Part shown: piece after piece, positions 1-64,000 of the stretch
How the letters are laid out: the number at the start of each line of letters is the position of its first letter
Position numbering within the stretch: position 1 is the first letter of the stretch
Source: a virus
Strand: one strand, 5' to 3'
Virus record (IMG/VR): IMGVR_UViG_3300044835_000075
Span: 32,001 to 96,000 of that record
DNA: 64,000 bases
Program-made: the position numbers and the translations under genes
Notes under the pieces: generated by a model
Told to the model about the DNA's origin: nothing
The model's input: the letters and a program-made list of their open reading frames with translations, nothing else
Database searches by the model: none

Positions 1-729
1 AACGATGTCAACGACGTGCACTACTACTACCCCGCCGGGCAGCGCGATTTCACCTTCTCCCCCGACAAGAGCGCCGACTCGGCGCCGCTGACCTCGACCA
101 CGAGCGACGCGCAGGAAGTCCAGGTGACCGGCACGGTCAAGTTCACCCTGAACACCAGCTGCGCCGACTTCAAGGACTCGACCGGCAAGGACTGGCCGGG
201 TGGCCATTTGCAGATGTTCCACGAGCTGATCGCCAGCAAGTACAACGCCGCGCCGACCGACGGCGGGCAGAACATGAACGACGGCTGGGACACGCTGCTG
301 CGGAACTACCTCGGGGCGGCAGTCGACCGGGCCACGGACAACGAGGCGCTCAAGTACACCTGGGAAGACCTCTACACGAACACCGCGAAAAAGGCCCAGT
401 GGGAGAAGGACGTGCTCGGCCAGCTGCCGAGCATCCTCAAGACCCTGACTCAGGGCGAGGACATGCTCACGATCAACGCGGTGCTCTTGCAGAAGCCCGG
501 GATCTCTCCGGCGTTGCAGTCCGGGCTGACCGACAAGCAGGCTGCCGAGTTGCGCAGTCAGGCCGCCGACGTCGACAAGCAGGCCGCGCAGAGCTTCCCC
601 GGCGGCATCGTGGGCTACCAGGCCTACCAGCAGCAGCAGGCGCTCAACCAGGCCATCAAGGATGGCAAGGTGCCGATCATCCCGGTTCCAATGGGGTCTG
701 GCCTGAACATCCAGGTGCCGAACAAGTAG
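1..729 (+). CDS. SPFH/band-7-like protein (5' partial)
   Basis: Frame open from base 1; resembles actinophage band-7 proteins; Q/A-rich C-terminal helix. Confidence 0.55.
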   Translation, partial: NDVNDVHYYYPAGQRDFTFSPDKSADSAPLTSTTSDAQEVQVTGTVKFTLNTSCADFKDSTGKDWPGGHLQMFHELIASKYNAAPTDGGQNMNDGWDTLLRNYLGAAVDRATDNEALKYTWEDLYTNTAKKAQWEKDVLGQLPSILKTLTQGEDMLTINAVLLQKPGISPALQSGLTDKQAAELRSQAADVDKQAAQSFPGGIVGYQAYQQQQALNQAIKDGKVPIIPVPMGSGLNIQVPNK

Positions 730-744
730 TACCCGAGTGAAGCG

Positions 745-775
745 CGGCCCGGCCGGGAATCTCCTGGTCGGGCCG
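745..775 (+). terminator. GC-rich hairpin, putative terminator
   Basis: CGGCCCGGCCGGGA-ATC-TCCTGGTCGGGCCG just after stop. Confidence 0.55.
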
Positions 776-790
776 TTCTCGGTTCCGAGG

Positions 791-819
791 TTGACTAGCC
801 GCTGCGAGCGTGGTTTACT
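791..819 (+). promoter_or_regulatory. Repeated promoter, class I
   Basis: TTGACT-AGCC-N11-GGTT-TACT; GTTCCCG at +35. Confidence 0.75.
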
Positions 820-848
820 TACGTGGTTCCCGGAGAAAGGGGCACGCG

Positions 849-1043
849 ATGGAAGACGAGTGGACCCGCGACCCGGACGGGAGCTACGTCAACGCCACCA
901 AGTGGCGGATCAAGCTGATCGGCCGCGACTGCTGGCAGATCACCCGGCCCAACGGCTTCCGCGCCGACGCCTACGTCTACCCCACCCTGGCCGCCGCACA
1001 AGCCCGCGTCACCACCGTCTACGCCGTCCAGAACGTCGCCTAG
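849..1043 (+). CDS. hypothetical protein
   Basis: ATG with AAAGGGG RBS downstream of promoter. Confidence 0.65.
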   Translation: MEDEWTRDPDGSYVNATKWRIKLIGRDCWQITRPNGFRADAYVYPTLAAAQARVTTVYAVQNVA

Positions 1044-1056
1044 AAAGGACCACGTC

Positions 1057-1347
1057 GTGAGCAAATCCCTGGCGTACACCAAAAACCGGCACCTCGTGCT
1101 CCGCAAACTCGCCAATGAGGGTGCGACCCTGCAACGCAACGGCGCGCTTGAGCCGAGCTGGCTCGACCGCAAAATGAGCTTCCACAACAAGAACTTCACC
1201 AACACCGCGCACGACCTCGAAGTCGCCGGACTGCTGGTCTTCCCGCAGCGTGCGATGTACGGGCTGAGCCTCGGCAAGCCGAAGCTCTCCGAGGCCGGTT
1301 CGGCGCTGCTGGCGAAGTGGGACGCTGCCCGACCGTTAGTTGACTAG
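1057..1347 (+). CDS. hypothetical protein, winged-helix-like C-terminus
   Basis: AAGGA RBS; LSEAG...LLAKW motif; stop lies inside next promoter. Confidence 0.65.
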   Translation: MSKSLAYTKNRHLVLRKLANEGATLQRNGALEPSWLDRKMSFHNKNFTNTAHDLEVAGLLVFPQRAMYGLSLGKPKLSEAGSALLAKWDAARPLVD

Positions 1348-1368
1348 CCGCGCCCAGCGTGGTTTAAT
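1340..1368 (+). promoter_or_regulatory. Repeated promoter, class I (leaderless)
   Basis: TTGACT-AGCC-N11-GGTT-TAAT; ATG at +35. Confidence 0.75.
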
Positions 1369-1374
1369 TACCGA

Positions 1375-1569
1375 ATGAACTTCTCCCCGCGCCACCGCCG
1401 GTCCCTCTACCGCCTCGCCGCCGTCTCGTTCCTGCTGGCCGCTCTGCTCTGCTTCGCAGGCTGGGTGATCCACGGTCACGACCTGTACAGGCTGGTCGCG
1501 GCCGTCCTGTTCGTCATCAGCGCCCTCGGCACCAACCGGGCCGCCAAGGCCTCGCCCCAGGTCAAGTGA
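1375..1569 (+). CDS. small membrane protein
   Basis: Two hydrophobic stretches; leaderless ATG. Confidence 0.65.
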   Translation: MNFSPRHRRSLYRLAAVSFLLAALLCFAGWVIHGHDLYRLVAAVLFVISALGTNRAAKASPQVK

Positions 1570-1730
1570 GGATCACGCGGCGCCTGCTCTGGCGCCACGC
1601 GACCGTCACCGTCCTCGTGCTCGCCCTCCTGTCCGCGCTCGCCGCGACCGGCGGGCACCCGATCTACGCCGGACTCGCCGTCGCGTTCGGCATCCTCACC
1701 ATCACCTTCGGAAGGAGGGCGTTTCGATGA
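1566..1730 (+). CDS. small membrane protein (54 aa, not in ORF track)
   Basis: GTGA/ATGA overlaps at both ends; MRITRRLLWRHATVTVLVLALL... Confidence 0.55.
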   Translation: MRITRRLLWRHATVTVLVLALLSALAATGGHPIYAGLAVAFGILTITFGRRAFR

Positions 1731-2608
1731 CACTCACCGATGTCGGCATGTACTTCCTCGACAAGAGGGTCGAGCGCCACCGCCTCGTGACCGTGGCCGA
1801 CTCCGCGCCGGTCCGGCTGCGCAGCGGCCGGGGCAAGAGCGAGAAAGTCCACGTCGTCCCCGCCGAAGAGCAGGAAGGCGATACGTGCTCCGCGCTGTGC
1901 GGCGGCAGGACCGAACGCCAGAACTACCCGCCAGTAGTGAAACCGTGGCGCTGGACCAGCGACGACGTCGATTGCGGTGCCTGCCTGAAAGTCATCCGGG
2001 ATGCCGTCGGCCGGGGCAAGATCGCCTTTGCCACCGACGAGATGATGACCACGCGCCGCAAAGAGGCCGTCGACGCGATGTACGCCCGCCTGCGAGAGAT
2101 CTCGCCGGTCGTCCCCAGCGACATGCTGGGCCGCCTCGCAGCATCTCGGCGCCCCGCTCGCGTCGGCACTTCCGGCGCGACGTGCGTCCATCTGGTCGAG
2201 CACGCCGAATGTGGCCGGTCGGCGTGCGGGGTGCGGCCGGATCGCGGCGGAAACCAGTGGCGATGGACTGATGAGGGCCTGTCGTGCGCGAACTGCCTGT
2301 ACTTCCTGGTCGCCGACCTGTCCGACAAGGCTCGCCGCGCCGCCCTGGTCCGTACTCGTGGGGTGATCCCGTCCGGTACCGGCGGTTCGTTCGCCGCGAA
2401 CGGCGCCAGTGAGGCAGCCGGTGACGCCTGGTATGCCGCCGGGTGTCCGTCGGTGGCGTCGATGGCGCTGGAAGAGCTGAAGCCCCGGGAGCACTACCCG
2501 CAATGCGTGCTCGACGGCAACCCGTACCGGCTCGATCTGGCCACCGCGCGGTGCTCTTGCTATGACGATGACGAGCAGGACGAGGTCGACACCGACGTCG
2601 AACCGTGA
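1727..2608 (+). CDS. Cys-rich hypothetical protein with repeated Zn-binding modules
   Basis: GGAGG RBS; two H...CG...WRWT...CxxC repeats. Confidence 0.65.
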   Translation: MTLTDVGMYFLDKRVERHRLVTVADSAPVRLRSGRGKSEKVHVVPAEEQEGDTCSALCGGRTERQNYPPVVKPWRWTSDDVDCGACLKVIRDAVGRGKIAFATDEMMTTRRKEAVDAMYARLREISPVVPSDMLGRLAASRRPARVGTSGATCVHLVEHAECGRSACGVRPDRGGNQWRWTDEGLSCANCLYFLVADLSDKARRAALVRTRGVIPSGTGGSFAANGASEAAGDAWYAAGCPSVASMALEELKPREHYPQCVLDGNPYRLDLATARCSCYDDDEQDEVDTDVEP

Positions 2609-2637
2609 TTGACAATCCGCCCTCACAATGGTTAGAT
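2609..2637 (+). promoter_or_regulatory. Repeated promoter, class I (variant)
   Basis: TTGACA-ATCC-N11-GGTT-AGAT directly after stop codon. Confidence 0.6.
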
Positions 2638-2705
2638 AACCGGCGAACCCCCTGTTTCTCCGCCGCGTTCGCGGCCGGAGTTTCCCCGAAAAAAGGACAC
2701 CCGCA

Positions 2706-3434
2706 ATGCGCCCTGTTCGCCTGATCGCGGCCACCCTGGCCGCCTTCCTCCTCGCGGTCCTCGCGCTGGCGCTCCCCGCCACCGCGACGGCCGCCACCGC
2801 GCCGGTCTGCTCGCCGACCGCCGTCGTGGCCACCTTCCACACCGCCGTCTCCGCCGACCAGGACAGCGGCAACCACGGCGATTGGGCCGTCGACGCGTTC
2901 GTCCGCACCACCGAGATCTACAACCTCTGCGACGGCACCTACCGCGTCAACGTCTCCGACTCCGGCGCCTTCACCACCAAAGCCGGTGCCCTGTCGCCGA
3001 CCGCCGGTCTCCCGCTGCCCTCGACCCCGGTCGTCGGCAAGTTCGCGGGCACCGACACGTTCCTCGTCACCAGCGAAACCGCACCCGTCCTCACCGCACC
3101 GGCCGCCGTCGTCGGCAGCCCGAGCACCTCGACGTGGCCGAGCCGGTTCTTCGCCGGTAACAACGGTGTCGGTGGCGCGTGGGGCTGGACGTACACCACC
3201 GCGTGCGAGAAGTGGGTCAACGCTGCCAGCGGGAACACCGGTGACATCACCGGCAAGGTCTGCCCGACCAAGCCCGCGCCGCCGACCAGCACCACCCCGG
3301 CGCCGCCGACGACCGTGACGAAGCCCGCCCCGGCGCCGGTGACGAAGGTCGTCACCGTCACCAACCCGGGTCAGTTCGCCACGGTCCCGAACGTCGCCAA
3401 GGGCGTCGACACCGGTGACGGCTCGCTCGCATGA
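2706..3434 (+). CDS. secreted protein, putative class F sortase substrate
   Basis: Signal peptide, P/T-rich linker, C-terminal VPNVAKGVDTGDG; overlaps sortase gene. Confidence 0.7.
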   Translation: MRPVRLIAATLAAFLLAVLALALPATATAATAPVCSPTAVVATFHTAVSADQDSGNHGDWAVDAFVRTTEIYNLCDGTYRVNVSDSGAFTTKAGALSPTAGLPLPSTPVVGKFAGTDTFLVTSETAPVLTAPAAVVGSPSTSTWPSRFFAGNNGVGGAWGWTYTTACEKWVNAASGNTGDITGKVCPTKPAPPTSTTPAPPTTVTKPAPAPVTKVVTVTNPGQFATVPNVAKGVDTGDGSLA

Positions 3435-4030
3435 GTAAGCGGCTGATCGCCCTCATCGCGGTCGGCCTGGTAACCCTGGTCGGGTGCGGCACCACTGCCG
3501 CGCCCGACCGGGCCCCGGTGCCCGACCAGGCTGCGCCCGTCGCCGCTCCCGCCACTCCCGCAGTCACACCCGCGTACACCGTGGACGTGCCGCCGTCGCA
3601 CCTGTCGATCCCGAGCATCGGGGCCGAGTCGAGTTTCGTGCCGGTTGGCACGAACGCCGACGGCAGTCTCGCGGTCCCGTCGGTGCACACCCCGAAGCAA
3701 GCGGCGTGGTTCGAGCCGGGCCCTGAGCCCGGCCAGAACGGCCCGGCCGTGATCGTCGGACACATCGACGGCGACCACATCGAAGGCGTCTTCTGGAAGC
3801 TCAAGGACGTGAAGGACGGCGACGCGGTGAACGTCACCCGCGCCGACGGCAAGGCGCTGCACTTCGTGGTCTACCGCACTGAGCTGGTTGCGAAGGACGC
3901 CTTCCCGGCGTCCGACGTGTTCGGCTACGCGGCCGACCCTGAGTTGCGGTTGATCACGTGCGGCGGGTCGTTCGACGCGGCCGCGCATTCGTATCGTGGG
4001 AACACGATCGTCTTCGCGAAGCTCGTCTAG
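3431..4030 (+). CDS. class F sortase (lipoprotein)
   Basis: LVGC lipobox; PG..GPAVIVGH, LRLITCGG and F..L..GD motifs. Confidence 0.9.
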   Translation: MSKRLIALIAVGLVTLVGCGTTAAPDRAPVPDQAAPVAAPATPAVTPAYTVDVPPSHLSIPSIGAESSFVPVGTNADGSLAVPSVHTPKQAAWFEPGPEPGQNGPAVIVGHIDGDHIEGVFWKLKDVKDGDAVNVTRADGKALHFVVYRTELVAKDAFPASDVFGYAADPELRLITCGGSFDAAAHSYRGNTIVFAKLV

Positions 4031-4040
4031 CGTCTGCGCT

Positions 4041-4074
4041 AGAAAGCCCCTGACCTGCTGGTCGGGGGCTTTCT
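4041..4074 (+). terminator. intrinsic terminator
   Basis: AGAAAGCCCC...GGGGCTTTCT inverted repeat. Confidence 0.7.
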
Positions 4075-4086
4075 CCGGTCCCGGGG

Positions 4087-4115
4087 TTGACAAGCCGGGC
4101 CGAGAGTGGTTAGCT
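4087..4115 (+). promoter_or_regulatory. Repeated promoter, class I (leaderless)
   Basis: TTGACA-AGCC-N11-GGTT-AGCT; ATG at +35 (4122). Confidence 0.75.
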
Positions 4116-4121
4116 ATCTAC

Positions 4122-4538
4122 ATGCGCAACAACGTCCAGCTCAAGCGCCAGCCCACCGGCTGCCCCGTGTGCGGTCACACCGAGCACCACCGCACCAAGA
4201 CCGGCAAATGGGCCTCCTACAACCCCGGCATCGACGTCCTCACCGGAGTCGTCGCCACCTACACGAAATGCCCCGCATCCGGGCTGAACGACGCTGGCGT
4301 CGACGAACTCTTCCGCACCTTCGAGTCCTGGGACAACCCCGGCTCCGCCACCGGCGAGACCTACCACGAACAGCTGATCGTCAAGGACAACGCCGACTCG
4401 ATCGTCCTGGCCACTGAGCTGCGACTCGGCCGGAACCTGCCCACGACGACCCTTGAGGTCCGCATCGCCCCGAAAGACGTCCCCCGGCTGCTCGCCGAGC
4501 TGACCGCCATCGCCCAAGAACGAGGCCTGATCGCATGA
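4122..4538 (+). CDS. Zn-ribbon hypothetical protein (paralog of next gene)
   Basis: TGCPVC...CPASG...LFRTF; leaderless start. Confidence 0.7.
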   Translation: MRNNVQLKRQPTGCPVCGHTEHHRTKTGKWASYNPGIDVLTGVVATYTKCPASGLNDAGVDELFRTFESWDNPGSATGETYHEQLIVKDNADSIVLATELRLGRNLPTTTLEVRIAPKDVPRLLAELTAIAQERGLIA

Positions 4539-4960
4539 CAACGAAGCCGCTCACGCGCCACTTCACCGGCTGCCCGGTCTGCGCGCTCCACATCCCGCTC
4601 ACCAAATCCAGCCGGTGGCCGAAGCACTTCCTCGGACACGGCACCGACGTCCACGTCCGGCAGAAATGGGGCAACGTCTGCCCCGCGTCCGGCAAGACCG
4701 ACACCGAAGTCGACGACCTGCTGCGCACCTTCGACAGCTGCGACGACCTGAGCACCGGCATCAAGGGCGAGAGCTACCAGCGCACCGTGACAATCCACGA
4801 CACCGGCGACGAACTCACCCTCGTGTCGTCGATGTTCATCGGAAGCATCGACGTCGGCGGTCAACTCGTATCCCGCGTGGCCGTGCGCATCGACGCGCAA
4901 GACACCTACCGCCTGATCTCGGAACTGACCCGCGTTGCGGAAAAGAGGGGCCTGCTATGA
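4535..4960 (+). CDS. Zn-ribbon hypothetical protein (paralog of previous gene)
   Basis: TGCPVC...CPASG...LLRTF; ATGA overlap. Confidence 0.7.
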   Translation: MTTKPLTRHFTGCPVCALHIPLTKSSRWPKHFLGHGTDVHVRQKWGNVCPASGKTDTEVDDLLRTFDSCDDLSTGIKGESYQRTVTIHDTGDELTLVSSMFIGSIDVGGQLVSRVAVRIDAQDTYRLISELTRVAEKRGLL

Positions 4961-5526
4961 CCCGCCAGACCACCCGCCCACTGCGCGAGTACAGCATGAA
5001 CGTGCTCGCCGGAGTCCCCTACGAGATCGTCAACTCGATGCGCGAGTTCCTCATCCTCGACCCGCCCTACCAGCGCGGCACCGTGTGGACCGAAGACCAG
5101 CGCATCGCCCTGGTCAAGTCGTGGCTGATGGGCACGCCGATCCAGGCCGTCATCATGAACGACCGGCGGCGGCAGGCGTGGACCGGCGAGGCGCCGGGAC
5201 TCGACCACATCGCCGTCATCGACGGCAAGCAGCGGATCGAGACCGCCATCGCCTGGTTCGACGGCCAGCTCGCCGTACCGGCATCCTGGTTCGACGCCGA
5301 ATGGTATGAGTCCACCGTGGACACCGACGACGGCCCATACCTGACGTACGACAACCTCACCCCGGCGGGCAAGCGGTTCTGCAAGTTCCAGTGGAAGCTG
5401 CCCCGCATCGAAACCGAGCTGGGCACGGAAGCCGACGAGGCCGAGCTGTACCTGCTCGTCAACGGCGGCGGCACCGCACAGACAGCGGCCGACATGGCGA
5501 ACGCGGCAAGGGTGGCAGGACGATGA
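4957..5526 (+). CDS. DUF262 (ParB/Srx-fold, GmrS-like) domain protein
   Basis: PPYQRGTVW...LVKSW..G.PI...VIDGKQR motifs. Confidence 0.85.
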   Translation: MTRQTTRPLREYSMNVLAGVPYEIVNSMREFLILDPPYQRGTVWTEDQRIALVKSWLMGTPIQAVIMNDRRRQAWTGEAPGLDHIAVIDGKQRIETAIAWFDGQLAVPASWFDAEWYESTVDTDDGPYLTYDNLTPAGKRFCKFQWKLPRIETELGTEADEAELYLLVNGGGTAQTAADMANAARVAGR

Positions 5527-5951
5527 CCGAACCGATGCGCCTTGTCGAGATCTGCTCCGCCGACGGCGACGCACTGGACTACCCGAGCATCCACCTGCTT
5601 CGCCTGCCCGCCGTGCCGCGCGTCGGCGACGACGTCGTCGTCAAGGGCGCGACGCGACGGGTAACCCGCGTTCTGCTGGGCAATTCGGGCATCGGGGTCG
5701 GGATACAGGCCTGGACAGAGTCGTTACCGGCTCGGCAGGCGTGCCCGAACTGCGGTTCGCAGGACCTGACGTGGTCGGCGTTCGTGAAGTCCACGGCGCC
5801 GGTCGCGGTCAACCGGCTCAACACCGGTGACGTGTCCGCCCAGTTCGCGCTGGGCTGCGAGGAGTGCTCGGAGACCGTCAAGATCGTGTCCGCCCAGGCG
5901 GTCGCGGCGGTGCTCAACGAGCAGGGGATCGACGTCTCGGAGGTGGAGTAG
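5523..5951 (+). CDS. hypothetical protein with Zn ribbon
   Basis: CPNC...CEEC; ATGA overlap. Confidence 0.6.
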   Translation: MTEPMRLVEICSADGDALDYPSIHLLRLPAVPRVGDDVVVKGATRRVTRVLLGNSGIGVGIQAWTESLPARQACPNCGSQDLTWSAFVKSTAPVAVNRLNTGDVSAQFALGCEECSETVKIVSAQAVAAVLNEQGIDVSEVE

Positions 5952-6548
5952 ATGGCCGACTCGCATGACCTGTTCACCGTTAACGGCACCCGGTTCGCTT
6001 TCCCGAAACTGCCTGAGCCGCTGGAGGACTACGGACCGGCCGCCTACAAGATGCGCGACAGGCGGGACAGATTGCTCGCCGAGGCGCGTACGACACGATT
6101 CGTGAAACCCCGCGAGGTGCGGCCGCTGCCCTGCCCGAAGCCGGGCATCGGCGACTTCGCCCCGAAGCCGGGAGCGCCGGGCGCCGCGATCGAGCTGGAC
6201 GACGGCACGGTCGGGGAGGTCTGGGCGCTGGCTCCGAAAGGGCGCCGGTGGGTGGTGCGTGGCGGCGAGTACGTCGAGATCACCCCGAGCGGCCGGGTGC
6301 TGATGACGCACACCGGCGAGGGGCAGCGGCAGGCGATCGTCGCGGAGTTGCAGCGGCGCTACATCAACGCCGTGATGCGGCAGGTCATGCCGGTCACCCC
6401 GCCGATGCCATGGCGGACCGATGAGATGGCCGCATGGTTGGCGGCCACCGAACCGGCGCGCCGCTGGGCGTGTGCGTACTTGGCGAACAAGCTGTACCCG
6501 GCGGTGTATCCGCACCCCGGTGACTTCGAGCTCAAGGAAGCCTCATGA
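5952..6548 (+). CDS. hypothetical protein
   Basis: GGAG RBS; abuts neighbours. Confidence 0.6.
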   Translation: MADSHDLFTVNGTRFAFPKLPEPLEDYGPAAYKMRDRRDRLLAEARTTRFVKPREVRPLPCPKPGIGDFAPKPGAPGAAIELDDGTVGEVWALAPKGRRWVVRGGEYVEITPSGRVLMTHTGEGQRQAIVAELQRRYINAVMRQVMPVTPPMPWRTDEMAAWLAATEPARRWACAYLANKLYPAVYPHPGDFELKEAS

Positions 6549-6808
6549 TCAGCGAACGGACGTTGCTGTTGACGTTGCAGACGATGCCGACAGTGTTTCC
6601 CGAGGCGCCTGCCGGTGACGTCCGCGACCACGTCGAGCACCGCGCGAAGGACCAGGTGCATCTGTGCGTGCGGTGCGGCCGCCGGTCGCAGTGCGCGCAG
6701 GTGGCCGGGACGGCGGCGGGGCCGCGCTGGCTCGACCTGTGCGCCAGCTGCAAGAACGACTTCCTGGCCTACCTGGCCACCCAGGAGCAGCCGAGCGTGT
6801 GGGAATGA
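6545..6808 (+). CDS. Zn-finger hypothetical protein
   Basis: CVRC...CASC; ATGA overlap. Confidence 0.6.
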   Translation: MISERTLLLTLQTMPTVFPEAPAGDVRDHVEHRAKDQVHLCVRCGRRSQCAQVAGTAAGPRWLDLCASCKNDFLAYLATQEQPSVWE

Positions 6809-6966
6809 GCGGCGACGCGGTGGAGTTCGTCGATGACGACGGCATGGCCGGGTGGTTCCAGATCTTGACCGGCGCCGCCCGGCAGGGTGCCGACAGTGTC
6901 CGGGGGCCGGACGGGGTGCGCGGTCCGGCTGGTGACCAGCGGCCGGACGGGGTGCGCGGAGACTAG
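6805..6966 (+). CDS. small hypothetical protein
   Basis: ATGA overlap; contains 19-bp direct repeat (6905, 6941); stop abuts promoter. Confidence 0.4.
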   Translation: MSGDAVEFVDDDGMAGWFQILTGAARQGADSVRGPDGVRGPAGDQRPDGVRGD

Positions 6967-6995
6967 TTGACAAGCCGCTGCCAGCGTGGTTGACT
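6967..6995 (+). promoter_or_regulatory. Repeated promoter, class I
   Basis: TTGACA-AGCC-N11-GGTT-GACT; GTTCCG at +35. Confidence 0.75.
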
Positions 6996-7033
6996 AATGG
7001 TGTTCCGCCCGAAGAGCACCGAGAGGACACCAC

Positions 7034-8443
7034 ATGCGCCGCACCGCTGAGCAGCAGGCCGTCGTCGACGCCCGCATCGCCAACCACGCCAACCTGATCG
7101 TCGAGGCCGGAGCAGGAAGCGGCAAGACCACCACTCTCAAAGAGGCCGCGAACGCCAGCCCCAACGCCAAAGGCCTCTACATCGCGTTCAACAAGTCCAC
7201 CCAGGTCGAGGCCGCCGCGTCGTTCCCGAAGACCGTCCAGTGCCGCACCGGCCACTCGCTGGCCTACGCCACCCACGGCCGCCTCTACCGCGAGAAAATG
7301 GACTTCGCGCCGCAGAGCTACGAGACCACGGCGAACATCCTGCGCCTGCGGCCGCTCGACCTGGGCCGCGACGAGGATATCCAGCCGGACATGCTGGCCC
7401 GCCTCGCGCAGACCACCGTCCAGCGCTACGCCCGCTCCGCCGACCCCGTCATCGGCCGCGAACACGCCGCCTACCACCCGGCCCTGCGCACCGACGACGA
7501 GAAGGACGAGATCGTCCGCATCGCCAACCTGATGTGGGCCGACCTCACCGCCGTCGGCAAGGGCAAGCTCCGCTTCGCCCACGACTACTACCGCAAGCTC
7601 TGGGCGCTCACCGAGCCGAAGCTGCGCGTCGACTACGTCATGCTCGACGAGGCGCAGGACACCGCGCCGGTCCTCGCGCACGTAGTGCGCAGCCAGATCC
7701 ACGCGCAGCAGATCGCCGTCGGCGACTCCGCCCAGCAGATCTATCGGTGGGCCGGTGCCGTCGACGCCCTGAAGAACTGGGGTGATGACGCGGAGCGGCT
7801 GTTCCTCACCAAGTCGTGGCGCTTCGGCCCGGCCGTCGCCGACGAGGCGAACAAGTGGCTGGCGCAGCTGGACACCGAGATGCGGATCACCGGCAACGAG
7901 GCGCTCCCCACGGTGCTGGGCGACGTCGACGAGCCGGACGCGATCCTGTGCCGGACGAACATGGGCGCGTTCTCCGACGTGCTCTCGCAGCTGGCGCAAG
8001 GCCGCCGGGTCGCGCTCAAAGGCGGCGGCAAGGCGATGATGATGCTCGCCAAAGGCGCGCAAGACCTCATCGACGGCCGCCGGACCACGATCACCGAGCT
8101 GTCGACATTCCGCTCGTGGGGCGAGGTTCAGGCCTACGCGGAGGGCGACGGCGCGGAGGCCTCGATCAAGCAGATCGTGCGGCTGGTCAACGACTTCGGC
8201 GCGGCGGCGATTGGCGAGACGATGCGCCGCCTGGTCGACGAGCGCGACGCGGACGTCGTCGTCTCGACAGCCCACAAGGCGAAGGGCGGCGAGTGGGCGA
8301 AAGTCCGTGTCGGCAACGACTTCCCGACCCCCGATGAGGGGCAGGCCATCCCGACCGAGGACGCGAACCTGGCGTACGTGTCGGTGACGCGGGCGATGCT
8401 GGAGCTGGAGCGGGGGCCGCTGAGCTACATCGACGAGTACTGA
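7034..8443 (+). CDS. UvrD/REP-family SF1 helicase
   Basis: AGAGSGKT, DEAQD, VGDSAQQIY, HKAKGGEW, YVSVTRA motifs. Confidence 0.92.
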   Translation: MRRTAEQQAVVDARIANHANLIVEAGAGSGKTTTLKEAANASPNAKGLYIAFNKSTQVEAAASFPKTVQCRTGHSLAYATHGRLYREKMDFAPQSYETTANILRLRPLDLGRDEDIQPDMLARLAQTTVQRYARSADPVIGREHAAYHPALRTDDEKDEIVRIANLMWADLTAVGKGKLRFAHDYYRKLWALTEPKLRVDYVMLDEAQDTAPVLAHVVRSQIHAQQIAVGDSAQQIYRWAGAVDALKNWGDDAERLFLTKSWRFGPAVADEANKWLAQLDTEMRITGNEALPTVLGDVDEPDAILCRTNMGAFSDVLSQLAQGRRVALKGGGKAMMMLAKGAQDLIDGRRTTITELSTFRSWGEVQAYAEGDGAEASIKQIVRLVNDFGAAAIGETMRRLVDERDADVVVSTAHKAKGGEWAKVRVGNDFPTPDEGQAIPTEDANLAYVSVTRAMLELERGPLSYIDEY

Positions 8444-8453
8444 GAGGACAGTC

Positions 8454-8480
8454 GCCCCCGCCGGATGCACCGGCGGGGGC
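8454..8480 (+). terminator. hairpin terminator (shared stem family)
   Basis: GCCCCCGCCGG-N5-CCGGCGGGGGC. Confidence 0.6.
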
Positions 8481-8486
8481 TCACTC

Positions 8487-8870
8487 GTGGAAAGGGTTGC
8501 TGTGGAACGAAATGAGACGTTCGACATCCTGGCCGGGCAGGTCGGGCGGGACGTGAAACTGACGGATGCGCTGGGTGCGACGATGCGCGGCGTGCTGCTG
8601 TACGTGTCGGCGCCAGGCTGGGATGGCCGGGTTGGTGCCTCGATCGAGGGTCCGCAGGTGGAGGTGATGTTCGGCGCGTCGGTGGCGGGTTCGGCTGGCC
8701 GCCGGTCGGGGCCGGTGGCTGACGCGGTGTCGGCCAGCGATTGGCGGATGACGCTGAGCACCGACGGCGGCGAGTTCGAGGATGTGGAGGGGTTGCAGGG
8801 GTCGTCGAACCACGGGCGGACGTGGTTCTCCGTGGCGGTCCCTCCGCAGATAGTTGACAAGCCGCTCTGA
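8487..8870 (+). CDS. hypothetical protein
   Basis: Fills the gap; G-rich codons; runs into next promoter; start uncertain. Confidence 0.45.
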   Translation: MERVAVERNETFDILAGQVGRDVKLTDALGATMRGVLLYVSAPGWDGRVGASIEGPQVEVMFGASVAGSAGRRSGPVADAVSASDWRMTLSTDGGEFEDVEGLQGSSNHGRTWFSVAVPPQIVDKPL

Positions 8871-8882
8871 GCGTGGTTGACT
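8854..8882 (+). promoter_or_regulatory. Repeated promoter, class I
   Basis: TTGACA-AGCC-N11-GGTT-GACT; GTTTCG at +35. Confidence 0.75.
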
Positions 8883-8919
8883 AACGGTGTTTCGCACGAG
8901 AGACACCGAGGAGAACCCC

Positions 8920-9267
8920 ATGGCCACCATCACCTGCGCCCACTGCAAGGCCACCCACACCGCCGTCGAAGCCGTCCGCCGCTGTCACGCCGACGAGACC
9001 TTCACCTGCGGCTGGCAGTACCAGGCCCGTGACCGCTACGGCGTCCTGCGCGACGAAGACGGCCAGGAAATCATCCTCGAATGCGACGCCCTCGCCTGGG
9101 ACAACGGCCGCGCGATCGTCTGCGAAAACGGCCACGAACACGTCAACGCCGAAGCCCGCCACCGCGAAGGCTGGGACTACGCCGACGAAGAAGAAGGACC
9201 CGGACTCATGCGGGCCGGAGTTTTCCCCATCGCCATGGACGGCACCGGCCTCGCCTGCACCGTCTGA
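8920..9267 (+). CDS. Cys/His-rich hypothetical protein
   Basis: GAGGAG RBS; CAHC..H...C, CENGHEH. Confidence 0.7.
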   Translation: MATITCAHCKATHTAVEAVRRCHADETFTCGWQYQARDRYGVLRDEDGQEIILECDALAWDNGRAIVCENGHEHVNAEARHREGWDYADEEEGPGLMRAGVFPIAMDGTGLACTV

Positions 9268-9334
9268 GACCCGCCAGCACCCGGCCGCCGGACACCCGGC
9301 GGCCGGTTTCGTACCCACCGAAAGGATCCGCCCC

Positions 9335-9610
9335 GTGGAACTCAAGTCGATCACGTTCACCAAGGACGAGCAGGACGGCGACGTCGTGCCCGAATCCGCC
9401 GTCTTCGAGCTGACCATCCAGGAGATCGCCTACCTCGCGACCCTGCTCGGCCAGCAGACCGGCATCACCGCCAGTGCCGTCATGCCCGGCGGCGACGGCG
9501 TCAACTCCAGCATCTGGAACTCGCTCAACGGCGATGTCATCAACCGCTACTACGACGACGGCATCGACGACTGGAAGCTCGCCAAGTTCCTCACGCGCGC
9601 CGATAGTTGA
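9335..9610 (+). CDS. hypothetical protein
   Basis: AAAGGA RBS before GTG; TGA stop inside TTGACA box. Confidence 0.65.
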   Translation: MELKSITFTKDEQDGDVVPESAVFELTIQEIAYLATLLGQQTGITASAVMPGGDGVNSSIWNSLNGDVINRYYDDGIDDWKLAKFLTRADS

Positions 9611-9635
9611 CAAGCCGCTCCCGGCATGGTTAGCT
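9607..9635 (+). promoter_or_regulatory. Repeated promoter, class I
   Basis: TTGACA-AGCC-N11-GGTT-AGCT; GTACCG at +35. Confidence 0.75.
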
Positions 9636-9669
9636 ATCCATGTACCGCGCACAACACGAGGAGCCCGCC

Positions 9670-9981
9670 ATGACGACCGTCCGCCACGCCCCCAACGCCA
9701 AGGCCAACGCCGAATTGCGCACCGCCAACAAGGTCGCCGAAGCCATCGCCGCGTTCTACTCGACCATCGGCTACGACGTCGCCTGCTCGGACCTCTTCGC
9801 CGCCGACCACACCCACGAGCAGCTGGCGCCCGGCGGCGCGTCGGTCGCCTGGGAAGGCGGAGTCGAGGACTGGGTCTTCAACTGGCCGCGCACCAACGCG
9901 GGCAAGAGCTGGGGCGCCAAACTCGGCGTCTGGTTCGAGCCGGTCAACGCCTGCACTCTCGCGATCTACCCGGTCAACTGA
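9670..9981 (+). CDS. hypothetical protein
   Basis: GAGGAG RBS. Confidence 0.7.
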   Translation: MTTVRHAPNAKANAELRTANKVAEAIAAFYSTIGYDVACSDLFAADHTHEQLAPGGASVAWEGGVEDWVFNWPRTNAGKSWGAKLGVWFEPVNACTLAIYPVN

Positions 9982-9991
9982 CCGAAACGTG

Positions 9992-10020
9992 AAGCCCCCG
10001 CCGGACACCGGCGGGGGCTT
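9992..10020. terminator. bidirectional terminator (shared stem family)
   Basis: AAGCCCCCGCCGG-ACA-CCGGCGGGGGCTT between convergent genes. Confidence 0.7.
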
Positions 10021-10026
10021 TGTCGT

Positions 10027-11526
10027 CTACGCAATCAGCCGGACCTCGGTTCCGGACTTGATCCCCAAGTTGGGCATCAACTCGACACCTGCCCACACGC
10101 TGGCGTCGAGCCGGTCGGGGCTCGTCTGCCCGGACCCCGGCACCCAGGCCTGCCATTGGTCTTCGAGGTGCTTGAGCGACCCGACGACGTGCGCCCGGTG
10201 CTGCTGCCACACGCCGCCGACCGGCTCGGCGCGGGTCCGCTTCCCAACGCTGGCGTGCACGTTCTTCAAGTGCGGGACCTTGTGCCCCTCGGCGCGCGCG
10301 ACCATCTGAGCCATCGTAAAAACGAGGTCTCCGCCCTGGTTTACCTCGGCGGTGATGCAGTCCGCCCCCCAGTCCTCGGCGGCGACCAGCGCGCGGCGCG
10401 CCCACGTCTCCGGCGTCGCCCGCAGCGAGCAGTCCTCAAGCCAGTAGATGTGTGCCGAGTTCGCCAGCGACTTCGGCGCGGTGTGCGGCGGCTCCCAGTC
10501 GATCGGCGCAGGCCCGATCCCGGCGACCATGATGCCGCACTCGTCTGAGTCCTCGGTCGAGGTGACGGCCGGGTCGACGGCGACGACGACACGCCAGAAA
10601 TCCGGCACCTGGGGCGCCAGCAGGCGCGTGTGCTCGATGATGTCGAGCGTGATCAGCGCGCCCGGGACCGCGCGCAGCAGCTCCCCGTCGAGTTCCTGGC
10701 GCCCGAGGGCGGTGCCTTCGAACTCCTCCTCGATCTCCTGCAACCACTCGGCCGAGAGGTTGGCCGCGTTGTCGCGGGTCCGGCCGCGCGTGAGGTGGGT
10801 GTTCGCGGCAAGGCCGCCGAGGATCGAGCCCCCGGCGAGCAGGAAGGCGTCGAGCAGCTTGACGAGAACCTTGTTGCCGCGCGTCGGCGTAGTGGTGATG
10901 ACGATGCGGGGGTCGCCGATTCGGGTGGCGAACTTGATGCCCTCGTTCCACACCTTGGGGTCGCGCCACGAGCCGACCTCGTCGCACCACACGCCGCGCA
11001 GGTTCCAGCCTCGGATGCGGTCGGGCGCGTCGGCGGAGCCGAGCACGATGCGCGACCCGTTCTTCAGGGTGATGACGTACTCGGACCGGTTGTAGTCGCG
11101 GATCTCGGAGTCCGGGCCGGTCTCGCCGCCGAGCGCGACGAGCAGGCCTGACGGGCCCTCGACGCAGATCTTCTTCGCGTCGCCGAGTGTGGGGGCGACG
11201 ACCGCGTAGTCGCCGACTTCGGTCAGCGCCCATTCGGCGACGACGTTGGCGCCGGTGAACGTCTTGCCCCATCCTCGACCGGCCATGATCAGCCAGTGCC
11301 GCCAGCGGCCGCACGGCGGGATCTGCTCGGGGCGGGCGGTCTTGCGCCAGGGCCGGGGGATGGGCGGCACGAGTTCGTGCAGCGCCATCTTCTGGATGCC
11401 TGCCCAGATCTCGTCTTCGAGGTCGTAGAGCAGGGGGTCGGCAAGGTCGACGTAGCCGGACAGCGTGACGGGGTCCATGCGGGGCGCATCGGCCCATAGC
11501 TGGGCGAGTTCGCTATCGGTGAGCAT
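10027..11526 (-). CDS. terL: phage terminase large subunit
   Basis: Walker A AGRGWGKT, Walker B WCDE, TTTP, nuclease VDPA...EVNQGG...DRLDA; start MLTDSEL overlaps upstream stop. Confidence 0.93.
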   Translation of the reverse strand: MLTDSELAQLWADAPRMDPVTLSGYVDLADPLLYDLEDEIWAGIQKMALHELVPPIPRPWRKTARPEQIPPCGRWRHWLIMAGRGWGKTFTGANVVAEWALTEVGDYAVVAPTLGDAKKICVEGPSGLLVALGGETGPDSEIRDYNRSEYVITLKNGSRIVLGSADAPDRIRGWNLRGVWCDEVGSWRDPKVWNEGIKFATRIGDPRIVITTTPTRGNKVLVKLLDAFLLAGGSILGGLAANTHLTRGRTRDNAANLSAEWLQEIEEEFEGTALGRQELDGELLRAVPGALITLDIIEHTRLLAPQVPDFWRVVVAVDPAVTSTEDSDECGIMVAGIGPAPIDWEPPHTAPKSLANSAHIYWLEDCSLRATPETWARRALVAAEDWGADCITAEVNQGGDLVFTMAQMVARAEGHKVPHLKNVHASVGKRTRAEPVGGVWQQHRAHVVGSLKHLEDQWQAWVPGSGQTSPDRLDASVWAGVELMPNLGIKSGTEVRLIA

Positions 11527-12191
11527 CAGGTGCCGCCGATGATGCGGGAGCGCTCCGTGTCGCTCAGGGCCGGGCCGACGCGTTCCATGCTGGCGACCAT
11601 CTCGCCGCCGCCGGTGCGGGCGGCGACGATCGCGCGGGACGCGGCGCGGCGGGTGGCCTCGTCGTCCCACGGGATGCCGAGCTGCTGGCAGAGCATCTTG
11701 AGGGAGGCGACGACGGTGTGGCCGTAGCCGCGCATGACGTCGACGTGCTTGGCTTCGATACCGATGCGCAGGCCGTCTTTGATGAGGCGGGCGGCGCGGT
11801 CGCGTTCGCGCTCTTCCATCGCGGCGAGGCCGCGTGTCTCCTCGGAGACCTCGTAGATCTCGCCGAACTTGTCGGAGTCGTACTTGTGGCCGACCAGGGA
11901 GCCGAGTCCTTCGTTCTCGTAGGCCTGGGCGAGCTTCTCCCCGAGGAACTCGGCGCGGGCCATGGACACGGCGACGAGCCGGGCGTAGGCCTCGGCGAAC
12001 TGGATGGGCCGGATGCCTTCGGATCCGAGGTGAGGCAGGCTGGCGGCGAGAGCTTTGACAGTGCGCTTCTCGACGTCGTCGGCGGCACCGGGCGGCGGGA
12101 GGGTGGGGTCGTCGTAGGCCGCGTACGCGGAGACGCCCGAGAGGCCTCGGGGCCACTCGTCCGGGTCGTGTTCGTCGTCGTTCTCGGCCAT
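11526..12191 (-). CDS. putative terminase small subunit
   Basis: Coupled directly upstream of terL; helical ERDR...GIE..V..G pattern like actinophage TerS. Confidence 0.5.
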   Translation of the reverse strand: MAENDDEHDPDEWPRGLSGVSAYAAYDDPTLPPPGAADDVEKRTVKALAASLPHLGSEGIRPIQFAEAYARLVAVSMARAEFLGEKLAQAYENEGLGSLVGHKYDSDKFGEIYEVSEETRGLAAMEERERDRAARLIKDGLRIGIEAKHVDVMRGYGHTVVASLKMLCQQLGIPWDDEATRRAASRAIVAARTGGGEMVASMERVGPALSDTERSRIIGGT

Positions 12192-12261
12192 GGCGCCAGC
12201 ATAAGCGGGGTGCGCATACAGGCACGCCCGCCGCGCTGGTCGGCGTGGCGGGCGTGAGCGG

Positions 12262-12813
12262 CTAGTAGGTGACGTCGTATTCGACGCGGGTGCCGCCGTC
12301 GAGGCAGCGGGCGGCGACGATCTTGCCGTCCTGGTCGCCGCACTCGGAGACCGTGACCCGGTCGCCTCTGGTCACGATGGGGACGATGGCGCCGACGGCG
12401 GCGGCGACGTCGTCGGCGTTGAACGTCTCGCCGGGCTCGGCGTGCACGGTGATGGTGGCCTGTTCGGCGGCGGGCCGGGCCCTGCGGGTGTTGGGGATGC
12501 GGCGGGTGACGGCGAGGTGGGTCGTGCCGAAGAATTCACCGTACTCGGGGTGGGGGGCAGTGGTGCATTCGACGTGGTAGCCGCCGGTTTCGAGGATCTC
12601 CTGGGCGCGCTGGGCGAGGCGTTCGCGGTGGGCGGGGGCGTCGATGGAGACAATCACGCTGACGAGGGTGGTCCTGCGGCCGCCGCCGCTGATGTAGATG
12701 CCTTCGGGCATCGCTCGGCGGTGCCGGTGGGTGGTCATGAGACCGTTTTCCTTGAGCAGGCGGGAGACGCCGGAGGCGGTGATGGGGATGGGGGCGTTCG
12801 GGGTTTCGGTCAC
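12262..12813 (-). CDS. hypothetical protein
   Basis: GGAGGA RBS before GTG, downstream of promoter. Confidence 0.65.
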   Translation of the reverse strand: MTETPNAPIPITASGVSRLLKENGLMTTHRHRRAMPEGIYISGGGRRTTLVSVIVSIDAPAHRERLAQRAQEILETGGYHVECTTAPHPEYGEFFGTTHLAVTRRIPNTRRARPAAEQATITVHAEPGETFNADDVAAAVGAIVPIVTRGDRVTVSECGDQDGKIVAARCLDGGTRVEYDVTY

Positions 12814-12846
12814 GGTGTCCTCCGGGTTGCTGGGCGGAACAACGTA

Positions 12847-12875
12847 AGTAAACCACTCTGGGCGCGGCTAGTCAA
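12847..12875 (-). promoter_or_regulatory. Repeated promoter, class I
   Basis: TTGACT-AGCC-N11-GGTT-TACT; GTTCCG at +35; inside a 16-bp inverted repeat. Confidence 0.75.
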
Positions 12876-12893
12876 CTAGCCGCGCCCAGAGCC

Positions 12894-13001
12894 CTACTCC
12901 TCCAGCGCGTCGGCGAGGCGCTGCGCCTCCTCGGCCTCCGAGGCCTGCTTGTCCGTCGCGGCCTTCGCCGCCTCGCGGATCTCCTTCTCCGTGAACGTCA
13001 C
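12894..13001 (-). CDS. small acidic helical peptide (35 aa, not in ORF track)
   Basis: GTGA overlap, GGAGG RBS; VTFTEKEIREAAKAATDKQASEAEEAQRLADALEE. Confidence 0.45.
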   Translation of the reverse strand: MTFTEKEIREAAKAATDKQASEAEEAQRLADALEE

Positions 13002-13633
13002 GTGATCACCTCCCCTGCTGCCTTGCGCACGACCAGGGCTTCGAGGTCGGCGAGAGTGAGCTGGATCATCGGCTCCGGCGAGTCCGAATACATCAGGCGA
13101 CCGAGGCGCACGCCGACCTCTTCCGCGACCCGCTCGATCGCCTCATAGCGCCTGAGGGCCTCCAGCTGCCTGTCCCGCTTCTCCTGCGCGGCGGCGCGGG
13201 CGGCCAACGACTCCTCGGCTCGCTTGATCGCGGCGGGCTGGTAGGCGCCGACGACCTTGCGGGCAGAGAGGGTCTTCCACACCCAGCCCTCGGGGGCGGG
13301 CTCACGGGGCAGGTCGACCTCCTCCCCGTTCTCGATCCGCTCCCCCAGCGCGAAGGCCACCCTGCGGTGCTCGTCGGTGACGGGGTCGTTCGCCGTGGTC
13401 TCCAGCACCGCCCAGTGCGCGATGTCCTTGACCATCTCGCCGGTCGCGGCGAGCAGGAGGAATTCCGCGTAGTTCCCGACATCGGTGCGGTGGTGGTAGA
13501 CGCGCTTCTCCTTGAGCCTTGTCGACACCCACAGCGGCCCGATGGCTAATGCGGGCATGAGCTTGGGCTTGATGGCCCAGCCGTTTTCCTCGTAGCCGAC
13601 CAGGAGGCCGGGCAGAACGTCCTTTTTGCGCAT
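12998..13633 (-). CDS. hypothetical protein
   Basis: AGGAGG RBS before MRKKDVLPG. Confidence 0.65.
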   Translation of the reverse strand: MRKKDVLPGLLVGYEENGWAIKPKLMPALAIGPLWVSTRLKEKRVYHHRTDVGNYAEFLLLAATGEMVKDIAHWAVLETTANDPVTDEHRRVAFALGERIENGEEVDLPREPAPEGWVWKTLSARKVVGAYQPAAIKRAEESLAARAAAQEKRDRQLEALRRYEAIERVAEEVGVRLGRLMYSDSPEPMIQLTLADLEALVVRKAAGEVIT

Positions 13634-13643
13634 GGTGTGCCTC

Positions 13644-13994
13644 CTAGGCGTGGATGGGAGTGAGGTCGGTGATCTGTCCGTTTCGGACGATGACGTAGCG
13701 GTTGCGTCCAGCGGCGGATCCGGCTTCGAGGGCGGGGATCCCGGCGGCGGCAAGGGCTTTGTTGCACTCGTCGAGCTGGGCGTTCCCGTGTCGCATGTAG
13801 ACCAGCGTGGCGGGGTCGGTGGCGACGATGAGGGTGTTCCAGGTGTAGCGGCCCCGGGTGCGCGTCTGAGTGAGGTGGACGTAGCCGGGCCGATTTCCGG
13901 TGGGCGGGACGACCTCGTCCACTACCCAGGTGCCGCCTCGGCCGGTCACGGTCACGGTGTCGTCGGCGGCGATGTCGGGGCCTCGGAAGGCCAT
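13644..13994 (-). CDS. hypothetical protein (paralog of 33444-33788)
   Basis: GAGGAG RBS; DIA.DDTV....WVVD...R.GN...G.PAL. Confidence 0.7.
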   Translation of the reverse strand: MAFRGPDIAADDTVTVTGRGGTWVVDEVVPPTGNRPGYVHLTQTRTRGRYTWNTLIVATDPATLVYMRHGNAQLDECNKALAAAGIPALEAGSAAGRNRYVIVRNGQITDLTPIHA

Positions 13995-14030
13995 GGTCTT
14001 CTCCTCGGGTTCGTCGGGCGGAACGTAGTT

Positions 14031-14059
14031 AGCTAACCACGCTCCGCCCGGCTTGTCAA
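14031..14059 (-). promoter_or_regulatory. Repeated promoter, class I
   Basis: TTGACA-AGCC-N11-GGTT-AGCT; GTTCCG at +35. Confidence 0.75.
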
Positions 14060-14069
14060 CCCGGTGGTG

Positions 14070-14387
14070 CTAGTGGAAGGCGGGGACTTCCTCGTCGGCC
14101 GAGTAACCCTCGACCGGCGAGGCATCCACGGCGTCGGTATCGACGTCGGGCTGCCCGTCCTCGTCGTCGCCCTCGGTCGCGGCGACGTCGACACCCTGCG
14201 CGGCCTGGACGGCCTTCGAGATGTGCGAGACGCGGCACGCGTAGAACTCCGCATTGCCGCCGTCGGGCAGGTTCACCAGGCCGCTGGTGCCCTTGGACGG
14301 CGGACGGCCGTCCTCGTCCGGCCGGGCGACGTCGCACTCGGGTGCGTCGCATCCGTACATGACGACCTCTTTGGTCGATGTGGCCAT
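14070..14387 (-). CDS. acidic hypothetical protein
   Basis: GAGAGGA RBS; CDAPEC...C..H. Confidence 0.65.
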   Translation of the reverse strand: MATSTKEVVMYGCDAPECDVARPDEDGRPPSKGTSGLVNLPDGGNAEFYACRVSHISKAVQAAQGVDVAATEGDDEDGQPDVDTDAVDASPVEGYSADEEVPAFH

Positions 14388-14444
14388 GGAATATTCCTCT
14401 CATCGTTGCCCGTCCGCGCGGTGCGGACGGCGCGGGACCCCGAT

Positions 14445-14473
14445 AGTTAACCACGTCGGGCGCGGCTTGCGAA
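14445..14473 (-). promoter_or_regulatory. Repeated promoter, class I (degenerate -35)
   Basis: TTCGCA-AGCC-N11-GGTT-AACT; GTCCCG at +35. Confidence 0.55.
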
Positions 14474-14475
14474 AC

Positions 14476-15504
14476 TCAGCCGACGCGGTAGACCCGGTGG
14501 GGCGGCCGGTAGTCCGGCGGATCCTCCGGCCCGTACTCGTAGGACTCGATCGTCACCGTCTTGCGCAGGCTCCGACCGGGCCCGTACGCCTGCTGGCGGG
14601 TGTGTTCGCGAACGTGCACCCGGTGTTCCACCGGCGCCCGCGTGCCCGGCGTGCGATCGGGATCCGGTTCCACGCGGCGACGCGGCGAATGCAGCGCGAC
14701 CTCGCACACGGTGGGCGACGTGAGGCCCTCGTTGCGGGCCCGGCGGGCGGCGGTCTTGCGGACATGCTCCTGGCCCGGCAAGGCACCGGGCGCCTCGGGG
14801 ATGCGACCCATGAGGTCCCACAGGCCCATGATCATGCGGCCGATGGAGACCACCAGGTCTTGCGGGACCTCGCCGCGTGCGCGGATCTGGGCCTTGTTCA
14901 CTTCTTTCACCTCGATAATCATCTGTCCGGCGGGGAGTTCGTTGAAGTAGTGGACGAACTGGATCGGGAAGTACAGGCCTCCTCGGCGCAGGCGGGGCAG
15001 GTCGCCGCGCTTCTCCGCGTCACGCAGGATGACCTTGCTGTAGTAGTCCGGTTCACGGTTCGCGTCGTTCCACAGCAGTGCCATGGTCCCGAAGCGGGGT
15101 TCGCTGTCGCTGGTGCTGTCGATGTAGGCCAGCGGCACCCAGGTGATCACGTGCACGAGCTGCTCACGGCCACTGTTCTCGGTGAACGCGAAGGGCTTTT
15201 CCAGCACCGCGACACCCATCGGGTGCGGGGGTGGAAAGTGTCCGGCGACCATGTCGTCGGAGTGGGACTCGGCGGTCGGCCGGATCGCGTCGGTGACGGA
15301 TTCACGGACGCGGTAGGTGGTGGCTTCGCCCAGGACGGCGCGGAACGACTCGGAGGCGGAGACGGTTCCGTGCTCGGCGTTCTCGGCGGTCGGCAATCCT
15401 GCCTCGACAGCGGCGTTGTCGACGAGCCGGGTGATGATGTTGCCGGGCTCGTTGAACCGCGCGAACAGGTCGAGGTGGATGTCGAGCACCTCTTCCGCGC
15501 GCAT
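14476..15504 (-). CDS. conserved phage hypothetical protein
   Basis: C-terminal VREHTRQQAYGPGRSLRK..I..Y..GP motif common in phage/plasmid proteins. Confidence 0.7.
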   Translation of the reverse strand: MRAEEVLDIHLDLFARFNEPGNIITRLVDNAAVEAGLPTAENAEHGTVSASESFRAVLGEATTYRVRESVTDAIRPTAESHSDDMVAGHFPPPHPMGVAVLEKPFAFTENSGREQLVHVITWVPLAYIDSTSDSEPRFGTMALLWNDANREPDYYSKVILRDAEKRGDLPRLRRGGLYFPIQFVHYFNELPAGQMIIEVKEVNKAQIRARGEVPQDLVVSIGRMIMGLWDLMGRIPEAPGALPGQEHVRKTAARRARNEGLTSPTVCEVALHSPRRRVEPDPDRTPGTRAPVEHRVHVREHTRQQAYGPGRSLRKTVTIESYEYGPEDPPDYRPPHRVYRVG

Positions 15505-16151
15505 CAGCGGGCGCCGAACGCGGCCGCGAAGCCGCCGGGGAGGTACTTGTCGGCGGCCTCGCCGGGGGTGAGCGGCTCACCGGCGACGATGTAGGCGGTG
15601 CGGCCCTGGTGCTGGCCGATCTCCCAGGCGATGCCGTGGGCGGCGAAGAACTCACGGAGCTGGGTGGCGATCGACCGGCGGGTCCGCGTGACGGTGACGC
15701 CGGGGGTCGGCCGGTCGGCGGCGAGGATCGCGGCGCACTCGGCGTCGACGATCTCCTCGTAGCCCTTCTGGAAGGCGAGCATGATCTCTGTGCCGCCGCC
15801 GCCGACGGGGATGCCGTCGAGCGCGGCCATGACGACCGGGTTGAGGGCGGGCGCGCCGTGCTGGCCGTCGCGGCGGGCTTGGCGGCCGACCTCGACGAAG
15901 TCGGTGACCGGCGCGGCGACGGGCTCGGTGTGCAGGACGAACCAGCGGTTGCCGTGGATGTTGATGTTGTAGGTGCCGTTCTCGTTGTCTACGAGCCGGG
16001 CGAAGTCGTAGGTAGCGAGGTCATGCCACGCGCCTTCGGTGTTGACGATGGGGACCATCGCGCCCCGGTTCTGGTCGTACATGGTGATGTGGTCGATCGT
16101 GGCCTTGAGGGCGGCGATCTTGCGGGTGGCGGTGCGGGCGATGGTCTTCAC
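15504..16151 (-). CDS. hypothetical protein
   Basis: AAGGAG RBS before GTG; TGATG overlap. Confidence 0.65.
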   Translation of the reverse strand: MKTIARTATRKIAALKATIDHITMYDQNRGAMVPIVNTEGAWHDLATYDFARLVDNENGTYNINIHGNRWFVLHTEPVAAPVTDFVEVGRQARRDGQHGAPALNPVVMAALDGIPVGGGGTEIMLAFQKGYEEIVDAECAAILAADRPTPGVTVTRTRRSIATQLREFFAAHGIAWEIGQHQGRTAYIVAGEPLTPGEAADKYLPGGFAAAFGAR

Positions 16152-16186
16152 GGTAACTCCTTCGGGCTGTCGAGCGGAACACCAAT

Positions 16187-16215
16187 AGATAACCATGCTC
16201 AGCGGGGCTTGTCAA
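16187..16215 (-). promoter_or_regulatory. Repeated promoter, class I
   Basis: TTGACA-AGCC-N11-GGTT-ATCT; GTTCCG at +35. Confidence 0.75.
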
Positions 16216-16232
16216 CTGTGTTACCGTGAGCC

Positions 16233-16856
16233 ATGCGAATTTACGCACCCCTGGTGCTCATAGCCCTCGCCCTCGCCGGATGCACACCGACCGGCGTCGC
16301 CGACACCCTCACCGCCCCGCCGACCGGCACCCTCTCCCAGCTGACCGTCAACGACGGTCACGCGCCGAGCGGCTACGTCCGCAGCCTGTTCGGCACCGCG
16401 TGGGCCGACACCGACCACAACGGGTGCGACCAGCGCGAAGACGTCCTCATCCGCGACACCGGCGCGGTCAAGACCACGCGCAAGGGCAGCTGCTACGCCG
16501 ACGCCTCCGCGATCCACTACGCGAGTCCGTACACGGGGCAAGTCCTCACCGTGCGGGCCACGATCCAGATCGACCACATCGTGCCGCTGGGCGACGCGTG
16601 GAAGTCCGGCGCGAATGCCTGGACTCCGGCGCAGCGTCTCGCGTTCGCGACCGACGAGACGAACCTGTGGGCCGTGGACGGGAAGTCGAACGAGGCCAAG
16701 AGCGACAAGACGCCGGATGCGTGGAAGCCGCCGCTGCACGCGACGTGGTGCGCCTACGCCCAGCGCTACATCGCCAGCAAGGTCAAGTACCACCTGAGCG
16801 TGACGTCGGCGTCGCGCGACGCGCTGGGCTCGATGCTCGGGACCTGCTCGGGATAG
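16233..16856 (+). CDS. secreted HNH nuclease lipoprotein (DUF1524 family)
   Basis: LAGC lipobox; CD.RE.VL.RD, IDHIVPL..AW.SGA, NL.AV....N..KSD. Confidence 0.88.
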   Translation: MRIYAPLVLIALALAGCTPTGVADTLTAPPTGTLSQLTVNDGHAPSGYVRSLFGTAWADTDHNGCDQREDVLIRDTGAVKTTRKGSCYADASAIHYASPYTGQVLTVRATIQIDHIVPLGDAWKSGANAWTPAQRLAFATDETNLWAVDGKSNEAKSDKTPDAWKPPLHATWCAYAQRYIASKVKYHLSVTSASRDALGSMLGTCSG

Positions 16857-16885
16857 TTGACAAGCCGGGGCGGGCATGGTTTACT
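16857..16885 (+). promoter_or_regulatory. Repeated promoter, class I (leaderless)
   Basis: TTGACA-AGCC-N11-GGTT-TACT directly after TAG; ATG at +35. Confidence 0.75.
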
Positions 16886-16891
16886 TATCTC

Positions 16892-17125
16892 ATGACCACG
16901 AACGAGACCCCCGCCCCGGCCCGCACCGTCCGCAACGACCTCCCCGTCATCGCCGCCGCCCTCGTCATCCTGGCCCTCGTCTTCATCTTCCCGGCCACCC
17001 GCCACATCGTCGTCCCCGCACTCACCACCGCCTGGACCGTCCTGTTCAACTACCTCGTCACCGCCGTCGGCACCGTCATCGGCGGCGTGGTCCTCCTGTT
17101 CGACGCCGTCACCGGACTGCTCTGA
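16892..17125 (+). CDS. membrane protein
   Basis: Leaderless ATG; hydrophobic. Confidence 0.65.
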   Translation: MTTNETPAPARTVRNDLPVIAAALVILALVFIFPATRHIVVPALTTAWTVLFNYLVTAVGTVIGGVVLLFDAVTGLL

Positions 17126-17610
17126 TGCGCCGGTGGGTGCTCGGCAAACTCGGCGCACTCGCCTGGCTCGACGACCTGACCGAGTTCGGCCGCCGCGTGC
17201 TGGAGGCAGAAGACCGCCGCGACCGGTGGCGCGCCCGCGCCGAGGAAGCCGAAGCACGGGTCGCTCTCACCGAACAGGACACAGCCGCCGCGATCCGGCT
17301 GCTCGTCGAGCCTCCGCCGACGCTGAAATGCATCAAGATCCGGTGCTACAGCCAGGACATCGCCGACAAACTCGCACGCAGCGTCGAACGGCAATCCCGC
17401 TGGGAGCCGAACGCGATGCACGCCTACAAGTGCGACCGGTGCCCGCTGCAACCCGTCACCGGCGAACGCTGGTGGCACATCGCGATGACCGACCCTTCGA
17501 TGCGCGGGAACGGCAAGTTCGAGCACTGGAACCGGCCCCTGCACCAGCACCCGATCCAGTCCGAGCAAGGCGATGCGCTGCGCGCCCGGCTGTTCGGCGA
17601 AGCCGGATGA
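17125..17610 (+). CDS. hypothetical protein with Y-x-C-x2-C...WH motif
   Basis: TGATG overlap; AYKCDRC...WWHI. Confidence 0.6.
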   Translation: MRRWVLGKLGALAWLDDLTEFGRRVLEAEDRRDRWRARAEEAEARVALTEQDTAAAIRLLVEPPPTLKCIKIRCYSQDIADKLARSVERQSRWEPNAMHAYKCDRCPLQPVTGERWWHIAMTDPSMRGNGKFEHWNRPLHQHPIQSEQGDALRARLFGEAG

Positions 17611-17810
17611 GTCGCCGCGTCCAGCTGGTCAACCCGTTCACCTCGCCACCCCGGGTGCTCGTCCTCATCCTGCTCTTCCCCGCCGTCGCCTTCACCCTGG
17701 CCGTGGTCATCATGGCGATCAACCCGGTCGCCGGGTACGACTACCCCGTCACCCCGCTCGCCCCGCCGACCGTCACCCGGACGATCGTGCACTCCCCCGT
17801 GGACCGCTAG
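17607..17810 (+). CDS. small membrane protein
   Basis: ATGA overlap; one TM helix. Confidence 0.55.
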   Translation: MSRRVQLVNPFTSPPRVLVLILLFPAVAFTLAVVIMAINPVAGYDYPVTPLAPPTVTRTIVHSPVDR

Positions 17811-17819
17811 GAGCCCGCC

Positions 17820-17969
17820 ATGAAGGAAGTACCCCCCGAGATCGCCGAACTGGTGAAGTCGCTCGGCGCCGCCATCGCGGCCGCGACCGAGGAATTCGAC
17901 GCGCTCTGCGAGAAGCTCGACGAGATAGACCCGCGCTGGGACAGCGCCGAAGCGTCCGAAGGGAACTAG
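17820..17969 (+). CDS. small acidic protein (49 aa)
   Basis: AGGAG RBS; MKEVPPEIAELVKSLG. Confidence 0.5.
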   Translation: MKEVPPEIAELVKSLGAAIAAATEEFDALCEKLDEIDPRWDSAEASEGN

Positions 17970-17972
17970 GCG

Positions 17973-18302
17973 ATGCACCTCGACAAAAAGCCCACCGTCA
18001 CCCTGACTCCCGGTACCTACGTCAAGCACATGCGCTGCTGGTACCTGCTCACCGGCGTCCTCGCGCACGGCGAAGGCGAGCACCGGTTCCAGGCGCTCAC
18101 GCCGGAAGGTGTGGTCGTGGCGATCAGCATCTACCAGGGCATGACCGAAGTCGGCGCGCCGAACTGGCTGCCCGGCCCGTTCACCCCCGCGACGCTGCGC
18201 TTGCGGGCCCGCAAGGATGACGAGAAAGCGGTGATGTACGCCGAGGCCGCGCGGTCGCGGCGCACGTTGGCCGACCGGCTGGACCCGCTCGGCCGATCGT
18301 AA
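17973..18302 (+). CDS. hypothetical protein
   Basis: Operon-contiguous ORF. Confidence 0.6.
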   Translation: MHLDKKPTVTLTPGTYVKHMRCWYLLTGVLAHGEGEHRFQALTPEGVVVAISIYQGMTEVGAPNWLPGPFTPATLRLRARKDDEKAVMYAEAARSRRTLADRLDPLGRS

Positions 18303-18312
18303 TCCGGATACG

Positions 18313-18353
18313 ACAGAAGCCCCTCCCGACTGCTGCACGGGAGGGGCTTCTGT
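18313..18353. terminator. bidirectional terminator
   Basis: ACAGAAGCCCCTCCCG-N9-CGGGAGGGGCTTCTGT between convergent genes. Confidence 0.7.
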
Positions 18354-18362
18354 GCGTCGAGG

Positions 18363-19106
18363 CTACGCCCTAGGGACGGGGCAGGTCACATCCCCGTTTT
18401 GTTTAAGCAGGTAGGTAAACTGCTTAACCGTCATCCGGAACCGGCCCTTGTCGCCCCAGGTGTCCGACCACGAGTTGTCGAACGTGAGCACCCCGGCCGA
18501 CAGGGTCTTGCCGGGCTCGTACTCGCGACACATGATCTCGTGGCCACCCTCGACCTTGCCGGACAGGGAGACGAATCCCTTCGAGTCGGGCTGGTCCATG
18601 CCGGAGAGCCACACCGTGCCGAAGATGAACGGGGCGCGTTCGAGCGCGGCCAGCGCGGCCGAGACGCTGAACGCGTGCTCGTAGCGGTCAATGATGCCTC
18701 GGTTTTTCAGGACCGTAGCGATGGCCAGACCGTTCGATCCGGTGTCCATCGGGGGATAACTTCCCGGCTGGTCGTCGGCCTTGGTGGCGTCGCTGTAGAG
18801 CTTGACGGCGTAGGCCTCATTGAGTGAGAGCCCGCGTACCGGGGTCGTATCGAAGAACGGTTCGCAGCCGAGCATCCCGGTGCCCGCGTTGCCGGTGCAG
18901 GATCCGAGGTTGCCCTGGTCGAGGATCGGGGTGCGGCGCTCGTGCAGGATGGCGACCGGCTTCGGCGCGGACGCGTGCATGACGGGGTAGGCGAGTGATC
19001 GGGGGTCGTGTCTGACGTAGCGGCCGAGGGCCATTCCTTCGGGGCGCGGACGGCCCGGGATCAATGCGACAATTGGGTCGTGACCTGGGATTTCTTCGAG
19101 GTTCAT
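18363..19106 (-). CDS. papain-like (C1) cysteine peptidase
   Basis: DQGNLGSCTG, GGHEI, NSW...WG..G catalytic motifs. Confidence 0.85.
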   Translation of the reverse strand: MNLEEIPGHDPIVALIPGRPRPEGMALGRYVRHDPRSLAYPVMHASAPKPVAILHERRTPILDQGNLGSCTGNAGTGMLGCEPFFDTTPVRGLSLNEAYAVKLYSDATKADDQPGSYPPMDTGSNGLAIATVLKNRGIIDRYEHAFSVSAALAALERAPFIFGTVWLSGMDQPDSKGFVSLSGKVEGGHEIMCREYEPGKTLSAGVLTFDNSWSDTWGDKGRFRMTVKQFTYLLKQNGDVTCPVPRA

Positions 19107-19158
19107 GGGTTCAGCGTCGCATCGGTTGCGGGCATCTGGTCGGCGGCGCGCCGGTGAG

Positions 19159-19187
19159 TTGACTAGCCGCCGTCATGGTGGTTTACT
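19159..19187 (+). promoter_or_regulatory. Repeated promoter, class I
   Basis: TTGACT-AGCC-N11-GGTT-TACT; GTTCCG at +42. Confidence 0.7.
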
Positions 19188-19230
19188 TACCATCCTACCC
19201 GTTCCGCATCCCGAGCCCGAAAGGTCCGCA

Positions 19231-19665
19231 ATGGACGCCTTCTTCAAGTTCATCACCGACAACCTCGGATGGATCATCGTCCTCCTGTTCGTGTTCGGCG
19301 GCGCCATCCTGGAGGTCTTCTCCGACTGGATCGGCGCACTCGTCAAAAGCCTGTCCGGGCGCGGGAAGAACCGGCAACTCAAGGCCTCGATCAAAGCCAA
19401 GGACGCCGAACTGGCGCGGGCGCACGACCTGCTCACCGCCATGGGGCCGGGGCGGGCGATCGTGATGCCGCCGCCGGATCCCCGCATCGAGACGGCCGCG
19501 CGGATGGCTCGTCTGCTCGACAAGGTGCAGGAGGCCGACACCGCGCTACCGCAGCTGAACAGCGAGTTGCGCGCGCAGATCGACGCCGAGCTTGAGCAGT
19601 TCCACGTCCAGCCTGACCCGCTGGTCATGCCCGACTGGTCCGCCCGGAAGCATCGGCGCCGGTAG
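19231..19665 (+). CDS. membrane-anchored protein
   Basis: AAAGG RBS; N-terminal TM then helical region. Confidence 0.65.
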   Translation: MDAFFKFITDNLGWIIVLLFVFGGAILEVFSDWIGALVKSLSGRGKNRQLKASIKAKDAELARAHDLLTAMGPGRAIVMPPPDPRIETAARMARLLDKVQEADTALPQLNSELRAQIDAELEQFHVQPDPLVMPDWSARKHRRR

Positions 19666-19694
19666 TTGACAAGCCGGGCTCACGGTGGTTTACT
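19666..19694 (+). promoter_or_regulatory. Repeated promoter, class I (leaderless)
   Basis: TTGACA-AGCC-N11-GGTT-TACT directly after TAG; ATG at +35. Confidence 0.75.
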
Positions 19695-19700
19695 TACCTC

Positions 19701-20195
19701 ATGACCGAGACGCGCACCGCCCCCGCCACCGCCCCTCGATTCCGCTACATCGGAACGACAGACGAGTGCGTGGATTGCGAGCGCCCCGGCTGCCCGAAGG
19801 TCAACCTCAAGGCCACCATCGTGCTGATGATGCTCGACGCGGAAGGCAACGACGACGACGTCACCTACTACGGCTCGACCTGCGCGGCCAAAGTGCTCGG
19901 CATGACCGGCCGGGGGCAGGGCGCGAAGGTGCTCGACAAGGCCCGCTTCGCCCACCAGAAGACCATTGAGGCCGCGAAAGACGCGCGCCGGATGCTCGGC
20001 CACTACGGCCTTCCGGAGACCGGTCAGCCGGACGTCGAGGCCATGATGACCGCCGTCGACCGCTTCCAGGACGCGCACCGAGTGGCCATCTGGTTCAACG
20101 AGAAGACGCGCGGCGACTGGTTCGACATGGTCCGCGACATGCTCGCGCGGCGACAGGCGCAGATCGCGGACGCGAAGCTGATCGGCTTCGCCTGA
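19701..20195 (+). CDS. Zn-binding hypothetical protein
   Basis: C..C...C.K.NLK...YGSTCA; leaderless. Confidence 0.7.
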   Translation: MTETRTAPATAPRFRYIGTTDECVDCERPGCPKVNLKATIVLMMLDAEGNDDDVTYYGSTCAAKVLGMTGRGQGAKVLDKARFAHQKTIEAAKDARRMLGHYGLPETGQPDVEAMMTAVDRFQDAHRVAIWFNEKTRGDWFDMVRDMLARRQAQIADAKLIGFA

Positions 20196-20252
20196 TCCAC
20201 CCGGCCGGGGGCATCCGCCTCCGGCCTCGCTTCCCCAAACCCGGAGGGCATC

Positions 20253-20528
20253 ATGCACACCGCTTATATCAACGTCTCCCGGCACTACAGTCTGCGCGGC
20301 GACATCCGCACCAACCGGGAAATCCAGGTCGAGTCCGGTCCCGACGAGGGCCGCACCCAGACCGATGACGCCGCAACGTCGATCCAGGTTTTCAGCTGCA
20401 CCACCGGTGCCCCGATCGGCGGGCAGAGTGTGCTCGACCTTGCGCAGCTGACCGAGTTGCGCGACGCGCTGAGTGCGCGAATCGCCGAGTTGGCTCCAGC
20501 TGCCGAACCCGCCCGCGACGCCGACTGA
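20253..20528 (+). CDS. hypothetical protein
   Basis: GGAGG RBS. Confidence 0.6.
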   Translation: MHTAYINVSRHYSLRGDIRTNREIQVESGPDEGRTQTDDAATSIQVFSCTTGAPIGGQSVLDLAQLTELRDALSARIAELAPAAEPARDAD

Positions 20529-20749
20529 TGGGCGCGCTCAACCGCCGCCACCGAACAGCCGACATCGACAAGATCACGTTGAGCGCGGAGACGCTACTGG
20601 TGCTGCCCGCCGTCGCCGACTTCCTCGACGAGACAGGCAAGGGGATGCGGCTCAAGGCTGAACGGGAAGGCCTCTCGCTGGCCGCCGACATCCTGCGCGC
20701 CGAGTTGCTCGGCCCCGCGCTCGGCCTGTCTGCCCCGGGCGCCGACTGA
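20528..20749 (+). CDS. hypothetical protein
   Basis: TGATG overlaps both ends. Confidence 0.55.
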   Translation: MGALNRRHRTADIDKITLSAETLLVLPAVADFLDETGKGMRLKAEREGLSLAADILRAELLGPALGLSAPGAD

Positions 20750-21153
20750 TGGCCGTGACGTTCGCCGCGTTCATGCTCGCGATGCTCACCGCCCACCAGC
20801 TCGGCGACCACTGGGTGCAGACCGACCACCAGGCCAACGGGAAGGGCGCCCGGGACTTCACCGGCGCCGTCCTGTGCGCGCGTCACGTCGGCACCTACAC
20901 GGCCACGACGGCCGTGTTCGGGGCGCTGGCGTGGTGGGTGCTCGACCTCGACATCACCGTCGTCGGATTCGTCGCCGGGCAGGCCGTGTCGGCGCTCACG
21001 CACTACTGGGCTGACCGGCGCTTCACGCTCAAGTGGCTTGCCCGCAAGACTCGGCACGGCGCGTACTACGACCGGGGCGGCGCATACCAGCTCGACCAGG
21101 CCTACCACTGGTCGTGGCTGTTCGTCGCGGCCCTGCTGACCGCTGCCCTGTGA
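20749..21153 (+). CDS. DUF3307-family membrane protein
   Basis: H..GD..VQTD, H...D.R, DQ..H motifs with TM helices. Confidence 0.8.
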   Translation: MAVTFAAFMLAMLTAHQLGDHWVQTDHQANGKGARDFTGAVLCARHVGTYTATTAVFGALAWWVLDLDITVVGFVAGQAVSALTHYWADRRFTLKWLARKTRHGAYYDRGGAYQLDQAYHWSWLFVAALLTAAL

Positions 21154-21156
21154 ATG

Positions 21157-21200
21157 CGGCAAACCCCCCTCGACCGAGACCAGGTGAGGGGGGTTTGTCG
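21157..21200. terminator. bidirectional terminator
   Basis: CGGCAAACCCCCCT...AGGGGGGTTTGTCG. Confidence 0.6.
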
Positions 21201-21207
21201 TCGGGTG

Positions 21208-21471
21208 TTACGCGTCGGGGGAGTCCGGCGCGTCGGGGGTGGGGTTCGCCGCAGGCGCGAGGCCGGAGAGCTTCGCGGTCTCCGCGCGGATCGCGTCGGC
21301 GGTCTCGCTGTCGATATTCTCGTCGGCTGCGACGATGGCGTCGATGCGCTGCCCGAGGGCGACGATGGCGGTGTCCTGCTCGGCAATGGCGTCCTGGGCT
21401 TCGGACATGTGGCGCTCCAGTCTGTCGATACGGTGGAAGATCCTGATTTTGCTGAGCAATCGCTCGAACAC
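21208..21471 (-). CDS. small coiled-coil protein
   Basis: Leaderless GTG 6 nt after TATCGT; alternative start at MSEAQD. Confidence 0.55.
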   Translation of the reverse strand: MFERLLSKIRIFHRIDRLERHMSEAQDAIAEQDTAIVALGQRIDAIVAADENIDSETADAIRAETAKLSGLAPAANPTPDAPDSPDA

Positions 21472-21522
21472 GGTGCCACGATACTCCGCCCTGGCCTGCG
21501 GGAAAGCCTTCGACGCGCCGAG

Positions 21523-21551
21523 TTGACAAGCCGCTGCCAGCATGGTTGAAT
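21523..21551 (+). promoter_or_regulatory. Repeated promoter, class I
   Basis: TTGACA-AGCC-N11-GGTT-GAAT; GTTCCG at +35. Confidence 0.75.
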
Positions 21552-21586
21552 AATGATGTTCCGCAGACAACCCGAGGAGAACCGCC

Positions 21587-21844
21587 GTGGCCACCGAAAC
21601 CGCCCAGTACCTGACCATCGACGCCACCACCACCGTCAACGACGTCGGCCCCGAGACCATGGACGCCCTCGAAAAGGCCACCCTCGACATCGTCGACGGC
21701 TGGTACGAGGGCGTACAGATCGACTGGGAAGACGTCTGGGACCGCCTCGACAACGCCGACCTCCCCGACGACCGCAAACTCGACCTGATCGTCATCCACG
21801 GCCCCGTCGTCAACGCCCTCAAGCGCCGAATCTACGGCCGCTGA
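21587..21844 (+). CDS. acidic hypothetical protein
   Basis: GAGGAG RBS. Confidence 0.7.
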   Translation: MATETAQYLTIDATTTVNDVGPETMDALEKATLDIVDGWYEGVQIDWEDVWDRLDNADLPDDRKLDLIVIHGPVVNALKRRIYGR

Positions 21845-21876
21845 ACAGCACCCGACCTCGACCGAAAGAGACCGTC

Positions 21877-22125
21877 GTGACCACCTGCTTGTGGCACCGC
21901 GCCGTGCCCGCCGTCGTCATCTGGGAGACCCAGGCCTGCCAGCGGGTGCCGCTCTGCGGCGACTGCCTCACCGAATGGCGCAAGCGGTCCGCGACCACGC
22001 CGGAGACCGCGAAGATCTTCGGCTACCGCAAGCTCACCCATCTCAACCAGGACAACGAGGTGTCCGGCCAGATCGGCCGCCCCGTCCCGCTCACCTCCGC
22101 GCGCAAGCGCCGACCCCGAAAGTGA
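21877..22125 (+). CDS. hypothetical protein
   Basis: GTG start; C..H...LC..C. Confidence 0.5.
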   Translation: MTTCLWHRAVPAVVIWETQACQRVPLCGDCLTEWRKRSATTPETAKIFGYRKLTHLNQDNEVSGQIGRPVPLTSARKRRPRK

Positions 22126-22379
22126 ACCCCGCCATGCTCCGCGCCGTCATCATGTTCACCACCGCAGCCGCCGCCGTCCTCGCGCTCACGGCCTGCCAGC
22201 CGAACGCCCGCGACAACTCCGACTCTGTGATCGGCCAGGTCAATGGCGGCCCCGGGCTCAAAGGCGACGCCTACGTCGAATGCGTCAACCCGGTGAACGT
22301 CTTCCACGTCTCCGTGGACCCGTCCCGCATCCACCTCATGCACGAGGGCGGCGTCTGCCCGGACGGACGGCACTGGTGA
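22122..22379 (+). CDS. lipoprotein
   Basis: LTAC lipobox; GTGA overlap. Confidence 0.6.
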   Translation: MNPAMLRAVIMFTTAAAAVLALTACQPNARDNSDSVIGQVNGGPGLKGDAYVECVNPVNVFHVSVDPSRIHLMHEGGVCPDGRHW

Positions 22380-22546
22380 GCCTGCCCATCACGCTCACCC
22401 AAGAGCAGATGGACATCGTGAACGACGTCGTGATCCTCGACCCGGACCCGCCGTGGCGCGACAAGGTGCTCTCGATCCCCGGCCGCCACATCGTGCGCGT
22501 CGACACCGTCGAGGAGTCGACGCCCTACCTCGAAGGCCTGCTCTAG
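22376..22546 (+). CDS. small hypothetical protein
   Basis: GTGA overlap; converges on tail gene. Confidence 0.5.
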   Translation: MSLPITLTQEQMDIVNDVVILDPDPPWRDKVLSIPGRHIVRVDTVEESTPYLEGLL

Positions 22547-24270
22547 GGAGCGAGGGAGAACCAGGCCAGACGGCCGGACGCGACGAACGACGCGGACACG
22601 TCGAGCGTTGTCGCGGGCAGTGCCGTCTGGCCTGACCGGCCGCCGGTGATCGTCTGCGCCGCCGTCGGGTTGAGCAGGTCCGGAGTCGGCGGCCCGGCCA
22701 GCGTGGAGACCGCCGGGTCCGTGCCCGCGTTGGTGTGGATGAACCCGAGGTAGACAAACTCGCCCTTGACGACCGTGAGCGCCGAGATCACCAGCTCTTT
22801 GAGCCCCACCGCGCCGAACGACGAGGTGACGACGGTGTCGGCGATGACCTTGGTCAGCGCCGCCCGGTTCGTGCCCTTCCACAGGGCCATGGTCACGATT
22901 CCCGGCGAGCCGACCGCACCCCGGCAGTGGAAGCGCAGCTTGGTCGCGGTGAACGTCGACCGGAGCGCGAGCCCGCCGTAGATCGTCGACCAGCCGTTGC
23001 TCAGTGAGTCCTGGCTGGTCGCCGCGTAGCGCGGCATGGACTCGAAGAAGTCACCGAGGATCGCCGAGTCCGTCGAGGCGATGGCCTCGTCGTCGAGGTT
23101 GGTCTGAAGGTTCGTGACATCGGCGATCGTGTGCACGTGGGCGAGGGGCGTCCGCGCGTCGGACAGGCGCGAGTCATTGCCGATCGCCACCGTGCTCGAC
23201 GTCGCGCCGGTCGGGATCTGCGCGATCGGGATCTTGGTCGAGCCGTCCAGCGTCGCCACCCCGGACGCGGCGGCACGCTGGGTGAGCGGGATCTGCAACG
23301 CGATGGCCGTGGCCTGCGCGGTGCTGACCGGCTTCGCGGTGTCGGCGGTGTTGTCGACGCTGCCCAGGCCGACGTTCGACTTGGCGAGCACGACCACGCC
23401 GGTCTGCCCGTTCACCGAGGTGACCGCGTCCGGCGGGGTGGGCAGGAGTTTCCAGTTCGCCAGCGTCGAGGCGGGTGCGGCGGCAAGGATGTAGGTGACC
23501 GACGTGTCAGTCCGCACCGCGACATCGCCGCGCTCCGCAGTCAGCGCCAGCATGGCCGTCTGGCTGGCCACCGTGAACACGTCCGTGATCGACAGCGACG
23601 GCAGGGCCGAGGTCGCGATCAGGCCCGACGCGTCGAGTCCCGCCACCCCGTTGACCGCGTTGATCCGCGCGTTCGAAACGTATGAGCCGTCGATCGGATC
23701 CGCACCGCCCGGCGCGTGCCTGCTGGCGTGCGCGGGCGGGTGGTTCTCCAACGTCACCGTGCGCGCTGTGAGCGCGTCGAGGGCGACCTGGGTGGCGTAC
23801 CCGGCGCCGATCTCCGTGAGGTCGTCGGCGGTGAGCGCCACGTTGCCGTCCAGACCCGGGAACACCCCGGCCACCGAGCGGACCCGGAACTGCGACTCGC
23901 CGACGGTGTCGACGCGGGTCAACGCGCGCAGCGTGACCGCCGGTACGGCCGCGTCCAGCACGACACTCCAGGTATCGCGCACCCACGCGTCGACACCGAG
24001 CGCGCCGGAGGATCCGGGCGGACCGAGGATGAGGGTGACCTCGTAGGTCCAGCCCTGCGGGGTGACGCCGGTGGAGTTGGGCGCGATCAGGACGACAGTC
24101 AGGTTGCCGCCGCTGATGCGCGCCACGACCGGGTTCCTCGTGATCGTTCCGTCCGGCGTCTTCGACGTCACCGACGGCCGGAACTCGGCGCGCCCGTCGA
24201 GGGGTGCACCGCCGCTGTCGGTGAAGTAGTCGGTGATGGTGACGGTCTGCGGAACGAACGGCGAGGGCAC
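22543..24270 (-). CDS. tail fibre / minor virion protein
   Basis: VTSVNGQTG, VGLGSVDNTAD.AKPVS, NGVAGLD repeats typical of actinophage fibres. Confidence 0.7.
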   Translation of the reverse strand: MPSPFVPQTVTITDYFTDSGGAPLDGRAEFRPSVTSKTPDGTITRNPVVARISGGNLTVVLIAPNSTGVTPQGWTYEVTLILGPPGSSGALGVDAWVRDTWSVVLDAAVPAVTLRALTRVDTVGESQFRVRSVAGVFPGLDGNVALTADDLTEIGAGYATQVALDALTARTVTLENHPPAHASRHAPGGADPIDGSYVSNARINAVNGVAGLDASGLIATSALPSLSITDVFTVASQTAMLALTAERGDVAVRTDTSVTYILAAAPASTLANWKLLPTPPDAVTSVNGQTGVVVLAKSNVGLGSVDNTADTAKPVSTAQATAIALQIPLTQRAAASGVATLDGSTKIPIAQIPTGATSSTVAIGNDSRLSDARTPLAHVHTIADVTNLQTNLDDEAIASTDSAILGDFFESMPRYAATSQDSLSNGWSTIYGGLALRSTFTATKLRFHCRGAVGSPGIVTMALWKGTNRAALTKVIADTVVTSSFGAVGLKELVISALTVVKGEFVYLGFIHTNAGTDPAVSTLAGPPTPDLLNPTAAQTITGGRSGQTALPATTLDVSASFVASGRLAWFSLAP

Positions 24271-24282
24271 GGGGTCTCCTGC

Positions 24283-24492
24283 TTACGGCTCGGGGTCGGG
24301 TTCCGGCGTGACGATGTTCAACTCGACACCGTACGGAACGGTGCGGGTGGTGACGCCCTGGTCGAGTGCCCACCTCACCATGAGGTCGACATGAGTGGGG
24401 CCGAACTGGGTTTCGGTGACGGTGTAGACGAGGTTGTCGTCGGCGTCGAGCAGCTGGTCGCCGACCAGGAAGTCCTCAGTGAGTTTCGACAT
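24283..24492 (-). CDS. small hypothetical protein
   Basis: In tail cluster; protein-like composition. Confidence 0.55.
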   Translation of the reverse strand: MSKLTEDFLVGDQLLDADDNLVYTVTETQFGPTHVDLMVRWALDQGVTTRTVPYGVELNIVTPEPDPEP

Positions 24493-24541
24493 GGGCTCAT
24501 CATCAAGTACGCCAGGTCAGCGGCCGCATTCGGCGCGCCGG

Positions 24542-25234
24542 TCACGCGGCGAAGAAGAACGACGACGGTCGGAACGTCGGTCCGTTCGGCGGCTCGGCTT
24601 CCGTCGCCGGAGTGGTGGCGTTGGCGACCAGGTGGTGCACGTTGCCGGAGTGGTCGGTGAGGTCTGTCGCGACCGTGAGTGGCCAGTTCGCGAACAAGGC
24701 CGCTGTGACAACCGGCGTCGTCGACGCCCATTCGGCCTCGATCTGCGCTTGCGTGAGCACACTGGACCAGATACGGGCCTGCGACAGCCGCATGTCGCAG
24801 TACTCGGTCGCGTCCGTCGGCGAACGGGCGCCGAAAGTGCAGCCGGTCGGCGTCCCGCCGGGGGTGATCGTCGCCGTGTAGAGGACGGTCGTGCCGGTGG
24901 CGCCGATCATGTACAGCTTGCCGGACGTGCCGGTCAGCGTGTAGCCGACGCGGTACCAGTTGCCTGCCGTCATCGTCGGACCCGTCGCGGTACCCGAGGC
25001 CGAGTAGAGGCCCATCGCGGTGCCGGAGGCCAGCGCGCCTAGGGTCAGCGTGGTGTTCGCGCCCGCCCCGTTGTGAATGCGGAGCAGGTCGGACCAGCCG
25101 TTGGGGCTGGCCTGCGCGCCGGTGACGAAGTAGACCCACGCGGTGAAGGTGATGCCCGATCCGGGCGGCGGGATGGCGGCCGTACACGTGAGCCGGTTCG
25201 CGCCGCTGGTTGCCTTGTCGAATCGGACGCTCAT
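24542..25234 (-). CDS. LamG/concanavalin A-like domain virion protein
   Basis: T...WV, GNWYRV, ARIWSSVLTQAQI, DHSGNVHHL patterns. Confidence 0.7.
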   Translation of the reverse strand: MSVRFDKATSGANRLTCTAAIPPPGSGITFTAWVYFVTGAQASPNGWSDLLRIHNGAGANTTLTLGALASGTAMGLYSASGTATGPTMTAGNWYRVGYTLTGTSGKLYMIGATGTTVLYTATITPGGTPTGCTFGARSPTDATEYCDMRLSQARIWSSVLTQAQIEAEWASTTPVVTAALFANWPLTVATDLTDHSGNVHHLVANATTPATEAEPPNGPTFRPSSFFFAA

Positions 25235-25235
25235 G

Positions 25236-28200
25236 TCACACGCTCGGCTCGAAGGCGATGACGCACCACCGCGCGCCGCCGGTGTAGCTGGCGTCGTAGA
25301 TGGCGGTCATATAGCAGACCTTGCTGGCCGTAGTGACCGGCGTGGTGTTCGCGATCTGCGAGCCGAGCACGAAGCCGCCGGTGCCTGTGGCCAGGGTGAA
25401 CGACCGGCCGCCGGTGGCGTCCTGGCGGAAGCGCCATGTTCTGCGCATACCGTCGCGGGCGTTCGTCGGGGCGCCGAGTATCCGGGTGTTGCCGATCGCC
25501 GAGGTCGCGTCGAGCGCGAAGACATCGGCCGCGCTGGCGTCGGTGGCGACGGTCGCCGCGTCGACCAGCGCGCCCGGTGTCGGGGCGGTCAGCGGTCGAG
25601 CGGCTCCGGCGGTGCCGAGCCAGAGCAGATCGCCGCCGCTGGCGTAGAGCACGCCGCCGCCGGTCGGGTTGCCGGTGGGCGGTGTGGTGGCGTTGGCCAG
25701 CGCGACGACACCGACGCCGCCGGACAACTGCGAAGTCTTGAGCCGGAGGTCGCCCTGCACGTGGGCGGTGCTGTCGAGGACGATCGTCTGCCCGGCCGAC
25801 GTGGTTCCGGCGGCGGGCCCGAGGTTGTGGGACCAGACGCCGCCGGTGATGGCCGAGGCGGATTGGAACAGCGCCCCGGTGAGGTTGCCGTTCAGGTTGT
25901 TGTCGAGCACGGTGCCGGTGGCGATGGTGCCCGGCGAGGTGACGTAAATGCCGTAGGTCTGCGTCTTGGTGGTCTGGTTGTCCCACAGGCGGTTGCCGAC
26001 GATGGTCGGGGAGTTGCATGGGCTGGCTATGGACAGGCCTGCGCGAAGGTCGGTGGTCTGCGCGGTCGCGGTGCCGTTGTTGCGGATGCGGTTGCTGATG
26101 ATCGAGCTGTCGGTGAAGGTCGATCCGATGTGGATTCCGGCTTGGCCGTTGGCGAAGATCTCGTTGTCGGCGAGGGTGATCTCCTGCGCGACGGCGGCGG
26201 AGGTGATGGGGTTGGCGAAGTTGATGCCGTGGCGGACGTTGTCGTGGATCTGGTTGCCCTGGACCACGTAGCGGCTGATGCCGTCGCCGATGGTGAGACC
26301 GTCGGTTCCGTTGCCGTTGATGACGCATCCGTTGATGACGCCGCCCTTGCCGACGGTGGTGCCGACGCCGTTTTTGGAGACGTCGAATCCGGCGGCGGTG
26401 TTGTTGATCATCGTGCAGCCTTGCACGATAAGGCCGTCCGCGCCCCAGTCGGAGATGCCCCGCACATTGGCCTCGACGTGGCAGCCGATGATCCGGATGC
26501 CGCGCGGCGGAGTCCACGCTGCGTTCTGGAGTTCGACGAAGATGCCGGATGTCCCGTTGCTCTTCGCGATGCAGTCGATGACGGTGGTGCGCTCGATGTC
26601 ACCCCAGCCGCCGATGCCGATCCCGATTCCGGCGCCGCCTGCCTGGGTGCCGTTGTTCAGCCGTCCGTTGCTGTTGGCGACGACGCGCTCGATGATGCTG
26701 TCTTGCAGGAAGTCGCAGCCGAGTCCGGTCGCGCCGCATCCGTGGATGTAGAGGTTCGAGAACCTCGCACGGACCATGTATTGCAGCACGAACGCCTTGG
26801 CGCCGGTGGAGTAGCTGGCCAACGAGACGCCGGATCCGTCGACCTCGAAGTCGGCAAAAACGCAGTCGGTGAGAGGCGCGGAAGTGCTGGCGCCGTCGAA
26901 CGCGGCGGTGTAACTGGCGAAAGGTGTGGGATTGGCAGTGGCTACGGGGTTGCTCAGCAGGATCCGGCTTGTGCCCGGCCCGGCGCCGCGTACGCCGACG
27001 CCGGATTTCCAAACGATGCCGCCGTCCTTCACCGCGTAGTTACCAGCCGGTAGGTAGATCATGCGGGGACGGCCGTCTGCCGCGTACGCCGTGCCGAGCG
27101 TGTTGACCAGCGTCTGAAACGCAGCCTTGTTGTTCGTCGTCCCATCGCCCACGATGCCGTAATCGGTGGCGTTGTACTCCACGGCCGCGCTGCCCGCCGG
27201 GCCGGTCGCCCCCGTAGCGCCCGTCGCCCCGGTCGCACCGACGGCCCCGCCGAGCCCCATCGCCCCGACCCACGGGACAGCGCCGAGCACAGCCGCCCCC
27301 TCGCGGACCGGGTGAGTGTTGTCGGTCGAGACGAGATCGGCCAGCATAGTCGACGGCGCGGCCGGGTTGCGGATCGCGAGATCGAAGTCGAACACGGCTT
27401 CCAAGCCGTCTGGAACAGCGCGCATGAACGCGTTGAACGCGACCCGGTTCGTCTCCGGCGTGCCGGTCAGGGAGCGCGGCGGAATGGTGCACCCGAAGAT
27501 CCGCTTGATGCCCAGTCCGCGCAGGTTGGTGACCATGGTGGCGTAGTTCGCGATGATCGTCGACAGGCTCGTGCCGAGGTTCAGGTCGTTGCTGGCCATG
27601 CTGCCGATGATCGCGACGTCCGGCACGGTGGTGGCGAGGTCGAAACGGGCGAACGGACGGGCCGTGGTGGACGTCCAGTCGGTGGTGGCGGAGCCGTTGA
27701 GCCCGGCATTGATGACGTGGAAGCCCTGCCGTGTCGCCCACTTCGAGGGCCACGCGTCGAGTGGGTCGTTCAGGGCGCGCGGCGCGGCGGAGAGGTCGCC
27801 GGTGGGCGTGTATCCGGACTCGCCGGACGCCCCGATGACGAGCGCCACGAGGTCGTCGGTGTTGGCCTGGAATTCGTATTCGAGCCGGATGTCGAACATG
27901 AATCCGGAGTAGTTGTAGCCGCTGCCCGGGACGCCGACCCCGGCCTGTCCGGCCGAGGCGCCGCCGTACTGGATGCCGCCGTAGCAGTCGGACATGAGGA
28001 CGCCGGACCCACCGGCGCCGGGGGTGGCGCCGAGAGACAGGACGAACGGGGTGAGTTCCTTGATCTCTCCGGCGTTGGTGATCCAGCCGGTGGTGAGGTC
28101 GGGGGTGGCGCCGGAGGTGGGGAGCGCGCCGCCGCCGCTGTAGACCTGCACGGGGCTGGCCATGTTCCCGAGCCACTTGCCGTTGTGCGCGGTGTCGTCG

Positions 28201-28529
28201 TAGAGAGGTGTGCCGATCCAGAGCGAGTTGAGGGTAATCGGGGTACCCGCGTAGGCGCCGTTCTGCGCGCCGACGTTGGCGATCTTGAACCGGTAGCGGG
28301 TCGGCGTGGCGTTGATGACGTTGAGCGCGCGGGCGGTGATCTGGTTGGAACCGATCGCCAGCGGCGGCTGATTCGCGGACCCGAACGTCAGGTCGACGCG
28401 TTTGGTGACCGTGGCCACCGGCGTACCCGGCGCGCCCGGCGTACCCGGCGCGCCGGTCGCCCCCGCAGCGCCCGCCGCGCCGGTGGCGCCAGTCGGCCCC
28501 CGGAGATTGCCGCTTATCGTCCACGTCAT
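25236..28529 (-). CDS. tail spike-like protein: collagen-like repeats, SGNH hydrolase, right-handed beta-helix
   Basis: GxTGAT repeats; GAS..., NAG..G, NDL, DNTHP; DYG..GDG...IYLPAG.Y and N-rich beta-helix. Confidence 0.8.
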   Translation of the reverse strand: MTWTISGNLRGPTGATGAAGAAGATGAPGTPGAPGTPVATVTKRVDLTFGSANQPPLAIGSNQITARALNVINATPTRYRFKIANVGAQNGAYAGTPITLNSLWIGTPLYDDTAHNGKWLGNMASPVQVYSGGGALPTSGATPDLTTGWITNAGEIKELTPFVLSLGATPGAGGSGVLMSDCYGGIQYGGASAGQAGVGVPGSGYNYSGFMFDIRLEYEFQANTDDLVALVIGASGESGYTPTGDLSAAPRALNDPLDAWPSKWATRQGFHVINAGLNGSATTDWTSTTARPFARFDLATTVPDVAIIGSMASNDLNLGTSLSTIIANYATMVTNLRGLGIKRIFGCTIPPRSLTGTPETNRVAFNAFMRAVPDGLEAVFDFDLAIRNPAAPSTMLADLVSTDNTHPVREGAAVLGAVPWVGAMGLGGAVGATGATGATGATGPAGSAAVEYNATDYGIVGDGTTNNKAAFQTLVNTLGTAYAADGRPRMIYLPAGNYAVKDGGIVWKSGVGVRGAGPGTSRILLSNPVATANPTPFASYTAAFDGASTSAPLTDCVFADFEVDGSGVSLASYSTGAKAFVLQYMVRARFSNLYIHGCGATGLGCDFLQDSIIERVVANSNGRLNNGTQAGGAGIGIGIGGWGDIERTTVIDCIAKSNGTSGIFVELQNAAWTPPRGIRIIGCHVEANVRGISDWGADGLIVQGCTMINNTAAGFDVSKNGVGTTVGKGGVINGCVINGNGTDGLTIGDGISRYVVQGNQIHDNVRHGINFANPITSAAVAQEITLADNEIFANGQAGIHIGSTFTDSSIISNRIRNNGTATAQTTDLRAGLSIASPCNSPTIVGNRLWDNQTTKTQTYGIYVTSPGTIATGTVLDNNLNGNLTGALFQSASAITGGVWSHNLGPAAGTTSAGQTIVLDSTAHVQGDLRLKTSQLSGGVGVVALANATTPPTGNPTGGGVLYASGGDLLWLGTAGAARPLTAPTPGALVDAATVATDASAADVFALDATSAIGNTRILGAPTNARDGMRRTWRFRQDATGGRSFTLATGTGGFVLGSQIANTTPVTTASKVCYMTAIYDASYTGGARWCVIAFEPSV

Positions 28530-28574
28530 GCGCGGAAGACTACGGGCGGCCGGGGGCCGAGAGGGTGAGGCGCG

Positions 28575-28940
28575 CTAGCTGACCGGCGTCTTCGCCGCCT
28601 CCGTCGGCTTGTGCGGGTCGCCGTACTGCGGTGTCCGGTCGTCGACGTAGTAGTACGTCTTGCCGCCGTCGTGCGACATCGCGGCCGAGTCCCGCGTCGA
28701 CTGCCACAGCGGGGTGCTGCTCATCTCGCTTCGGTCCTGCCACTCCTCCGGATCGGCAGTCAGCGGAGTGAGCGGCCGGAATGCCAGCAGGTCAGCGAGC
28801 TGTTCGGTGGCGACCATCATGGATCCGCCGGAGTGCCCGAAGGAGGTGAGCGCGGCGATGGCCGCGACCAGTGAGGCCGAGTAGGCCGGGTCCTCGCCGA
28901 GCAGTTCGAGTTCGCGGCGGGCGTGGTCAACGAGGCTCAC
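28575..28940 (-). CDS. conserved phage hypothetical protein (GHSGGS family)
   Basis: HARREL...GHSGGS...PLTPLT...EW. Confidence 0.7.
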   Translation of the reverse strand: MSLVDHARRELELLGEDPAYSASLVAAIAALTSFGHSGGSMMVATEQLADLLAFRPLTPLTADPEEWQDRSEMSSTPLWQSTRDSAAMSHDGGKTYYYVDDRTPQYGDPHKPTEAAKTPVS

Positions 28941-29164
28941 GGGGTGTCGCCTTTCAGGGTCGGGAAGTCCTCGCACTGGTGTGCCTGGAACGCTTCTTCG
29001 AGGGCCGCGAGGGCGCGGTCCTGTTCGGTGTCCCCTTCCGCTTCGGTGAGCTGTTCGGCGTCGACAAGGTGCGTCCACGCGCAGTCTGCGCAGCGGGCGC
29101 CGGTCGAGTCCTTGTCGACGACGTAGGAGCCGTGCCGCCGGGGCTGCTTCTCGGGTTCCGTCAT
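28937..29164 (-). CDS. small Zn-binding protein
   Basis: CADC...H.C; overlap coupling. Confidence 0.55.
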   Translation of the reverse strand: MTEPEKQPRRHGSYVVDKDSTGARCADCAWTHLVDAEQLTEAEGDTEQDRALAALEEAFQAHQCEDFPTLKGDTP

Positions 29165-29346
29165 AGGCCCATCCCTTCGATGTCCTTCGCCGTGATCCGG
29201 ATGGACCACAGGCCGGTCTTGGGGTCGGCGGGCGCGGTGGTGCCGATGTTGACGCTCTCGCCGTCGTCGTTCTCGACCTCGACGAACACCGAGTCGGGAT
29301 TGTCCTCGTTCGCGCGGAAGATGATGTTGATCGCGGGCTCGGTCAC
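29161..29346 (-). CDS. small hypothetical protein
   Basis: FVEVENDDGESVNIG; overlap coupling. Confidence 0.55.
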   Translation of the reverse strand: MTEPAINIIFRANEDNPDSVFVEVENDDGESVNIGTTAPADPKTGLWSIRITAKDIEGMGL

Positions 29347-30533
29347 AGCAGCGGCTCCGCCGGTGCGGGCATCTCGGAAAGCTCCTTCATGACCCACGAC
29401 GCGCGCGTCGCGTCGGCCATGCTGTGGCGGCCCAGGCCGCACGCGGTGGCGACCGCGACGGCCTGCCGACCGGCGGCCTCCTCGAACAGAGTGAGCGCCT
29501 TGCGCGAGGCCTCGGGGTTGTTCTCGTCGACGACCCCGGCGACCAGGTCGTAGGAGTCCGAGAGGCGCGCGAGGCCCTCGTAGAACGCGGGGTCGAGCGG
29601 CGGCGGCTGGTGGCCGAACGCGGCCGGGATGTGCGTCCTCGGGGTCTTCGCGCCGACGGCCTTCAACTCCACTTCGAGCGGGTTGAGGAACATCGTGACC
29701 TCATCCATCGACGACGGGTCGATGACCTGCTCGTCGTCGAGGTTGCCGTAGCACAGGTGCAGCCAGAGGGCGGGCACCCAGAGGGTCGAGATGAACGACG
29801 CGACCTGCTTGGCCAGCAGCTTCGCCAGCGTCGGGCGCATCCAGCGCGGGACCAGGTTGAGCGCGTAGAGCACGGCGGGGCTTTCGAGGTTCCACACGAT
29901 CGGCACTTCGGCGTCGGAACCGTCCATGGGCAGCGGCACGCCGGAGTCCGTGGAGTACACCTCGTTGTCGGCGAACGCCTGCACTTTGGCGGTGTCGTTG
30001 ACGGCGGCGGTGATGAACTTCCGCAGGTGGCGCAGCGCGAGGTAGGCGCCGCGCAGGGTGCGGATCGGGTGGCGCTTGAAATCGACCTTGCCGCAGAAGA
30101 CGAACAGCGCGAGGTCGAGCGGGTTGGGCAGGCTCAGTTGCAGCGGCGGCAGGGCGCCGTCGGTGGTCTCCGACCGGAGTTCGCGGTAGGCGTTGATGAC
30201 GCCGACGAGCTTGTAGTAGCGGTCCATCGAGACGTCGAGGGCGTTGAGCTTGTGGCCTTTGGCGACGCGGTAGATGGGCATCTGGTCGTAGTTCGACGAG
30301 TCACCGGCGCGCAGGGTGCGGAAGGCGTGGCCTTCGCGGGTGTCGGCGCCGAGGTGGTCGAGGTAGTCGATGATCCACCGGGTGTCGATGTCGCATGGGA
30401 CGGAGTCGAAACTGCGGTCGTACTCGTCGGCGTACTCGTCGATGCTGATGGCCCAGGCCATGGCGGCCTTCGGTCCCTGGTCGGTGAGTTCGGCGGGCAG
30501 GCTGCCGACGTAGTGGAGTTGGCGCGGGGGCAC
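29343..30533 (-). CDS. cobalamin-independent methionine synthase-like (MetE-fold) protein
   Basis: H.VGSLP N-terminus, HLCYG, ATACGLGR; GGAAGGA RBS. Confidence 0.7.
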   Translation of the reverse strand: MPPRQLHYVGSLPAELTDQGPKAAMAWAISIDEYADEYDRSFDSVPCDIDTRWIIDYLDHLGADTREGHAFRTLRAGDSSNYDQMPIYRVAKGHKLNALDVSMDRYYKLVGVINAYRELRSETTDGALPPLQLSLPNPLDLALFVFCGKVDFKRHPIRTLRGAYLALRHLRKFITAAVNDTAKVQAFADNEVYSTDSGVPLPMDGSDAEVPIVWNLESPAVLYALNLVPRWMRPTLAKLLAKQVASFISTLWVPALWLHLCYGNLDDEQVIDPSSMDEVTMFLNPLEVELKAVGAKTPRTHIPAAFGHQPPPLDPAFYEGLARLSDSYDLVAGVVDENNPEASRKALTLFEEAAGRQAVAVATACGLGRHSMADATRASWVMKELSEMPAPAEPLL

Positions 30534-30574
30534 TGGCGTCCTTCCGGTCGTGATTCGCGAATCGCGATTCGTGG

Positions 30575-30724
30575 CTAGTTGGGGTGGCGGGGCGGCTTGC
30601 CCTTGGCCTGGTCCTGGACGTTCTCGAACCACTTTTTGGTGTTGGCGGGCGGTCCCTGGCGGGGGGCTTCCTTGCCGGTGGGCTGGACGCCCTTGGACGG
30701 CTTCGAGCTGCCTCGGTTGACCAT
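30575..30724 (-). CDS. small basic peptide
   Basis: GAGAGGA RBS. Confidence 0.45.
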   Translation of the reverse strand: MVNRGSSKPSKGVQPTGKEAPRQGPPANTKKWFENVQDQAKGKPPRHPN

Positions 30725-30973
30725 GGTGTCGGTCCTCTCGTCTCGTGTGTGCCGGTGGTGCGGAACGGGGCGGAACCGGGCCCGGGGTTGCGGCAAGAGT
30801 GGCTGACGGCTCGGGGCACCGGCGCCGTCGGTGTGCGTCCTGCACTCCGGGTCGTGTAGTTCCTGGTCGGCGCGCCGTGCCCGTTTCCTGGGGCGCGTCG
30901 GCCTGCGGGCGGGTTATCGCCGCTCGCGCCCGGTTGGTTCTCAGGGCGGCCGGGCGCCACCACGTGCGGGGGT

Positions 30974-31300
30974 CTAGCGGACGGGCAGGTGCAGGACCAG
31001 CTCCCAGGGGTCGGTCATGCGTTCGAGGTCGATGGGGGTTCCGTAGACGCGGGTGAGGTTGCAGACCTGACCGATGATCTTGATCTGGCGCTGCTCGGCG
31101 TCGGTGAAGCGGACGTCGAGGGTGGGCACGGAGATCCGGATCGAGTCGTGGCCTCCGGGGGTGATGCTGCATTTGGCCTTGATGCCGTAGTGCTTGAGGC
31201 GGCCCCGGACGTGCGCGGCGAGCTGCTTGGCGTTCATCGCGTAGCCGAGCTGGCCGTCGATGACGGCTTGGACTTCGGCGGTGGGTGTGGTGTGCAGCAT
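30974..31300 (-). CDS. hypothetical protein
   Basis: GGAGG RBS downstream of promoter. Confidence 0.65.
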   Translation of the reverse strand: MLHTTPTAEVQAVIDGQLGYAMNAKQLAAHVRGRLKHYGIKAKCSITPGGHDSIRISVPTLDVRFTDAEQRQIKIIGQVCNLTRVYGTPIDLERMTDPWELVLHLPVR

Positions 31301-31337
31301 GGGCGCGGCCTCCGGGGTGTCGGTGCGGAACATGTTT

Positions 31338-31366
31338 AGTAAACCACGTTCGGCGCGGCTAGTCAA
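31338..31366 (-). promoter_or_regulatory. Repeated promoter, class I (divergent pair)
   Basis: TTGACT-AGCC-N11-GGTT-TACT; GTTCCG at +35. Confidence 0.75.
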
Positions 31367-31382
31367 CTGGGCATCTGGGTGA

Positions 31383-31411
31383 TTGACAAGCCGCGCTCAG
31401 AGTGGTTGACT
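31383..31411 (+). promoter_or_regulatory. Repeated promoter, class I (leaderless, divergent pair)
   Basis: TTGACA-AGCC-N11-GGTT-GACT; ATG at +35. Confidence 0.75.
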
Positions 31412-31417
31412 TACATC

Positions 31418-31654
31418 ATGAACGAAACGCGCACCGCCACCCGGGCCACCGCCGAGTACCTCGGACGCAAGCTCACCGCCAAGCCCGTGAAGAACAAGAC
31501 CACCGGCGCCCGCCACTTCGAGATCCGCTGCAACGGACGCTTCTGCTGGAACGGCACCGAAACCACCGCCGACGCCGCGCTCGACATGGCCAAGAGGTAC
31601 GTCGACGAGGCCGAGCTTCGCCCCGCTGCCTACCCGGACCTCCGCGCGGCTTGA
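31418..31654 (+). CDS. hypothetical protein
   Basis: Leaderless ATG. Confidence 0.65.
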   Translation: MNETRTATRATAEYLGRKLTAKPVKNKTTGARHFEIRCNGRFCWNGTETTADAALDMAKRYVDEAELRPAAYPDLRAA

Positions 31655-31659
31655 TCACC

Positions 31660-31833
31660 ATGGCCGAGACGCGCACCGCTGAAGTCGTACGCACTGCGAT
31701 CACGACCCATGGGCCACCTGCTCCCGTCATCTACGCACCGCGCTGGCCCGCCGACCACCACCCGTGGACCATTCAGCCGGGCACCATCCGGTACGCGAAC
31801 TATGAGGTGAGGGAAACGACGCCCGCTCAGTGA
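31660..31833 (+). CDS. small hypothetical protein
   Basis: MAETRTA start; ends before terminator. Confidence 0.5.
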   Translation: MAETRTAEVVRTAITTHGPPAPVIYAPRWPADHHPWTIQPGTIRYANYEVRETTPAQ

Positions 31834-31845
31834 CCGCCACACGAC

Positions 31846-31876
31846 AACGCCCCCGCCGGATACCGGCGGGGGCGTT
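31846..31876. terminator. bidirectional terminator (shared stem family)
   Basis: AACGCCCCCGCCGG-ATA-CCGGCGGGGGCGTT. Confidence 0.7.
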
Positions 31877-31887
31877 CGACGTACGAA

Positions 31888-32036
31888 GGCCCGGAGTCTC
31901 CCCCGGGCCCGCGCTGCTCTACCAATTGAGCTACACGACCGGCTGCCGCTGGCCGCGCCCGGACTTGAACCAGGAACCACCGGCGACACTACCGGACGCG
32001 CGAAACCCGGGGCCGCCGTGGCGGGCACCCGGGCTC
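31888..32036 (-). ncRNA. circularly permuted tRNA-like RNA (YrlA/Y-RNA-like)
   Basis: T arm CCTGG-TTCAAGT-CCGGG precedes acceptor stem closed by a loop, then D arm GCTC-AATTGGTA-GAGC; no anticodon loop. Confidence 0.7.
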
Positions 32037-32118
32037 ACTTCCGCCCACGCGGGCGGCGGTCAGGTCACAGGCAGAGGAAACCGAACAGGTGGATCACCAG
32101 AAGAATCATGCCCGAAGA

Positions 32119-32379
32119 CTAGACCCCGGTGATCAATCCGGCGCGCCGGGCGTCCTGCCTCGGCGGCGTATTCGGTGACGGGCAATCCGGCGCGTGCCGG
32201 ACGACGGCCTTCAGCGTCGACAGCGGGGTGAGGTAGCGCCGCTGGTCGCCGTAGGCGGTGAACAGCTGGCCCTCGCAGTACAGGCAGAGCACAGAGCCAC
32301 CGGCCAGCGTGACACCCCAGCGCCAGACGAACGCCGGGATGTCCTCGAAGTCGGGGATGTCCGGCGGGAGCACGGTCAC
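32119..32379 (-). CDS. hypothetical protein
   Basis: GTGA overlap; CLYC...H..C. Confidence 0.5.
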   Translation of the reverse strand: MTVLPPDIPDFEDIPAFVWRWGVTLAGGSVLCLYCEGQLFTAYGDQRRYLTPLSTLKAVVRHAPDCPSPNTPPRQDARRAGLITGV

Positions 32380-32636
32380 CGCTTCGCCCTGATCGGCTTG
32401 CCGGTCTCCAGGTCGAGCCCGTAGGTGTTCAGGTCCCGCTCGATGTCCCAGGCCTCCGAGCCCCGGTCGAGCGCGATGTCGTCGTTGCCAGCGGCCACGG
32501 CGGCTGCCTCCTGGTCGAGCAGCTGCTTGCGGTAGGCGGCCATCGCGATGCCCTGCTTGCACGTCGGGCCCTCGATCTCGATCTTCTGCCGGACCCAGAT
32601 GGGTGCGGCGCCGATGAGGATCTCCAGCTTAGCCAC
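32376..32636 (-). CDS. hypothetical protein
   Basis: AGGAGG RBS. Confidence 0.6.
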   Translation of the reverse strand: MAKLEILIGAAPIWVRQKIEIEGPTCKQGIAMAAYRKQLLDQEAAAVAAGNDDIALDRGSEAWDIERDLNTYGLDLETGKPIRAKR

Positions 32637-33312
32637 GGGTACCGGCCTCCTTCTCGCGTGCGTCGGCCCGGCAGATCCGGCTGTCGAGCGCGTCGCGCCG
32701 CTTGCACAGCGCCACGAACTTGATCAGGTCGTTGTCCATCTTGGCGAACCGGCGGCGCCCGGCGCTGGCGGCGGCCTTCGAGCGCGAGTACGGCGAGAGG
32801 TTCACGACGGCGGGGTCGTACGGGCCGACGTCGGCGAACGCGTCGAGCTTGGCCTGCACTGTGGCGCGCTCTTCGCGCAGCGAGTCGGCCGAGCGGTAGA
32901 CACGCGGTGTGGTGACCCGCTTCGGGGCGGGCGTGGTCTCAGGGAGCACGACGTACTGCTCGTCGCCGTCGCGGACGAACCAGTCCAGCAGGGGCGGGAA
33001 GCGCAGCGTGATGCGGTCGGCCTGGTGGCGGGCGACGTAGGCGGCCTGGCGGGCCAGCAGGATCTCCATGTACTCCTCGCCGGTGACCGGGGCGGTCAGC
33101 TCGGCGGGCTCGTCAGCCACGGCCACGGGGGCGGGCTCGACGTCGTGCATCTCGGTGATCTCTTTGCGGACGCCGAGGATCTTGCCGGGCTTGTCCCAGC
33201 CGCCGACGCCGGTGATGACCTCGACCTCGTAGTAGCCCGAGTTGATCTCGCGGAGCACCTTGACTTCGGCGGTGAGTGTGCGTCCACAGGTGACGGTGGC
33301 GGTTCCCAGCAT
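32629..33312 (-). CDS. hypothetical protein
   Basis: GAGGAG RBS downstream of promoter. Confidence 0.7.
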   Translation of the reverse strand: MLGTATVTCGRTLTAEVKVLREINSGYYEVEVITGVGGWDKPGKILGVRKEITEMHDVEPAPVAVADEPAELTAPVTGEEYMEILLARQAAYVARHQADRITLRFPPLLDWFVRDGDEQYVVLPETTPAPKRVTTPRVYRSADSLREERATVQAKLDAFADVGPYDPAVVNLSPYSRSKAAASAGRRRFAKMDNDLIKFVALCKRRDALDSRICRADAREKEAGTRG

Positions 33313-33352
33313 GGCGGGTTCTCCTCGGGGGTCTCTCGTGCGGTACCCCTGA

Positions 33353-33382
33353 ATGATAGCCGACGCTTGAGCGGCTTGTCAA
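33353..33382 (-). promoter_or_regulatory. Repeated promoter, class II
   Basis: TTGACA-AGCC-N11-GGC-TATCAT; GTACCG at +36. Confidence 0.8.
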
Positions 33383-33443
33383 CCTCAGGTTACCAGAAAA
33401 GCCCCGCCAGGAATCTGCCCGGCAGGGCTTCAGGGGTTGCGAA

Positions 33444-33788
33444 TCAGAGGACGACGACGCGACCCTCGCGCAAGACGCAGGCGCCGACCAGCGGCGGCAA
33501 AGCGGGGAAACCGTAACGCCCGGCAGCCTCATCGAGGTCGTCCTGATCGACGTTGCCCTTGCGGGTGAGACGCATCAGGGGAAGCCGGTCGGCGTCGATG
33601 GTCATCTGCACGGTACGCAAACCGAAATCGCTGCGAAAGACGCGGATGACGCTGACACTGTCAGCAGTGTGGGCGTAGACGTTGCCGGGCGCGATGCCGT
33701 CAACGACCCAGCAGAAGGATTCGCCTTCGATACGGACGGTGTCGCCAAGGGCGATGTCGGCGCGGCGGGCGGTGGCGGTGTGAACCAT
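33444..33788 (-). CDS. hypothetical protein (paralog of 13644-13994)
   Basis: GGGAG RBS; DIALGDTV...WVVD...RKGN...GFPAL; atypical codon usage. Confidence 0.7.
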   Translation of the reverse strand: MVHTATARRADIALGDTVRIEGESFCWVVDGIAPGNVYAHTADSVSVIRVFRSDFGLRTVQMTIDADRLPLMRLTRKGNVDQDDLDEAAGRYGFPALPPLVGACVLREGRVVVL

Positions 33789-33823
33789 GCGGGGCTCCCT
33801 GGTCTCTCGTGCGGTACCCCTGA

Positions 33824-33853
33824 ATGATAGCCGACGCTTAAGCGGCTTGTCAA
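33824..33853 (-). promoter_or_regulatory. Repeated promoter, class II
   Basis: TTGACA-AGCC-N11-GGC-TATCAT; GTACCG at +36. Confidence 0.8.
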
Positions 33854-34001
33854 CCTCGAAGTAGATGCGGGGGCCGTATCCCTCGGCCGCGTCGAGATCT
33901 GGCACCAAGAGCGCCGCCACGCGGATCACTGCTGCTGGCCTCTCAACGCCCCATCACCGCTCACGCGGTCGCGTCCCGGGGTGAACGCAGGGCATCCGCC
34001 G

Positions 34002-34073
34002 TGGTCCCGGGAGGACTTGAACCTCCAGCCGTCATCGTATGAAGACGCTGCTCTACCACTGAGCTACGGGACC
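34002..34073 (-). tRNA. tRNA with CAT anticodon (Met or Ile2), no encoded CCA
   Basis: GGTCCCG/CGGGACC acceptor, GCTC-AGTGGTA-GAGC D arm, loop TTCATAC, GGAGG-TTCAAGT-CCTCC T arm. Confidence 0.85.
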
Positions 34074-34185
34074 AAAACGAGACCCAAGCGGGCCCTGTAG
34101 GGCGTCACCACCGCTCCGTCACCGGAGACAGGCAGCGCTGGGATAGTGTCGACGGCGAATTCCACACCGCTCCCGCCTGGATCTC

Positions 34186-34252
34186 GTGACAGCGAAGGAC
34201 TCGAACCTTCCCCCGGAACAGGTACGCCGGGGCCCGACCTTGGGAACTGCCT
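34186..34252 (-). ncRNA. degenerate tRNA-like element
   Basis: AGGCAGT/GCTGTCA acceptor, small D-like hairpin, CCCCGG/CCGGGG stem with 10-nt loop, GAAGG-TTCGAGT-CCTTC T arm. Confidence 0.55.
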
Positions 34253-34689
34253 CGGCACCGGCGCATCCACGCCAGTGCCCCCGGCCAGCCGCTCCAACAG
34301 CCAACCGAGTCGAACGCGGCACGACGGGCGAATCGTCACACCCCGACCCGGGCGCAGGAACACCCGAACCGGTCCAGCCGCGACGCACGCCCCTGCGGCA
34401 AGCACAGCGCGCGCCCCGACCGCCGCTGCAATTCGACGGCCGGTGTTACTTCGGTGGTCCCGCCCGCATCCACAACGAGACGGCCACTCACGAGATCACT
34501 CCCGCATCAACGAAACTGCCCTGCCCAAACCAGGCCAGTCCGCGAAGCTTCACGGTCCCCCGCGCCCGGACAGTGCCGGACGCGGGGAGTACCGCCCTGC
34601 GCCACCCCGGCAAGGGCAACGCACATCACAGCACCCGGGATTGCCGCCCCGTGCCACGGTCGCGGGTTTAGCGGCCCGCGCCGTGTCTG

Positions 34690-34813
34690 TTGTCCACCCC
34701 CGGATCGAACGGGGGCACACGGCCTCTCGGCTACCCACGGGGTGGAAAGACTCCGCGCGGTGCGGCCAGGTTCTACCCTGCCGCCGTGGCTCTACCAGCT
34801 GAGCTAGTGGACT
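34690..34813 (-). ncRNA. tRNA-like element with 59-nt insertion in place of the anticodon loop
   Basis: AGTCCAC/GTGGACA acceptor, TA-GCTC-AGCTGGTA-GAGC D arm, ACGGC/GCCGT stem, CCCCG-TTCGATC-CGGGG T arm. Confidence 0.7.
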
Positions 34814-34894
34814 ACCAGCGGACCCATCCGCCATTAGGGCCCCGCCTCGCCCGCCCAGTAGGTGCGCACCGGTCGAACGGGTTCAGCGAGAAGA

Positions 34895-35110
34895 TCAGTT
34901 GTCGATGCGCTCGTGCGAACCGTCGAGGCTGCGCGGCGCAGAGCCGACTCCCCCGCGCTTCGCCGCGAGCACCTCTTTCGCGGTGAAAAACGAGAACATG
35001 AGCGCAGCCACCAGCAGCAGCGACAGCCACGGATTGACGCCGAGCGTGATGAAGACGGCGATGAGGCCCAGCGTGACGCTGTACTGGATGAGAGAGCGAA
35101 CGTCGTTCAT
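34895..35110 (-). CDS. small membrane protein inside ncRNA cluster
   Basis: GAGAGGA RBS; MNDVRSLIQY..., two TM helices. Confidence 0.6.
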   Translation of the reverse strand: MNDVRSLIQYSVTLGLIAVFITLGVNPWLSLLLVAALMFSFFTAKEVLAAKRGGVGSAPRSLDGSHERIDN

Positions 35111-35294
35111 GCGGTTCCTCTCGAAGAGCTTTGGGTGGCCGTTGTTGCGTTGGTATCGAGCCTGCCGAAGCCGGTACAGCGGCCAAAACCGCGACAGGTA
35201 GAGCGTGCGCTTCACTCGGCTTGGCACACGCTGGGGCTTACTCCCGCCACCGTCCTCGTGAGAGTCCGGCTCGGCTTGACCGAGAGCCCCTTCC

Positions 35295-35353
35295 GTGCAC
35301 CGGCCCGGCTCGAACGGGCTGCCCATCCCTGCTGAGTAGCGCGGGGCAGTGCT
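35295..35353 (-). ncRNA. truncated tRNA-like element (acceptor plus T arm)
   Basis: AGCACTG/CGGTGCA acceptor, GCCCG-TTCGAGC-CGGGC T arm, only 27 nt between. Confidence 0.55.
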
Positions 35354-35563
35354 CCGACGGGTGTGTTTCGCCGTGAAGTTCCCACCGTCATGAACTCGCT
35401 GCGCACCGCTGCGTCCCGAACCCAACCTCGCACTGTGTGGAGCGTACGCGGCTCGCCGGGGCACAACGGGTGTTGCAGTCTCACGGGTGCCGGTCGTGGC
35501 ACACCCTGACCTTGTGTCGGAACCGGTGAGGCCTGGGGGACCCTCTCCGGCCCGACACCGCAG

Positions 35564-35593
35564 ACACTAGCCGGTGTCGTGGCGGGAAGTCAA
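35564..35593 (-). promoter_or_regulatory. Class II-like promoter heading the ncRNA/tRNA cluster
   Basis: TTGACT-N15-GGC-TAGTGT; left AGCC half-site absent. Confidence 0.65.
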
Positions 35594-35599
35594 CTCGGG

Positions 35600-36385
35600 G
35601 TATTGCGTGGTAGTCGCATGTAACTCTGAGTAACCCTCCTTTAATTATTACCATAATCAAGTCTCATCGGGGTAACGGTTTGGAGTACCTAGATTTGTGC
35701 AAGTTTGCAGCAGGTTAGCGCTTACTTTGCGCCGTGTTTGCGTGCGCTATGCCAGTGCTAGGCAGGCTCTGTATACCCCCGGGGGGTATCCGTGGCCAGC
35801 GTGGTCCAAATGCTAACTACCTGCTCTAAGATGCTAATCACCAGGTAGATGGCAATGCAAACCTCTAGTGGTCAAGCGGCAATAGACCACCCTATATGCC
35901 TTCTGACCTGGTGGTTACGGGTCATCAACCCCCTTTGGTCCGGGACGAGGTGCCTGTTTTCGGTTGTAAATTGCTATGCTAACCATGCTAAGTAGCTATT
36001 ATTTGCCCTGACCTGCGATGTTAGCGTTTTGCAAACTTAGCATTGCCTAAAGGGGTCGAAATCTGAGTCGTCGGACCATGGACCAACATCTCTTAAAGGG
36101 CAGGTCGGGAGGCACTTCCGTCGATCGGCCCGACTTGACCTCTTTGTCCGATTCTCGCGAGTGGACCGGCGTGGACCGCGTTGCCCTCGTCGCCGTCCTC
36201 GCTGGTCACGGCATTTCGCTATGGCAAAGCAATTGCAAGTCCAGGGGTGGACCGAAACAGCGCCAAAGTGGACGAGTGTTGGTGACCAAACGGACCATGT
36301 TAATTTCTAACATCACGGATATCGTGACCTTATCCATTGTAGACAGTCGAATTTGACGCCATGCGATTGCTATGCAAAGCTTCGC
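35600..36385. other. AT-rich non-coding region with short repeats, candidate replication origin
   Basis: Clearly lower GC; many TGCTA/TGCAA copies in both orientations; transcription diverges around it. Confidence 0.5.
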
Positions 36386-36388
36386 TGC

Positions 36389-37057
36389 ATGACTCGACCT
36401 GACTACGCCTCCCTCGGCTTCACCGTCTCGGCCCCCGAGGCCCGCGAGATCCTTGAGGTCGGCTCCGTGAACGAGGTGTACGACCTCGTGCGGACCGGCG
36501 TCCTCGACGGCCTCCACACCTTCCGCGAGGGCCGCGCCTTCATGCTCTTCCACCCCGATGAACTGACCGGCTACGCGTACCGGGTTCGCACCGGCAAGTT
36601 GCAGGCCGCCGAGCGTTACGCCACCCGTCTTCAGCGCATCCTGCGCGACTACCTGCGCTCGCACACCCCGCTCCCGGACTACGACGAGGCCTGCGACACC
36701 GGCTACCCGCTGCTCGCCGGGACTTCCGCATCCGAAGGGGACGCCGTCTACATCCGTCCCGAGTTCGTCGTCGAGTGGTTCCGGCACACCGACGACGGCT
36801 TCGAGCATCCGATCACCAAGACCACGCTCGACGAGACCCTGCACCGCATCGGCGCGATCCGGCGTCGCGGGTTCGTCGCGGTCTCCGACCGCAGCAAGGG
36901 CACACAGCGCTGGTCGCAGTGGTGGCGGCTGCCCGCGTCGTTCGTCGACGGTGCGATCCCCGACCCCGCGCCCGCGCCACTGCGCACCGACGACAAGGTC
37001 GTCCGTGGGGTCCGTGGCCCGGCGTACCTCTCCGGCGAACTGGGGTCGCAGTCGTGA
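36389..37057 (+). CDS. HTH (excisionase-like) DNA-binding protein, candidate initiator/regulator
   Basis: SAPEAREIL.V...VYDLVRTG.L HTH; leaderless ATG 36 nt after TTGACG. Confidence 0.6.
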   Translation: MTRPDYASLGFTVSAPEAREILEVGSVNEVYDLVRTGVLDGLHTFREGRAFMLFHPDELTGYAYRVRTGKLQAAERYATRLQRILRDYLRSHTPLPDYDEACDTGYPLLAGTSASEGDAVYIRPEFVVEWFRHTDDGFEHPITKTTLDETLHRIGAIRRRGFVAVSDRSKGTQRWSQWWRLPASFVDGAIPDPAPAPLRTDDKVVRGVRGPAYLSGELGSQS

Positions 37058-37575
37058 ACGGGTCCGGGTCGACGTGGTACAGCAACGATCGCTGGATAGT
37101 CATCGAACTCGCCAGCCGCCGAAGCCTGCGCTGCACACCGGACCTGGCGACGTACTTCGACGCCAGCGGCCAGACCCATATGAGCAGTTCGGTGATGCGC
37201 AAGACCGCGCGGGAGCTGCTCGCACGTGGCCTTGCGGTGATCGGTGAGCCGGACAGCGGTTCACTGCGGGTGTCGCTCACCGAGCAGGGCAAGAGGGTGC
37301 GGACGCAGTGGTACCACCCGCAAGGAAAGTCGCGGATGTTCCCGTACCCCGGCCTGATCAACCCGCCGCCGCACCATCGCCCGCTGCACCTCATCCTGCA
37401 CTGGGTGGGCGATCCCGAGGTGGACCAATTGCCGGTGGACGCTGGCGAGTGGGTCCATGAGTTGCGCCGCGATGGACTGATGGTCCAGTCCTCGACCGGA
37501 GTGTCGGCGCTGACCGGCGCGGGCGTCGCCCTCCTGGGGGTGTGGGACCGCGCTGGGTGCCGCTGTGAATTCTAG
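37054..37575 (+). CDS. tandem winged-helix-like protein
   Basis: Two EL...GL...LT..G...W repeats; GTGA overlap. Confidence 0.55.
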   Translation: MNGSGSTWYSNDRWIVIELASRRSLRCTPDLATYFDASGQTHMSSSVMRKTARELLARGLAVIGEPDSGSLRVSLTEQGKRVRTQWYHPQGKSRMFPYPGLINPPPHHRPLHLILHWVGDPEVDQLPVDAGEWVHELRRDGLMVQSSTGVSALTGAGVALLGVWDRAGCRCEF

Positions 37576-37576
37576 G

Positions 37577-37606
37577 TTGACTAGCCCCCCACACTCCGGC
37601 TACTCT
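37577..37606 (+). promoter_or_regulatory. Repeated promoter, class II
   Basis: TTGACT-AGCC-N11-GGC-TACTCT; GTTCCG at +37. Confidence 0.8.
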
Positions 37607-37644
37607 TACCCCCGTTCCGTACTCCGACCTGAGGGAAGATCCAC

Positions 37645-38121
37645 ATGACCACGAAGGAAGCGACGGCCCACTACGCCGCCGACCTCGCCCTGATCGCGCT
37701 CACCGGCCCGAGCCAGACCGGGAGCATCCTGCTCATCCAGCGCTCCGAGAAGTCCGATGCGCATCCCGGCGAGTGGGCGATCCCGGGCGGCTACGTCGAC
37801 GCGGAGGAGACGTCCCGCTCGGCCGCGATCCGCGAACTTCACGAGGAGACCGGCATCGGCATCGACCCGGGCGGCATCGTGCACCTCGTCGGCGTCTACG
37901 ACGACCCGTGGCGCGACCCGCGCGCCCGCGTCGTCTCGGTCGCCTACATGCACATCCTCGACCGTGAGGTCGAGCCGCTGGCCGCCGACGACGCGCAGGA
38001 CGCCGAGTGGGTGCCGTTCACCTCGATCCGCAGGCTCACCCTCGCGTTCGACCACAACCACATCGTCAGCGACATCATGGTCCGCCTGGGCTACGGGCAC
38101 CTGCGCCCGATGACGTTCTGA
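37645..38121 (+). CDS. NUDIX hydrolase
   Basis: WAIPGG.V...E....AAIRELHEETG Nudix box; RDPR, LAFDH. Confidence 0.9.
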   Translation: MTTKEATAHYAADLALIALTGPSQTGSILLIQRSEKSDAHPGEWAIPGGYVDAEETSRSAAIRELHEETGIGIDPGGIVHLVGVYDDPWRDPRARVVSVAYMHILDREVEPLAADDAQDAEWVPFTSIRRLTLAFDHNHIVSDIMVRLGYGHLRPMTF

Positions 38122-38157
38122 ATCCCCGCCCGTTCCCGCCGCGCCGACCCCGAGGAC

Positions 38158-39756
38158 ATGCCTGCCATGCGAGACATCACGTTGAAAGTGGAAGAGCCCA
38201 TCGGCGCCACGGTCGTCCACCGGGACGCGCCGGACCTGGACATGACTCGCGACTCGGGGCAGCGTGCCGCCGACCACCGCGAGTGGCTGGTCGCCGAGTT
38301 GCCGTCGGCGATCGACCAGCTCTACGAAAAGATCGGCATGACTCCCCGGCCGGGCGACCTCGATGCCGTCATCCGCTCCCTGCCGCCCGGCGGTATCCCG
38401 TGGACCCCTGCGGCGATCGTGAGCGCGGTGAAGGACGCGCTGGCCGCCGCCGACACGGTCCGCCAGCTCGCCGACCTCCTCGGGGGCGGCCGGTCGTCGG
38501 CGAGGCGCGCCAACGTCCCGTCCGGTCTGCTGGCCCTGCACTCCATGCTGCCCGGCGAGGTCAAGGCGAAGCTCGACCTGCTGGGTCGGCAGAACGGCGA
38601 GATCGCGAAGCTCGCCCGCGTCGCCCAGGTCGCGAACGACCTCATCCCGGCGACGATGGGGAACGCGGACGGTGACATCGTGTCCGTCGACATCCCGCTC
38701 GCCGAGCTGCCGACGCTGCTGCGCGAGTTCGTCAACGCGGTGACTGTCGAGGACGACGAGCGGGGCCGCATCATCGACGGCGTCAAGGCCGCGTTGGGGT
38801 TGCGGGTCTCCGACCGCGACGACCTCGCCGACGACCTGGTGCCCGCGCTGGTCCGGTCCCGGCTGGAGGGCGACGACTCCACCGAGCAGCTGTTCGGCCG
38901 GACACTGACCGATGTGCTGATCAGCTTCGGCCTCAACCCGCTGATGGACGAGGAGTCGGTCGTCGACGCTCTGCGGGAGAAGGCGGCCCACGACACGGAC
39001 GCGGCGGTGAAGGCGGCGCTGGCGGAGTTCGGCCGCCGGATCATGATCGTGGCCGGGGCGGAGGAGGACATCGACTTCCCGACGTCGGAGGTGGAGATGT
39101 CGGCGTTCATCGCGCAGGCCGTAAAGCCCCCTGTGTGCTCCGCTCACGGCACCATGGCGTGTGCCTGGTGCTCGCAGACCATCCCCGGCGGTCTGGACGA
39201 CGACGGGGGCTGCACGGACTGCGGGACGTTCGGGGCGTACGGGATGCACTGGGACACCTGCCGCAACCGGATGCGCTCGGCCCCGCACTACGACATCGAC
39301 GAGGTCACGGCGCTGCGCAAGTTCGCCGCCGACACCGTGCTCCGGCTGGACGGGGACGCGGAGACCGACGACTTGCGGCACGGTCGGCTCTCCGGTGAGC
39401 AGGTGATGGCGCTGCTCTCGGATGCCGATGTCGCGGTGAGGGACACTGTGACGCGCCACCAGCGGGTGCTGGGCCACCTCGACGCGGTGCGCCGGGTGAT
39501 CGAGGATCCCGACGTCGCCGACGAGCATGTCGCGGATTCGGTGAAGCACCGGCTGGAGCAGGCCCGGCGCGATTCGCGCCCGGGTGAGGCGTTCCTGCGC
39601 GGCGAGGACGGCAAGACGGTGAAGTTCACCATGCCGTTCGTCTCCGACGAGGACGCCCGGAGGATCGCCGAGCAGTTCGCGTCGAGCATGGCGAAGGTCG
39701 ACGAGCATATCGCGTCGGTGCTGCGCTCCGTGTCGAAGCCGAAGGACGGCGAGTGA
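38158..39756 (+). CDS. hypothetical protein
   Basis: GAGGA RBS; helical with central Cys cluster. Confidence 0.65.
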   Translation: MPAMRDITLKVEEPIGATVVHRDAPDLDMTRDSGQRAADHREWLVAELPSAIDQLYEKIGMTPRPGDLDAVIRSLPPGGIPWTPAAIVSAVKDALAAADTVRQLADLLGGGRSSARRANVPSGLLALHSMLPGEVKAKLDLLGRQNGEIAKLARVAQVANDLIPATMGNADGDIVSVDIPLAELPTLLREFVNAVTVEDDERGRIIDGVKAALGLRVSDRDDLADDLVPALVRSRLEGDDSTEQLFGRTLTDVLISFGLNPLMDEESVVDALREKAAHDTDAAVKAALAEFGRRIMIVAGAEEDIDFPTSEVEMSAFIAQAVKPPVCSAHGTMACAWCSQTIPGGLDDDGGCTDCGTFGAYGMHWDTCRNRMRSAPHYDIDEVTALRKFAADTVLRLDGDAETDDLRHGRLSGEQVMALLSDADVAVRDTVTRHQRVLGHLDAVRRVIEDPDVADEHVADSVKHRLEQARRDSRPGEAFLRGEDGKTVKFTMPFVSDEDARRIAEQFASSMAKVDEHIASVLRSVSKPKDGE

Positions 39757-39959
39757 TGGCGCGCGTGGACGACGATGTCGAGCGCACGGTCGTGGTGGTC
39801 AAGCTCGTGATCGGGTTGGCCATCACGGCCGGGCTGGAGGTGTTCGAGGCGATGTCGCCGCAGTCGTGGTTGTCGTGGTGGCTGGCGCCGGTCATCGGTT
39901 TCGGTGTGGTCTTCGGGGGTTTCTGGTTCTTCTTCGCGCTGTTCGACGGTGACCTGTGA
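39753..39959 (+). CDS. small membrane protein
   Basis: Two TM helices; overlap coupling. Confidence 0.6.
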   Translation: MMARVDDDVERTVVVVKLVIGLAITAGLEVFEAMSPQSWLSWWLAPVIGFGVVFGGFWFFFALFDGDL

Positions 39960-40285
39960 GTGCCGACGAGCAGTACGCGCGGCTGCTGAGGACTCGCGAT
40001 ACCTACGAGACCGAGATCATGGAGGTCCTCGGGGAGATCGTCGTCGAGCTACGCGAGAAGGTGGCCACGGATCCGGAGTTCACGGCGGAGATGATGGCTT
40101 CGCAGATCAGGGAGCGCGCGGAGCATGTCCGCCATGACGCGTGGTTCCTGGCGAAGCAGAGGCTTCGGATCGCGATCGTCGCGGGGTGCAGTGCAGAGCA
40201 GCAGCGGGAGGTGTCCCGCTATGTGATGGGGACTCCGGCGGAGGGCAACGCGTTCGAGGAGTTCTGCCGTGAACCTCGGGGCTGA
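39956..40285 (+). CDS. hypothetical protein
   Basis: GTGA overlap. Confidence 0.55.
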   Translation: MSADEQYARLLRTRDTYETEIMEVLGEIVVELREKVATDPEFTAEMMASQIRERAEHVRHDAWFLAKQRLRIAIVAGCSAEQQREVSRYVMGTPAEGNAFEEFCREPRG

Positions 40286-40562
40286 GTTCGAGGGCGATCC
40301 GGCGGTGTCGAACCGGGTGGTCGCGGTGCGTCCGCTGGGGTTCGCTTTCGTCAACGAGCCGTGGTTCGTGGCGGGGATCTCGCTGCTGCTGTACCTGCGG
40401 TCGTCGCTGCCGCATTCGGGCGGCCTGCCGCCGATGGTGTGGCTGCTGCCGCCGCGCGAGGACTTCGCGCGGATCCAGGGTGTGGCGACGATCTACGGCA
40501 TTCCGGTGCGGGTGGTCGAGGGCATCACGGCGCACCTGGCGTTCGACCTGGAGGCGTCGTGA
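40269..40562 (+). CDS. hypothetical protein
   Basis: GAGGAG RBS. Confidence 0.55.
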   Translation: MNLGAEFEGDPAVSNRVVAVRPLGFAFVNEPWFVAGISLLLYLRSSLPHSGGLPPMVWLLPPREDFARIQGVATIYGIPVRVVEGITAHLAFDLEAS

Positions 40563-41182
40563 GGAGTGTGCGGGTTCAGGTGGAGCCGCTGGTGTCGTGG
40601 CCGTTCGAGGAGACGGCGGGCGGGCGGCGGGAGTACTCGCCGTTCAGCGCGACGTATTCGACGACGCTGGATGATCTGGACCGGGAGCTGTTCGCGCTGG
40701 GCGCGCAGCGTCACGGCGTGGTGGCGTTGCAGGTGGTGACGGCGGATCACAGTATCCGGCGTGATGGTCTGCTGCGCGCCGGGGCGAGGATCTCGCATCC
40801 GGGGGTGGCGTTGTCGTTCGGGTCGGATCTGGGGCCGATGACGTTCTTCTGCGATCGGTTCGTGGCTCGCTCCGGCGGGGCGGACTGGGAGCACAATCTG
40901 CGTGCTCTGGTGCTGACGTTGGAGAAGATGCGGGCGATCGACCGGTATGGGGCGACGAACAACGGCCAGCAGTACACGGGGTTCCTGGCGATCGAGGCGC
41001 CGCGCGCGGACCATGTGGCGGCGCGTCTGCGGTTGGCGGAGATCGGTGAGGCGGTGGTGTCGTCGTGCTCGGATACGCAGTTGGTGCGGGCGGCGCGGCG
41101 GAAGGCGCATCCGGATGCGCACGCGGGGCGGGTGGAGTTGTGGGATGAGGTCGAGTCGTTGACCCGGGTGCTGGGGGTCTAG
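40559..41182 (+). CDS. phage protein with C-terminal J-domain-like HPD
   Basis: W.HNLRA..LTLE..RAIDRYG...QYTGF...RKAHPD. Confidence 0.7.
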   Translation: MRSVRVQVEPLVSWPFEETAGGRREYSPFSATYSTTLDDLDRELFALGAQRHGVVALQVVTADHSIRRDGLLRAGARISHPGVALSFGSDLGPMTFFCDRFVARSGGADWEHNLRALVLTLEKMRAIDRYGATNNGQQYTGFLAIEAPRADHVAARLRLAEIGEAVVSSCSDTQLVRAARRKAHPDAHAGRVELWDEVESLTRVLGV

Positions 41183-41184
41183 CG

Positions 41185-41553
41185 GTGAGGCGGACGGGCG
41201 CGGCTCTCATCTTCGCCGTGGTGTGCACGGTGTCGGTGATGGTGTTCCCGGCGACGGTGGCGTCTCTGGTGCTGTTCGTGCCGCTGGTGGTGTTGGTGGC
41301 GTGGGTGGGCTGGGCGTCGATGTCGCGGGAGGCGTCGGCGGAGGACGATCGGGCGGCGCTGGTTCGGGCTTCGCGTCCGGATCGGGTGTTGCGCCGGGTG
41401 CCGGAGTCGGTGCTGCATCCGAGGGTGCCGTCGTTTCCGTCGGTGCCGCGTCCGGTGAAGGTGTCTCCGCAGTATGTGTTGCCGCCGGGTGCCAGTGAGG
41501 TTCCCGGCACGGTGCGGGGGTGGCTGAAGTCGCCCCCATCGAGAAAGGTCTAG
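41185..41553 (+). CDS. membrane protein
   Basis: N-terminal TM helices. Confidence 0.5.
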   Translation: MRRTGAALIFAVVCTVSVMVFPATVASLVLFVPLVVLVAWVGWASMSREASAEDDRAALVRASRPDRVLRRVPESVLHPRVPSFPSVPRPVKVSPQYVLPPGASEVPGTVRGWLKSPPSRKV

Positions 41554-41569
41554 ACCAATTACTAAGACG

Positions 41570-42085
41570 TTGTACAACGACCCCCGCTACGACCCCTACG
41601 ACGACCAGCTCAAGGCCGTCCAGAAGGAGAACGACCAGTACGCGCACGGCATGACCGGCGAGGAGATCGCGACCGAGGCCCGCGACCGGTCCCACCTGCT
41701 GCGCAACAACTTCACCGGCCCGTGGATCCGCGAGGACGGCCTGATCAAGTTCCGGCCGCAGCCGCCGCGCTCCCCGGTCCCGAACTACCTCGGCCCCTTC
41801 GCCGTCGGCGACAAAGTGATCGTCAACAGCGGCATTGCTATCGGCGTCATCGAGTACGCCGACGCCACCGGGATGCTCGTCGTGCCCGAGCCGCCGCACA
41901 TACCGATCGAGTCCGAGCCGGGCGCCTGGTTCCCCGCCACCGGCATCCACTCCATCACCCCGTTCGACCGGTTCCCCCGCCCACCCGTCGAGCCTGACGA
42001 ATTCGACGAGCCGTCCGGGATCCCCGACGAGTCGCTCCCGATGAACCCGCCGCCCACCCTTCCGCCCGAGCAGGGGATGTTCTGA
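41570..42085 (+). CDS. hypothetical protein
   Basis: C-rich codon usage; TTG start uncertain. Confidence 0.55.
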   Translation: MYNDPRYDPYDDQLKAVQKENDQYAHGMTGEEIATEARDRSHLLRNNFTGPWIREDGLIKFRPQPPRSPVPNYLGPFAVGDKVIVNSGIAIGVIEYADATGMLVVPEPPHIPIESEPGAWFPATGIHSITPFDRFPRPPVEPDEFDEPSGIPDESLPMNPPPTLPPEQGMF

Positions 42086-42639
42086 TGCCTGAAGACACGC
42101 ACGCCTGGCGCACGACGCGGCAGTTCGGCAATGCGATCCGCGCGGCCCTCGCCGCCTGCAAGGCCCTCTACGACGACGTGATCATCCCCTACAACGAGGC
42201 CCACCCGGGTACCGAACTGATCCGCGCCACGCCTGGTCCGACGTCGTTCGACCACCGCATCGACGGCTTCACCGACGGCGACAAGAAGTCGCCGCTGCCG
42301 GACGGGCTGAGCCGCGCACAGAAGCGCTGGTGGCTGGTCCCGGTGCGCGGGAAGGCCGGTGACCCGTGGCGCGCGGTGCTCGCCCAGATGAACACCATGC
42401 CGAAGGTCGGCAAAGTGTTCCGCGACTTCGGGTTCCCGGTCTACACGATCAAGGGCAGCTGGATCTCCCGCACGCGGGTGTTCGACGACGGCACCGACGT
42501 CTACCTCACCAGCACCCAGGACGTCTTGGAGCAGCACCCGTGCGACCACGTGGTGCCGGTCAAGATGTCGGAGTACCACGCCGCCCGCGAGGCTGCTGCT
42601 GCCGCCGCTGATTCTCCTGCGGTGGGTGACCTCGCATGA
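42085..42639 (+). CDS. hypothetical protein
   Basis: TGATG overlap. Confidence 0.65.
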   Translation: MPEDTHAWRTTRQFGNAIRAALAACKALYDDVIIPYNEAHPGTELIRATPGPTSFDHRIDGFTDGDKKSPLPDGLSRAQKRWWLVPVRGKAGDPWRAVLAQMNTMPKVGKVFRDFGFPVYTIKGSWISRTRVFDDGTDVYLTSTQDVLEQHPCDHVVPVKMSEYHAAREAAAAAADSPAVGDLA

Positions 42640-42959
42640 TGGGCTGCACGCGCCCCGGACTGCTGATCAGCGACGCATCCGGCGGCGGCGCCCGGGTGCT
42701 GAAGTACCCGCTGGCGTTGGAGTCGGTGACGTCGCTGGTCCTGCCGCCGGACGCGCCGATCCTGAAGATCGCCGAGCAGCACGGCGGGATCATGCTGTGG
42801 GCGGTGATGCGGCAGGACAGGCCGACGGAGCCGCCGATGGAGAAGCGGCACTTCTACGTCGTCGGCACCGGTGACCTGATCCCGTCGGTGTGCCACACCT
42901 ACCACGATTCGGTGTTCATCGACCAATACGTCCTCCACGTCTTCGAGGGGTTCCGGTAA
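42636..42959 (+). CDS. conserved phage hypothetical protein
   Basis: KYPL...LWA...F.VVGTG...HVFE pattern. Confidence 0.65.
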   Translation: MMGCTRPGLLISDASGGGARVLKYPLALESVTSLVLPPDAPILKIAEQHGGIMLWAVMRQDRPTEPPMEKRHFYVVGTGDLIPSVCHTYHDSVFIDQYVLHVFEGFR

Positions 42960-43198
42960 TGGTAATGAAGTTCGTTCTCAAAGTTGTCATCCGCATTATC
43001 GACAGGCGGTGGAACAAGCGCATCCATCACTTCCTTCGCGTCATGGACCTCTGCGAGGAGGCGAACCCGAACGACATCGCGCACAAGGAAGAGCACGCCC
43101 GGTTCCGTATGGTCATGGCCGACGATCTTGCCCGTTGGCACGCGAAGCGGGATGCGCTTCTGGTGCAGAGCAAGCAGAAAAGCGACGCGGGCAACTAG
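42959..43198 (+). CDS. hypothetical protein
   Basis: TAATG overlap. Confidence 0.5.
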   Translation: MVMKFVLKVVIRIIDRRWNKRIHHFLRVMDLCEEANPNDIAHKEEHARFRMVMADDLARWHAKRDALLVQSKQKSDAGN

Positions 43199-43239
43199 CC
43201 CGGCCGACCCCGGAAGTATCAACCGAAAGGACGCCCGCC

Positions 43240-43704
43240 ATGGCTTTCAATTTCCGACTTCCCGACACCGACATTCCTCCGCTGGAACGCCCGGAAGGGA
43301 GCATCAACGCCAAGTTGCACGAATTAGCGGTCGTCCGCGAACACGTCGGTGACATCAGCGGAATGCTGCTGCTGCTCCCCCGCACCGGCATCATCGTCAC
43401 CCCGATCAAAATGACCACTTCGGGGTGGGGGTGCCGCATTGTCGAGGGCAACGACGTGTACCCGCGCGGCGGCTACGACATCGACGTGTCCAACTGGGAG
43501 TTGCAGCGCGCCCCCGAGGCGCTCGTGCTGCCTGTGTCGGTGTGCGAGCGGGGCGTCGAGTACGGAGTGCTCCCCTGGGCCACGCCGAGTGCGGAACCGG
43601 TCTGGTACCGCTCCGAGGCCGAGGCGCGCGCGGCGTTCGACCCGGACAAGGACTACCTGTTCAGCCGGGAGGCCCACTACGCCGCTCCGAAGCGGGTGGA
43701 GTGA
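43240..43704 (+). CDS. hypothetical protein
   Basis: AAAGGA RBS. Confidence 0.6.
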   Translation: MAFNFRLPDTDIPPLERPEGSINAKLHELAVVREHVGDISGMLLLLPRTGIIVTPIKMTTSGWGCRIVEGNDVYPRGGYDIDVSNWELQRAPEALVLPVSVCERGVEYGVLPWATPSAEPVWYRSEAEARAAFDPDKDYLFSREAHYAAPKRVE

Positions 43705-44249
43705 TGCGGCTCGAACGCTCGGCCTCCGGTGACCAGCAGGTAGCTTTCCCCGACGACCAGCCGGACGACATGCTCTACGACTCGCTGGCGGGATGCCCGT
43801 TCTGCGAGCGGTTGAAGACCCTGGAGTTCGAGGCCGCCAACGCCGACGCGGTCACGTTCGCCCCGCTCAACCCGGTGGTGCCCGGTCACATGCTGGTCGT
43901 GCCGCGTCATCACGTGGCGAATGCGGCGGTGTCGCCGTACATCACCGGCACGACGGTGGCGTACGCCTGTGAGCGGGTGCGGGCGATGGGCCAGGACTCG
44001 AACATGATCATCAATGTCGGGAAGGACGCGGGGCAATCCGTGTTCCACCTCCATGTCCACATCTTGCCTCGGGTTCCGGGCGACGACGTGGTCATGCCGT
44101 GGACGCGGCGCACGCGCAACGCGATGGAGGAGACGGTGATGGCGGCGGGCTACAAGGCGCTCAACACCCCGCCGGTCGAGCCGCAGGTACGCACAGTCGT
44201 CTGCTACCTGCCTCCGGGGTATGGCCCGATGAGGGAGCGTGGCCGGTGA
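43704..44249 (+). CDS. HIT family hydrolase
   Basis: CPFC, P..PGHMLVVP..H, N.G..AGQSVFHLHVHILPR. Confidence 0.9.
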   Translation: MRLERSASGDQQVAFPDDQPDDMLYDSLAGCPFCERLKTLEFEAANADAVTFAPLNPVVPGHMLVVPRHHVANAAVSPYITGTTVAYACERVRAMGQDSNMIINVGKDAGQSVFHLHVHILPRVPGDDVVMPWTRRTRNAMEETVMAAGYKALNTPPVEPQVRTVVCYLPPGYGPMRERGR

Positions 44250-44455
44250 GCTGGTGGAACCTGGCCGGGATCCTCGCGGTCACCCTGTACCTGTGGGCCG
44301 GGTTCTGCCTGGCGTTGGAGGTGGACAAGGAGATCACCGCGTCGTTTCCGGTGCCGGAGGCGCTTCGGCGGGGGCTGGCGGTGCTGATGCTCGTGGGCTG
44401 GCTTCCGGTACTGATAGCGGGTGCCCTGACGGGGAAGAGCGGTGAAGGCAAGTGA
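44246..44455 (+). CDS. small membrane protein
   Basis: Two TM helices; GTGA overlap. Confidence 0.55.
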   Translation: MSWWNLAGILAVTLYLWAGFCLALEVDKEITASFPVPEALRRGLAVLMLVGWLPVLIAGALTGKSGEGK

Positions 44456-44772
44456 GCAGGAAACGGAGACGGCGGCCTATGGGCAGACACAGGGGACGCG
44501 ATGAGGTCGGTGAATCACCGGATCCAGCAGGTGGACCGGGAGCTGCTGAGATTCGTTGGCCTGGGGACGGACCCGCAGGGGAGGGACCCGGCGAACCGGT
44601 TGCTCGACGAGCGGTTGATCTTGATGGACGAGCGGGACCGAGGGTTCCGTCTCACCGATCGCCGGAGGGTCACGCCGACCACTTGACGTTGCCGCCCGTC
44701 GACAGTCTGGAGCTGCCGACACCGATTTTCGACGAGATGATGAAGGGATCCGCGTGGCAGACAGCGAGCTGA
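44452..44772 (+). CDS. hypothetical protein
   Basis: GTGA overlap; low complexity. Confidence 0.35.
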   Translation: MSRKRRRRPMGRHRGRDEVGESPDPAGGPGAAEIRWPGDGPAGEGPGEPVARRAVDLDGRAGPRVPSHRSPEGHADHLTLPPVDSLELPTPIFDEMMKGSAWQTAS

Positions 44773-45071
44773 CCGAGGACCAGCGGCTACTGAAGGCCGC
44801 GTTGCTGGCCCTCAAGGACGTGCACACGGCGTGGGCGGTCGCGGTGGACGCGGTAGATGCGGTCACGGCGTCGGAGTGGGTCGAGGATGCCGACGCCGAG
44901 GAGATGGACAACCAGGTCGACGAGGTCGCCGCCGGGCTGGGCAGGGTGCTGGGGGGTCTGGCGGTCATCGCTGGCCGGTTGGCGCTGTCCGAACTGGTGG
45001 CGGCGGAGATCGCGGAGGTCGAGGCGGTGTCGGGTCCGCCGGACATCCGCGACAAGCTGGCCCGGGATTAA
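44754..45071 (+). CDS. hypothetical protein
   Basis: AAGGGA RBS; acidic helical. Confidence 0.55.
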   Translation: MADSELTEDQRLLKAALLALKDVHTAWAVAVDAVDAVTASEWVEDADAEEMDNQVDEVAAGLGRVLGGLAVIAGRLALSELVAAEIAEVEAVSGPPDIRDKLARD

Positions 45072-45079
45072 TCCAATAA

Positions 45080-45109
45080 TTGACTAGCCGCTCTCCTCTC
45101 GGCTAAGGT
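45080..45109 (+). promoter_or_regulatory. Repeated promoter, class II
   Basis: TTGACT-AGCC-N11-GGC-TAAGGT; GTTCCG at +37. Confidence 0.8.
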
Positions 45110-45147
45110 GCTCAGTGTTCCGCACCGCCGAGAGGAGAGCGTTTTTC

Positions 45148-45447
45148 ATGGCAAAGAAGTCCGCACCGGGGTCACGCACCCCGAAACTCGCCAGCCCCCG
45201 AGGCCCCGGCGCCAATCAGTTCGAGCCCACCGGGCCCATCGACTACATCGTCGAACTGCACCCCGATACCCCCGGCATCCCCCCCCACTTCGAACGCGTC
45301 GGCGCCAGCTCCCCCGCCGAGGCCTACTCGAAGGTAGCCCGCACGCTCACCGACGCCTGGCTCATCTACCGCCTCTACGTCGCCGTCGAACCCGTCGCCT
45401 GGCAGCCACTCGACGACGCCACCGGGTCGCCGCTGAAGGGCAGGTGA
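45148..45447 (+). CDS. hypothetical protein
   Basis: GAGGAG RBS. Confidence 0.65.
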   Translation: MAKKSAPGSRTPKLASPRGPGANQFEPTGPIDYIVELHPDTPGIPPHFERVGASSPAEAYSKVARTLTDAWLIYRLYVAVEPVAWQPLDDATGSPLKGR

Positions 45448-45450
45448 GAC

Positions 45451-46083
45451 GTGGCCAACGACAAACCCGGCCGCCCCGTCGACAAAGGCCCCTGCACCGC
45501 GCAGAAGCACAACCCGACGCCCCACGGCTACCGCCGGGGCTGCCGCTGCCCCGAGGCCCGCGCCGCGTGGACCGCCTACCAGTCCGACTACCAGGCCCGA
45601 CGCCGCACCGGTGAAGCCCGCCCCCGCACATTCAACCCCGAGACCCAGCTGATCAGGCAACGCGAGAAGCAACTACGAGAGGAGGCCGAGAAGATGCGCA
45701 AGTTCAAGCTCGCCCAGGACATCGCCGACCGCAACCACGCCCTCGCCGTCTGCGCCCAGCGCCGCCTGCGCGCCCTCATGCGCATCGGCTACACCCAAGC
45801 CAACCTCACCACCCTCACCGGCCTGGGCGCCACCACCATCATCAGCATCACCGGAAACAAGCCGGGAAGCATCCGGCCCGCCACCGCCGAACTGGTCAAA
45901 GCCGTCTACGACACCTGCCAGTTCATCCAAGGCCCCAGCAAAATCGCCGCGATGTACGCCCACGGGCGCGGCTACCTCCCCCCGGCCGCCTGGGATCCGC
46001 ACGACCTCGACGACCCCGACGCCGAACCCACCTGGCCCCGCCGCAAGCCCGCTGCCCAGCAGCTCAGGAGTTGCCCGTCATGA
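45451..46083 (+). CDS. actinophage DNA-binding protein (GCRC motif plus HTH)
   Basis: HGYRRGCRCPEA; RRLRALMRIGY...PPAAWD..LDDPDA.P. Confidence 0.7.
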   Translation: MANDKPGRPVDKGPCTAQKHNPTPHGYRRGCRCPEARAAWTAYQSDYQARRRTGEARPRTFNPETQLIRQREKQLREEAEKMRKFKLAQDIADRNHALAVCAQRRLRALMRIGYTQANLTTLTGLGATTIISITGNKPGSIRPATAELVKAVYDTCQFIQGPSKIAAMYAHGRGYLPPAAWDPHDLDDPDAEPTWPRRKPAAQQLRSCPS

Positions 46084-46337
46084 CCGACCCCGCCGCTGCC
46101 CTCGCCGCGATCATGGCCCGCCTCAACCGCTACATCGGCCAGCCGTGCACCGTGCCCACCCGCAAGGGGGGCCGCGTCACCGGCACCCTGTCCGGCTACG
46201 AACTGCGCGAGATCGACGGGTCGGTGTGGGTCACCTTCCGCGAACACGGCCGCCCCGTCGAAGCCACCGGCTACCCCGAGTCGGCGAAAACTCTCCCTTC
46301 TCAGCCTGCCCAGATCGAAGAGAAAGGCCAGCAGTGA
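46080..46337 (+). CDS. hypothetical protein
   Basis: AGGAG RBS; ATGA overlap. Confidence 0.6.
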   Translation: MTDPAAALAAIMARLNRYIGQPCTVPTRKGGRVTGTLSGYELREIDGSVWVTFREHGRPVEATGYPESAKTLPSQPAQIEEKGQQ

Positions 46338-46855
46338 TCACGATCGACATCACCATCACCGACGACGACAGCGACGAAAACGTATCCATCGGCTTCGCCG
46401 TCGCCAGCCCCGACCGCGTTCGGGCCGCCGTCGCCCGCGCCGCCAACGCGGCCTGCCTCGCCGGTGGCTACGAAACCCTGCAAGAGCAGGCCACCCGAGT
46501 CGCACCGCTCGTATTCCCGCCGTCGGAAGTGCAGCGCCGGGCATCCCGGTTGGCCGCCGCGATCGACTCGAAGTTCCCCGAGGAGCTTGACAAGGCGCGC
46601 ACCGCCCACCGGCTCGGGCAGCTCGCCAACCGCAACCGCGTCGCCACACGGACCGAGTTCGGTCCCACCATGACCCCCGGCGCGATCGAGACCCTCGACA
46701 CCGCGCTCGAAGCGCTCGGCGACCTGCTCGGCACGCTCAAGCGGATCAACCCGGAGTCGAGCACCGCCGACGGCCTGACCACGATCCCGGTCACCGAAGA
46801 GGTCACCTTCACCACGCACGGCGCGGCCTCGTTCATCGGAAAGGACGAGTCCTGA
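46334..46855 (+). CDS. hypothetical protein
   Basis: AAAGG RBS; GTGA overlap. Confidence 0.6.
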   Translation: MITIDITITDDDSDENVSIGFAVASPDRVRAAVARAANAACLAGGYETLQEQATRVAPLVFPPSEVQRRASRLAAAIDSKFPEELDKARTAHRLGQLANRNRVATRTEFGPTMTPGAIETLDTALEALGDLLGTLKRINPESSTADGLTTIPVTEEVTFTTHGAASFIGKDES

Positions 46856-47265
46856 TGCTGATCATCAAGGGTCCGGGCAAGGGCCGCACCGTGAGGGCGC
46901 ACCAGTGGTCGAACGACTGGATCTCAGCCGACGACGAGAACGGCAAACCGCTGATCCTCTCCCCGCGATCGGTGAGGCTCGACGACGAGGAGATCGCCCG
47001 CTTCCGCGCCACCCTCGACGCGACCCGAATCGGGTACTTCTGGAAGTGGTGGGAGCTGCTCGACGACGGCACCTTCCTGGGTATCCGGCCGCACCCCTCC
47101 GGCGGCGGCCTCGGCCTGAACAGCACCCGCACGATCCGCAAGTCCTCCGAAGAAGCAGGGCCGTGCACGTGCCAGCCGGTGGGCCGGATCTGCCGCCGCT
47201 GCAAGGCGCTCGGCCGCGAATTCAACGTGCCCGTCACCCAGGGGAAGGTCAGTACCGATGGATGA
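46855..47265 (+). CDS. hypothetical protein
   Basis: TGATG overlap; C-terminal CTC...CRRC. Confidence 0.6.
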   Translation: MLIIKGPGKGRTVRAHQWSNDWISADDENGKPLILSPRSVRLDDEEIARFRATLDATRIGYFWKWWELLDDGTFLGIRPHPSGGGLGLNSTRTIRKSSEEAGPCTCQPVGRICRRCKALGREFNVPVTQGKVSTDG

Positions 47266-47758
47266 CATCGTGTTCAGCCGCGTCACCGACGCGCCGACCA
47301 TCACCGGCAAGCAGGGCCAGATGCTCCGCACCGTCCTGTCCGAGGCCAACGCGCCCGGCCTGGGCTTCTCCTGGCTCGAAGTCACCATGCCCTCATCCGC
47401 CGAAGGCATCTCCGTCCCCCACGTGCACCGCTACAGCGCCATCGCGGTCCGGCTGCGCACCGGGCGGGGCGTCACCCTCACCGGCGACGACCTGAGCCAC
47501 TACGACGCACACGGCCCTGGCGAGGTGGTCGCGGTCAAAGCGAACGTCCTGCACGTCGCGGTCAACCTCGACCCCGGCCTGCCCGACGGCTCCGTCCCTG
47601 GCTTCACGATCGTCGGCGACGAGATCCGCAACGACCCGCACGGCAACAACGACGTCATCGCGTTCCCCGAGATGCACGACCTCGCCCGGCGCCGCGCCGC
47701 GCAGGTCCGCGCACTGGACGCGGCCGGTGCCCTGCTCGACCGGGGTGACCTGCCGTGA
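47258..47758 (+). CDS. cupin-domain protein
   Basis: PHVH...G.G...PGE.V.V.ANVLH..VN. Confidence 0.7.
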   Translation: MDDIVFSRVTDAPTITGKQGQMLRTVLSEANAPGLGFSWLEVTMPSSAEGISVPHVHRYSAIAVRLRTGRGVTLTGDDLSHYDAHGPGEVVAVKANVLHVAVNLDPGLPDGSVPGFTIVGDEIRNDPHGNNDVIAFPEMHDLARRRAAQVRALDAAGALLDRGDLP

Positions 47759-48006
47759 GCCAGCCGGAGGAACTGCCGTGGGTGACCGAGCAGGAGATCG
47801 TCGACACCGAGTGGTACCGCGACGGGGTGGAGTTCATGGACAGGACTGTCCGGGCCCGCGTCACCTCGCGCGGCTCGATGTCGTGGCTGCTGCCGGTGCA
47901 CATGCTGCCGCCGGGCGTGGACACCCTGATGGGTGTCCCGGTCCGCCGGGGGCCGGTGTCCAAGCCGATGGTGGTCTACCTCGCCGGTGAGGGGCTGGAC
48001 GGATGA
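47755..48006 (+). CDS. hypothetical protein
   Basis: GTGA overlap. Confidence 0.55.
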   Translation: MSQPEELPWVTEQEIVDTEWYRDGVEFMDRTVRARVTSRGSMSWLLPVHMLPPGVDTLMGVPVRRGPVSKPMVVYLAGEGLDG

Positions 48007-48407
48007 CGGTGTACGTGGACTCCGTGCAGATCCCGGAGACGGTGGACGGGCGGCGCGCCAAGTGGTCGCACCTGGCCAGCGACCAGTACGACCCGGCCGA
48101 GCTGCACGCGTTCGCGAAGCGAATCGGGCTCAAGCGGGAGTGGTTCCAGTGCCACTCGAAGATCCACACCGGGGTGGCGCCGCCGTGGCTGTGGCACTAC
48201 GACGTCACTGACTCCAAACGGGCCGCCGCGCTGGCCGCCGGTGCCGAGCTGCTCGTCGGCTGGTCACTCGGCCACATCATCACAGCCAAGCGGGACCGGT
48301 TCAACGCACTGTCCGAAGAGGACCAGGCAGCAGAGCAGGCGCGATGGAAATCCGTAGCGCTCGGCACCGACTCCTTTGACACGCCAACACTTTTCGGGGG
48401 CCAGTGA
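48003..48407 (+). CDS. DUF4031-family protein
   Basis: MTVYVD...WSHL.SD...ELHAFA..IG.KR.WFQ...HYDV..SKR..A.AAGA. Confidence 0.8.
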   Translation: MTVYVDSVQIPETVDGRRAKWSHLASDQYDPAELHAFAKRIGLKREWFQCHSKIHTGVAPPWLWHYDVTDSKRAAALAAGAELLVGWSLGHIITAKRDRFNALSEEDQAAEQARWKSVALGTDSFDTPTLFGGQ

Positions 48408-48622
48408 TGGCATACGCGCGGAAGGGCGAAGGCGGTAGCGACGTCCACGTCTACAGGTCCTCCCGAGGGCTTGTCTGCTGCGGGCGCACGATCACCTCGA
48501 CCGAGGCGATGGTCACCCACCTCGAAGAACACATGGACAACAACGACAACGTCCCGTGGGACGTGATTCCCAACCTGCGCGCCGACGACGCGGAGAACTT
48601 CCCGAAAGGACAACGATCATGA
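48404..48622 (+). CDS. hypothetical protein
   Basis: AYAR...SDV.VY...CC...HL.EH. Confidence 0.6.
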   Translation: MMAYARKGEGGSDVHVYRSSRGLVCCGRTITSTEAMVTHLEEHMDNNDNVPWDVIPNLRADDAENFPKGQRS

Positions 48623-49101
48623 ACGTGAGGAAGAAGTGGTTCGGCGGCCGGGGCACCGGCCGCGCACAAGGCGACTCGACGGCGGATCCGATCGGCACCT
48701 GCCGCCGCTCACCGGACGGCGAGTGGCTGGCGATCATGTGGCCGTCGCGTCCGAGCCCGTACATCTGGGCCGTCACCGACTACGTCGGCTCGGTCGGGTT
48801 CGAGCCCGCCGACCGGGTGGCGCACTGGCCGATCGTGGGCGCCGCGCCGGGTTCACCGGCGGCAGGCATGAGCCTCACGCCGCATCCGGCGCCGCCGAGG
48901 GTGGAGGAGAACCGGCTGACCGTGACGTCGGCGCCGCCGCCTGAGGACGGGGCGGTGTGCGCGAACACGCAATGCCAGCACGCCTACGCCGAGCACCGGG
49001 GCGGGATTTCCCGCACGAAGTGCGTGCACGCCGGGGACGACCGCCCCTGCCTGTGCCCGCGCTTCTACGTCGAGGCTCGGGGAGTCGGTGCACTGCTGTG
49101 A
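48619..49101 (+). CDS. hypothetical protein with C-terminal Cys/His cluster
   Basis: AAAGGA RBS; C..CQH...H...C...C.C..F. Confidence 0.6.
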   Translation: MNVRKKWFGGRGTGRAQGDSTADPIGTCRRSPDGEWLAIMWPSRPSPYIWAVTDYVGSVGFEPADRVAHWPIVGAAPGSPAAGMSLTPHPAPPRVEENRLTVTSAPPPEDGAVCANTQCQHAYAEHRGGISRTKCVHAGDDRPCLCPRFYVEARGVGALL

Positions 49102-49427
49102 GCACTGTCCCGATCGGCTACTTCCTCAACTCCGAGGCCTACTTCCACGACGCGCTGGGTGAGGACGACAAGCTCTCGATCGACGTGCACCCGGTCGAGG
49201 GGTACGACGGCGAAAGCTGGGAGTTCTACGCCCACATGGTCGACATCGACAGTTCCCCGTGTCTGGAACTGGAGTTCTATCACGACAGCGTGCAGGCCTT
49301 CGCCGACCGGCCGGACCTGTTCGTCGCCATCGCGGCCGCGAAGCCGAACACGTTGGACGAGTTTCGCGCGGTGCTCGACTCGGTCGGTGCCCGCGATGTC
49401 ACGACACGGACCAGGCCGACGTCATGA
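49098..49427 (+). CDS. hypothetical protein
   Basis: GTGA overlap. Confidence 0.6.
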   Translation: MSTVPIGYFLNSEAYFHDALGEDDKLSIDVHPVEGYDGESWEFYAHMVDIDSSPCLELEFYHDSVQAFADRPDLFVAIAAAKPNTLDEFRAVLDSVGARDVTTRTRPTS

Positions 49428-49609
49428 GACTGCCGCTGCGCTGGTACTGGAAGATCTATCCACTCAATGCCGTGGTGACGCGGGTGTGGATGGCGTGGAT
49501 GTGGCTCACCGGCCGCCCGTGGCGCGAGGGGCGCGGCGACATCAGTGGGCCGCCGGACTGGCTGCACCGCAGGGAACGCCAACGCAAACGAGAGGGCCGA
49601 AACCGATGA
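49424..49609 (+). CDS. small hypothetical protein
   Basis: ATGA overlaps. Confidence 0.45.
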   Translation: MRLPLRWYWKIYPLNAVVTRVWMAWMWLTGRPWREGRGDISGPPDWLHRRERQRKREGRNR

Positions 49610-49869
49610 ACGACACGCCACCCATCACCGATCCCGAGGTGATCCGCAAGGCCGAGCTGGCCGTCGACGGCTGGGATTTCGATCGCGAGTGGCCTGCCGA
49701 GGCGGTCAGGCCTGCCGCCGAGCGCCCGAACGGCGTCGCTTGGTCGGACGCCTACCTGCGGTCCGAGTCGGCGTTCCGCGCACCGATGGAGAAGTCGCTG
49801 ATCGAGCCGCCGACGCCCGCGCTCAAGCCGAACCGCGCCGAGCGCCGGGCACGCCGGAGGTCGAGGTGA
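49606..49869 (+). CDS. hypothetical protein
   Basis: C-terminal PNRAERRA motif. Confidence 0.55.
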   Translation: MNDTPPITDPEVIRKAELAVDGWDFDREWPAEAVRPAAERPNGVAWSDAYLRSESAFRAPMEKSLIEPPTPALKPNRAERRARRRSR

Positions 49870-50306
49870 GCGACAACCAGCGCCGGGAGGTGCTCAAGCA
49901 CAGGGTCGAGCACATCGTGCCGACCCCGCCGCCCTACGGCGGCACCATCAAGGACGTGAACCTGGCGATCCACCATGCGTTGCAGGAGATCAAGGCGCGC
50001 GGCGGCCGGATCGACTACGACGACGTGCTGCGCTTCGAGACCCGCGACGACGCGATCGTGGTCTTCTACGAGTACGACGAGGTGCTGCCGGATGTCTCGG
50101 CGGCGTCGAGCGACGACGATCTGTTTCAGGAGACTCACCCGGATGCCCGGGGGCGTGTGGCGTGGCCGGTGATGCCGGATGGCGAGTCCGCGCACGCGTC
50201 GGTGTCGTGCTGCGGTAGGGCTCCGTGTGTTGCCGGAGCATCTCGCTGGGTGCATCAGATGACGGGGCATGACGGGGTGTGGGTGCCGCCGCGCCAAATT
50301 GACTAG
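49866..50306 (+). CDS. hypothetical protein
   Basis: GGAGG RBS; TAG stop inside TTGACTAG of next promoter. Confidence 0.6.
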   Translation: MSDNQRREVLKHRVEHIVPTPPPYGGTIKDVNLAIHHALQEIKARGGRIDYDDVLRFETRDDAIVVFYEYDEVLPDVSAASSDDDLFQETHPDARGRVAWPVMPDGESAHASVSCCGRAPCVAGASRWVHQMTGHDGVWVPPRQID

Positions 50307-50328
50307 CCGCTGCTCTAGCGGCTAGAAT
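50299..50328 (+). promoter_or_regulatory. Repeated promoter, class II
   Basis: TTGACT-AGCC-N11-GGC-TAGAAT; GTTCCG at +36. Confidence 0.85.
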
Positions 50329-50361
50329 GCAGGCGTTCCGTACCGAGAGAGGAGAGGTCCC

Positions 50362-51525
50362 ATGGCTGACCGGGAAACACTGCATGAGTACTGGTCGACC
50401 GGGGCCGGTTCAATGCCACTTCGCGATGTGAAGAATGTCCGACCCGTCACCGACGGGTCGGACATTCCCGGCAACCAGTGGGACCTGAATGGCAAGCGGT
50501 ACGTCACCGTCAGCAAAGATGGTGGTGATATTTTCGTTAGCGAGGTGAAGCCCCCGCCGCTGCCGAAATCTATTCACATCTCCATGATCACCGTATTCGT
50601 CTGCCTCTACATCATGGACCTTGTCGGATTCGGGCCGATCGGCATAGCCCTCCTGGTCCCCCTGGTCTTTTCCTACCGGATGGTAGTGGCCAAGGTAACG
50701 ACCGCCCGGGGCGAGAAGTACTTCCGCAACACGCCGCCTCCCCCGAAGATCCTGAGCCGGGAAGAACTCGACGCACAGCTACTGAAACTCTCCCAGCCCG
50801 ATGAGGACCGCACCACCGAGCCCGCGCCGATCCCCCTGCCCGACCTGCTGCGCGACCGTGCGTGGAAACGGTGGAACGACGAGATCAGGACGTGCATCGA
50901 GATCGGCGAGAAGACCGAGAAAGCCAAAGGACCTGACGGTCGCGATAAGACTTGGTACACATTTTCGGATTATGAACCATCCCGACTCGACAGGTCGGGC
51001 GACAAAAACGAATTGCAGCGGAAAATACGGGCCGGAGAAGGATTGCTCAGGTCTTCCAGGGGGTTTCATTCCGTGAATGGTGATCGTATGCGAGTCGAAC
51101 GCCAAGTCAAAGAGTGGTGCCAGTTATTGGCGCACCGTGGCCTGATGGAATCGACGACAACCCCGCATGAAAATGACGGAAACATTGACCACGCCTTGGA
51201 CGCTGTGGCACAACTTCGTAGGACCATCAAAAACATGGGCGGCACCGAACGCTCACACAGCGCCTGCATCGAATTCGAGCAGAGAATTACCCAACTTCAC
51301 CGGCAGATCGGCAACTACCTGCGCAACGGCGAAAAGCCCAACGTCTACCTCAGGCTGGAAGAGCCCACCGTCCCCAACCTCGACCGCCCCTTCACCCTCG
51401 ACACCGACTGCCAGGAGGGCCACTACGGCCCGCACCCTATCCGCGAGATCCTCGACACCGACACCGGACGCCGCGTCCGGCGCGAATGCCAGTGGTGCCC
51501 CTCGCAGTGGACCGACCTCGCCTAG
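50362..51525 (+). CDS. membrane-anchored hypothetical protein (lower GC)
   Basis: GAGGAGAGG RBS; TM pair; C-terminal C..GH...C..C. Confidence 0.65.
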   Translation: MADRETLHEYWSTGAGSMPLRDVKNVRPVTDGSDIPGNQWDLNGKRYVTVSKDGGDIFVSEVKPPPLPKSIHISMITVFVCLYIMDLVGFGPIGIALLVPLVFSYRMVVAKVTTARGEKYFRNTPPPPKILSREELDAQLLKLSQPDEDRTTEPAPIPLPDLLRDRAWKRWNDEIRTCIEIGEKTEKAKGPDGRDKTWYTFSDYEPSRLDRSGDKNELQRKIRAGEGLLRSSRGFHSVNGDRMRVERQVKEWCQLLAHRGLMESTTTPHENDGNIDHALDAVAQLRRTIKNMGGTERSHSACIEFEQRITQLHRQIGNYLRNGEKPNVYLRLEEPTVPNLDRPFTLDTDCQEGHYGPHPIREILDTDTGRRVRRECQWCPSQWTDLA

Positions 51526-51536
51526 AAAGGCTGCCC

Positions 51537-51638
51537 GTGCACATCGCCACCACCATCGCGGCCTGGCTCGCGCTCGCCCTGAGCGGCGCCACCTTCGCCG
51601 TCATGGTCATCCTCTACCACCGGGCAGGCCGATCGTGA
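51537..51638 (+). CDS. small TM peptide (33 aa)
   Basis: AAAGG RBS; GTGA overlap with helicase. Confidence 0.4.
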   Translation: MHIATTIAAWLALALSGATFAVMVILYHRAGRS

Positions 51639-53944
51639 CCGACGACCCCGTCGGCCGCGCGCTCGTCGCCGCCGTCGACGCGCTGGCCATCCCCCGCTCC
51701 GAACTGGCCATGGCCGCCGGGCTCGCCTCCATCGCCCGCCGGGGCGTACCGCTCTCGCTCAAGCAGTCCCGCACCGCCTACCGCATCCTGACCCGCAGCA
51801 GGCCCGACATGGACGTGGCGGGCATCCCCATGCCGCCGGAGCCCGCCGAGCCGGTCGCCGCGCCACGGGCCGCCCAGGCCTCCCCGCCGCCGCCCAGCGC
51901 CGCGACGCCGGTCGCCCGCATCCGCTCCGACGGCAAGATCGGCGTCTACTCGCCGTACGCGCTGCGCGAGGCGATGAAGGAGATCCCCGGCGGCAAACCC
52001 ATCAAGACCGGCGGCCGATGGGAATGGGTCTTTCCCGCCTCCCCGTCATCCGCCTCCGCCCTCGTGGCCGCCCTGTCCCCGCACGGCGGCCAGTTCAGCG
52101 CGAAGGTGCTCGGCCTCGCCGCCGACCACGCCAGCCGGGGCAGCGCCAGCATGATGCTCGTCGACGGCTCCCCGCTGCCCGACGTCGACACCACCGGGCT
52201 GATCAAGCCCGGATTCGTCCTGTGGGACCACCAGATCCGCGCGGTGGAGTACTCGACCACCATGGTCGCGAGTCTGCTGGCGATCCCCATGGGCGGCGGA
52301 AAGACCCTGTCCACCATCACCGTCATGAACCGGGTCGCCGCCCAGGGCGCCAAGACCGTCGTCATCGTGTGCCCCAACAAGGTCCGGGGCGTCTGGCCGC
52401 GTGAAGTCCGCAAGTTCTCCGCACTCGGCTGGCACATCGTCAACGGCACCCGCGAAAGCAAGCGCGCCCACTCCGGCTACGTCTCGCTCGGCCTCGCCGA
52501 CCGGCTGCACCAAGCCGAGGAATGCCTGTTCGACTGCCGGTGCGGGGCGCCGGTGCACGCCGCCGTCGTCAACTACGAGGCGTTCGCCAACGACCCGTGG
52601 GGCGACTGGACCCCGCCCCGCCCGATCGATTTGCTCGTCATGGACGAGATCCACCGGATCAAGTCCTACAAGCTCAAGACGGCGAAGCGCCGACGCACGG
52701 TGTCCGGAGCGCTGGCGCAGTGGGTCAACTTCACCCACAAGCGCATCGGGCTGACCGGCACACCGATCCCCCAGTCCCCTTTGGACATCTACGGGATCTT
52801 CCGCGCACTCGACCCCGGCATCTTCGGCGGATCGTGGACCCAGTTCAAAAACCGCTACAGCATCGCGAACCCGCACATCGAGCAGATGATCGTCGGGTAC
52901 AAGAACGTCGAGGAGCTGGCCGAGAAGTTCTTCTCGATCACCTACCACCCCGAGATCGACCTCAACCTGCCCGCCGTCACCGACGTCACCCATGAGTTCG
53001 ACCTCGAAGCCCCCGCCCGCAAGGCGTATGAGTCGCTCGACAAAGAGCTGTGGGCCGACCTGTCCGGCTTCACCAACGCCGAGGCCGCCGCCGACCAGTG
53101 GGACGACGTCTACACCGAACTCAACCGCCTCATGGAGAACGGCGAGGACTACAGCCACCTCGAAGCCAAGCTCAACGAGCCCAGTCTCAGCGAGGGACGC
53201 GAGGTCTCCACCGTCACCCCGGCGAACGTCATGGTGCGGCTGCTGCGCTTGCAGCAGCTCACCGGCGGCACCGTCATCGACGACGAGGACAACCGCGTCC
53301 GCGTGTCCACGGCGAAGGCCGAACTGCTCGCCGACGTGCTCGACGAGATCGGCTGCACCCCGTCGACTGACACGCACACCACGGAGCCGGTGATCGTGTT
53401 CTGCCGGTTCCGCTCCGACCTCGACGCGGTCCGCGACGTCGCGCTCGCCGCGAAGTTGCGCTACGCGGAGGTGTCCGGTCGCCGCCACGATGGCCTGTCC
53501 CGGGATGCCGAGATGAACCCGGGCGCCGATGTCGTCGGAGTGCAGATCCAGTCAGGTGGCACCGGCGTCGACTTCACCCGCGCCCGGATCGGGATCTGGT
53601 ACTCCCTGGGCTACTCGCTTTCGGATTACCAGCAGGCCCGCAAGCGGCTCGACCGGCCGGGGCAGACCCGACCGGTGCTGATGATCCACCTGCTGGCGCG
53701 GGAGACAGCCGACTTCGACGTCTACGAGGCGCTGGAGAGTCGCCGGACGGTCATCGCGAACGTCATCAAGGCGCACGGGATCGATCCGGCCAAACTAGGA
53801 TTCCGCGACGCCCTGGGCGAAGCGGAGACAGACGACCGGCGCGTATCGGGCGCCGGTGCCGTGGAACTGCCGTTCGCGCGGCTGATGAAGTCCGAGGCGC
53901 TCCGCATGGGGGCGCCTGTGGGAAACCGGGAGGAACGCACGTGA
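51635..53944 (+). CDS. SNF2-family (SF2) helicase
   Basis: HQ..A, MGGGKT, VNYE, DEIH.IK, LTGTP, G.G.DFT.A, QA..R..RPGQ. Confidence 0.9.
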   Translation: MTDDPVGRALVAAVDALAIPRSELAMAAGLASIARRGVPLSLKQSRTAYRILTRSRPDMDVAGIPMPPEPAEPVAAPRAAQASPPPPSAATPVARIRSDGKIGVYSPYALREAMKEIPGGKPIKTGGRWEWVFPASPSSASALVAALSPHGGQFSAKVLGLAADHASRGSASMMLVDGSPLPDVDTTGLIKPGFVLWDHQIRAVEYSTTMVASLLAIPMGGGKTLSTITVMNRVAAQGAKTVVIVCPNKVRGVWPREVRKFSALGWHIVNGTRESKRAHSGYVSLGLADRLHQAEECLFDCRCGAPVHAAVVNYEAFANDPWGDWTPPRPIDLLVMDEIHRIKSYKLKTAKRRRTVSGALAQWVNFTHKRIGLTGTPIPQSPLDIYGIFRALDPGIFGGSWTQFKNRYSIANPHIEQMIVGYKNVEELAEKFFSITYHPEIDLNLPAVTDVTHEFDLEAPARKAYESLDKELWADLSGFTNAEAAADQWDDVYTELNRLMENGEDYSHLEAKLNEPSLSEGREVSTVTPANVMVRLLRLQQLTGGTVIDDEDNRVRVSTAKAELLADVLDEIGCTPSTDTHTTEPVIVFCRFRSDLDAVRDVALAAKLRYAEVSGRRHDGLSRDAEMNPGADVVGVQIQSGGTGVDFTRARIGIWYSLGYSLSDYQQARKRLDRPGQTRPVLMIHLLARETADFDVYEALESRRTVIANVIKAHGIDPAKLGFRDALGEAETDDRRVSGAGAVELPFARLMKSEALRMGAPVGNREERT

Positions 53945-54246
53945 CACACGAGAACGAAGGTGCTCAGCGCGAGGTGCGCACCGGGCCGGAGCTGTATCAG
54001 CTCGGGCTCGACTGGCTCGCCATTGCCCGCACCCAGTGGTCCATGCTGGTCGAGGAGGGGGCGGACGAGGTTGCGCATGAGACCAGCGCAGCGGGTGCAG
54101 CCGCCATCGCGGCCGCCGCGTTCGCCGGTGTCCAGGCCGCCGCGCTGGCGACCCTGTCCAGCGACGAGGCGAACGAACCGGCATTGAGCGAGGCGTGGCG
54201 CACCGTCGTCGGCGACACTGTCGATACTCCGGGAATGCCCGTATGA
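53941..54246 (+). CDS. hypothetical protein
   Basis: GGAGGA RBS; overlap coupling. Confidence 0.6.
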   Translation: MTHENEGAQREVRTGPELYQLGLDWLAIARTQWSMLVEEGADEVAHETSAAGAAAIAAAAFAGVQAAALATLSSDEANEPALSEAWRTVVGDTVDTPGMPV

Positions 54247-55001
54247 GCCCGCTCACGGGCGCCACGTGGCGTCATGAGCCGTTCGCCTCGTTCGACACCG
54301 AGACCACCGGCGTCAACGTCGAGGAGGACCGTGTCGTCACCGCGACGATCCTGAAGGTCATTCCGGGCAGCGGCACCCCGGCGTCGCGAAGCTGGCTGGT
54401 GAACCCCGGGATCGAGATCCCCGACGGGGCGGCCCGCATCCACGGCGTCACCACGGAGAAGGCCCGCGAGGGCGGGATGGATCCGGCGGTCGCGCTGGTC
54501 GAGATCCTCGACGGTCTGCGCGAGGTGTGGAACTCCGGCCAGCCGGTGGTGATCTACAACGCCCCGTACGACCTCACGCTGATGGACCGGGAACTCAAGC
54601 GGTACGGCTATCCGGGGATCGGCCCGGTCGGCCCGGTGATCGACCCGCTGGTGATCGACAAGGGTATCGACACCTTCCGGCCGGGATCGCGGAAGCTGAT
54701 CGACACCGCGCGGCACTACGGCGTCGTGCTGACCGAGGCGGACGCGCATTCGTCCGAGGGCGACACGCTCGCGGCCGCGCGGCTGGCCTACAAGCTGGGC
54801 GCGCCGGAGTCCGGTGTGCTGACTCCTGGGAGGTACAACCGGCCCGGAAGGGACACGCGGGGAGTCGTCGCGGGGATGACGCTGGAAGAGCTGGTGGCCG
54901 CTCAGGTGGAGTGGTCGGAGAAGCAGCAGCGGAGTTTCGCGGAGTACAAGCGGATCACGCCGCAGATCGGTTGGCCGTACCGGCCGGAGGCCAAGGCCTA
55001 G
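54243..55001 (+). CDS. DEDDh 3'-5' exonuclease (DnaQ-like)
   Basis: FDTETTG, IHGVT, YNAPYDL, AHSSEGD. Confidence 0.9.
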   Translation: MSPLTGATWRHEPFASFDTETTGVNVEEDRVVTATILKVIPGSGTPASRSWLVNPGIEIPDGAARIHGVTTEKAREGGMDPAVALVEILDGLREVWNSGQPVVIYNAPYDLTLMDRELKRYGYPGIGPVGPVIDPLVIDKGIDTFRPGSRKLIDTARHYGVVLTEADAHSSEGDTLAAARLAYKLGAPESGVLTPGRYNRPGRDTRGVVAGMTLEELVAAQVEWSEKQQRSFAEYKRITPQIGWPYRPEAKA

Positions 55002-55004
55002 GGA

Positions 55005-55050
55005 GCGACGAAACCCCCACTCACAGCCCAGTGAGTGGGGGTTTCGTCGT
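55005..55050. terminator. long hairpin terminator
   Basis: CGACGAAACCCCCACTCAC-N6-GTGAGTGGGGGTTTCGTCG. Confidence 0.75.
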
Positions 55051-55208
55051 ATGCGGGGTGAGCGCGCTGCGCGCCGACGACGGACCCGCTCAAAGGATCG
55101 GACCGGGGGCAGGGCCCGGGGTCCGGAGGCATCCCGGAAAAGCAGTGCCGCGCGCTCACCACGGGTTAAGGGTGCCCTACCCCTGCGGGTATGCGCAACC
55201 CGCCTGGG

Positions 55209-55238
55209 TTGACTAGCCTGCTCTGCGTCGGCTAGTAT
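55209..55238 (+). promoter_or_regulatory. Repeated promoter, class II
   Basis: TTGACT-AGCC-N11-GGC-TAGTAT; GTTCCG at +37. Confidence 0.8.
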
Positions 55239-55280
55239 CTTTTCAGTTCCGTAACCAACCCCCTACGAGAAGGACCGCAC

Positions 55281-55934
55281 ATGACGAGCAACATCGTCAA
55301 ATCCGCCAACGAGAAGATGGACCAGGCCCTGCGCCTGCTCGGCGAAGCGCAGGCCGCGATGCAGCTGGCCAACCGCTTCGGCGCCGAGCCCGAACCCGGC
55401 ACCGTCCTCGTGTTCGACAAGATCTTCCCCAACGAGGGTGCCGCACTGGACTCGCTCGGCCTGAACTTCGATCCCGAGAAGCTGGTGCCCGGCAACAAGT
55501 CCGCGCTGTTCGACGTGCTCAGCGGAGCGAGGCTCGGCGGCCGCGCGCAGTACGGCGGCGTGGTCGTCATCGACGACGACGACGCGTTCGCCAAGGCGAT
55601 GCAGAAGTCCTACCGCCACGTCGCCATCCGCATCGGCAACGTCTGGTACACCACGTCGCCCCGCATCTCCAAGGTGTCGTGGGACAAGCTCGCCGAGTTC
55701 ATCGGCGACTCGCAATGCTGGAAGGTCACCGGCACCGAGGAGATCCCCCTCGAAGCCCCCCAGGTCATCGAGCAGGCTTCCGAGCCCGCCGACGCACCCA
55801 ATGCCGCTGACGCGATCAAGGACAACCGCAAGGCGCTCATGGGCGCCCTGGCCCGCGCCCGCGCCAACGGCAAGAGCCCGACGCCGAAGGAAATCCTGGA
55901 GATCGTCACGAAGACGCTGGACTCCGACAAGTGA
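55281..55934 (+). CDS. hypothetical protein
   Basis: GAAGGA RBS; EP..GTV..F.K...Y..VAIR...WYTT...SW..L pattern. Confidence 0.65.
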   Translation: MTSNIVKSANEKMDQALRLLGEAQAAMQLANRFGAEPEPGTVLVFDKIFPNEGAALDSLGLNFDPEKLVPGNKSALFDVLSGARLGGRAQYGGVVVIDDDDAFAKAMQKSYRHVAIRIGNVWYTTSPRISKVSWDKLAEFIGDSQCWKVTGTEEIPLEAPQVIEQASEPADAPNAADAIKDNRKALMGALARARANGKSPTPKEILEIVTKTLDSDK

Positions 55935-56602
55935 GCAAGACCTGGTTTACCGCCGACATGCACTTCGGACACGAACGCATCATCGAGCTGTCCGGCCGCC
56001 CGTTCGGCTCCGTCGAGGAGATGAACGAGGTGATCATCGAGCGGTACAACCGGGTCGTCGGCGAACATGACACGGTGTGGATTCTCGGCGATGTCGCCCT
56101 CGGCGCCATCGCCGAGTCTCTGCCCCTGCTCGGCAGACTCAAGGGCCGCAAGTACCTGATCGCAGGCAATCACGACCGCTGCTTCGCCGGTGCCCAGCCC
56201 GACCCCGGCCGCCTCGCCCGCTGGAAAGCCGCCTACATCGAGCAGGGCGCCCTGACCGGCGTCGTCACCAGCGCGGGGTACATCTCCGAGCCGCCGAAGT
56301 TCAAGACCCCGATCCGGATCCCCCGGCTCGGCGGCGGACTCGGCCCGCCGGTGACCCTGTCCCACTTCCCCTACGCCGGTGAGTCCGACCCGGCCCGGCC
56401 CGACCGCTACGCCACCGCGCGCCCGGTCCGCCGCAAGGGCGACACGGAGCCCTGGCTGCTGCACGGCCACGTGCACGAGGCATGGGCGGTAAGCGGCTAC
56501 CAGATCAACGTAGGTGTCGACATCTGGAATTTCGAGCCCGTCGACGCCGAGACCCTGGCCGCCCTGATCGAGGGCGGCCCCCAGTTCGACGAAGGGAAAT
56601 GA
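55931..56602 (+). CDS. calcineurin-like metallophosphoesterase
   Basis: D.HFGH, LGD, GNHD, HFP, HGHVH, INVGVD. Confidence 0.9.
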   Translation: MSKTWFTADMHFGHERIIELSGRPFGSVEEMNEVIIERYNRVVGEHDTVWILGDVALGAIAESLPLLGRLKGRKYLIAGNHDRCFAGAQPDPGRLARWKAAYIEQGALTGVVTSAGYISEPPKFKTPIRIPRLGGGLGPPVTLSHFPYAGESDPARPDRYATARPVRRKGDTEPWLLHGHVHEAWAVSGYQINVGVDIWNFEPVDAETLAALIEGGPQFDEGK

Positions 56603-56838
56603 TCATGACGGCCGCATTGAAGACGAACTGCATCAACGCGCGCTCCGACCACTACCCGACACGGGCGGACGCGGACGCGGAGATCCTCAACCGCAAGATC
56701 AACGCCGCTGTGGCCCGCCAGGCGCGCGACAACAAGCGCGAGGCGGAATGGTGCGCCAGCTGCTCGGCGTGGATGATCACGACCGCCGTTCAGCGCTCGC
56801 ACCGGCCGGGCGGGAAGACGAAGCACCGCCGCCGCTGA
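56599..56838 (+). CDS. small hypothetical protein
   Basis: ATGA overlap; WCASC..W. Confidence 0.5.
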   Translation: MIMTAALKTNCINARSDHYPTRADADAEILNRKINAAVARQARDNKREAEWCASCSAWMITTAVQRSHRPGGKTKHRRR

Positions 56839-56846
56839 CCCCGGTA

Positions 56847-56876
56847 TTGGCAAGCCGTTAAGATGACGGCTAGGAT
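56847..56876 (+). promoter_or_regulatory. Repeated promoter, class II (variant -35)
   Basis: TTGGCA-AGCC-N11-GGC-TAGGAT; ATTCCG at +37. Confidence 0.7.
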
Positions 56877-56915
56877 TCTGATCATTCCGCCCCGAACCCC
56901 GATGAGGAGCACTCC

Positions 56916-57182
56916 GTGCCCAGTCCCCTGAACAAGACCGAATCCCGGGTGAGCGCCCTGACCGAGGTCAAGGCCGGACTCGTGAGCTATGACCCCACCG
57001 TGGGCGAATACACCGTCACCGACGGCGACCACGAGACCGAGCAGGCGGGTGGCGCCCGGCGCCGCACGTACGCCGAACTGCGCACCCAGGCGCTCATTGC
57101 GCCCCGTGACCCGCAGGCTGTGTCGATCGTTGACCTCACCGAAGAGGGTCAGGAACTGGCCTCCACCTGGAGTGTTGACTAG
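56916..57182 (+). CDS. winged-helix-like small protein
   Basis: GAGGAG RBS; EL...LI...LTEEG....W; stop inside next promoter. Confidence 0.6.
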   Translation: MPSPLNKTESRVSALTEVKAGLVSYDPTVGEYTVTDGDHETEQAGGARRRTYAELRTQALIAPRDPQAVSIVDLTEEGQELASTWSVD

Positions 57183-57204
57183 CCACTACTAGATCGGCTA
57201 GCAT
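57175..57204 (+). promoter_or_regulatory. Repeated promoter, class II
   Basis: TTGACT-AGCC-N11-GGC-TAGCAT; GTTCCG at +37. Confidence 0.8.
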
Positions 57205-57246
57205 TCTCCTTGTTCCGCTAGATCATCTTCGAGAGGTAGCCCACCG

Positions 57247-57951
57247 ATGACCAGCCCCGACGCTGCCGCCGCGCAGCCGGAGAGCACGCCCACCGCAGCG
57301 GAGGTCGCCGCCAAGAACATCGGCGCGTACATCAGCGCCAACGGCGTCTCCGGCGTCCTGGCCGACGCCGATCCCCACGCCGACGGCAGTGTCCACCTCG
57401 CCATCACCCAGGACGGCCAGCCGTACGACACCGTCGTCGTGATGCAGGCCGACGGCGTCATCTCCATCCGCGACGCCGCGCCCGCCGAACCGGACGCCGT
57501 GGCCGTACCCGACTACATCGTCGCCGCCCGCGAGATGGCGCAGATCAGCGACCAGCTCAAGGCCAGCAAAGGCGCGGTCGCCGCACTCGAAGACCGGTAC
57601 AAAGAACTCTCCGAGACCGTCATGGCCTACTACGAGATGATCGGCGACACACAACTGAGGTTCGACGGCCGCCTCGCCCACCTGCGCTACGACACCTTCG
57701 CGAAGTTCCACGACAAGCCGGTCGAGGAAGGCGGCGGGAAGTACACCCACCGCGACGTCGTCGAGGTACTCCGCGCCATCGACAAGTCCGACAGCGTCCA
57801 GCCCGAGACGGTCCATCCCGGCACCCTCGCGACGATCCTGCGCGAGTACCGCGACGACGACAAGCCCGTGCCCGAAGCACTCGCCGCCCTCGTTGAGCTG
57901 GGAGAACGCCCCAAGGTCGTCATCGGCGCACCGGCGCGCAAGCGCCGCTAA
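57247..57951 (+). CDS. phage replication-module protein
   Basis: Coiled coil plus VHPGTL...RE motif, upstream of SSB-like gene. Confidence 0.6.
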   Translation: MTSPDAAAAQPESTPTAAEVAAKNIGAYISANGVSGVLADADPHADGSVHLAITQDGQPYDTVVVMQADGVISIRDAAPAEPDAVAVPDYIVAAREMAQISDQLKASKGAVAALEDRYKELSETVMAYYEMIGDTQLRFDGRLAHLRYDTFAKFHDKPVEEGGGKYTHRDVVEVLRAIDKSDSVQPETVHPGTLATILREYRDDDKPVPEALAALVELGERPKVVIGAPARKRR

Positions 57952-58099
57952 CACTCCGACCGGACAGCCCGCCGCGTGGCGGGCCGACCCGGTCGGCCGA
58001 CGGGGATACGCTCGACCGCACCCCGCCAGCCGGGCGACCGACTACCGACGAAGTCGATCACTCAGGCGCATCCATCACCAGGGAAAGAAGGCATCCCGT

Positions 58100-59044
58100 A
58101 TGTCCAGCGAACTGACCACACGCCCCGACGGGGCCGTGGCCACCACCAGCGCCGCCCAGATCCCCGAGGCGACGCGCGAGCGTTTCCCCGCGATCGACCC
58201 GGAGTCCGAGATCCTCGAACTGCTCGCCGAGAACCTCGACGACGGCGAGACCCTCGGCATCGGGAACCTCACCCGCGTCGTCAACCCGTCCGGCAAGTCG
58301 ACGTCCTTCCAGGTGCCCGACCCTCAGGGCGGCAAGGACAAGACCCCCGACATGCTCGAAGGCATCGTTCTGGGCTGGCAGGAAGGGCGCAGCTACTACG
58401 AGTCGCCCGAAGCCAAGGACGGCACCCCGCCGGACTGCTCGTCGCGTGACGGCGTCAACGGCTTCGGCGAGTACGGCAAGGGCTCGGAGAGCAACCCCGA
58501 TGGCCTGTGCACCGACTGCCCCATGGGCCAGTGGCTGCGCGTCGAAGGCCAGCCCGACACCCCCCCGGCCTGCAAGCAGCTCGTGAACGTGCTGCTGCTG
58601 ACCGAGGAGGAGGCACTCCCCCTCCTGGTCCGCGTGCCTCGCACGTCGATCACGGCGTTCAACAAGTACCGCAAGGGCCTCATCCGGTACAACACCGGCC
58701 TTGCCCGCTCGACGACCAAGATCTCGCTGGAAAGCGCGGTCAACCCGCAGGGCACGAAGTACGCCGAGATGGTGTTCAGCCTCGGCGAGAAGCTCCCGGG
58801 TACCAAGGACGAGGTCAAAGCCACCGCCGCCGCCGTCATGGCGTTCGGTGCCGAGATGAAGAACATCATCACCGCCCAGCCCGCCCGCAACTCCGCCGCG
58901 ATCACCGCGACGGCCGAGCGGTCGGTCGAGGACGAGGGCGGCACCAGCTTCCCCGAGCCGGTCGACTACGCACCGCCGACCGACGAGGAAGCCGCCGACG
59001 CCCTCGACCACGAGGCCGAAACGAGCAGCGCGGCCGCCTCGTGA
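58100..59044 (+). CDS. putative phage ssDNA-binding/recombination protein
   Basis: PPDCSS.DG..., C..CP..W...ACK, P.TS...F; acidic tail. Confidence 0.6.
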   Translation: MSSELTTRPDGAVATTSAAQIPEATRERFPAIDPESEILELLAENLDDGETLGIGNLTRVVNPSGKSTSFQVPDPQGGKDKTPDMLEGIVLGWQEGRSYYESPEAKDGTPPDCSSRDGVNGFGEYGKGSESNPDGLCTDCPMGQWLRVEGQPDTPPACKQLVNVLLLTEEEALPLLVRVPRTSITAFNKYRKGLIRYNTGLARSTTKISLESAVNPQGTKYAEMVFSLGEKLPGTKDEVKATAAAVMAFGAEMKNIITAQPARNSAAITATAERSVEDEGGTSFPEPVDYAPPTDEEAADALDHEAETSSAAAS

Positions 59045-61452
59045 GCCGCGCCGAGCAGGCGAACGCGTTCTGCTCGGCGTTGCTCGGCGGCCCCGACGGA
59101 GATGACAGGCTCGAAGGACTCTTCGTAACCCTGTGGACCTCGGGGGACAAGCGGACACGATGGCGCCGGGCAGACCAGCCCGGCGCCGTCGCGTCTCTGG
59201 TGGCCGAGCTGGACGAGCAGGACAGTTCGCAAGCGGTCTACATCTGCACGACGCTCAGCAGCGACGAGCGCTCGTGTGCCGAGTACCACGACGGGAACAT
59301 CCCGCACGGGGAGGGCAACTGCAAGCACCGGCCCAAGGCCGTCGAGTCCGCCGGACTCCTCGGCCTGTGGGTCGAATTCGACATCGCCGGACCCGGGCAC
59401 GAGAGTGAATTCCTGCCACCGGACCGCAACCACGTACAGAAGATCATCGACGCGATGGTCGTCAAACCCACCCTGGTCGTCTCCTCCGGCGGCGGCCTTC
59501 ACTGCTGGTGGATGCTGGCCGAACCCTGGCTGGTCCGCGACGCGGACGACCAGGACGCCGAACGCCAGAAAATGGCGAAGCTCGAACGCGACTGGGTGCT
59601 CACCGCGCGCCACCATGCCGAAGTCCTCGGCCGCTGGCAGGTCGACAGTGTGCACGACCTCGCTCGACTGCTCCGCCCCGCCGGAACCACGAACCGCAAG
59701 ATCGCGGGCACTCCACGGCCCGTCACGATCGTCTCCCACGACCCCGAAGCCGTCTACAACCCCGACGACTTCGCCGAATTCATGCCCGACCCGGAGACCC
59801 TGGAGGCCTACGGAGCCGCCAAGGGCGCCGACAACGTCCGCTTGACCATGTCCGACGCCGAGAAGGAGATGCTCAAAGAGGTCAACCTGACCGCCGTGTG
59901 GATGCGCGTCAACTCCGCCGAGTACCGCGCGCTCGACTACACGCCGGACTGGCTCGCCGAGATCCTCGAACTCGCCGCCGAGAGCGCCGAGATGGGCGAG
60001 GACACCCGCAAGCAGGGCAAGAACCAGGGCGCCACCCCGTCACTGCTGGTCAACACGTGGAACGGCGACCGGCCGGACCTCAAGGACGACCAGAGCAGCC
60101 TTGACGCGTCCCTGGTCCGGTTGCTCGCCGACCTCGGTTTCGTCGACACCGAAGGCATCATCGAAGCGATGATGTGCCGCCGCCTGCGGCTGACCGACTC
60201 CACCAAGGCGGACAAGCTCGACCCGCGCAAGCGGATCGACTACATCGTGCGGACGGTCGCCAGGTTTCGCCTGACCGCGAAGCTGGCCGTCGATCGGCAA
60301 AAGCTCTCCAGCGACCGACTGGCCGAGATGGCGAACATGCGCCTTGAGGTCAATCCGCGCCCCGAGCCCGAGCCGGAAGAGGTGACCGCCGACAAGCGCG
60401 GTGTCGTGCTCGACGACAAGGCCGCCGCCAAGGCCGGAACCGACTACATGGTCAACCTGGTCGAGCACCGCGCCGCCACCGAGGAGGAGAAGCGCCGCGA
60501 TGCCGACGACCAGGTCAAGGCGGCACACACCGGCGTCACCCCGCCGCCCCGCCCGACACCGGCGCTTCCTGCCGGTGAGGACGACGACGAGGAAGAGCCG
60601 AAGTTCTTCAACGAGGATCGCCCCAAGATCGAACAGGAGTGCATGGACGAACTCACCGCGTTGCTGATCCCCCAGGTCTACCGCGAGCGCGGAGTCATGG
60701 TCTGGGGGCTCGAAGTGCGCGACGAGGGCGAGAAGCAGAAAGGCCGGTTCATGCTCCGCGTGCCGGTCGATTTCCGCTGGCCGGTCGACGAGGCACGCCC
60801 GAGCCGCTACCGGCCGGGCCGCCCACTGTTCACCGACTGGTGGGGCCGCGACGCGTTCGACGGGCAGAAGGGCTTTGAGAAGGCGCTACGGCACGACTTG
60901 AAGATGGCCGCGCAGAAGACGCCGCCGAAGGAGTGGTCGAGCCTGCTCGACGATCTGGTGCCGCTGTGGCGCCGGGACTCCTCCGGCTCCGACATCGCCA
61001 CCTACTCCCACGACTGGCTCTACGACTACCTGATGCTGCACCACGGCACCGGGGAGCCGAACGAGGTCGGCGCGTCGGGGCGCCCATGGGTCCGCAAGAC
61101 CAACGGGTGGAAGCCGTCCACCCCGCCGATCATCTTCATCGACCTGAAGGAGTTCCTGGAGCACTGCCGCCGCCAGCCGGGCGCGGTCGCGGGACGCGAG
61201 ATCAAGGGCGTCCTGGACCACCTGCACCTGACCATCCGGCGGCCGCGTATCAAGGCTCCCGGGATGATGTCCCGGCCGACGTTCTACGAGATCGCGCCGG
61301 AGGAGTTCGACGCCAACGAGTGGGCCGCGATCATCGACGTGACGCGGCATTCCTACGAGATCAGCCAGAACAAGCGCGGGCTCCGGCTCGCCGACGCCGA
61401 CACCGACAGTGGCGGGGTCTCGATCAGCGACGGACGGCGGGAGGCGCAGTGA
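59041..61452 (+). CDS. RepB'-type (AEP) primase-domain replication protein
   Basis: W.EFD, PTLVVSSGGGLH.WW, D.ARLLR.AGT.N.K; D.S..D..L helical domain. Confidence 0.8.
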   Translation: MSRAEQANAFCSALLGGPDGDDRLEGLFVTLWTSGDKRTRWRRADQPGAVASLVAELDEQDSSQAVYICTTLSSDERSCAEYHDGNIPHGEGNCKHRPKAVESAGLLGLWVEFDIAGPGHESEFLPPDRNHVQKIIDAMVVKPTLVVSSGGGLHCWWMLAEPWLVRDADDQDAERQKMAKLERDWVLTARHHAEVLGRWQVDSVHDLARLLRPAGTTNRKIAGTPRPVTIVSHDPEAVYNPDDFAEFMPDPETLEAYGAAKGADNVRLTMSDAEKEMLKEVNLTAVWMRVNSAEYRALDYTPDWLAEILELAAESAEMGEDTRKQGKNQGATPSLLVNTWNGDRPDLKDDQSSLDASLVRLLADLGFVDTEGIIEAMMCRRLRLTDSTKADKLDPRKRIDYIVRTVARFRLTAKLAVDRQKLSSDRLAEMANMRLEVNPRPEPEPEEVTADKRGVVLDDKAAAKAGTDYMVNLVEHRAATEEEKRRDADDQVKAAHTGVTPPPRPTPALPAGEDDDEEEPKFFNEDRPKIEQECMDELTALLIPQVYRERGVMVWGLEVRDEGEKQKGRFMLRVPVDFRWPVDEARPSRYRPGRPLFTDWWGRDAFDGQKGFEKALRHDLKMAAQKTPPKEWSSLLDDLVPLWRRDSSGSDIATYSHDWLYDYLMLHHGTGEPNEVGASGRPWVRKTNGWKPSTPPIIFIDLKEFLEHCRRQPGAVAGREIKGVLDHLHLTIRRPRIKAPGMMSRPTFYEIAPEEFDANEWAAIIDVTRHSYEISQNKRGLRLADADTDSGGVSISDGRREAQ

Positions 61453-62360
61453 GCATGTCGTACGCGCCTCCCCCGCCGCCGGTCGCGGACGGTGTCCTGG
61501 TGGCCGACCGCTACGCGATGCTGGGTGACCTCGCCCGGGGCCGCTACGGGGCCTGCTGCATGTGCAACGGGACCTGCTACACGTGGTGGTCGGACCGGGC
61601 GCCGTCCGGCTACGTCCCGCTGCACGAGGGGTGCGTGCCCCGGCTGGTCGAGCACTGGACGAAGTTCGTCGCGGACGGCGGTGCGGAGCCCGAGAGGACT
61701 TTCGTGCCGCCGTCCGGCCGCCGTGGCGCCTATGCGCGCCGGGCGGCGACGGTGGACACCGCGCCAGCGTCCGCCCCGCAGCAGCCCGCCCGGGTCGTGA
61801 CCGCTGGCGCGGTGCTTCCTGATCGTTTCATCCCGGGGCCGTTCTGGCTCCCTGGGGACGATCACCTCACACCGTGGACGGGACTGCTGGAGACCGCGAC
61901 CGGGCACACGGTGTGCCCGGCGGGGGCGAATGTGGCGCACGCCGAGAAGACGTACGCGTTCTACCGGTCGCAGCGGATCGTGTCCTACAACACCCCGGTC
62001 GTCGGGGGTGCGTTGATCGCACCTGACGGTTCGGTGACGCGGTCGTGGGGTTCGGTGCCGGTGGTGGGTTCGCCGCGTTGGGTGTCGGTCTCGATCCGCA
62101 GCGAGTGGGGCATGTGCCCGGGATGCGGTGAGTTGAAGTGGCCGGGGTCGTGGCGTACGGACCGCAACGTCTGCATGGGGTGTCAGAGTGCCCGCGAGGT
62201 CGCAGACCCGCGAGAGTGGCCGTATGAGACGCCGCATCCCGGGCAGCAGGCCGTACCGGATACCTTTATCACGACGAAAAAGGTGACGCCTCCCGCGTCG
62301 GCGCGGTTGGCGCCGAGCTTGAACCGAGGACGTTTGACTAGCCGCCGCAAGTCGGGCTAA
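61449..62360 (+). CDS. Cys-rich hypothetical protein
   Basis: GGAGG RBS; CxxC clusters; TAA stop is the -10 box of next promoter. Confidence 0.6.
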   Translation: MSMSYAPPPPPVADGVLVADRYAMLGDLARGRYGACCMCNGTCYTWWSDRAPSGYVPLHEGCVPRLVEHWTKFVADGGAEPERTFVPPSGRRGAYARRAATVDTAPASAPQQPARVVTAGAVLPDRFIPGPFWLPGDDHLTPWTGLLETATGHTVCPAGANVAHAEKTYAFYRSQRIVSYNTPVVGGALIAPDGSVTRSWGSVPVVGSPRWVSVSIRSEWGMCPGCGELKWPGSWRTDRNVCMGCQSAREVADPREWPYETPHPGQQAVPDTFITTKKVTPPASARLAPSLNRGRLTSRRKSG

Positions 62361-62363
62361 TCT
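62334..62363 (+). promoter_or_regulatory. Repeated promoter, class II
   Basis: TTGACT-AGCC-N11-GGC-TAATCT; GTTCTG at +36. Confidence 0.75.
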
Positions 62364-62404
62364 ATCCTCGTTCTGCTGTATCCGACCCTGCCAGAAGGTG
62401 CCTC

Positions 62405-62728
62405 ATGGCCCGACTCACCCATTCTCGCGATGGCCGCCATCCCGGGACCGACCGCCTCCTGCTCGTCGGCGTGGCCTTCGGATGCACCGCCTCAGTTCCC
62501 TTGTGGATCGGCCTGGCGTACTTCCTCGGACTCTGCGAGATCCCGATGTCGGCGTGGTCCCTGCTCAGCGCGTCGGCCATCGCGGCATCGCTGGGTGCGG
62601 TATCCATCCGGTCGTCGGTTCTGCTGTTCGACAAGGTATTACGGCCCCGGGTGTTCGACCTTGAGCAGCGCAAGCACGAAATAGTTCCGTTTCATTATTC
62701 GACAAGGGAGACTCATCAGGATGTCTAA
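62405..62728 (+). CDS. membrane protein
   Basis: Two TM helices; GAAGG RBS. Confidence 0.55.
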   Translation: MARLTHSRDGRHPGTDRLLLVGVAFGCTASVPLWIGLAYFLGLCEIPMSAWSLLSASAIAASLGAVSIRSSVLLFDKVLRPRVFDLEQRKHEIVPFHYSTRETHQDV

Positions 62729-63536
62729 AAATATTCGGTTATACTTGGACTTCGAGACAACAGGTCTTTCTCCTGGAAAAGAAACCATTCTCGAACTCGC
62801 GTACTGCATCACTGACGATCAGCACAGGTTGCTTACTCCGATCCGCCAGCGCTTGACAAACCTTGCCCCTCCACTCAAGCGCGAGGCTGGTCCTCGTGGG
62901 CCTTTCGGTTTCGCGTTCGACACGACCAAATCCGAAGACTGGGAGAACCCTGAGTTCTTCGATACTCGGAACAAGTCCAATCCCAAGATCGTGATGGATA
63001 TGCATCAGAATTCGGGACTTAAGGCTGACCACTTGGCCGTGGATCCGAACGCTATTCTTACTCATCCTCGTGATTTCGAGCGAATGTTTCTGGACGACCT
63101 GGTCGATGTCAAAAATCGGTTCGACTACGACATCGGAAAGATCATCCTGTCCGGTGATGGCGTGAGCCATTTCGACAACTACTTGCTTGACGCTTTGTGG
63201 CCCGACCGCTTCCCGCTCCGGCCGGACTTCGATCACGACATGGCGTACTGGTACGGCGATGTCTCCATCGCGCGGCGCCTGGTGCCGCCGTCCGTGCTCA
63301 CCGCTGGCCGGAAGTGGGCGGAGAGCGATGAGTCGCCGTTCTCCATGCTCGCCGAGGAGATGGTCGCGGACATCTCCATGGGCCCGGACGACTTCGAGGT
63401 GCAGGACGAGAAGTCGAACCTGTGGACCTTTGACCGCAACGGCGCGGTGCCGCACCGGGCGGCGGACGACCTGGTTGTGTCGATCCTGGATGCCCGGATA
63501 CTCGCCAAGATCGACCTGTTTTCCCAGAAGATTTGA
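62721..63536 (+). CDS. DEDDh exonuclease, oligoribonuclease-like
   Basis: LDFETTGL...ILELA, MH.NSGL, G..V.HFD, HRA.DD. Confidence 0.8.
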   Translation: MSKNIRLYLDFETTGLSPGKETILELAYCITDDQHRLLTPIRQRLTNLAPPLKREAGPRGPFGFAFDTTKSEDWENPEFFDTRNKSNPKIVMDMHQNSGLKADHLAVDPNAILTHPRDFERMFLDDLVDVKNRFDYDIGKIILSGDGVSHFDNYLLDALWPDRFPLRPDFDHDMAYWYGDVSIARRLVPPSVLTAGRKWAESDESPFSMLAEEMVADISMGPDDFEVQDEKSNLWTFDRNGAVPHRAADDLVVSILDARILAKIDLFSQKI

Positions 63537-63562
63537 CAAGCCGGTACAGGATCGGCTAATTT
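63533..63562 (+). promoter_or_regulatory. Repeated promoter, class II
   Basis: TTGACA-AGCC-N11-GGC-TAATTT; GTTCCG at +36; contains upstream TGA. Confidence 0.8.
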
Positions 63563-63599
63563 ATTGGTGTTCCGCGACGACACCCCTGAGGAGACCACC

Positions 63600-63845
63600 G
63601 TGAAGACCTGCACCCACTGCGTCATCGAGTTCACCCCGAGCCTCGACGACGAGGGCCAGCCGGTCTACCTCGATTACCACGGTGCCGTGAGCTGTGACAC
63701 CTGCACATGCAGGCTCTGCGGCCACGGACACCCGACGGCCGACGGGCACGAAGACTGCGCGGCGGCTTTCGAGGATGGCAAGCTCGACCCGGCCGATCCC
63801 GACGTCCTGATCGAGATCGCCCGCGACCTCCTCACCGGCGTCTAG
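63600..63845 (+). CDS. Cys-rich small protein
   Basis: GAGGAG RBS. Confidence 0.6.
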   Translation: MKTCTHCVIEFTPSLDDEGQPVYLDYHGAVSCDTCTCRLCGHGHPTADGHEDCAAAFEDGKLDPADPDVLIEIARDLLTGV

Positions 63846-63854
63846 GAACATGCA

Positions 63855-64000
63855 ATGAACAGCAGGCGCGCGCGGCGGCTAGCCACCATCCGGCTAGCCG
63901 CCGCCGCGCGTTCGCTGTCCACCGACGCCGCCGCGTTCGACGAGCTGAACCCCGCCGACCGACGGCGCATAGGCCGCGCGTTCGACGACCTCGCGCACGA
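63855..64000 (+). CDS. hypothetical protein (3' partial)
   Basis: AGGA RBS; open to window end. Confidence 0.4.
   Translation, partial: MNSRRARRLATIRLAAAARSLSTDAAAFDELNPADRRRIGRAFDDLAH

Follow-up and report, generated by a model that had tools for sequence, protein, structure and literature searches.

In phages that depend on the host RNA polymerase, gene timing usually relies on a change in the promoter element that is read. Temporal promoter classes that are read with the help of phage sigma factors or polymerase-binding proteins are known from SPO1 (gp28 and gp33/34), from T4 (AsiA/MotA and gp55) and from the Thermus phage P23-45 (gp39/gp76). In actinophages, repeated regulatory units have been described for phiC31, whose early promoters contain conserved inverted repeats, and for the cluster A mycobacteriophages with their stoperators. 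To our knowledge, few phage transcription switches are well understood in Actinobacteria. On the host side, the promoters of the rrnAP3 type are an example of those read by the actinobacterial principal sigma factor. Structural and genetic work on sigma70-family factors has identified the A at position -11, which is flipped out by sigma for DNA opening, as the most critical base for melting. Mycobacterial promoters normally have a spacing of 18 bp and a TANNNT hexamer, the contribution of their -35 element can be masked by a TGN motif, and changes between -31 and -27 hardly alter the activity of the host polymerase (PMC1616969).

Here we analyzed a window of 64,000 nucleotides (bases 32001-96000) of the 107,374-bp contig IMGVR_UViG_3300044835_000075, an incomplete sequence from a large uncultured soil actinophage in which most gene blocks open with one of two near-identical promoters (Table 1). 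The copies were searched with the core TTGACWAGCC-N11-GGYT, allowing at most one mismatch, and this pattern occurs 26 times in the window, where shuffled sequences lead one to expect 0.04 occurrences. Both classes have in common a -35 TTGACW, an AGCCG placed directly after it, and a GG at a fixed distance; TTGACW, which is near TTGACA, appears in nearly all copies, partly by construction, since it belongs to the core used in the search. Class I reads TTGACW-AGCC-N10-TGG-TTNNNT with a 17-bp spacer (n=17 in the window), and class II ends in CGGC-TANNNT with an 18-bp spacer (n=11). The motif scan confirmed the counts, hexamers and spacing given in a preliminary description of this DNA, with 17 class I copies to the left and 11 class II copies to the right. 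In addition, we pooled 194 unique promoter copies from the present phage, a 101-kb relative (G001) and 56 soil metagenome contigs. They comprised 104 class II, 69 class I, 11 CGGT-TANNNT, 2 ambiguous and 8 other copies, the TANNNT at an 18-bp spacer being carried by the 104 GGC and the 11 CGGT copies. The two promoter classes are real and discrete.

Table 1. Copies of the two promoter classes. Positions refer to the window, except in the last two rows, which give contig coordinates.
Class	-10 region	Position	Strand	Remarks
I	TGG-TTTACT	791..826	+	GTTCCC start signal at offset 35
I	TTTAAT	1340..1375	+	leaderless ATG at offset 35
I	TTAGAT	2609..2644	+	one core mismatch (ATCC)
I	TTAGCT	4087..4122	+	leaderless ATG at offset 35
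I	TTGACT	6967..7002	+	upstream of UvrD-like helicase gene
I	TTGACT	8854..8889	+	
I	TTAGCT	9607..9642	+	
I	TTTACT	12840..12875	-	operon ends in terminase large subunit gene (10027-11526)
I	TTAGCT	14024..14059	-	
I	TTAACT	14438..14473	-	-35 degenerate (TTCGCA)
I	TTATCT	16180..16215	-	
I	TTTACT	16857..16892	+	leaderless ATG
I	TTTACT	19159..19194	+	
I	TTTACT	19666..19701	+	leaderless ATG; G001 orthologue has class II leaderless promoter
I	TTGAAT	21523..21558	+	
I	TTTACT	31331..31366	-	minor-tail and beta-helix tailspike operon (22543-31300)
I	TTGACT	31383..31418	+	leaderless; back-to-back with the 31366(-) copy
II	CGGC-TATCAT	33346..33382	-	
II	TATCAT	33817..33853	-	near-duplicate of the 33382 copy
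II	TAGTGT	35557..35593	-	degenerate core (TTCC); facing tRNA-like region
II	TACTCT	37577..37614	+	NUDIX gene and 16-gene block downstream
II	TAAGGT	45080..45117	+	
II	TAGAAT	50299..50335	+	upstream of SNF2 helicase and exonuclease genes
II	TAGTAT	55209..55246	+	
II	TAGGAT	56847..56884	+	-35 is TTGGCA
II	TAGCAT	57175..57212	+	upstream of primase/polymerase operon
II	TAATCT	62334..62370	+	near-palindromic; mirror copy on the - strand at 62364
II	TAATTT	63533..63569	+	exonuclease and helicase genes downstream, running past window end
II		809, 6628, 12417, 13779, 14683, 21470, 24538, 26095		contig coordinates
I		15468, 15838, 16522, 19083, 20631, 20931, 20947, 22453, 27597, 31487		contig coordinates

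Offsets are given relative to the initial T of the -35 hexamer, with GTWCCG or a leaderless ATG taken as the start signal. For class I, this signal (GTTCCGC or leaderless ATG) lies at offset 35, which is 6 nt after the last T of the -10 hexamer; for class II, the offset is 36 or 37, corresponding to 6-7 nt. The constant distance fixes the -10 register independently of the motif, and transcription probably starts at the G of GTTCCGC or at the A of the leaderless ATG. In the register so defined, the lack of the -11 A in class I, as reported in the preliminary description, was borne out: T occupies -11 in 53 of the 54 copies whose start signal is at offset 35, and in all 69 pooled class I copies, none of which has the A-11 of a sigma-A promoter. 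A hidden canonical -10 was rejected, as TANNNT at any spacing of 15-21 bp was not found in 65 of the 69 copies. Alternative 18- and 19-bp registers for class I did not fit the fixed 6-nt distance to the leaderless ATGs.

Class I has conserved positions of its own. T-15 G-14, contained in the TGG before the hexamer, is found in 65/69 class I copies against 6/104 in class II; within the hexamer, -9 is A in 54/69 and -8 is C in 62/69, position -10 is free (T 32, A 22, C 9, G 6), and -6/-5 are AT-rich, giving the consensus TGG-TTNACT-WA. In class II, the positions -10 to -8 are free. The conserved TGG, -9 A and -8 C indicate that class I is a selected variant and not a decayed class II, and its conservation in other phage contigs also argues for selection; class I is present alongside class II on many independent soil contigs. 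Regarding class II, the motif supports its assignment as a canonical actinobacterial sigma-A promoter, TTGACW-N18-TANNNT.

Taken together, our preferred reading, to which we assign a probability of roughly 0.45, is that both classes are built for the host principal sigma factor (SigA/HrdB type) and that class I depends on an auxiliary factor. Class II would fire with the host RNA polymerase alone. Class I would be opened only weakly by the host enzyme on its own, because the base that it lacks is the one flipped out by sigma, and its output would depend on an additional factor, either from the phage or from the host. The outcome would be a phage lineage with two regulons under separate control. 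That both classes use sigma-A is what we infer from their motifs; that class I needs an extra factor is a plausible hypothesis.

It is also possible, though rather doubtful, that class I is read by the unaided SigA holoenzyme, in which case the -35, the 17-bp spacer and the TG would offset the lost -11 A, and the classes would differ only in constitutive strength or open-complex kinetics, with neither a dedicated factor nor a temporal switch. The association of T-15 G-14 with T-11 resembles such a compensation, and the TG might suffice together with a perfect -35 and an optimal 17-bp spacer; a masking of other promoter elements by TGN is known from mycobacteria (PMC1616969). Furthermore, the promoter class of orthologues differs from phage to phage with no accompanying change visible in gene content. 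The relative G001, the class-I-free comparison genome for orthologues, carries class II only, even upstream of orthologues that are class I in the present phage, and three orthologous operons have been switched in this manner. Among 15 families of first genes, four were always class I, five always class II (two replication-arm families being class II in 5/5) and six were mixed. The six mixed families and the three switched operons imply that the classes can replace each other at least in part. Nevertheless, a mere difference in strength leaves the invariant T-11 and the class-I-only -9 A and -8 C unexplained, the base lost is the most critical one for melting, and the block-wise clusters and single-class families suggest regulons.

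The arrangement of the copies bears on this last point. The perfect positional split proposed in the preliminary description stood inside the window and failed outside it, since the classes interleave between 800 and 31,500 of the contig. Despite this interleaving, they are strongly clustered along the contig, with 7 runs against about 23 expected. Segregation is block-wise and strong, but not perfect, and the "perfect" split is a window effect.

With respect to gene content, class II drives replication and nucleotide-metabolism genes, as initially proposed, but it drives a portal/MuF/protease operon too. Class I drives terminase, minor-tail, UvrD and WhiB operons, so that virion genes are found behind both classes. 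The gene content does not support the suggested temporal switch: there is no clean division between early and late genes, because the portal operon is class II while the terminase, minor-tail, UvrD and WhiB operons are class I. The split is neither a simple early/late nor a left/right one. The role of class I as a late promoter of capsid and tail genes was rejected on the order of elements in a neighbouring contig: there, the class I promoter is separated from the capsid gene by a strong terminator and a different conserved element that occurs as a single copy.

As regards a dedicated factor, of the sigma, WhiB and RbpA-like genes whose search had been recommended, only WhiB was found. Domains Sigma70_r2, r4 and r4_2 gave no match in the phage at E<=1, except for a sub-threshold r4_2 stretch of 16.7 bits inside an intein-bearing head gene; it should be noted that this search covers an incomplete contig and that a very divergent sigma may escape the Pfam models. 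No RbpA gene was found in the phage. The WhiB gene (contig 18442-18735, minus strand) lies within a class I operon and encodes the only recognisable sigma-binding protein of the phage. The class-I-free G001 has a WhiB gene too, and no WhiB or RbpA gene specific to class I genomes emerged from the comparison of the present phage with G001. Finally, among 30 scanned small proteins whose genes are driven by class II promoters, no DNA-binding or sigma-like family was recognised, and 27 of them matched no Pfam family at all. These results count against our preferred reading, and the absence of a recognisable phage sigma or RbpA favors reading by the unaided holoenzyme.

We consider it unlikely that TGG-TTNACT, with its invariant T-11, is a separate kind of -10 element, read either by an unrecognised factor of the sigma type or by a host SigA whose region 2 specificity is reprogrammed by a small phage protein. 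If true, the -10 would here be recognised in a new way, and this would be conserved throughout a lineage of uncultured soil actinophages. Very improbable, in our opinion, is the reading of class I by a different sigma, either a highly divergent phage sigma missed by Pfam or an alternative sigma of the host whose region 4 resembles that of SigA and whose region 2 is altered. Positions -12, -11 and -7 are invariant as in a sigma70-type -10, with T at -11 and particular preferences at -9/-8, and such a factor could sit among the 27 Pfam-less proteins. Against it, the sigma domains gave the result described above, and the -35 and TG motif of class I are of the principal-sigma type. We know of no actinobacterial alternative sigma with a TTGACA/TTNACT consensus. 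The consensus sequences of ECF, SigF and other alternative sigma factors were rejected on spacing and -35 sequence.

Another aspect to mention is the dyad AGCCG-N9-CGGCT in the spacer of class II, which in many copies extends to GACTAGCCG…CGGCTAGTC. The conserved AGCCG is not explained by the host polymerase alone, because changes from -31 to -27 are nearly neutral and -29 to -25 are not expected to be read by this enzyme (PMC1616969). The dyad could be a two-fold site bound by a dimeric regulator of the phage, for instance a repressor, and the difference between classes would then concern an operator and not melting: class I, with AGCCG-N9-TGGTT, keeps the left half-site only, and so would escape the regulator or bind it differently. 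The five outer base pairs of the dyad are nearly invariant and the nine bases between them variable. Fully palindromic, bidirectional copies occur at 62334/62364 of the window, 12387/12417 of the contig and 88689/88719 of G001. Moreover, the only candidate regulator, a conserved 190-aa protein that G001 also has, gives two weak MerR-like helix-turn-helix matches, but these are below the Pfam cut-offs and no cognate protein was found. The half-site centres are 14 bp apart, which is awkward for a simple dimer, the inner dyad positions have no symmetry beyond shuffled controls, and the mere loss of a half-site does not predict the extra conserved positions specific to class I. We therefore regard the operator as a distinctly unlikely account. 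A hairpin or terminator role of the dyad was rejected, as the complementarity of the inner pairs did not exceed that of shuffled copies.

In the search for cultured relatives, a replication gene compared by megablast with the phage collection gave no match; the best terminase match was about 38% identical, and short promoter queries gave chance matches only. One suggestive match, to the Streptomyces plasmid-phage ZL12, was rejected because the motif is absent there. The promoter motif was not found in three more distant terminase relatives (L209-L211), a scan of genome contigs for class I gave only single chance matches, all in unrelated bacteria, and a literature search with the motif strings returned only unrelated primer sequences.

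An uncultured soil actinophage lineage keeps two otherwise identical promoter types that differ at the base that sigma most needs for DNA opening. If class I needs a helper, this helper would lead to a new way of controlling or bypassing -10 recognition in Actinobacteria, and the two classes would offer a compact orthogonal promoter pair for Streptomyces or mycobacterial engineering. If the host polymerase suffices, they would be a natural, replicated test of the extent to which the -35, the spacer length and the TG can compensate for the loss of the -11 A.

Compared with phiC31 and the stoperators, the present phage likewise has tens of copies of a conserved regulatory unit genome-wide, oriented with transcription. 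However, the sequence differs, the dyad is inside the -35/-10 spacer, two -10 variants coexist and no repressor was found. As in SPO1, T4 and P23-45, one phage has two promoter classes, distinguished by a single recognition element and arranged in blocks; in contrast to them, no sigma or known polymerase-binding protein was found here, the -35 is retained, the classes are not cleanly early versus late, and one relative is devoid of the second class. With the actinobacterial SigA/HrdB promoters (TTGACN-N17-18-TANNNT; PMC1616969), class II shares the -35, the 18-bp spacer, T-12/A-11/T-7 and a predicted purine start 6-7 nt downstream. Unlike them, dozens of phage copies add AGCCG (-29 to -25), CGG before the hexamer and GTTCCGC at +1, and class I breaks the -11 A rule. 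With the extended -10 (TGn) promoters, class I shares T-15 G-14 in the exact register in 65 of its 69 copies; whereas classical extended -10 promoters keep A-11 and often have no good -35, class I combines a perfect -35 with T-11.

We rebuilt the promoter inventory by a regular-expression scan and a core scan and recovered exactly the 17 class I and 11 class II copies of the preliminary description. Within the window, no class I copy (TTGACW-AGCC-N10-TGG-TTNNNT) lies to the right of window position 31383 and no class II copy (TTGACW-AGCC-N11-GGC-TANNNT) to the left of 33382. With up to one mismatch, the promoter core gave 26 matches in the window, against 0.04 expected from shuffles. Counted from the first T of the -35 hexamer, the start signal, GT(T/A)CCG or the ATG of the first gene, has an offset of 35 in class I, where 5 of the 17 window copies are leaderless, and of 36 or 37 in class II. 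The perfect separation by position that had been described turned out to be an artefact of the window boundaries: in contig bases 800-31,500, outside the window, eight copies of class II are interleaved with ten of class I. Along the whole contig (27 class I, 19 class II) the order is II×5, I×7, II×1, I×1, II×2, I×19, II×11, that is, 7 runs versus about 23 expected at random; the classes are strongly block-wise. Class I pairs set back to back on opposite strands, with -35 hexamers 16-17 bp apart, were observed on the contig and likewise in metagenome contigs L232, L235 and L243.

The last T of the -10 hexamer precedes the start signal by 6 nt in class I and by 6-7 nt in class II, about 6 nt being the usual distance from -7 to +1. 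This distance, which the leaderless ATGs of this phage and its relatives also keep in either class, fixes the -10 register of each class: T-12 A-11 N N N T-7 after an 18-bp spacer in class II, and T-12 T-11 N N N T-7 after a 17-bp spacer in class I, preceded by T-15 G-14 G-13, in which T-15 G-14 is the textbook extended -10 TG. Class I registers at 18 or 19 bp were rejected; they put the start inside the ATG or give a 4-5 nt discriminator, still without TANNNT. The absence of the -11 A from class I was confirmed, and 65 of the 69 pooled copies lack a TANNNT for every spacer length between 15 and 21 bp. GT(T/A)CCGC heads the predicted transcripts of both classes at most copies and is also kept in the 101-kb relative G001 and in metagenome contigs; in leaderless units the ATG takes its place at the same position. 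This sequence may act as an initial transcribed signal or as an RNA element at the 5' end.

Relatives were sought by a pattern scan of viral contigs. G001 (IMGVR_UViG_3300049005_000030), a complete genome with terminal repeats, has 41 proteins in common with this phage (35-67% identity, order conserved). Its 19 promoter copies are all class II, even before orthologues that have class I here. Both classes are present in the related fragments G002 and G005. A metagenome scan requiring the core, GGYT and GTTCCG gave 130 further unique copies on 56 soil contigs, and the pooled set comprised 194 copies. Since CGGT-TANNNT copies exist, C/T at -13 is not the base that discriminates the classes; T occupies -11 in 53 of the 54 copies with an offset-35 start signal, the exception being CGG-TAAGCT. 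Pooled class I copies carry T before GG (65/69), A at -9 (54/69), C at -8 (62/69) and A or T at -6/-5 (all but one), with -10 free (T 32, A 22, C 9, G 6), so that class I has its own consensus, TGG-TTNACT-WA. This consensus, the coincidence of its invariant positions with those of a sigma70-type -10, and a higher spacer information content than in class II argue that class I is a distinct element under selection and not a broken class II. Among the 15 first-gene families with at least three members across genomes, 9 are uniform in class and 6 mixed.

Coordinates of the features and composition of the pooled set (window: contig bases 32001-96000)
Feature	Coordinates	Strand	Pooled copies (n=194)	Remarks
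Class II (GGC-TANNNT)			104	C before GG in 94; -10 to -8 unconstrained
Class I (GG-TTNNNT)			69	
CGGT-TANNNT			11	
Ambiguous			2	
Other			8	
Leaderless class I	window 1340, 4087, 16857, 19666, 31383			
Back-to-back class I	window 31331-31418; contig 20931/20947	both		
GT(T/A)CCGC	window 826-832, 7002-7008, 50335-50341			
Class I here, class II in G001	window 19701; contig 19687-20565			leaderless gene at 19701 and terminase operon; WhiB operon; contig gene
Palindromic two-way copies	window 62334/62364; contig 12387/12417; G001 88689/88719	both		
Terminator and capsid element	L207:4150-4330 (G005 ~18150-18330); G001 27108; G002 2153	minus (L207)		
Antisense class-II-like promoter	L206:11741 (G005); L059:9456 (G002)	+; -		
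WhiB gene	contig 18442-18735	minus		within class I operon
190-aa protein	L002:8615-9187 (contig 24615-25187)	+		behind class II promoter
ORF off G005 end	L207:5081-13045 (G005 19081-27045)	minus		at least 2654 aa
ORF off contig start	L001:3-767	minus		behind class II promoter contig 809(-)

The contig (107,374 bp, 67.7% G+C) encodes a terminase, portal, MuF-like head protein, baseplate and tail-fibre proteins, endolysin, primase/polymerase, SNF2 and UvrD helicases and a WhiB protein, a gene content that identifies it as a large tailed actinobacterial phage. A single sequencing run, from a soil metagenome, is listed as containing it, and no close cultured phage was found, the best match of the terminase being about 38% identical. 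Its last 146 bases (window coordinates ~75229-75374, beyond the window) are 99.3% identical to bases 1-146 of G005 (IMGVR_UViG_3300044835_000092, 27 kb), which has the genes for the major capsid, neck, sheath, tube, tape-measure and minor-tail proteins, in synteny with G001 23-46 kb. From this overlap and the G001 gene order, the contig is incomplete and the complete genome probably measures at least 134 kb. The ORFs running off the G005 end and the contig start may be two ends of one giant virion gene, with a G001 counterpart at ~23-25 kb.

Class II drives NUDIX, SNF2 helicase, exonuclease, phosphoesterase, primase/polymerase and DNA helicase genes, which bears out its earlier assignment to replication and nucleotide functions; the division by function is not clean, since the portal/MuF/protease operon is also class II. 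Behind class I promoters stand the terminase operon, the operon for minor-tail and beta-helix tailspike proteins, the genes of a UvrD-like helicase and of WhiB, and numerous small ORFs. Three small ORFs and then a strong terminator lie downstream of a class I promoter in G005; after them a conserved single-copy element, GGTACTGACCGGCGCGG, also found in G001 and G002, precedes the capsid gene. This capsid element, GGT(A/G)CTGACCGGCGCG, lies ~45 nt before the major capsid start codon in three related phages, in which a strong terminator likewise stands ahead of the gene. Because the terminator and a separate element stand between the class I promoter and the capsid gene, the main late operon appears to rely on a signal of a third type, and the capsid element may be a late-specific promoter or leader element. 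A class-II-like promoter with the variant core TTGACTTGCC runs antisense from the start of the tail sheath gene; no ORF lies behind it, and its downstream sequence is conserved between G005 and G002.

Class II has the sequence of a canonical host promoter; class I is a conserved, non-canonical variant of the extended -10 type that carries T at -11. In sigma70-family proteins the -11 A is flipped into a region 2 pocket, nucleating melting, and for this reason class I is expected to be melted inefficiently by SigA without help. That particular bases are conserved in class I suggests that they are read by something. Both points speak for two regulons under separate control, with class I dependent on a putative auxiliary factor (probability about 0.45). 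Tuning of class I by the host alone, weighed against the same conserved bases, seems less likely to us. As for the factor, Sigma70_r2 and r4 gave no match at E<=1 in this phage, G001, G002 or G005, leaving the phage sigma proposed before unsupported; a single 16.7-bit r4_2 stretch lies within an intein-bearing head gene. That a different sigma reads class I is very improbable. The preliminary description had also pointed to WhiB and RbpA-like genes: no RbpA gene was found, and the WhiB gene is there, but also in G001, a genome without class I. No Pfam family was assigned to 27 of 30 small proteins behind class II promoters, and none of the 30 resembles a DNA-binding protein. As the contig is incomplete, the factor gene could lie outside it. 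A temporal switch is possible, although three of its proposed parts, the perfect positional split, the phage sigma and the clean division by function, are unsupported.

Another aspect concerns the shared flanks. A 5-bp inverted repeat is made up of AGCCG, right after the -35 hexamer, and its partner, CGGCT in class II or TGGTT in class I; an explanation of the two classes by an operator difference is rather improbable. The nine bases between the arms show no complementarity above shuffled pairings and so give no sign of a spacer hairpin. Two-way copies that are fully or nearly palindromic occur, among them the class II copy at window 62334-62370 (TTGACTAGCC…GGCTAATC), picked up on the minus strand too, at 62364. 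The only candidate binder of this dyad that we saw would be a 190-aa protein with two weak, sub-threshold MerR-like helix-turn-helix matches and 46% identity in G001. No motif like the class I and class II units was found in the searchable literature. In mycobacteria, mutagenesis showed positions -31 to -27 to be of little importance to the host polymerase (PMC1616969), and the conserved AGCCG of the phage promoters therefore hints at an extra protein.

Follow-up and report, generated by a model that had tools for sequence, protein, structure and literature searches.

A mostly non-coding phage tRNA locus with three tRNA-like elements that lack a usable anticodon loop

We analyzed a 64,000-nt stretch of a viral genome (the window; positions 32,001 to 96,000 of IMG/VR record IMGVR_UViG_3300044835_000075) and focused on the minus strand between window positions 33990 and 35593. 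This span is part of the largest non-coding tract in the 107-kb, 68% GC phage contig, and a genome-wide periodicity scan placed the largest tract without codon-position GC periodicity in the whole 107-kb genome here. The locus spans ~1.6 kb, is mostly non-coding, and contains, in order on the minus strand, a promoter, a 5' hairpin, a tRNA-like element (A), an open reading frame (ORF) of 71 amino acids, a second tRNA-like element (B), a block of hairpins, a third tRNA-like element (C) and a gene for tRNA-Met(CAT). What an earlier, sequence-only reading had observed at the locus was confirmed overall. Its interpretation fared less evenly: tRNA-derived folds and their possible use as processing marks were supported, and a large ornate RNA and a new kind of system were not. 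The phage appears to be novel, with a high GC content, and its protein relatives point to Pseudonocardiaceae hosts, for example Amycolatopsis. The closest of these proteins, P0003 (69% identity), P0005 (61%), and P0012 and P0017 (57%), are encoded on large contigs.

The promoter (35564-35593) consists of TTGACT (35593-35588) and TAGTGT (35569-35564) separated by an 18-nt spacer, and belongs to the phage's own promoter family, with the pattern TTGAC-N-(13-17 nt)-GCTA-NNN-T. There are 18 copies of this family in the 107-kb genome, compared to 0-1 copies in each of 20 shuffled sequences. Each of the other copies has a ribosome-binding site and a start codon 35-60 nt downstream; only the copy at 35593 leads into non-coding RNA. 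The next family promoter on the same strand (33824-33853) bounds the non-coding unit on its downstream side. It is the first of two 57-nt promoter copies that flank a cassette directly downstream of the locus, and an exact scan of IMG/VR for this 57-nt repeat gave no matches. A hairpin at 35514-35558, with GTGTCGG (35558-35552) pairing with CCGACAC (35520-35514), begins at about the position where transcription is expected to start. Folding of the two windows that cover it was modest (z = -1.6 for 35500-35649 and -1.9 for 35550-35699). Both the promoter and the hairpin had been noticed in the sequence-only reading, and both were borne out. The leader that follows (35354-35513) has neither a coding signal nor significant structure (z about -0.4 to +0.8).

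The ORF (34895-35110) encodes a predicted protein of 71 amino acids with two hydrophobic helices. It has GC3 periodicity and a Shine-Dalgarno sequence, GAGAGGA, that lies in the preceding spacer and 5' UTR (35111-35295). The protein is an orphan: it belongs to no Pfam family, and its sole match among 5.8 billion proteins was itself. Codon-position GC periodicity was absent from 35111-35600 and from 33930-34894. That is, periodicity within the tract is limited to 35110-34895, in agreement with the earlier count of one credible small membrane-protein ORF in ~1.6 kb. Just past the stop codon of the ORF is a T-loop-like remnant, CCCGTTCGACC... (34866-34881; repeat D6, 81%). It is possibly a decayed copy of the T arm of element A, judged from a weak sequence alignment, and we dropped it as a clear copy of that element because the alignment is weak.

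We searched both strands of the whole genome with a strict T-arm motif. There were seven matches, five of them in a 3.4-kb stretch of the minus strand, a clustering with a probability of ~2e-8 in a binomial estimate made by hand. We dropped one additional match, at genome position 23432, because it is within coding sequence. Element A (35296-35353) is a minimal fold of acceptor and T arm, with A1·A72, six acceptor pairs, a 27-nt middle and the T arm GCCCG-TTCGAGC-CGGGC; it has no anticodon arm. Element B (34691-34813) has a complete tRNA frame: A1·A72 and six acceptor pairs, U8, A14, a D arm with G18G19, G15:C48, U54-A58 and a perfect T arm. Its 5-bp anticodon stem (ACGGC/GCCGT) carries a 59-nt structured insert in place of the 7-nt anticodon loop. 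Element C (34187-34252) is a degenerate cloverleaf with A1·A72, G3·U70, a 3-bp D-like stem whose loop contains GG, a 6-bp stem carrying a 10-nt loop, and the T arm GAAGG-TTCGAGT-CCTTC. Thus, each element has a T stem with 5/5 Watson-Crick pairs, a T loop of the form TTCGAnn, 6/7 acceptor pairs and A·A at position 1:72, although the stem sequences differ among the three. We know of no standard tRNA with A1·A72. A 6/6 acceptor partner within 125 nt is expected by chance at about one third of sites in this GC-rich genome, and for this reason the acceptor assignment for A and C relies on the A·A flanks common to the elements, a feature noticed post hoc.

The three elements are not canonical tRNAs. 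As a standard we used the Rfam tRNA model RF00005, with its 29-bit gathering threshold and full cloverleaf. This model scored only 34002-34073 (62 bits), that is, the genuine tRNA gene of the Met/Ile2 type (34001-34073; anticodon CAT, G1-C72, no encoded CCA). Elements A, B and C were not reported by RF00005 even at E≤10, and C reached 20.8 bits with the tRNA-Sec model and 20 bits with mascRNA, both below threshold. All three have a 5-bp T stem, a TTCRANN loop and an adjoining acceptor 3' strand that pairs with a 5' strand. A canonical anticodon arm, in which a 5-bp stem carries a 7-nt loop with U33 and a purine at position 37, is missing from all three, as is any usable anticodon loop. Three tRNA-like folds next to one intact tRNA(CAT) had been proposed earlier, and the folds do hold up as tRNA-derived.

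Element B is not readily explained as a tRNA interrupted by an intron. No single excision restored U33 and a purine at position 37 in a canonical anticodon arm. As a positive control, we used the insert-bearing viral tRNA frames that we collected; removal of one segment restored a canonical anticodon arm in 35 of 56. In contrast, there were no solutions for B or for two frames from related phages (G002_119 and G005_95). We rejected the ARAGORN prediction for B, a tRNA-Trp(cca) with a 36-nt intron, because the intron would be at the non-canonical position 31/32, position 37 would be C, and the variable arm would be long. We also found no canonical tRNA with the acceptor and D arm of element B among 185,579 prokaryote genomes scanned. 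Within the phage genome, possible antisense or repeat targets of the inserts and the spacers were limited to chance-level 10-16-mers. Element B does resemble the tRNAs of Lak megaphages, which have "enigmatic intron" inserts (Devoto et al. 2019, PMC6784885), in that tens of extra nucleotides are in the anticodon arm.

Between elements B and C is a 437-nt block of 11 hairpins (34253-34689). It is G-rich and A-poor, with 72% of its bases paired, and 35 of its 157 pairs (22%) are G·U. Structure in the block was specific to the minus strand (z = -4.38, compared to -0.39 for the plus strand), and the hairpins are local and independent of each other. Sequence reading and window folding delimit a spacer (34074-34186) between element C and the tRNA. 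Structure in the spacers close to the ORF was not significant, and 150-nt windows starting at 35250-35450 were no more structured than shuffled sequence. Thus, the continuous GC hairpins of the sequence-only reading are present at 34253-34689 but not in the upstream third of the locus.

Approximately 2 kb downstream of the locus, on the same strand and outside the span analyzed above, is a likely circularly permuted tRNA-like domain of the YrlA type (31912-31982; RF02553, 32.4 bits, E = 4.7e-5). The match covers only model positions 23-85 and is below the gathering score of 69 bits. With this permuted, YrlA-like mimic included, three non-decoding tRNA-like elements and a single real tRNA are packed into 3.6 kb of this genome downstream of a defined promoter. 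We found no gene for Ro60/Rsr (TROVE) near this element or elsewhere in the 107-kb genome, and there was likewise no match to a CCA-adding enzyme or RtcB. [quoted passage not shown] 2014, PMC4201824). Elements A, B and C are like YrlA and other bacterial Y RNAs (RF02553) in mimicking acceptor, D and T arms without decoding. They differ in that they are not permuted and the phage has no Ro60 gene. The YrlA motif GNCGAAN(0-1)G is not at the 5' side of the domain here; GTCGAACG sits 3' of it, and we rejected this sequence as an Rsr-binding motif because it is on the wrong side (PMC4201824).

The sequence of the locus is not conserved in the phages that we searched. When the region was compared by megablast and blastn with 50,697 phage records, the tRNA-Met was its only match. 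A BLAST comparison of the tract with G001-G008 and L130 yielded chance matches and no orthologous sequence, and searches for relatives with the neighboring 532-aa and 925-aa proteins found nothing. Layout is a different matter. Three relatives (G001, G002 and G005) have similarly built loci of unrelated sequence, among them tRNA frames with 30-40-nt anticodon loops from which no single excision produces a decoding tRNA. The promoter family and the layout are shared by G001 and G005. G001 has a promoter followed by a tRNA and a tRNA-like element. In G005, the promoter is followed by a 95-nt tRNA frame with an anticodon loop of ~30 nt and then by an aberrant 72-nt tRNA-like element with C1xA72. 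In G002 there are three non-canonical tRNA-like elements, located in three separate non-coding tracts, and no tRNA gene of standard length. The sequence-only reading would have been undercut by homologues that were only randomly decaying tRNA pseudogenes. Instead, the relatives lack homologous sequence, yet have similarly built non-decoding frames. Two further similarities were dropped: the hairpin-dense block as a shared trait, since the flanks in G001 and G005 have z values of -1.0 to -2.7 with little strand bias, and an orphan T arm in G002 as an orthologue of the YrlA-like element, since the sequences do not align.

The closest documented precedent is the group of stable RNAs in the tRNA region of phage T5, and the locus is therefore of a kind already seen rather than the new system that had been proposed. 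In T5 (NC_005859, 30284-30644), RNA1, RNAI and RNAIII are annotated as stable RNAs between tRNA genes and small ORFs, and RNA1 is described as a "tRNA-like stable RNA with unknown functions". RNA1, like element B, has a large middle part that is unlike a tRNA, flanked by a canonical T arm and a segment resembling a D arm, and both loci have a non-decoding tRNA-like gene in a phage tRNA region with small ORFs. The two loci differ in that there is no sequence similarity and that host phylum and GC content are different. In addition, look-alikes here outnumber true tRNAs 3:1, all three have A1·A72, and A and C are reduced to hardly more than acceptor and T arm. We know of no T5 counterpart to the 437-nt hairpin block.

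We regard the t-elements of plant mitochondria and YrlA as functional analogues. The t-elements are non-canonical cloverleaves in which an acceptor stem is combined with a GGTTCRANYCC T arm. They are embedded in longer transcripts, and RNase P and RNase Z generate mRNA ends at their borders (Forner et al. 2007, PMC1920247). Elements A, B and C likewise combine a T-arm motif and acceptor in a non-canonical cloverleaf, with a proposed role in punctuation on either side of the small ORF. The GGTTCRANYCC motif is exact in C and in the tRNA-Met, and A and B deviate at the first base only (C for G). The t-elements, however, belong to an organelle, and their processing is known from experiment, whereas that of the phage elements is predicted.

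Based on these results, the explanation that we favor, with about an even chance of being correct, is that this is a phage tRNA locus from which tRNA-derived, non-decoding RNAs would be excised by RNase P and RNase Z. The promoter at 35593 would drive transcription to the left, giving a mostly non-coding RNA that starts with a protective 5' hairpin and contains in order A, the mRNA for the small membrane protein, B, the 437-nt hairpin-dense RNA, C and tRNA-Met(CAU). Elements A, B and C would be derivatives of tRNAs that lost decoding and kept the acceptor/T-arm half, with the whole D/T elbow kept in B. The acceptor and T arm are the half of a tRNA recognized by RNase P, RNase Z and the CCA-adding enzyme. 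Since A, B and C keep this half within one promoter-driven unit, tRNA-like processing marks, as suggested in the sequence-only reading, are a reasonable mechanism. Host RNase P and RNase Z would cut at the ends of A, B and C as they do at tRNAs, t-elements and M. smegmatis YrlA. Cleavage would release tRNA-shaped small RNAs, probably stable and comparable to the T5 RNA1 class, that may have roles of their own, and would punctuate the transcript into a small mRNA and a hairpin RNA.

It is also possible, though somewhat unlikely, that the locus is a decaying tRNA cluster or mosaic junk in which A, B and C are pseudogenes and only the tRNA-Met and the small ORF matter. Damage would then be assigned to deletion in A, insertion in B and point or indel decay in C, at a boundary that is prone to recombination. 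Genes are arranged in a highly mosaic order across this phage group, and therefore the tract could be recombination debris. Decay would fit the lack of sequence conservation in the relatives searched, the promoter duplicates flanking the cassette immediately downstream, the T-loop remnant past the ORF, the poor scores with the Rfam tRNA model and the missing anticodon loops. However, decay should strike stems too, yet 15/15 T-stem pairs and 18/18 acceptor pairs (positions 2-7) are intact. The T loops match the consensus in 3/3 elements, the unusual A1·A72 is common to all of them, and B keeps all tertiary-contact bases. In addition, the tract has its own promoter, and tRNA frames with expanded, non-decoding anticodon loops are present independently in three related phages.

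The main current view of phage tRNAs is that they replace host tRNAs lost to anticodon nucleases. To our knowledge, phage RNAs with a tRNA body but no decoding have been annotated since T5 and never explained. We suggest tentatively, as an unlikely reading, that a clade of ~100-kb Pseudonocardiaceae-type phages (G000, G001, G002 and G005) maintains promoter-driven, tRNA-shaped RNAs built to be non-decoding, which would serve as decoys, sponges or natural tRNA scaffolds directed against host factors with affinity for the tRNA body. Some would be frames in which 30-60 nt of unrelated cargo replace the anticodon loop. Others would be minimal acceptor/T-arm helices, in which the 1:72 mismatch would bar EF-Tu, and the neighboring YrlA-like RNA would work without a phage Ro60.

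For this locus in particular, we consider it quite unlikely that A, B and C are dedicated mimics, either decoys or sponges that would engage host factors recognizing the body of a tRNA, or natural tRNA scaffolds that stabilize cargo RNA. Targets of such mimics might be nucleases or toxins that bind the acceptor end or elbow, or Rsr/Ro60-type proteins, and the 59-nt insert of B would be an example of cargo. The selective retention of the acceptor/T half (plus the elbow in B), the YrlA-like domain nearby, the recurrence in G002 and G005 of non-decoding frames whose inserts are unrelated, and T5 RNA1 would all fit. On the other hand, none of the partner proteins sought (TROVE/Ro60, RtcB, CCA-adding enzyme) was found in the phage, the inserts have no conserved motif, their complementarity elsewhere in the genome is at chance level, and nothing at the locus separates mimics from plain processing signals. 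Should these RNAs be produced and prove stable, the clade would offer a compact system for the function of anticodon-less tRNA mimics, in which processing punctuation, decoys and scaffolds could be told apart. If they are not produced, the locus would be an example of tRNA genes decaying in a phage genome of mosaic makeup.

It is hardly credible that the locus encodes a single folded ornate RNA of ~1.5 kb, of the GOLLD or ROOL type, as the sequence-only reading had offered. The locus does adjoin a phage tRNA and has a strongly structured 437-nt core. However, Rfam found tRNA alone over the tract at curated thresholds and otherwise chance-level matches at E≤10, the GOLLD and ROOL covariance models gave no match at the gathering threshold or at E≤10, and no other large RNA matched. 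In addition, the tract is broken by an ORF with clear codon periodicity, its upstream third is unstructured, and its hairpins fold separately. Unrecognized protein-coding genes of atypical composition are very improbable as well: there are many mechanical ORFs of 90-218 amino acids on both strands, but these are expected at 68% GC, codon-position GC periodicity is absent, and the mechanical ORFs across the tract had no significant family match in Pfam or PHROG. Finally, we rejected attP-type tRNA fragments, because no tyrosine or serine recombinase was found in the genome and because A and C also keep the 5' acceptor strand.

We found that the tract at 33990-35593 (minus strand) is mostly non-coding and that the features of its sequence are real and not due to chance. 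They are most economically read as a phage tRNA locus in which tRNA-derived, non-decoding elements would undergo tRNA-like processing and then accumulate as small RNAs. The phage record (107,374 bp, 96% complete, ~68% GC; the window covers its bases 32001-96000) encodes mostly orphan proteins. Those recognisable include helicases, a DNA polymerase/primase-like protein, a DNA polymerase exonuclease subunit, a NUDIX hydrolase and tail proteins; the best phage match of the 925-aa helicase is merely 32% identical. A 227-aa protein encoded just downstream of the tract has 60 homologues (45-69% identity), several of them in records of Amycolatopsis, Actinokineospora and Pseudonocardiaceae, suggesting a host in that group. 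No Ro60/TROVE, RtcB or CCA-adding enzyme gene was found in the phage genome.

Codon-position GC periodicity on the minus strand was strong in the genes flanking the tract. From 33930 to 35600 it was confined to one ORF (35110-34895, minus) with GAGAGGA just upstream; its 71-aa product has two hydrophobic segments. Pfam and PHROGs gave no match for any mechanical ORF of the tract. That is, one credible small ORF in ~1.6 kb, as proposed in a sequence-only reading, is what we found. Only six tracts of at least 400 nt lack periodicity genome-wide, and the largest two are this tract and the adjoining AT-richer region. That region (35600-36350) is the sole AT-richer non-coding tract (55-60% GC), lies between divergent leftward and rightward units, and carries many short repeats of the TGCTA/TGCAA type; it is a candidate origin or operator region.

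The same reading placed a minus-strand promoter at 35593, ahead of a 5' hairpin, and both features were confirmed in the sequence. The genome has 18 copies of the pattern TTGAC-N-(13-17 nt)-GCTA-NNN-T, compared to 0-1 per shuffle (20 shuffles). Seventeen copies have a ribosome-binding site and start codon within ~35-60 nt; the 18th, at 35593, is followed by the hairpin GTGTCGG...CCGACAC (35558-35514) and, beyond it, by non-coding sequence. The 35593 promoter is more than a consensus match; it is a member of a family. Copies at 33853 and 33382, parts of a 57-nt duplication, are predicted to restart transcription downstream, so the non-coding unit would span roughly 35557 to 33990-33860.

The tract contains a single genuine tRNA, tRNA-Met(CAT) at 34001-34073 (minus), on which ARAGORN and Rfam agree (62 bits). 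We searched both strands of the genome for a strict T-arm motif (a 5-bp stem closed by G-C, loop TTCRANN). Five of the seven matches were on the minus strand between 31969 and 35314 (~2e-8, a binomial calculated by hand), four of them inside the tract. Three tRNA-like elements were recognised, all on the minus strand. Element A (35353-35296) has an acceptor, a 27-nt middle and a T arm. Element B (34813-34691) is a complete class-I tRNA frame that retains U8, a D arm with G18G19, G15:C48, and a 5-bp stem (ACGGC/GCCGT) closing a 59-nt loop. Element C (34252-34187) lacks a variable region and has a 3-bp D-like stem and a 6-bp stem that closes a 10-nt loop. A scripted read-out showed that in all three the T stem is fully Watson-Crick (5/5), the T loop fits the consensus, acceptor positions 2-7 form six pairs and 1:72 is an A·A mismatch; their stem sequences were all different. 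EF-Tu binding of initiator tRNA is weakened by a mismatch at 1:72. By chance, about one third of sites in this GC-rich genome have a 6/6 acceptor partner within 125 nt, so the acceptor call for A and C relies on the A·A flanks that they share, a feature spotted post hoc; for B, the canonical D arm removes this doubt. The proposal of tRNA-like folds beside an intact tRNA(CAT) stood as regards the folds and the tRNA. The Rfam tRNA model did not report A, B or C even at E<=10.

The minus strand also carries, some 2 kb downstream of the tract, an element (31873-32071, core 31912-31982) matching the Rfam YrlA tRNA-like domain (32.4 bits, E 4.7e-5; the curated cut-off is 69 bits, so the match falls short of it). 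Its order is T arm, acceptor 3' strand, 10-nt loop, acceptor 5' strand and D arm, with a terminator-like hairpin downstream, and the core can be read as a tRNA-like RNA in circularly permuted form. Like Mycobacterium smegmatis YrlA, which is cleaved by RNase P (PMC4201824), it has a 7-bp acceptor.

The claim of continuous hairpins held only in part. Between B and C, a 437-nt block (34253-34689, minus) forms 11 local hairpins (157 pairs, 35 G·U) with a minimum free energy of -256.7 kcal/mol (z -4.38); none of 100 shuffles folded as well, and the opposite strand gave z -0.39. This is good evidence that the block is structured as RNA from the minus strand. In contrast, the leader and the area around A were no more structured than shuffles. 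A GOLLD- or ROOL-like ornate RNA found no support: tRNA was the sole match in the tract at the curated Rfam threshold, and at E<=10 there were only chance-level matches, with no GOLLD, ROOL or riboswitch.

Relatives have mosaic gene order, and no orthologous DNA of the tract was found in those retrieved, in GenBank phages or in IMG/VR. Loci analogous to the tract were nevertheless found in three relatives. In one (G005, IMGVR_UViG_3300049005_000030; 101 kb; its version of a 732-aa protein is 66% identical), a promoter belonging to this family lies at 85141. Some 400 nt further on is a tRNA frame of 95 nt that has D and T arms and a perfect 7-bp acceptor, and whose anticodon stem closes a ~30-nt loop. 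An aberrant 72-nt tRNA-like element (85747-85818, plus; locus L163) lies 110 nt beyond, followed by further non-coding sequence; it has C1xA72, a 6-nt anticodon loop (TTAACC), a 2-nt ARAGORN anticodon and 30.3 bits in Rfam. C1xA72 is at the hallmark position of bacterial initiator tRNA. A second relative (G001, 101.6 kb) has, in this order, a promoter, tRNA(CTC) and a tRNA-like element within ~600 nt of non-coding sequence. A third (G002, IMGVR_UViG_3300030744_000156, 84 kb) has no standard-length tRNA genes and three T-arm elements, none canonical, each alone in its own 450-600-nt non-coding tract (36343, minus; 44442-44515, plus; 55507-55628, minus). Listed without regard to position, they are a 119-nt frame (40-nt insert, encoded CCA, 39.5 bits, the best Rfam score in that genome), a fold without a D arm whose anticodon-like loop is CUGCUAA, and an orphan T arm. 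Single excision restored a decoding loop in none of B, the 119-nt frame and the 95-nt frame.

The main rival is that A, B and C are decay debris. Recurrence of the expanded-loop design without sequence homology speaks against debris and is the main argument that the tRNA-like elements may serve a purpose, although it could also reflect a clade-wide tendency to acquire and break tRNA genes. A dedicated decoy or scaffold role, the interesting reading, is a minority one. Phage T4 makes two small stable RNAs co-transcribed with its tRNAs. Three stable RNAs are annotated in the phage T5 record, lying between tRNA genes and small ORFs; one is labelled "tRNA-like stable RNA with unknown functions". 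Element B is of the same kind as T5 RNA1, in which a canonical T arm and a segment resembling a D arm flank a large non-tRNA middle. Rather than the new system once suggested, the tract is a variant of a known but unexplained kind that the T5 RNAs precede. Plant mitochondrial t-elements, non-canonical cloverleaves with a conserved T arm, were shown experimentally to direct RNase P/Z cleavage and set mRNA ends (PMC1920247).

We rejected B as an intron-bearing tRNA-Trp, the call of ARAGORN in intron mode: the insert position is non-canonical, position 37 is a pyrimidine, and exhaustive single excision yielded no anticodon arm with U33 and purine 37. Applied to 56 insert-bearing tRNA frames from other viral contigs, the same test recovered a canonical arm in 35. 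B is also unlike in behaviour the insert-bearing tRNAs of Lak megaphages, described as enigmatic introns (PMC6784885). That the tRNA-like elements are attP fragments is argued against by the lack of an integrase in the phage genome.

tRNA genes of 110-130 nt occur in many mostly AT-rich viral contigs (IMG/VR loci L019, L020, L043, L051, L066, L068, L112 and others), and several can share one tRNA cluster (L003, L042). About one third of the frames examined (19/56) have a 35-55-nt insert inside the anticodon stem 5' strand, after position 27-29 and not at 37/38, often a hairpin followed by ACAGCAA; excising it leaves a canonical arm (anticodons GTT, GAT, GCT and others). We found no description of such 5'-strand inserts in phage tRNAs in the literature searched. 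At L002 and L014, the insert of a 121-nt tRNA frame holds a second T-arm-like hairpin (AACGG-TTCGAGT-CCGTT).

Promoter family copies in the window are at 33382, 33853 and 35593 (minus) and 37577, 45080, 50299, 55209, 57175, 62334 and 63533 (plus). The consensus, TTGAC(A/T)AGCC...(C/G)GGCTAnnnT, has an AGCCG/CGGCT inverted repeat within the spacer that may be an operator; the 35593 copy lacks its left half. The family is also present in G001 (15 copies) and G005 and has no copies in G002. The 57-nt promoter-plus-leader copies (33330-33386 and 33801-33857, minus; 56/57 identical) flank a single 114-aa gene (33788-33444; weaker GC3 bias) and a hairpin. In a related phage contig (L130), homologues of this gene are on the opposite side of the 227-aa gene. 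Together, the repeats and this arrangement look like cassette shuffling via promoter repeats.

Follow-up and report, generated by a model that had tools for sequence, protein, structure and literature searches.

A cluster of probable non-decoding tRNA mimics with shared A/A ends in a phage genome

Three short tRNA-like elements are encoded on one strand of the genome of a soil actinophage, in a largely non-coding unit that also holds a bona fide tRNA-Met gene. They form a real, non-random cluster, and their sequences suggest that they are probably selected tRNA mimics. None of them is able to decode, because the anticodon loop is missing in all three. The explanation that accounts best for the locus overall, and that we hold to be on balance probable, is that these are real tRNA-derived elements in a leftward unit, processed into mimics that act in trans. 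The locus is new in the minimal size of its elements, in the A/A design of their ends, and in the co-occurrence of such elements with a YrlA-like RNA.

The phage and its non-coding unit

The source is a 107,374-bp IMG/VR virus (67.7% G+C; CheckV completeness of 96%). Bases 32001-96000 of this record make up the window, the whole 64,000-nt stretch of DNA analysed here, in which positions are numbered from its first letter. Genes in the window run leftward until about 33,900 and rightward beyond 36,353, with an AT-richer divergent region between them. The features concerned are the following.

35564..35593, minus strand: promoter-like site TTGACT-18 nt-TAGTGT, picked out by eye and not reported by the consensus scan
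35353..35296, minus strand: cand1, 58 nt; acceptor strands AGCACTG/CGGTGCA; T arm GCCCG-TTCGAGC-CGGGC
34895..35110, minus strand: 71-aa ORF with two hydrophobic segments; the sole codon-position GC bias inside the unit
34813..34691, minus strand: cand2, 123 nt; acceptor strands AGTCCAC/GTGGACA; T arm CCCCG-TTCGATC-CGGGG
34252..34187, minus strand: cand3, 66 nt; acceptor strands AGGCAGT/GCTGTCA; T arm GAAGG-TTCGAGT-CCTTC
34001..34073, minus strand: bona fide tRNA-Met(CAT) with G1-C72 and A73 (Rfam 62 bits, ARAGORN 115)
31912..31982, minus strand: circularly permuted YrlA-type tRNA mimic (T arm, closed acceptor hairpin, D arm; Rfam RF02553)

Read leftward, the unit consists of a leader, cand1, the 71-aa ORF, cand2, a hairpin-rich spacer of 440 nt, cand3 and tRNA-Met. 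It extends from about 35560 to 34000 (roughly 1.6 kb) and, according to codon-position G+C bias, is non-coding outside the ORF, for which no Pfam or PHROG family and no relatives in IMG/VR were found. The promoter-like site, about 200 nt upstream of cand1, is the candidate start of the unit. By reading, no -10-like hexamer is suitably spaced from the leading A of cand1, cand2 or cand3 to serve as an own promoter, and two strong TTGACA-18-TATCAT promoters are located after tRNA-Met. TTCGAC motifs also occur at 34314 and 34877, each with a stem of only 2 bp. The YrlA-like element, 2 kb downstream of the cluster and on its strand, was detected by a local search with RF02553 (32.4 bits, E 4.7e-5), a score under the gathering threshold of 69.

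The cluster adjoins a gene on the minus strand (32629-33312) whose product served as an anchor. Its 60 homologues are spread over phages from soil metagenomes and prophages in genera that include Amycolatopsis, Actinokineospora and Glycomyces, and a homologue is also present in the cultured Saccharomonospora phage PIS 136. Because the anchor protein has homologues in such phages and prophages, the host is most likely a Pseudonocardiaceae-type actinobacterium; relatives of the phage infect or reside in members of this family (Saccharomonospora, Amycolatopsis). The anchor protein itself was modelled with a pLDDT of 82.5, and Foldseek returned no match in the PDB at E<=0.001. Pfam and PHROG scans of about 40 phage proteins recognised only NUDIX, SNF2 helicase, UvrD helicase, terminase, exonuclease, phosphoesterase and tail proteins, and searches of the phage for RNA-handling partners (TROVE, RtcB, CCA-adding enzyme) found none.

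Architecture of the three elements

All acceptor strings quoted in the initial annotation were recovered from the minus strand, each with an A facing an A and six acceptor pairs, and its description of a perfect 5-bp T stem with a TTCGA loop in cand1, cand2 and cand3 proved accurate, all T-stem pairs being Watson-Crick. Positions 2-7 pair with positions 71-66 throughout, three of the 18 acceptor pairs being G-U; acceptor stems (18/18) and T stems (15/15) are intact in all 33 pairs. In each element the T arm, a 5-bp stem with a TTCRANN loop, abuts the 7-nt 3' strand of the acceptor stem, and a canonical anticodon arm (5-bp stem, 7-nt loop, U33, purine 37) is absent.

Beyond this common module the elements diverge. 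cand1 is an acceptor/T-arm minihelix in which the D arm is absent, the middle hairpin is irregular and one of the six acceptor pairs is a G-U. Its tRNA-like fold lies 4.2 kcal/mol above the minimum free energy (MFE), and a rival outer pairing (35405/35406..35294) yields a scaffold of 110-113 nt with a paired U1-A72 and a D-arm-like hairpin, to which ARAGORN gives 88.9 at a lowered threshold. Because its tRNA-like fold is not the MFE structure and this rival pairing exists, cand1 is the least secure of the three.

Only cand2 has a full tRNA scaffold, in which the 7-nt strand is followed by U8, A9, a canonical D arm (GCTC-AGCTGGTA-GAGC) and a 5-bp stem (CACGG/CCGTG). The T arm completes the scaffold, and the anticodon loop is replaced by about 59 nt. 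Its A72 is at 34691, and a second A, at position 73, is at 34690. ARAGORN scored this scaffold at 111.5, only with an insert allowed. Derivation of cand2 from a host tRNA-His was considered and rejected, nothing being common to the two beyond a generic D arm.

cand3 is a mini-cloverleaf in which the T arm is preceded by a 3-bp hairpin (loop AAGGTC) and a 6-bp hairpin whose loop is 10 nt long; its six acceptor pairs include the wobbles G3.U70 and U7.G66. The tRNA-like fold of cand3 is the MFE structure whether flanks are included or not. A split tRNA with cand1 or cand3 as its tRNA-shaped mini-intron was also considered and discarded, as the flanks form self-contained hairpins and offer no second T arm.

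With default settings, neither Rfam nor ARAGORN called any of the three, and ARAGORN called tRNA-Met alone. The proposal of non-translating elbow mimics in the initial annotation holds insofar as the acceptor/T half is kept and the anticodon arm is unusable. cand2 and cand3 retain a GG-containing D-type loop, which, judged by sequence, could form an elbow. The trailers after cand1, cand2 and cand3, which start at 35295, 34690 and 34186, are CGG, ACA and CGA, so that, as had been claimed, none encodes CCA. This is nothing special, as the real tRNA-Met also lacks an encoded CCA, its acceptor strand being followed by A-CGG; CCA would thus be added post-transcriptionally in this system anyway.

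Clustering beyond chance

Occurrences of a strict T-arm motif, defined as 5 paired positions plus TTCRANN, were counted on both strands of the 107-kb genome and compared with dinucleotide-preserving simulations, giving seven observed versus 2.15 +/- 1.5 simulated. Of these seven, five are on the minus strand inside 3.4 kb (31958-35319), and all four motifs with five Watson-Crick pairs fall between 34010 and 35319. These clustering statistics effectively exclude chance. An acceptor partner by itself is weak evidence: a 7-mer complementary at six or more of seven positions is found within the 91 upstream positions at 66% of random sites (P 0.66), and each T arm here has three to five acceptor-like partners of at least 6/7. 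The specific combination of A.A at 1:72 plus six pairs is found at 0.94% of random sites (P 0.0094 per site). As the 5' strand of cand2 is independently fixed by U8, A9 and the D arm, recurrence was counted over cand1 and cand3, where it amounts to a ~1e-4 event; for all three, P is about 1e-6. The folding z-scores of the elements are unremarkable (-0.7, -1.8 and -0.9 vs -3.7 for tRNA-Met).

Partial tRNA genes are common in prokaryotic genomes, and this general frequency lends some plausibility to the idea that the elements are relics of integration sites, either attP tRNA fragments or leftovers of integrative elements, or else chance matches. We consider this very improbable. Searches of the phage for a tyrosine or serine integrase (PF00589, PF00239) found neither, both acceptor strands are present in the elements, and comparison of cand2 with four actinobacterial genomes gave only generic D-arm matches. 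Moreover, an analogous array in an Amycolatopsis antarctica prophage is internal to the early region of that prophage, and chance is excluded by the clustering statistics.

Comparison with known RNA classes

The three elements miss the tested defining features of tRNA, YrlA, initiator tRNA and mascRNA. None of them matched the tRNA family RF00005 (gathering 29 bits), even at E<=10. For RF01684 (gathering 42.5 bits), cand1 and cand2 gave no match and cand3 fell below gathering; its weak Rfam matches are tRNA-Sec (20.8 bits) and mascRNA (20.0 bits, E 1.1). Initiator-tRNA marks are absent in all three, there being no CAU arm and a mismatch of A.A rather than C1xA72. ARAGORN reported no tmRNA, and evidence for a tag frame or pseudoknot was likewise not found.

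YrlA and the mycobacteriophage Y RNAs (RF02553; PMC4201824) are comparable in being non-decoding mimics with a T arm, a D arm and an acceptor-like stem that occur in actinobacteria and their phages. In the YrlA of M. smegmatis, RNase P cleavage and CCA tailing have been demonstrated (Chen et al. 2014, PMC4201824). A further tie to this class is provided by the YrlA-like element 2 kb away in the window and by a relative of the phage, contig G002, that encodes Ro60. Nevertheless, the three elements are not permuted, their arms being in normal tRNA order, and an RF02553 search over 33000-36500 gave no match at E<=10. They also lack the Ro60-handle motif GNCGAAN0-1G, which is absent on the minus strand from 33270 to 34958 (the span of cand2 and cand3); beside cand1, the nearest candidate is GGCGAAAC, one base off, for a motif whose chance rate is 1.35 per kb. 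The phage is, in addition, without TROVE.

Soil metatranscriptomes contain polycistrons of irregular tRNAs, some of which are charged yet unused in translation and whose function is unknown (Mukai et al. 2017, PMC5389517). They resemble the present locus in carrying aberrant tRNA-like sequences in co-linear sets and in coming from soil, but they keep anticodon arms and have an acceptor/T geometry of 7/5 or 8/4. They are found on acidobacterial contigs and show linkage to toxin-antitoxin genes, and a shared 1:72 mismatch is not described in the text of that paper, in which the word 'mismatch' is absent (PMC5389517).

Compared by description only, the stable RNAs of phages T4 and T5 are similar in being encoded in or beside a phage tRNA cluster. 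The T4 species 1 and 2 RNAs (rnaC, rnaD) and the T5 stable RNAs are small and stable, are matured together with tRNAs, and have no known function. Their hosts, however, are enterobacterial, and an A/A-ended minihelix is not a described feature there. The mascRNA/MEN-beta family (RF01684) and the tRNA-like domain of tmRNA share with the elements an acceptor/T minihelix in which the D and anticodon arms are reduced or absent, and cand3 additionally has the G3.U70 wobble of tmRNA in canonical numbering. RNAs of the mascRNA type are processed by RNase P and RNase Z and receive a CCA tail, and RF01684 is a eukaryotic family; cand3, at only 20 bits vs a gathering threshold of 42.5, sets itself apart from it.

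Mimics in related phages, and decay as an unlikely alternative

Orthologues of the cluster were sought by several routes. The exact DNA pattern of cand2 was not found in IMG/VR, and single protein queries (32629-33312, 38158-39756 and the 71-aa ORF) gave no usable cluster locus. Alignment of anchor homologues led to 6 viral, 10 metagenome and 8 genome loci, none with alignable RNA sequence. Such a cluster is absent from contig L008 and from the closest relative with a complete genome (G001, 101.7 kb), and is thus dispensable. The tRNA content varies between all relatives.

Relatives do carry other mimics. PIS 136 (JX006077.1) encodes an unannotated anticodon-less mimic of 78 nt at 32795-32872, 110 nt upstream of the anchor homologue, with an intact acceptor stem (7/7, G1-C72) followed by A and CG. 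Contig G002 (84 kb) harbours a Ro60 orthologue (PF05731, 59.6 bits) with a permuted tRNA-like RNA ahead of the gene, as well as a 119-nt tRNA scaffold that contains a large insert, has G1-C72 and A73, and encodes CCA. The A. antarctica prophage (G003, L004 = L033) holds in its early region an array of four to five units, each about 115 nt long and including a T arm together with an acceptor-like helix of 5 bp; these helices covary across units (GGGAG:CTCCC, GCGGT:ACCGC, GGGTG:CACCC, GGGCG:CGCCC). A host-type YrlA-rsr locus was located in a Phytomonospora genome, and the acceptor/D side of this locus matches that of cand2 at 92% identity and is almost the same as the 5' portion of the phage tRNA-Met.

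These comparisons bear on the view that the elements are decaying tRNA genes, a former small array in which three members were disabled by deletions or insertions. Decay would account for their position next to a working tRNA, for the absence of the cluster from the closest relatives and the different tRNA content of every relative, and for the weak folding z-scores, and the two TTCGAC motifs with 2-bp stems (34314, 34877) could be older relics of the same process. We nonetheless judge it unlikely. All 33 acceptor and T-stem pairs are intact and the T loops conform to consensus while the remainder is unrecognisable; the same A/A flanks recur three times (P about 1e-6); and related phages repeatedly carry mimics without an anticodon, one array of which shows covariation. 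The initial annotation had likewise held random decay unlikely to yield the same mismatch three times; the T-arm clustering and the intact stems speak against both chance and plain decay.

Meaning of the A/A ends

Two readings of the shared A/A were weighed. The one toward which we lean slightly, albeit tentatively and with less than even confidence, is that the ends are ordinary: the 3' A would be the discriminator (A73) on a 6-bp stem starting with G, and the 5' A would be base -1 of the leader. The sequence stem-A-CG follows the 7-nt strands of tRNA-Met, of the tRNA-Glu of G001 and of the PIS 136 mimic, in all of which the A occupies position 73. It is likewise found after the 6-nt strands in cand1 and cand3 and after the 5-bp helices in the A. 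antarctica array. In four units of that array the A-CG is invariant, while the base facing the A is A, G, C and C. In addition, the first base after the leading A is G in all three elements, as in most tRNAs. Against this stands cand2, in which exactly 7 nt precede U8-A9, placing A1 opposite A72 with the second A at 73. Three 5' A's would, moreover, have P about 0.005 were that base free, and the -1 base of the 7-bp elements of this phage group is T, C and C rather than A.

The other reading, which we regard as doubtful, is a deliberate 1:72 A.A mismatch: the mature RNA would start at the A, and its open end would repel EF-Tu and peptidyl-tRNA hydrolase (PTH) or mark the RNA as non-translational. 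In its favour, the identical mismatch occurs on three differing stems and the spacing in cand2 is canonical. Nor is such an end generic, for in a set of 64 distinct phage tRNA scaffolds that carry inserts and conform to the same D-arm consensus, 59 have acceptor stems of 7/7; a lone 1:72 mismatch is present in 2/64, both T.T, and A.A in 0/64. The model for this reading is the bacterial initiator tRNA, whose C1xA72 blocks EF-Tu and PTH. The elements resemble it in having 1:72 unpaired above G2-C71 (in cand1 also C3-G70), but they lack both CAU and an anticodon stem containing three G-C pairs, and they have A.A instead of C.A; the phage's own CAU tRNA has a paired G1-C72.

Several further observations oppose a deliberate mismatch. 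The analogues in PIS 136 and G002 have G1-C72, and A.A occurs in only one of four units of the A. antarctica array. Positions -1 and 73 can pair in all three elements (G-C, U-A, G-C), so that in the precursor the A.A would be an internal 1x1 loop and not a terminal mismatch. Moreover, an anti-determinant of translation would be redundant without an anticodon. The anti-determinant for EF-Tu and PTH invoked in the initial annotation is therefore unsupported, the paired 1:72 of the analogues giving it no backing.

A processed set of mimics and its possible roles

That the three folds are probably selected mimics follows from several lines of evidence. Their T arms are clustered beyond chance and their stem pairs are intact at 33/33, with the D and anticodon regions rearranged; A.A plus six pairs has a P of 0.0094 per site; cand2 has canonical U8, A9, D and T arms, and cand3 is a mini-cloverleaf at the MFE. 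The region is non-coding save for the 71-aa ORF and lies 2 kb from a YrlA-type mimic, and relatives carry anticodon-less mimics. Counted on the other side of this reading are the lack of covariation for these three, as no orthologues were found, the absence from G001 and L008, the weak z-scores, the rival fold of cand1, the missing RNA-handling partner and a promoter identified by eye.

Under the preferred explanation, what the elements keep is solely the module read by the tRNA end-processing machinery, namely the coaxially stacked acceptor/T-arm helix, in which the T loop follows the consensus. The unit would be transcribed as a single precursor from the upstream promoter-like site, and host RNase P and RNase Z would presumably cut at the mimics as at tRNA-Met. 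By analogy with M. smegmatis YrlA (PMC4201824), the CCA-adding enzyme may then tail the mimics. The products would be stable small RNAs working in trans, either as Y-RNA-like adaptors or by competing for tRNA-binding factors. Cleavage at these sites would also punctuate the transcript, freeing the mRNA of the 71-aa ORF and the structured spacers, and the shared A/A would be a designed feature of the ends.

A more specific alternative, which strikes us as improbable, is that CCA-tailed minihelices are kept out of translation by their unpaired A.A end, while acceptor-end enzymes still take them, and that they act as decoys for these enzymes or as competitive inhibitors. Defence toxins directed at the acceptor end are common in actinobacteria. 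Possible targets would include MenT/AbiEii-type nucleotidyltransferases, toxSAS/CapRel-type pyrophosphokinases and tRNA acetyltransferases, or, alternatively, host Ro60 (Rsr), possibly hijacked together with the YrlA-like RNA. By analogy with minihelices of the tmRNA type, cand3 (G2-C71, G3.U70) might be alanylated.

Significance

The usual explanation for tRNA genes in phages is codon usage or the replacement of tRNAs cut by host defences. Elements that keep only the processing/elbow half of a tRNA can serve neither purpose and suggest that phages put the tRNA shape to a second use, as yet unexplained. The present locus adds a minimal version of such mimics, at 58-66 nt and with a D arm that is absent or only 3 bp long, and would tie mimics to Y-RNA/Ro60 biology within one phage lineage. 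Saccharomonospora phage PIS 136 is a cultured relative in which a mimic of this kind is bench-testable. Should the A/A turn out to be a genuine mismatch at 1:72, it would offer a simple natural means of hiding a tRNA-like RNA from EF-Tu.

Permuted tRNA mimics and Ro60

The two phages and one host locus considered here carry the following elements:

Window 31873-32071 (core 31912-31982), minus strand: circularly permuted tRNA mimic
G002 (related 84-kb phage contig) 44420-46228 (L026:4420-6228), plus strand: Ro60 orthologue of 537 aa (PF05731, 59.6 bits)
Phytomonospora sp. locus L040:1400-1640: host-type YrlA, 5' of the rsr (Ro60) gene

The core of Rfam YrlA matches window 31912-31982 with 32.4 bits, a value under the gathering score. 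Since no TROVE/Ro60 gene was found in the phage, this mimic may use host Rsr as its partner. In the relative G002, a permuted tRNA-like RNA lies immediately 5' of the Ro60 gene, and a long handle can form from the flanks of this RNA; gene and RNA together constitute a classic rsr-YrlA module. ARAGORN wrongly names the 5' part of the Phytomonospora YrlA tRNA-Asn(ATT). The acceptor/D-arm side of this YrlA is nearly identical to the 5' part of the window phage tRNA-Met.

Promoters, terminator and a mobile cassette

Three signals were located around the mimic locus:

Window 33353-33382, minus strand: strong promoter, TTGACA-18-TATCAT
Window 33824-33853, minus strand: strong promoter, TTGACA-18-TATCAT
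Window 34080-34095, minus strand: hairpin resembling a terminator, whose T-run ends at the first tRNA-Met bases

The two promoters are near-identical, spaced 471 bp apart, and flank a 161-aa ORF (33444-33929) on both sides. In contig L008, which carries a homologue of the anchor gene (the protein gene next to the mimic locus), the homologue of this ORF is found on the opposite side of that gene; thus, to judge from gene order, the cassette has changed place. The hairpin could separate the mimic transcript from tRNA-Met or be a piece of the tRNA leader.

Insert-bearing scaffolds and T-arm arrays

Two further designs were found in G002 and in a prophage:

G002 55510-55628 (L026:15510-15628), minus strand: tRNA scaffold of 119 nt (Rfam tRNA, 39.5 bits)
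Amycolatopsis antarctica AU-G6 prophage, L004:2750-3400 (the same stretch as L033:5750-6400): tandem array of 4-5 units, each ~115 nt

The G002 scaffold combines an encoded ACCA with a canonical acceptor (G1-C72) and D and T arms; ~70 nt, including a 12-bp hairpin, separate the D arm from the T arm. At least 119 IMG/VR phage stretches (L044-L162) contain D and T arms of tRNA type 60-90 nt apart, and at least 64 distinct ones among these listed matches have a good acceptor stem; insert-bearing scaffolds are therefore common across uncultured, mostly low-GC phages.

Each prophage unit is a T-arm minihelix whose 5-bp helix covaries while A-CG is invariant, and tracts of 5-nt period (GGCNN repeated), possibly a protein-binding or small-RNA array, lie between units. 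The whole is located in the early region, downstream of exonuclease and PD-(D/E)XK nuclease genes.

A mimic in a cultured phage

Saccharomonospora phage PIS 136 carries an unannotated member:

JX006077.1 (L165) 32795-32872, minus strand: anticodon-less tRNA mimic of 78 nt

Because this mimic falls within the annotated CDS PIS_035, the 5' part of that annotation is probably over-called. As the phage is cultured, its mimic provides an example of the anticodon-less class that is open to bench testing.
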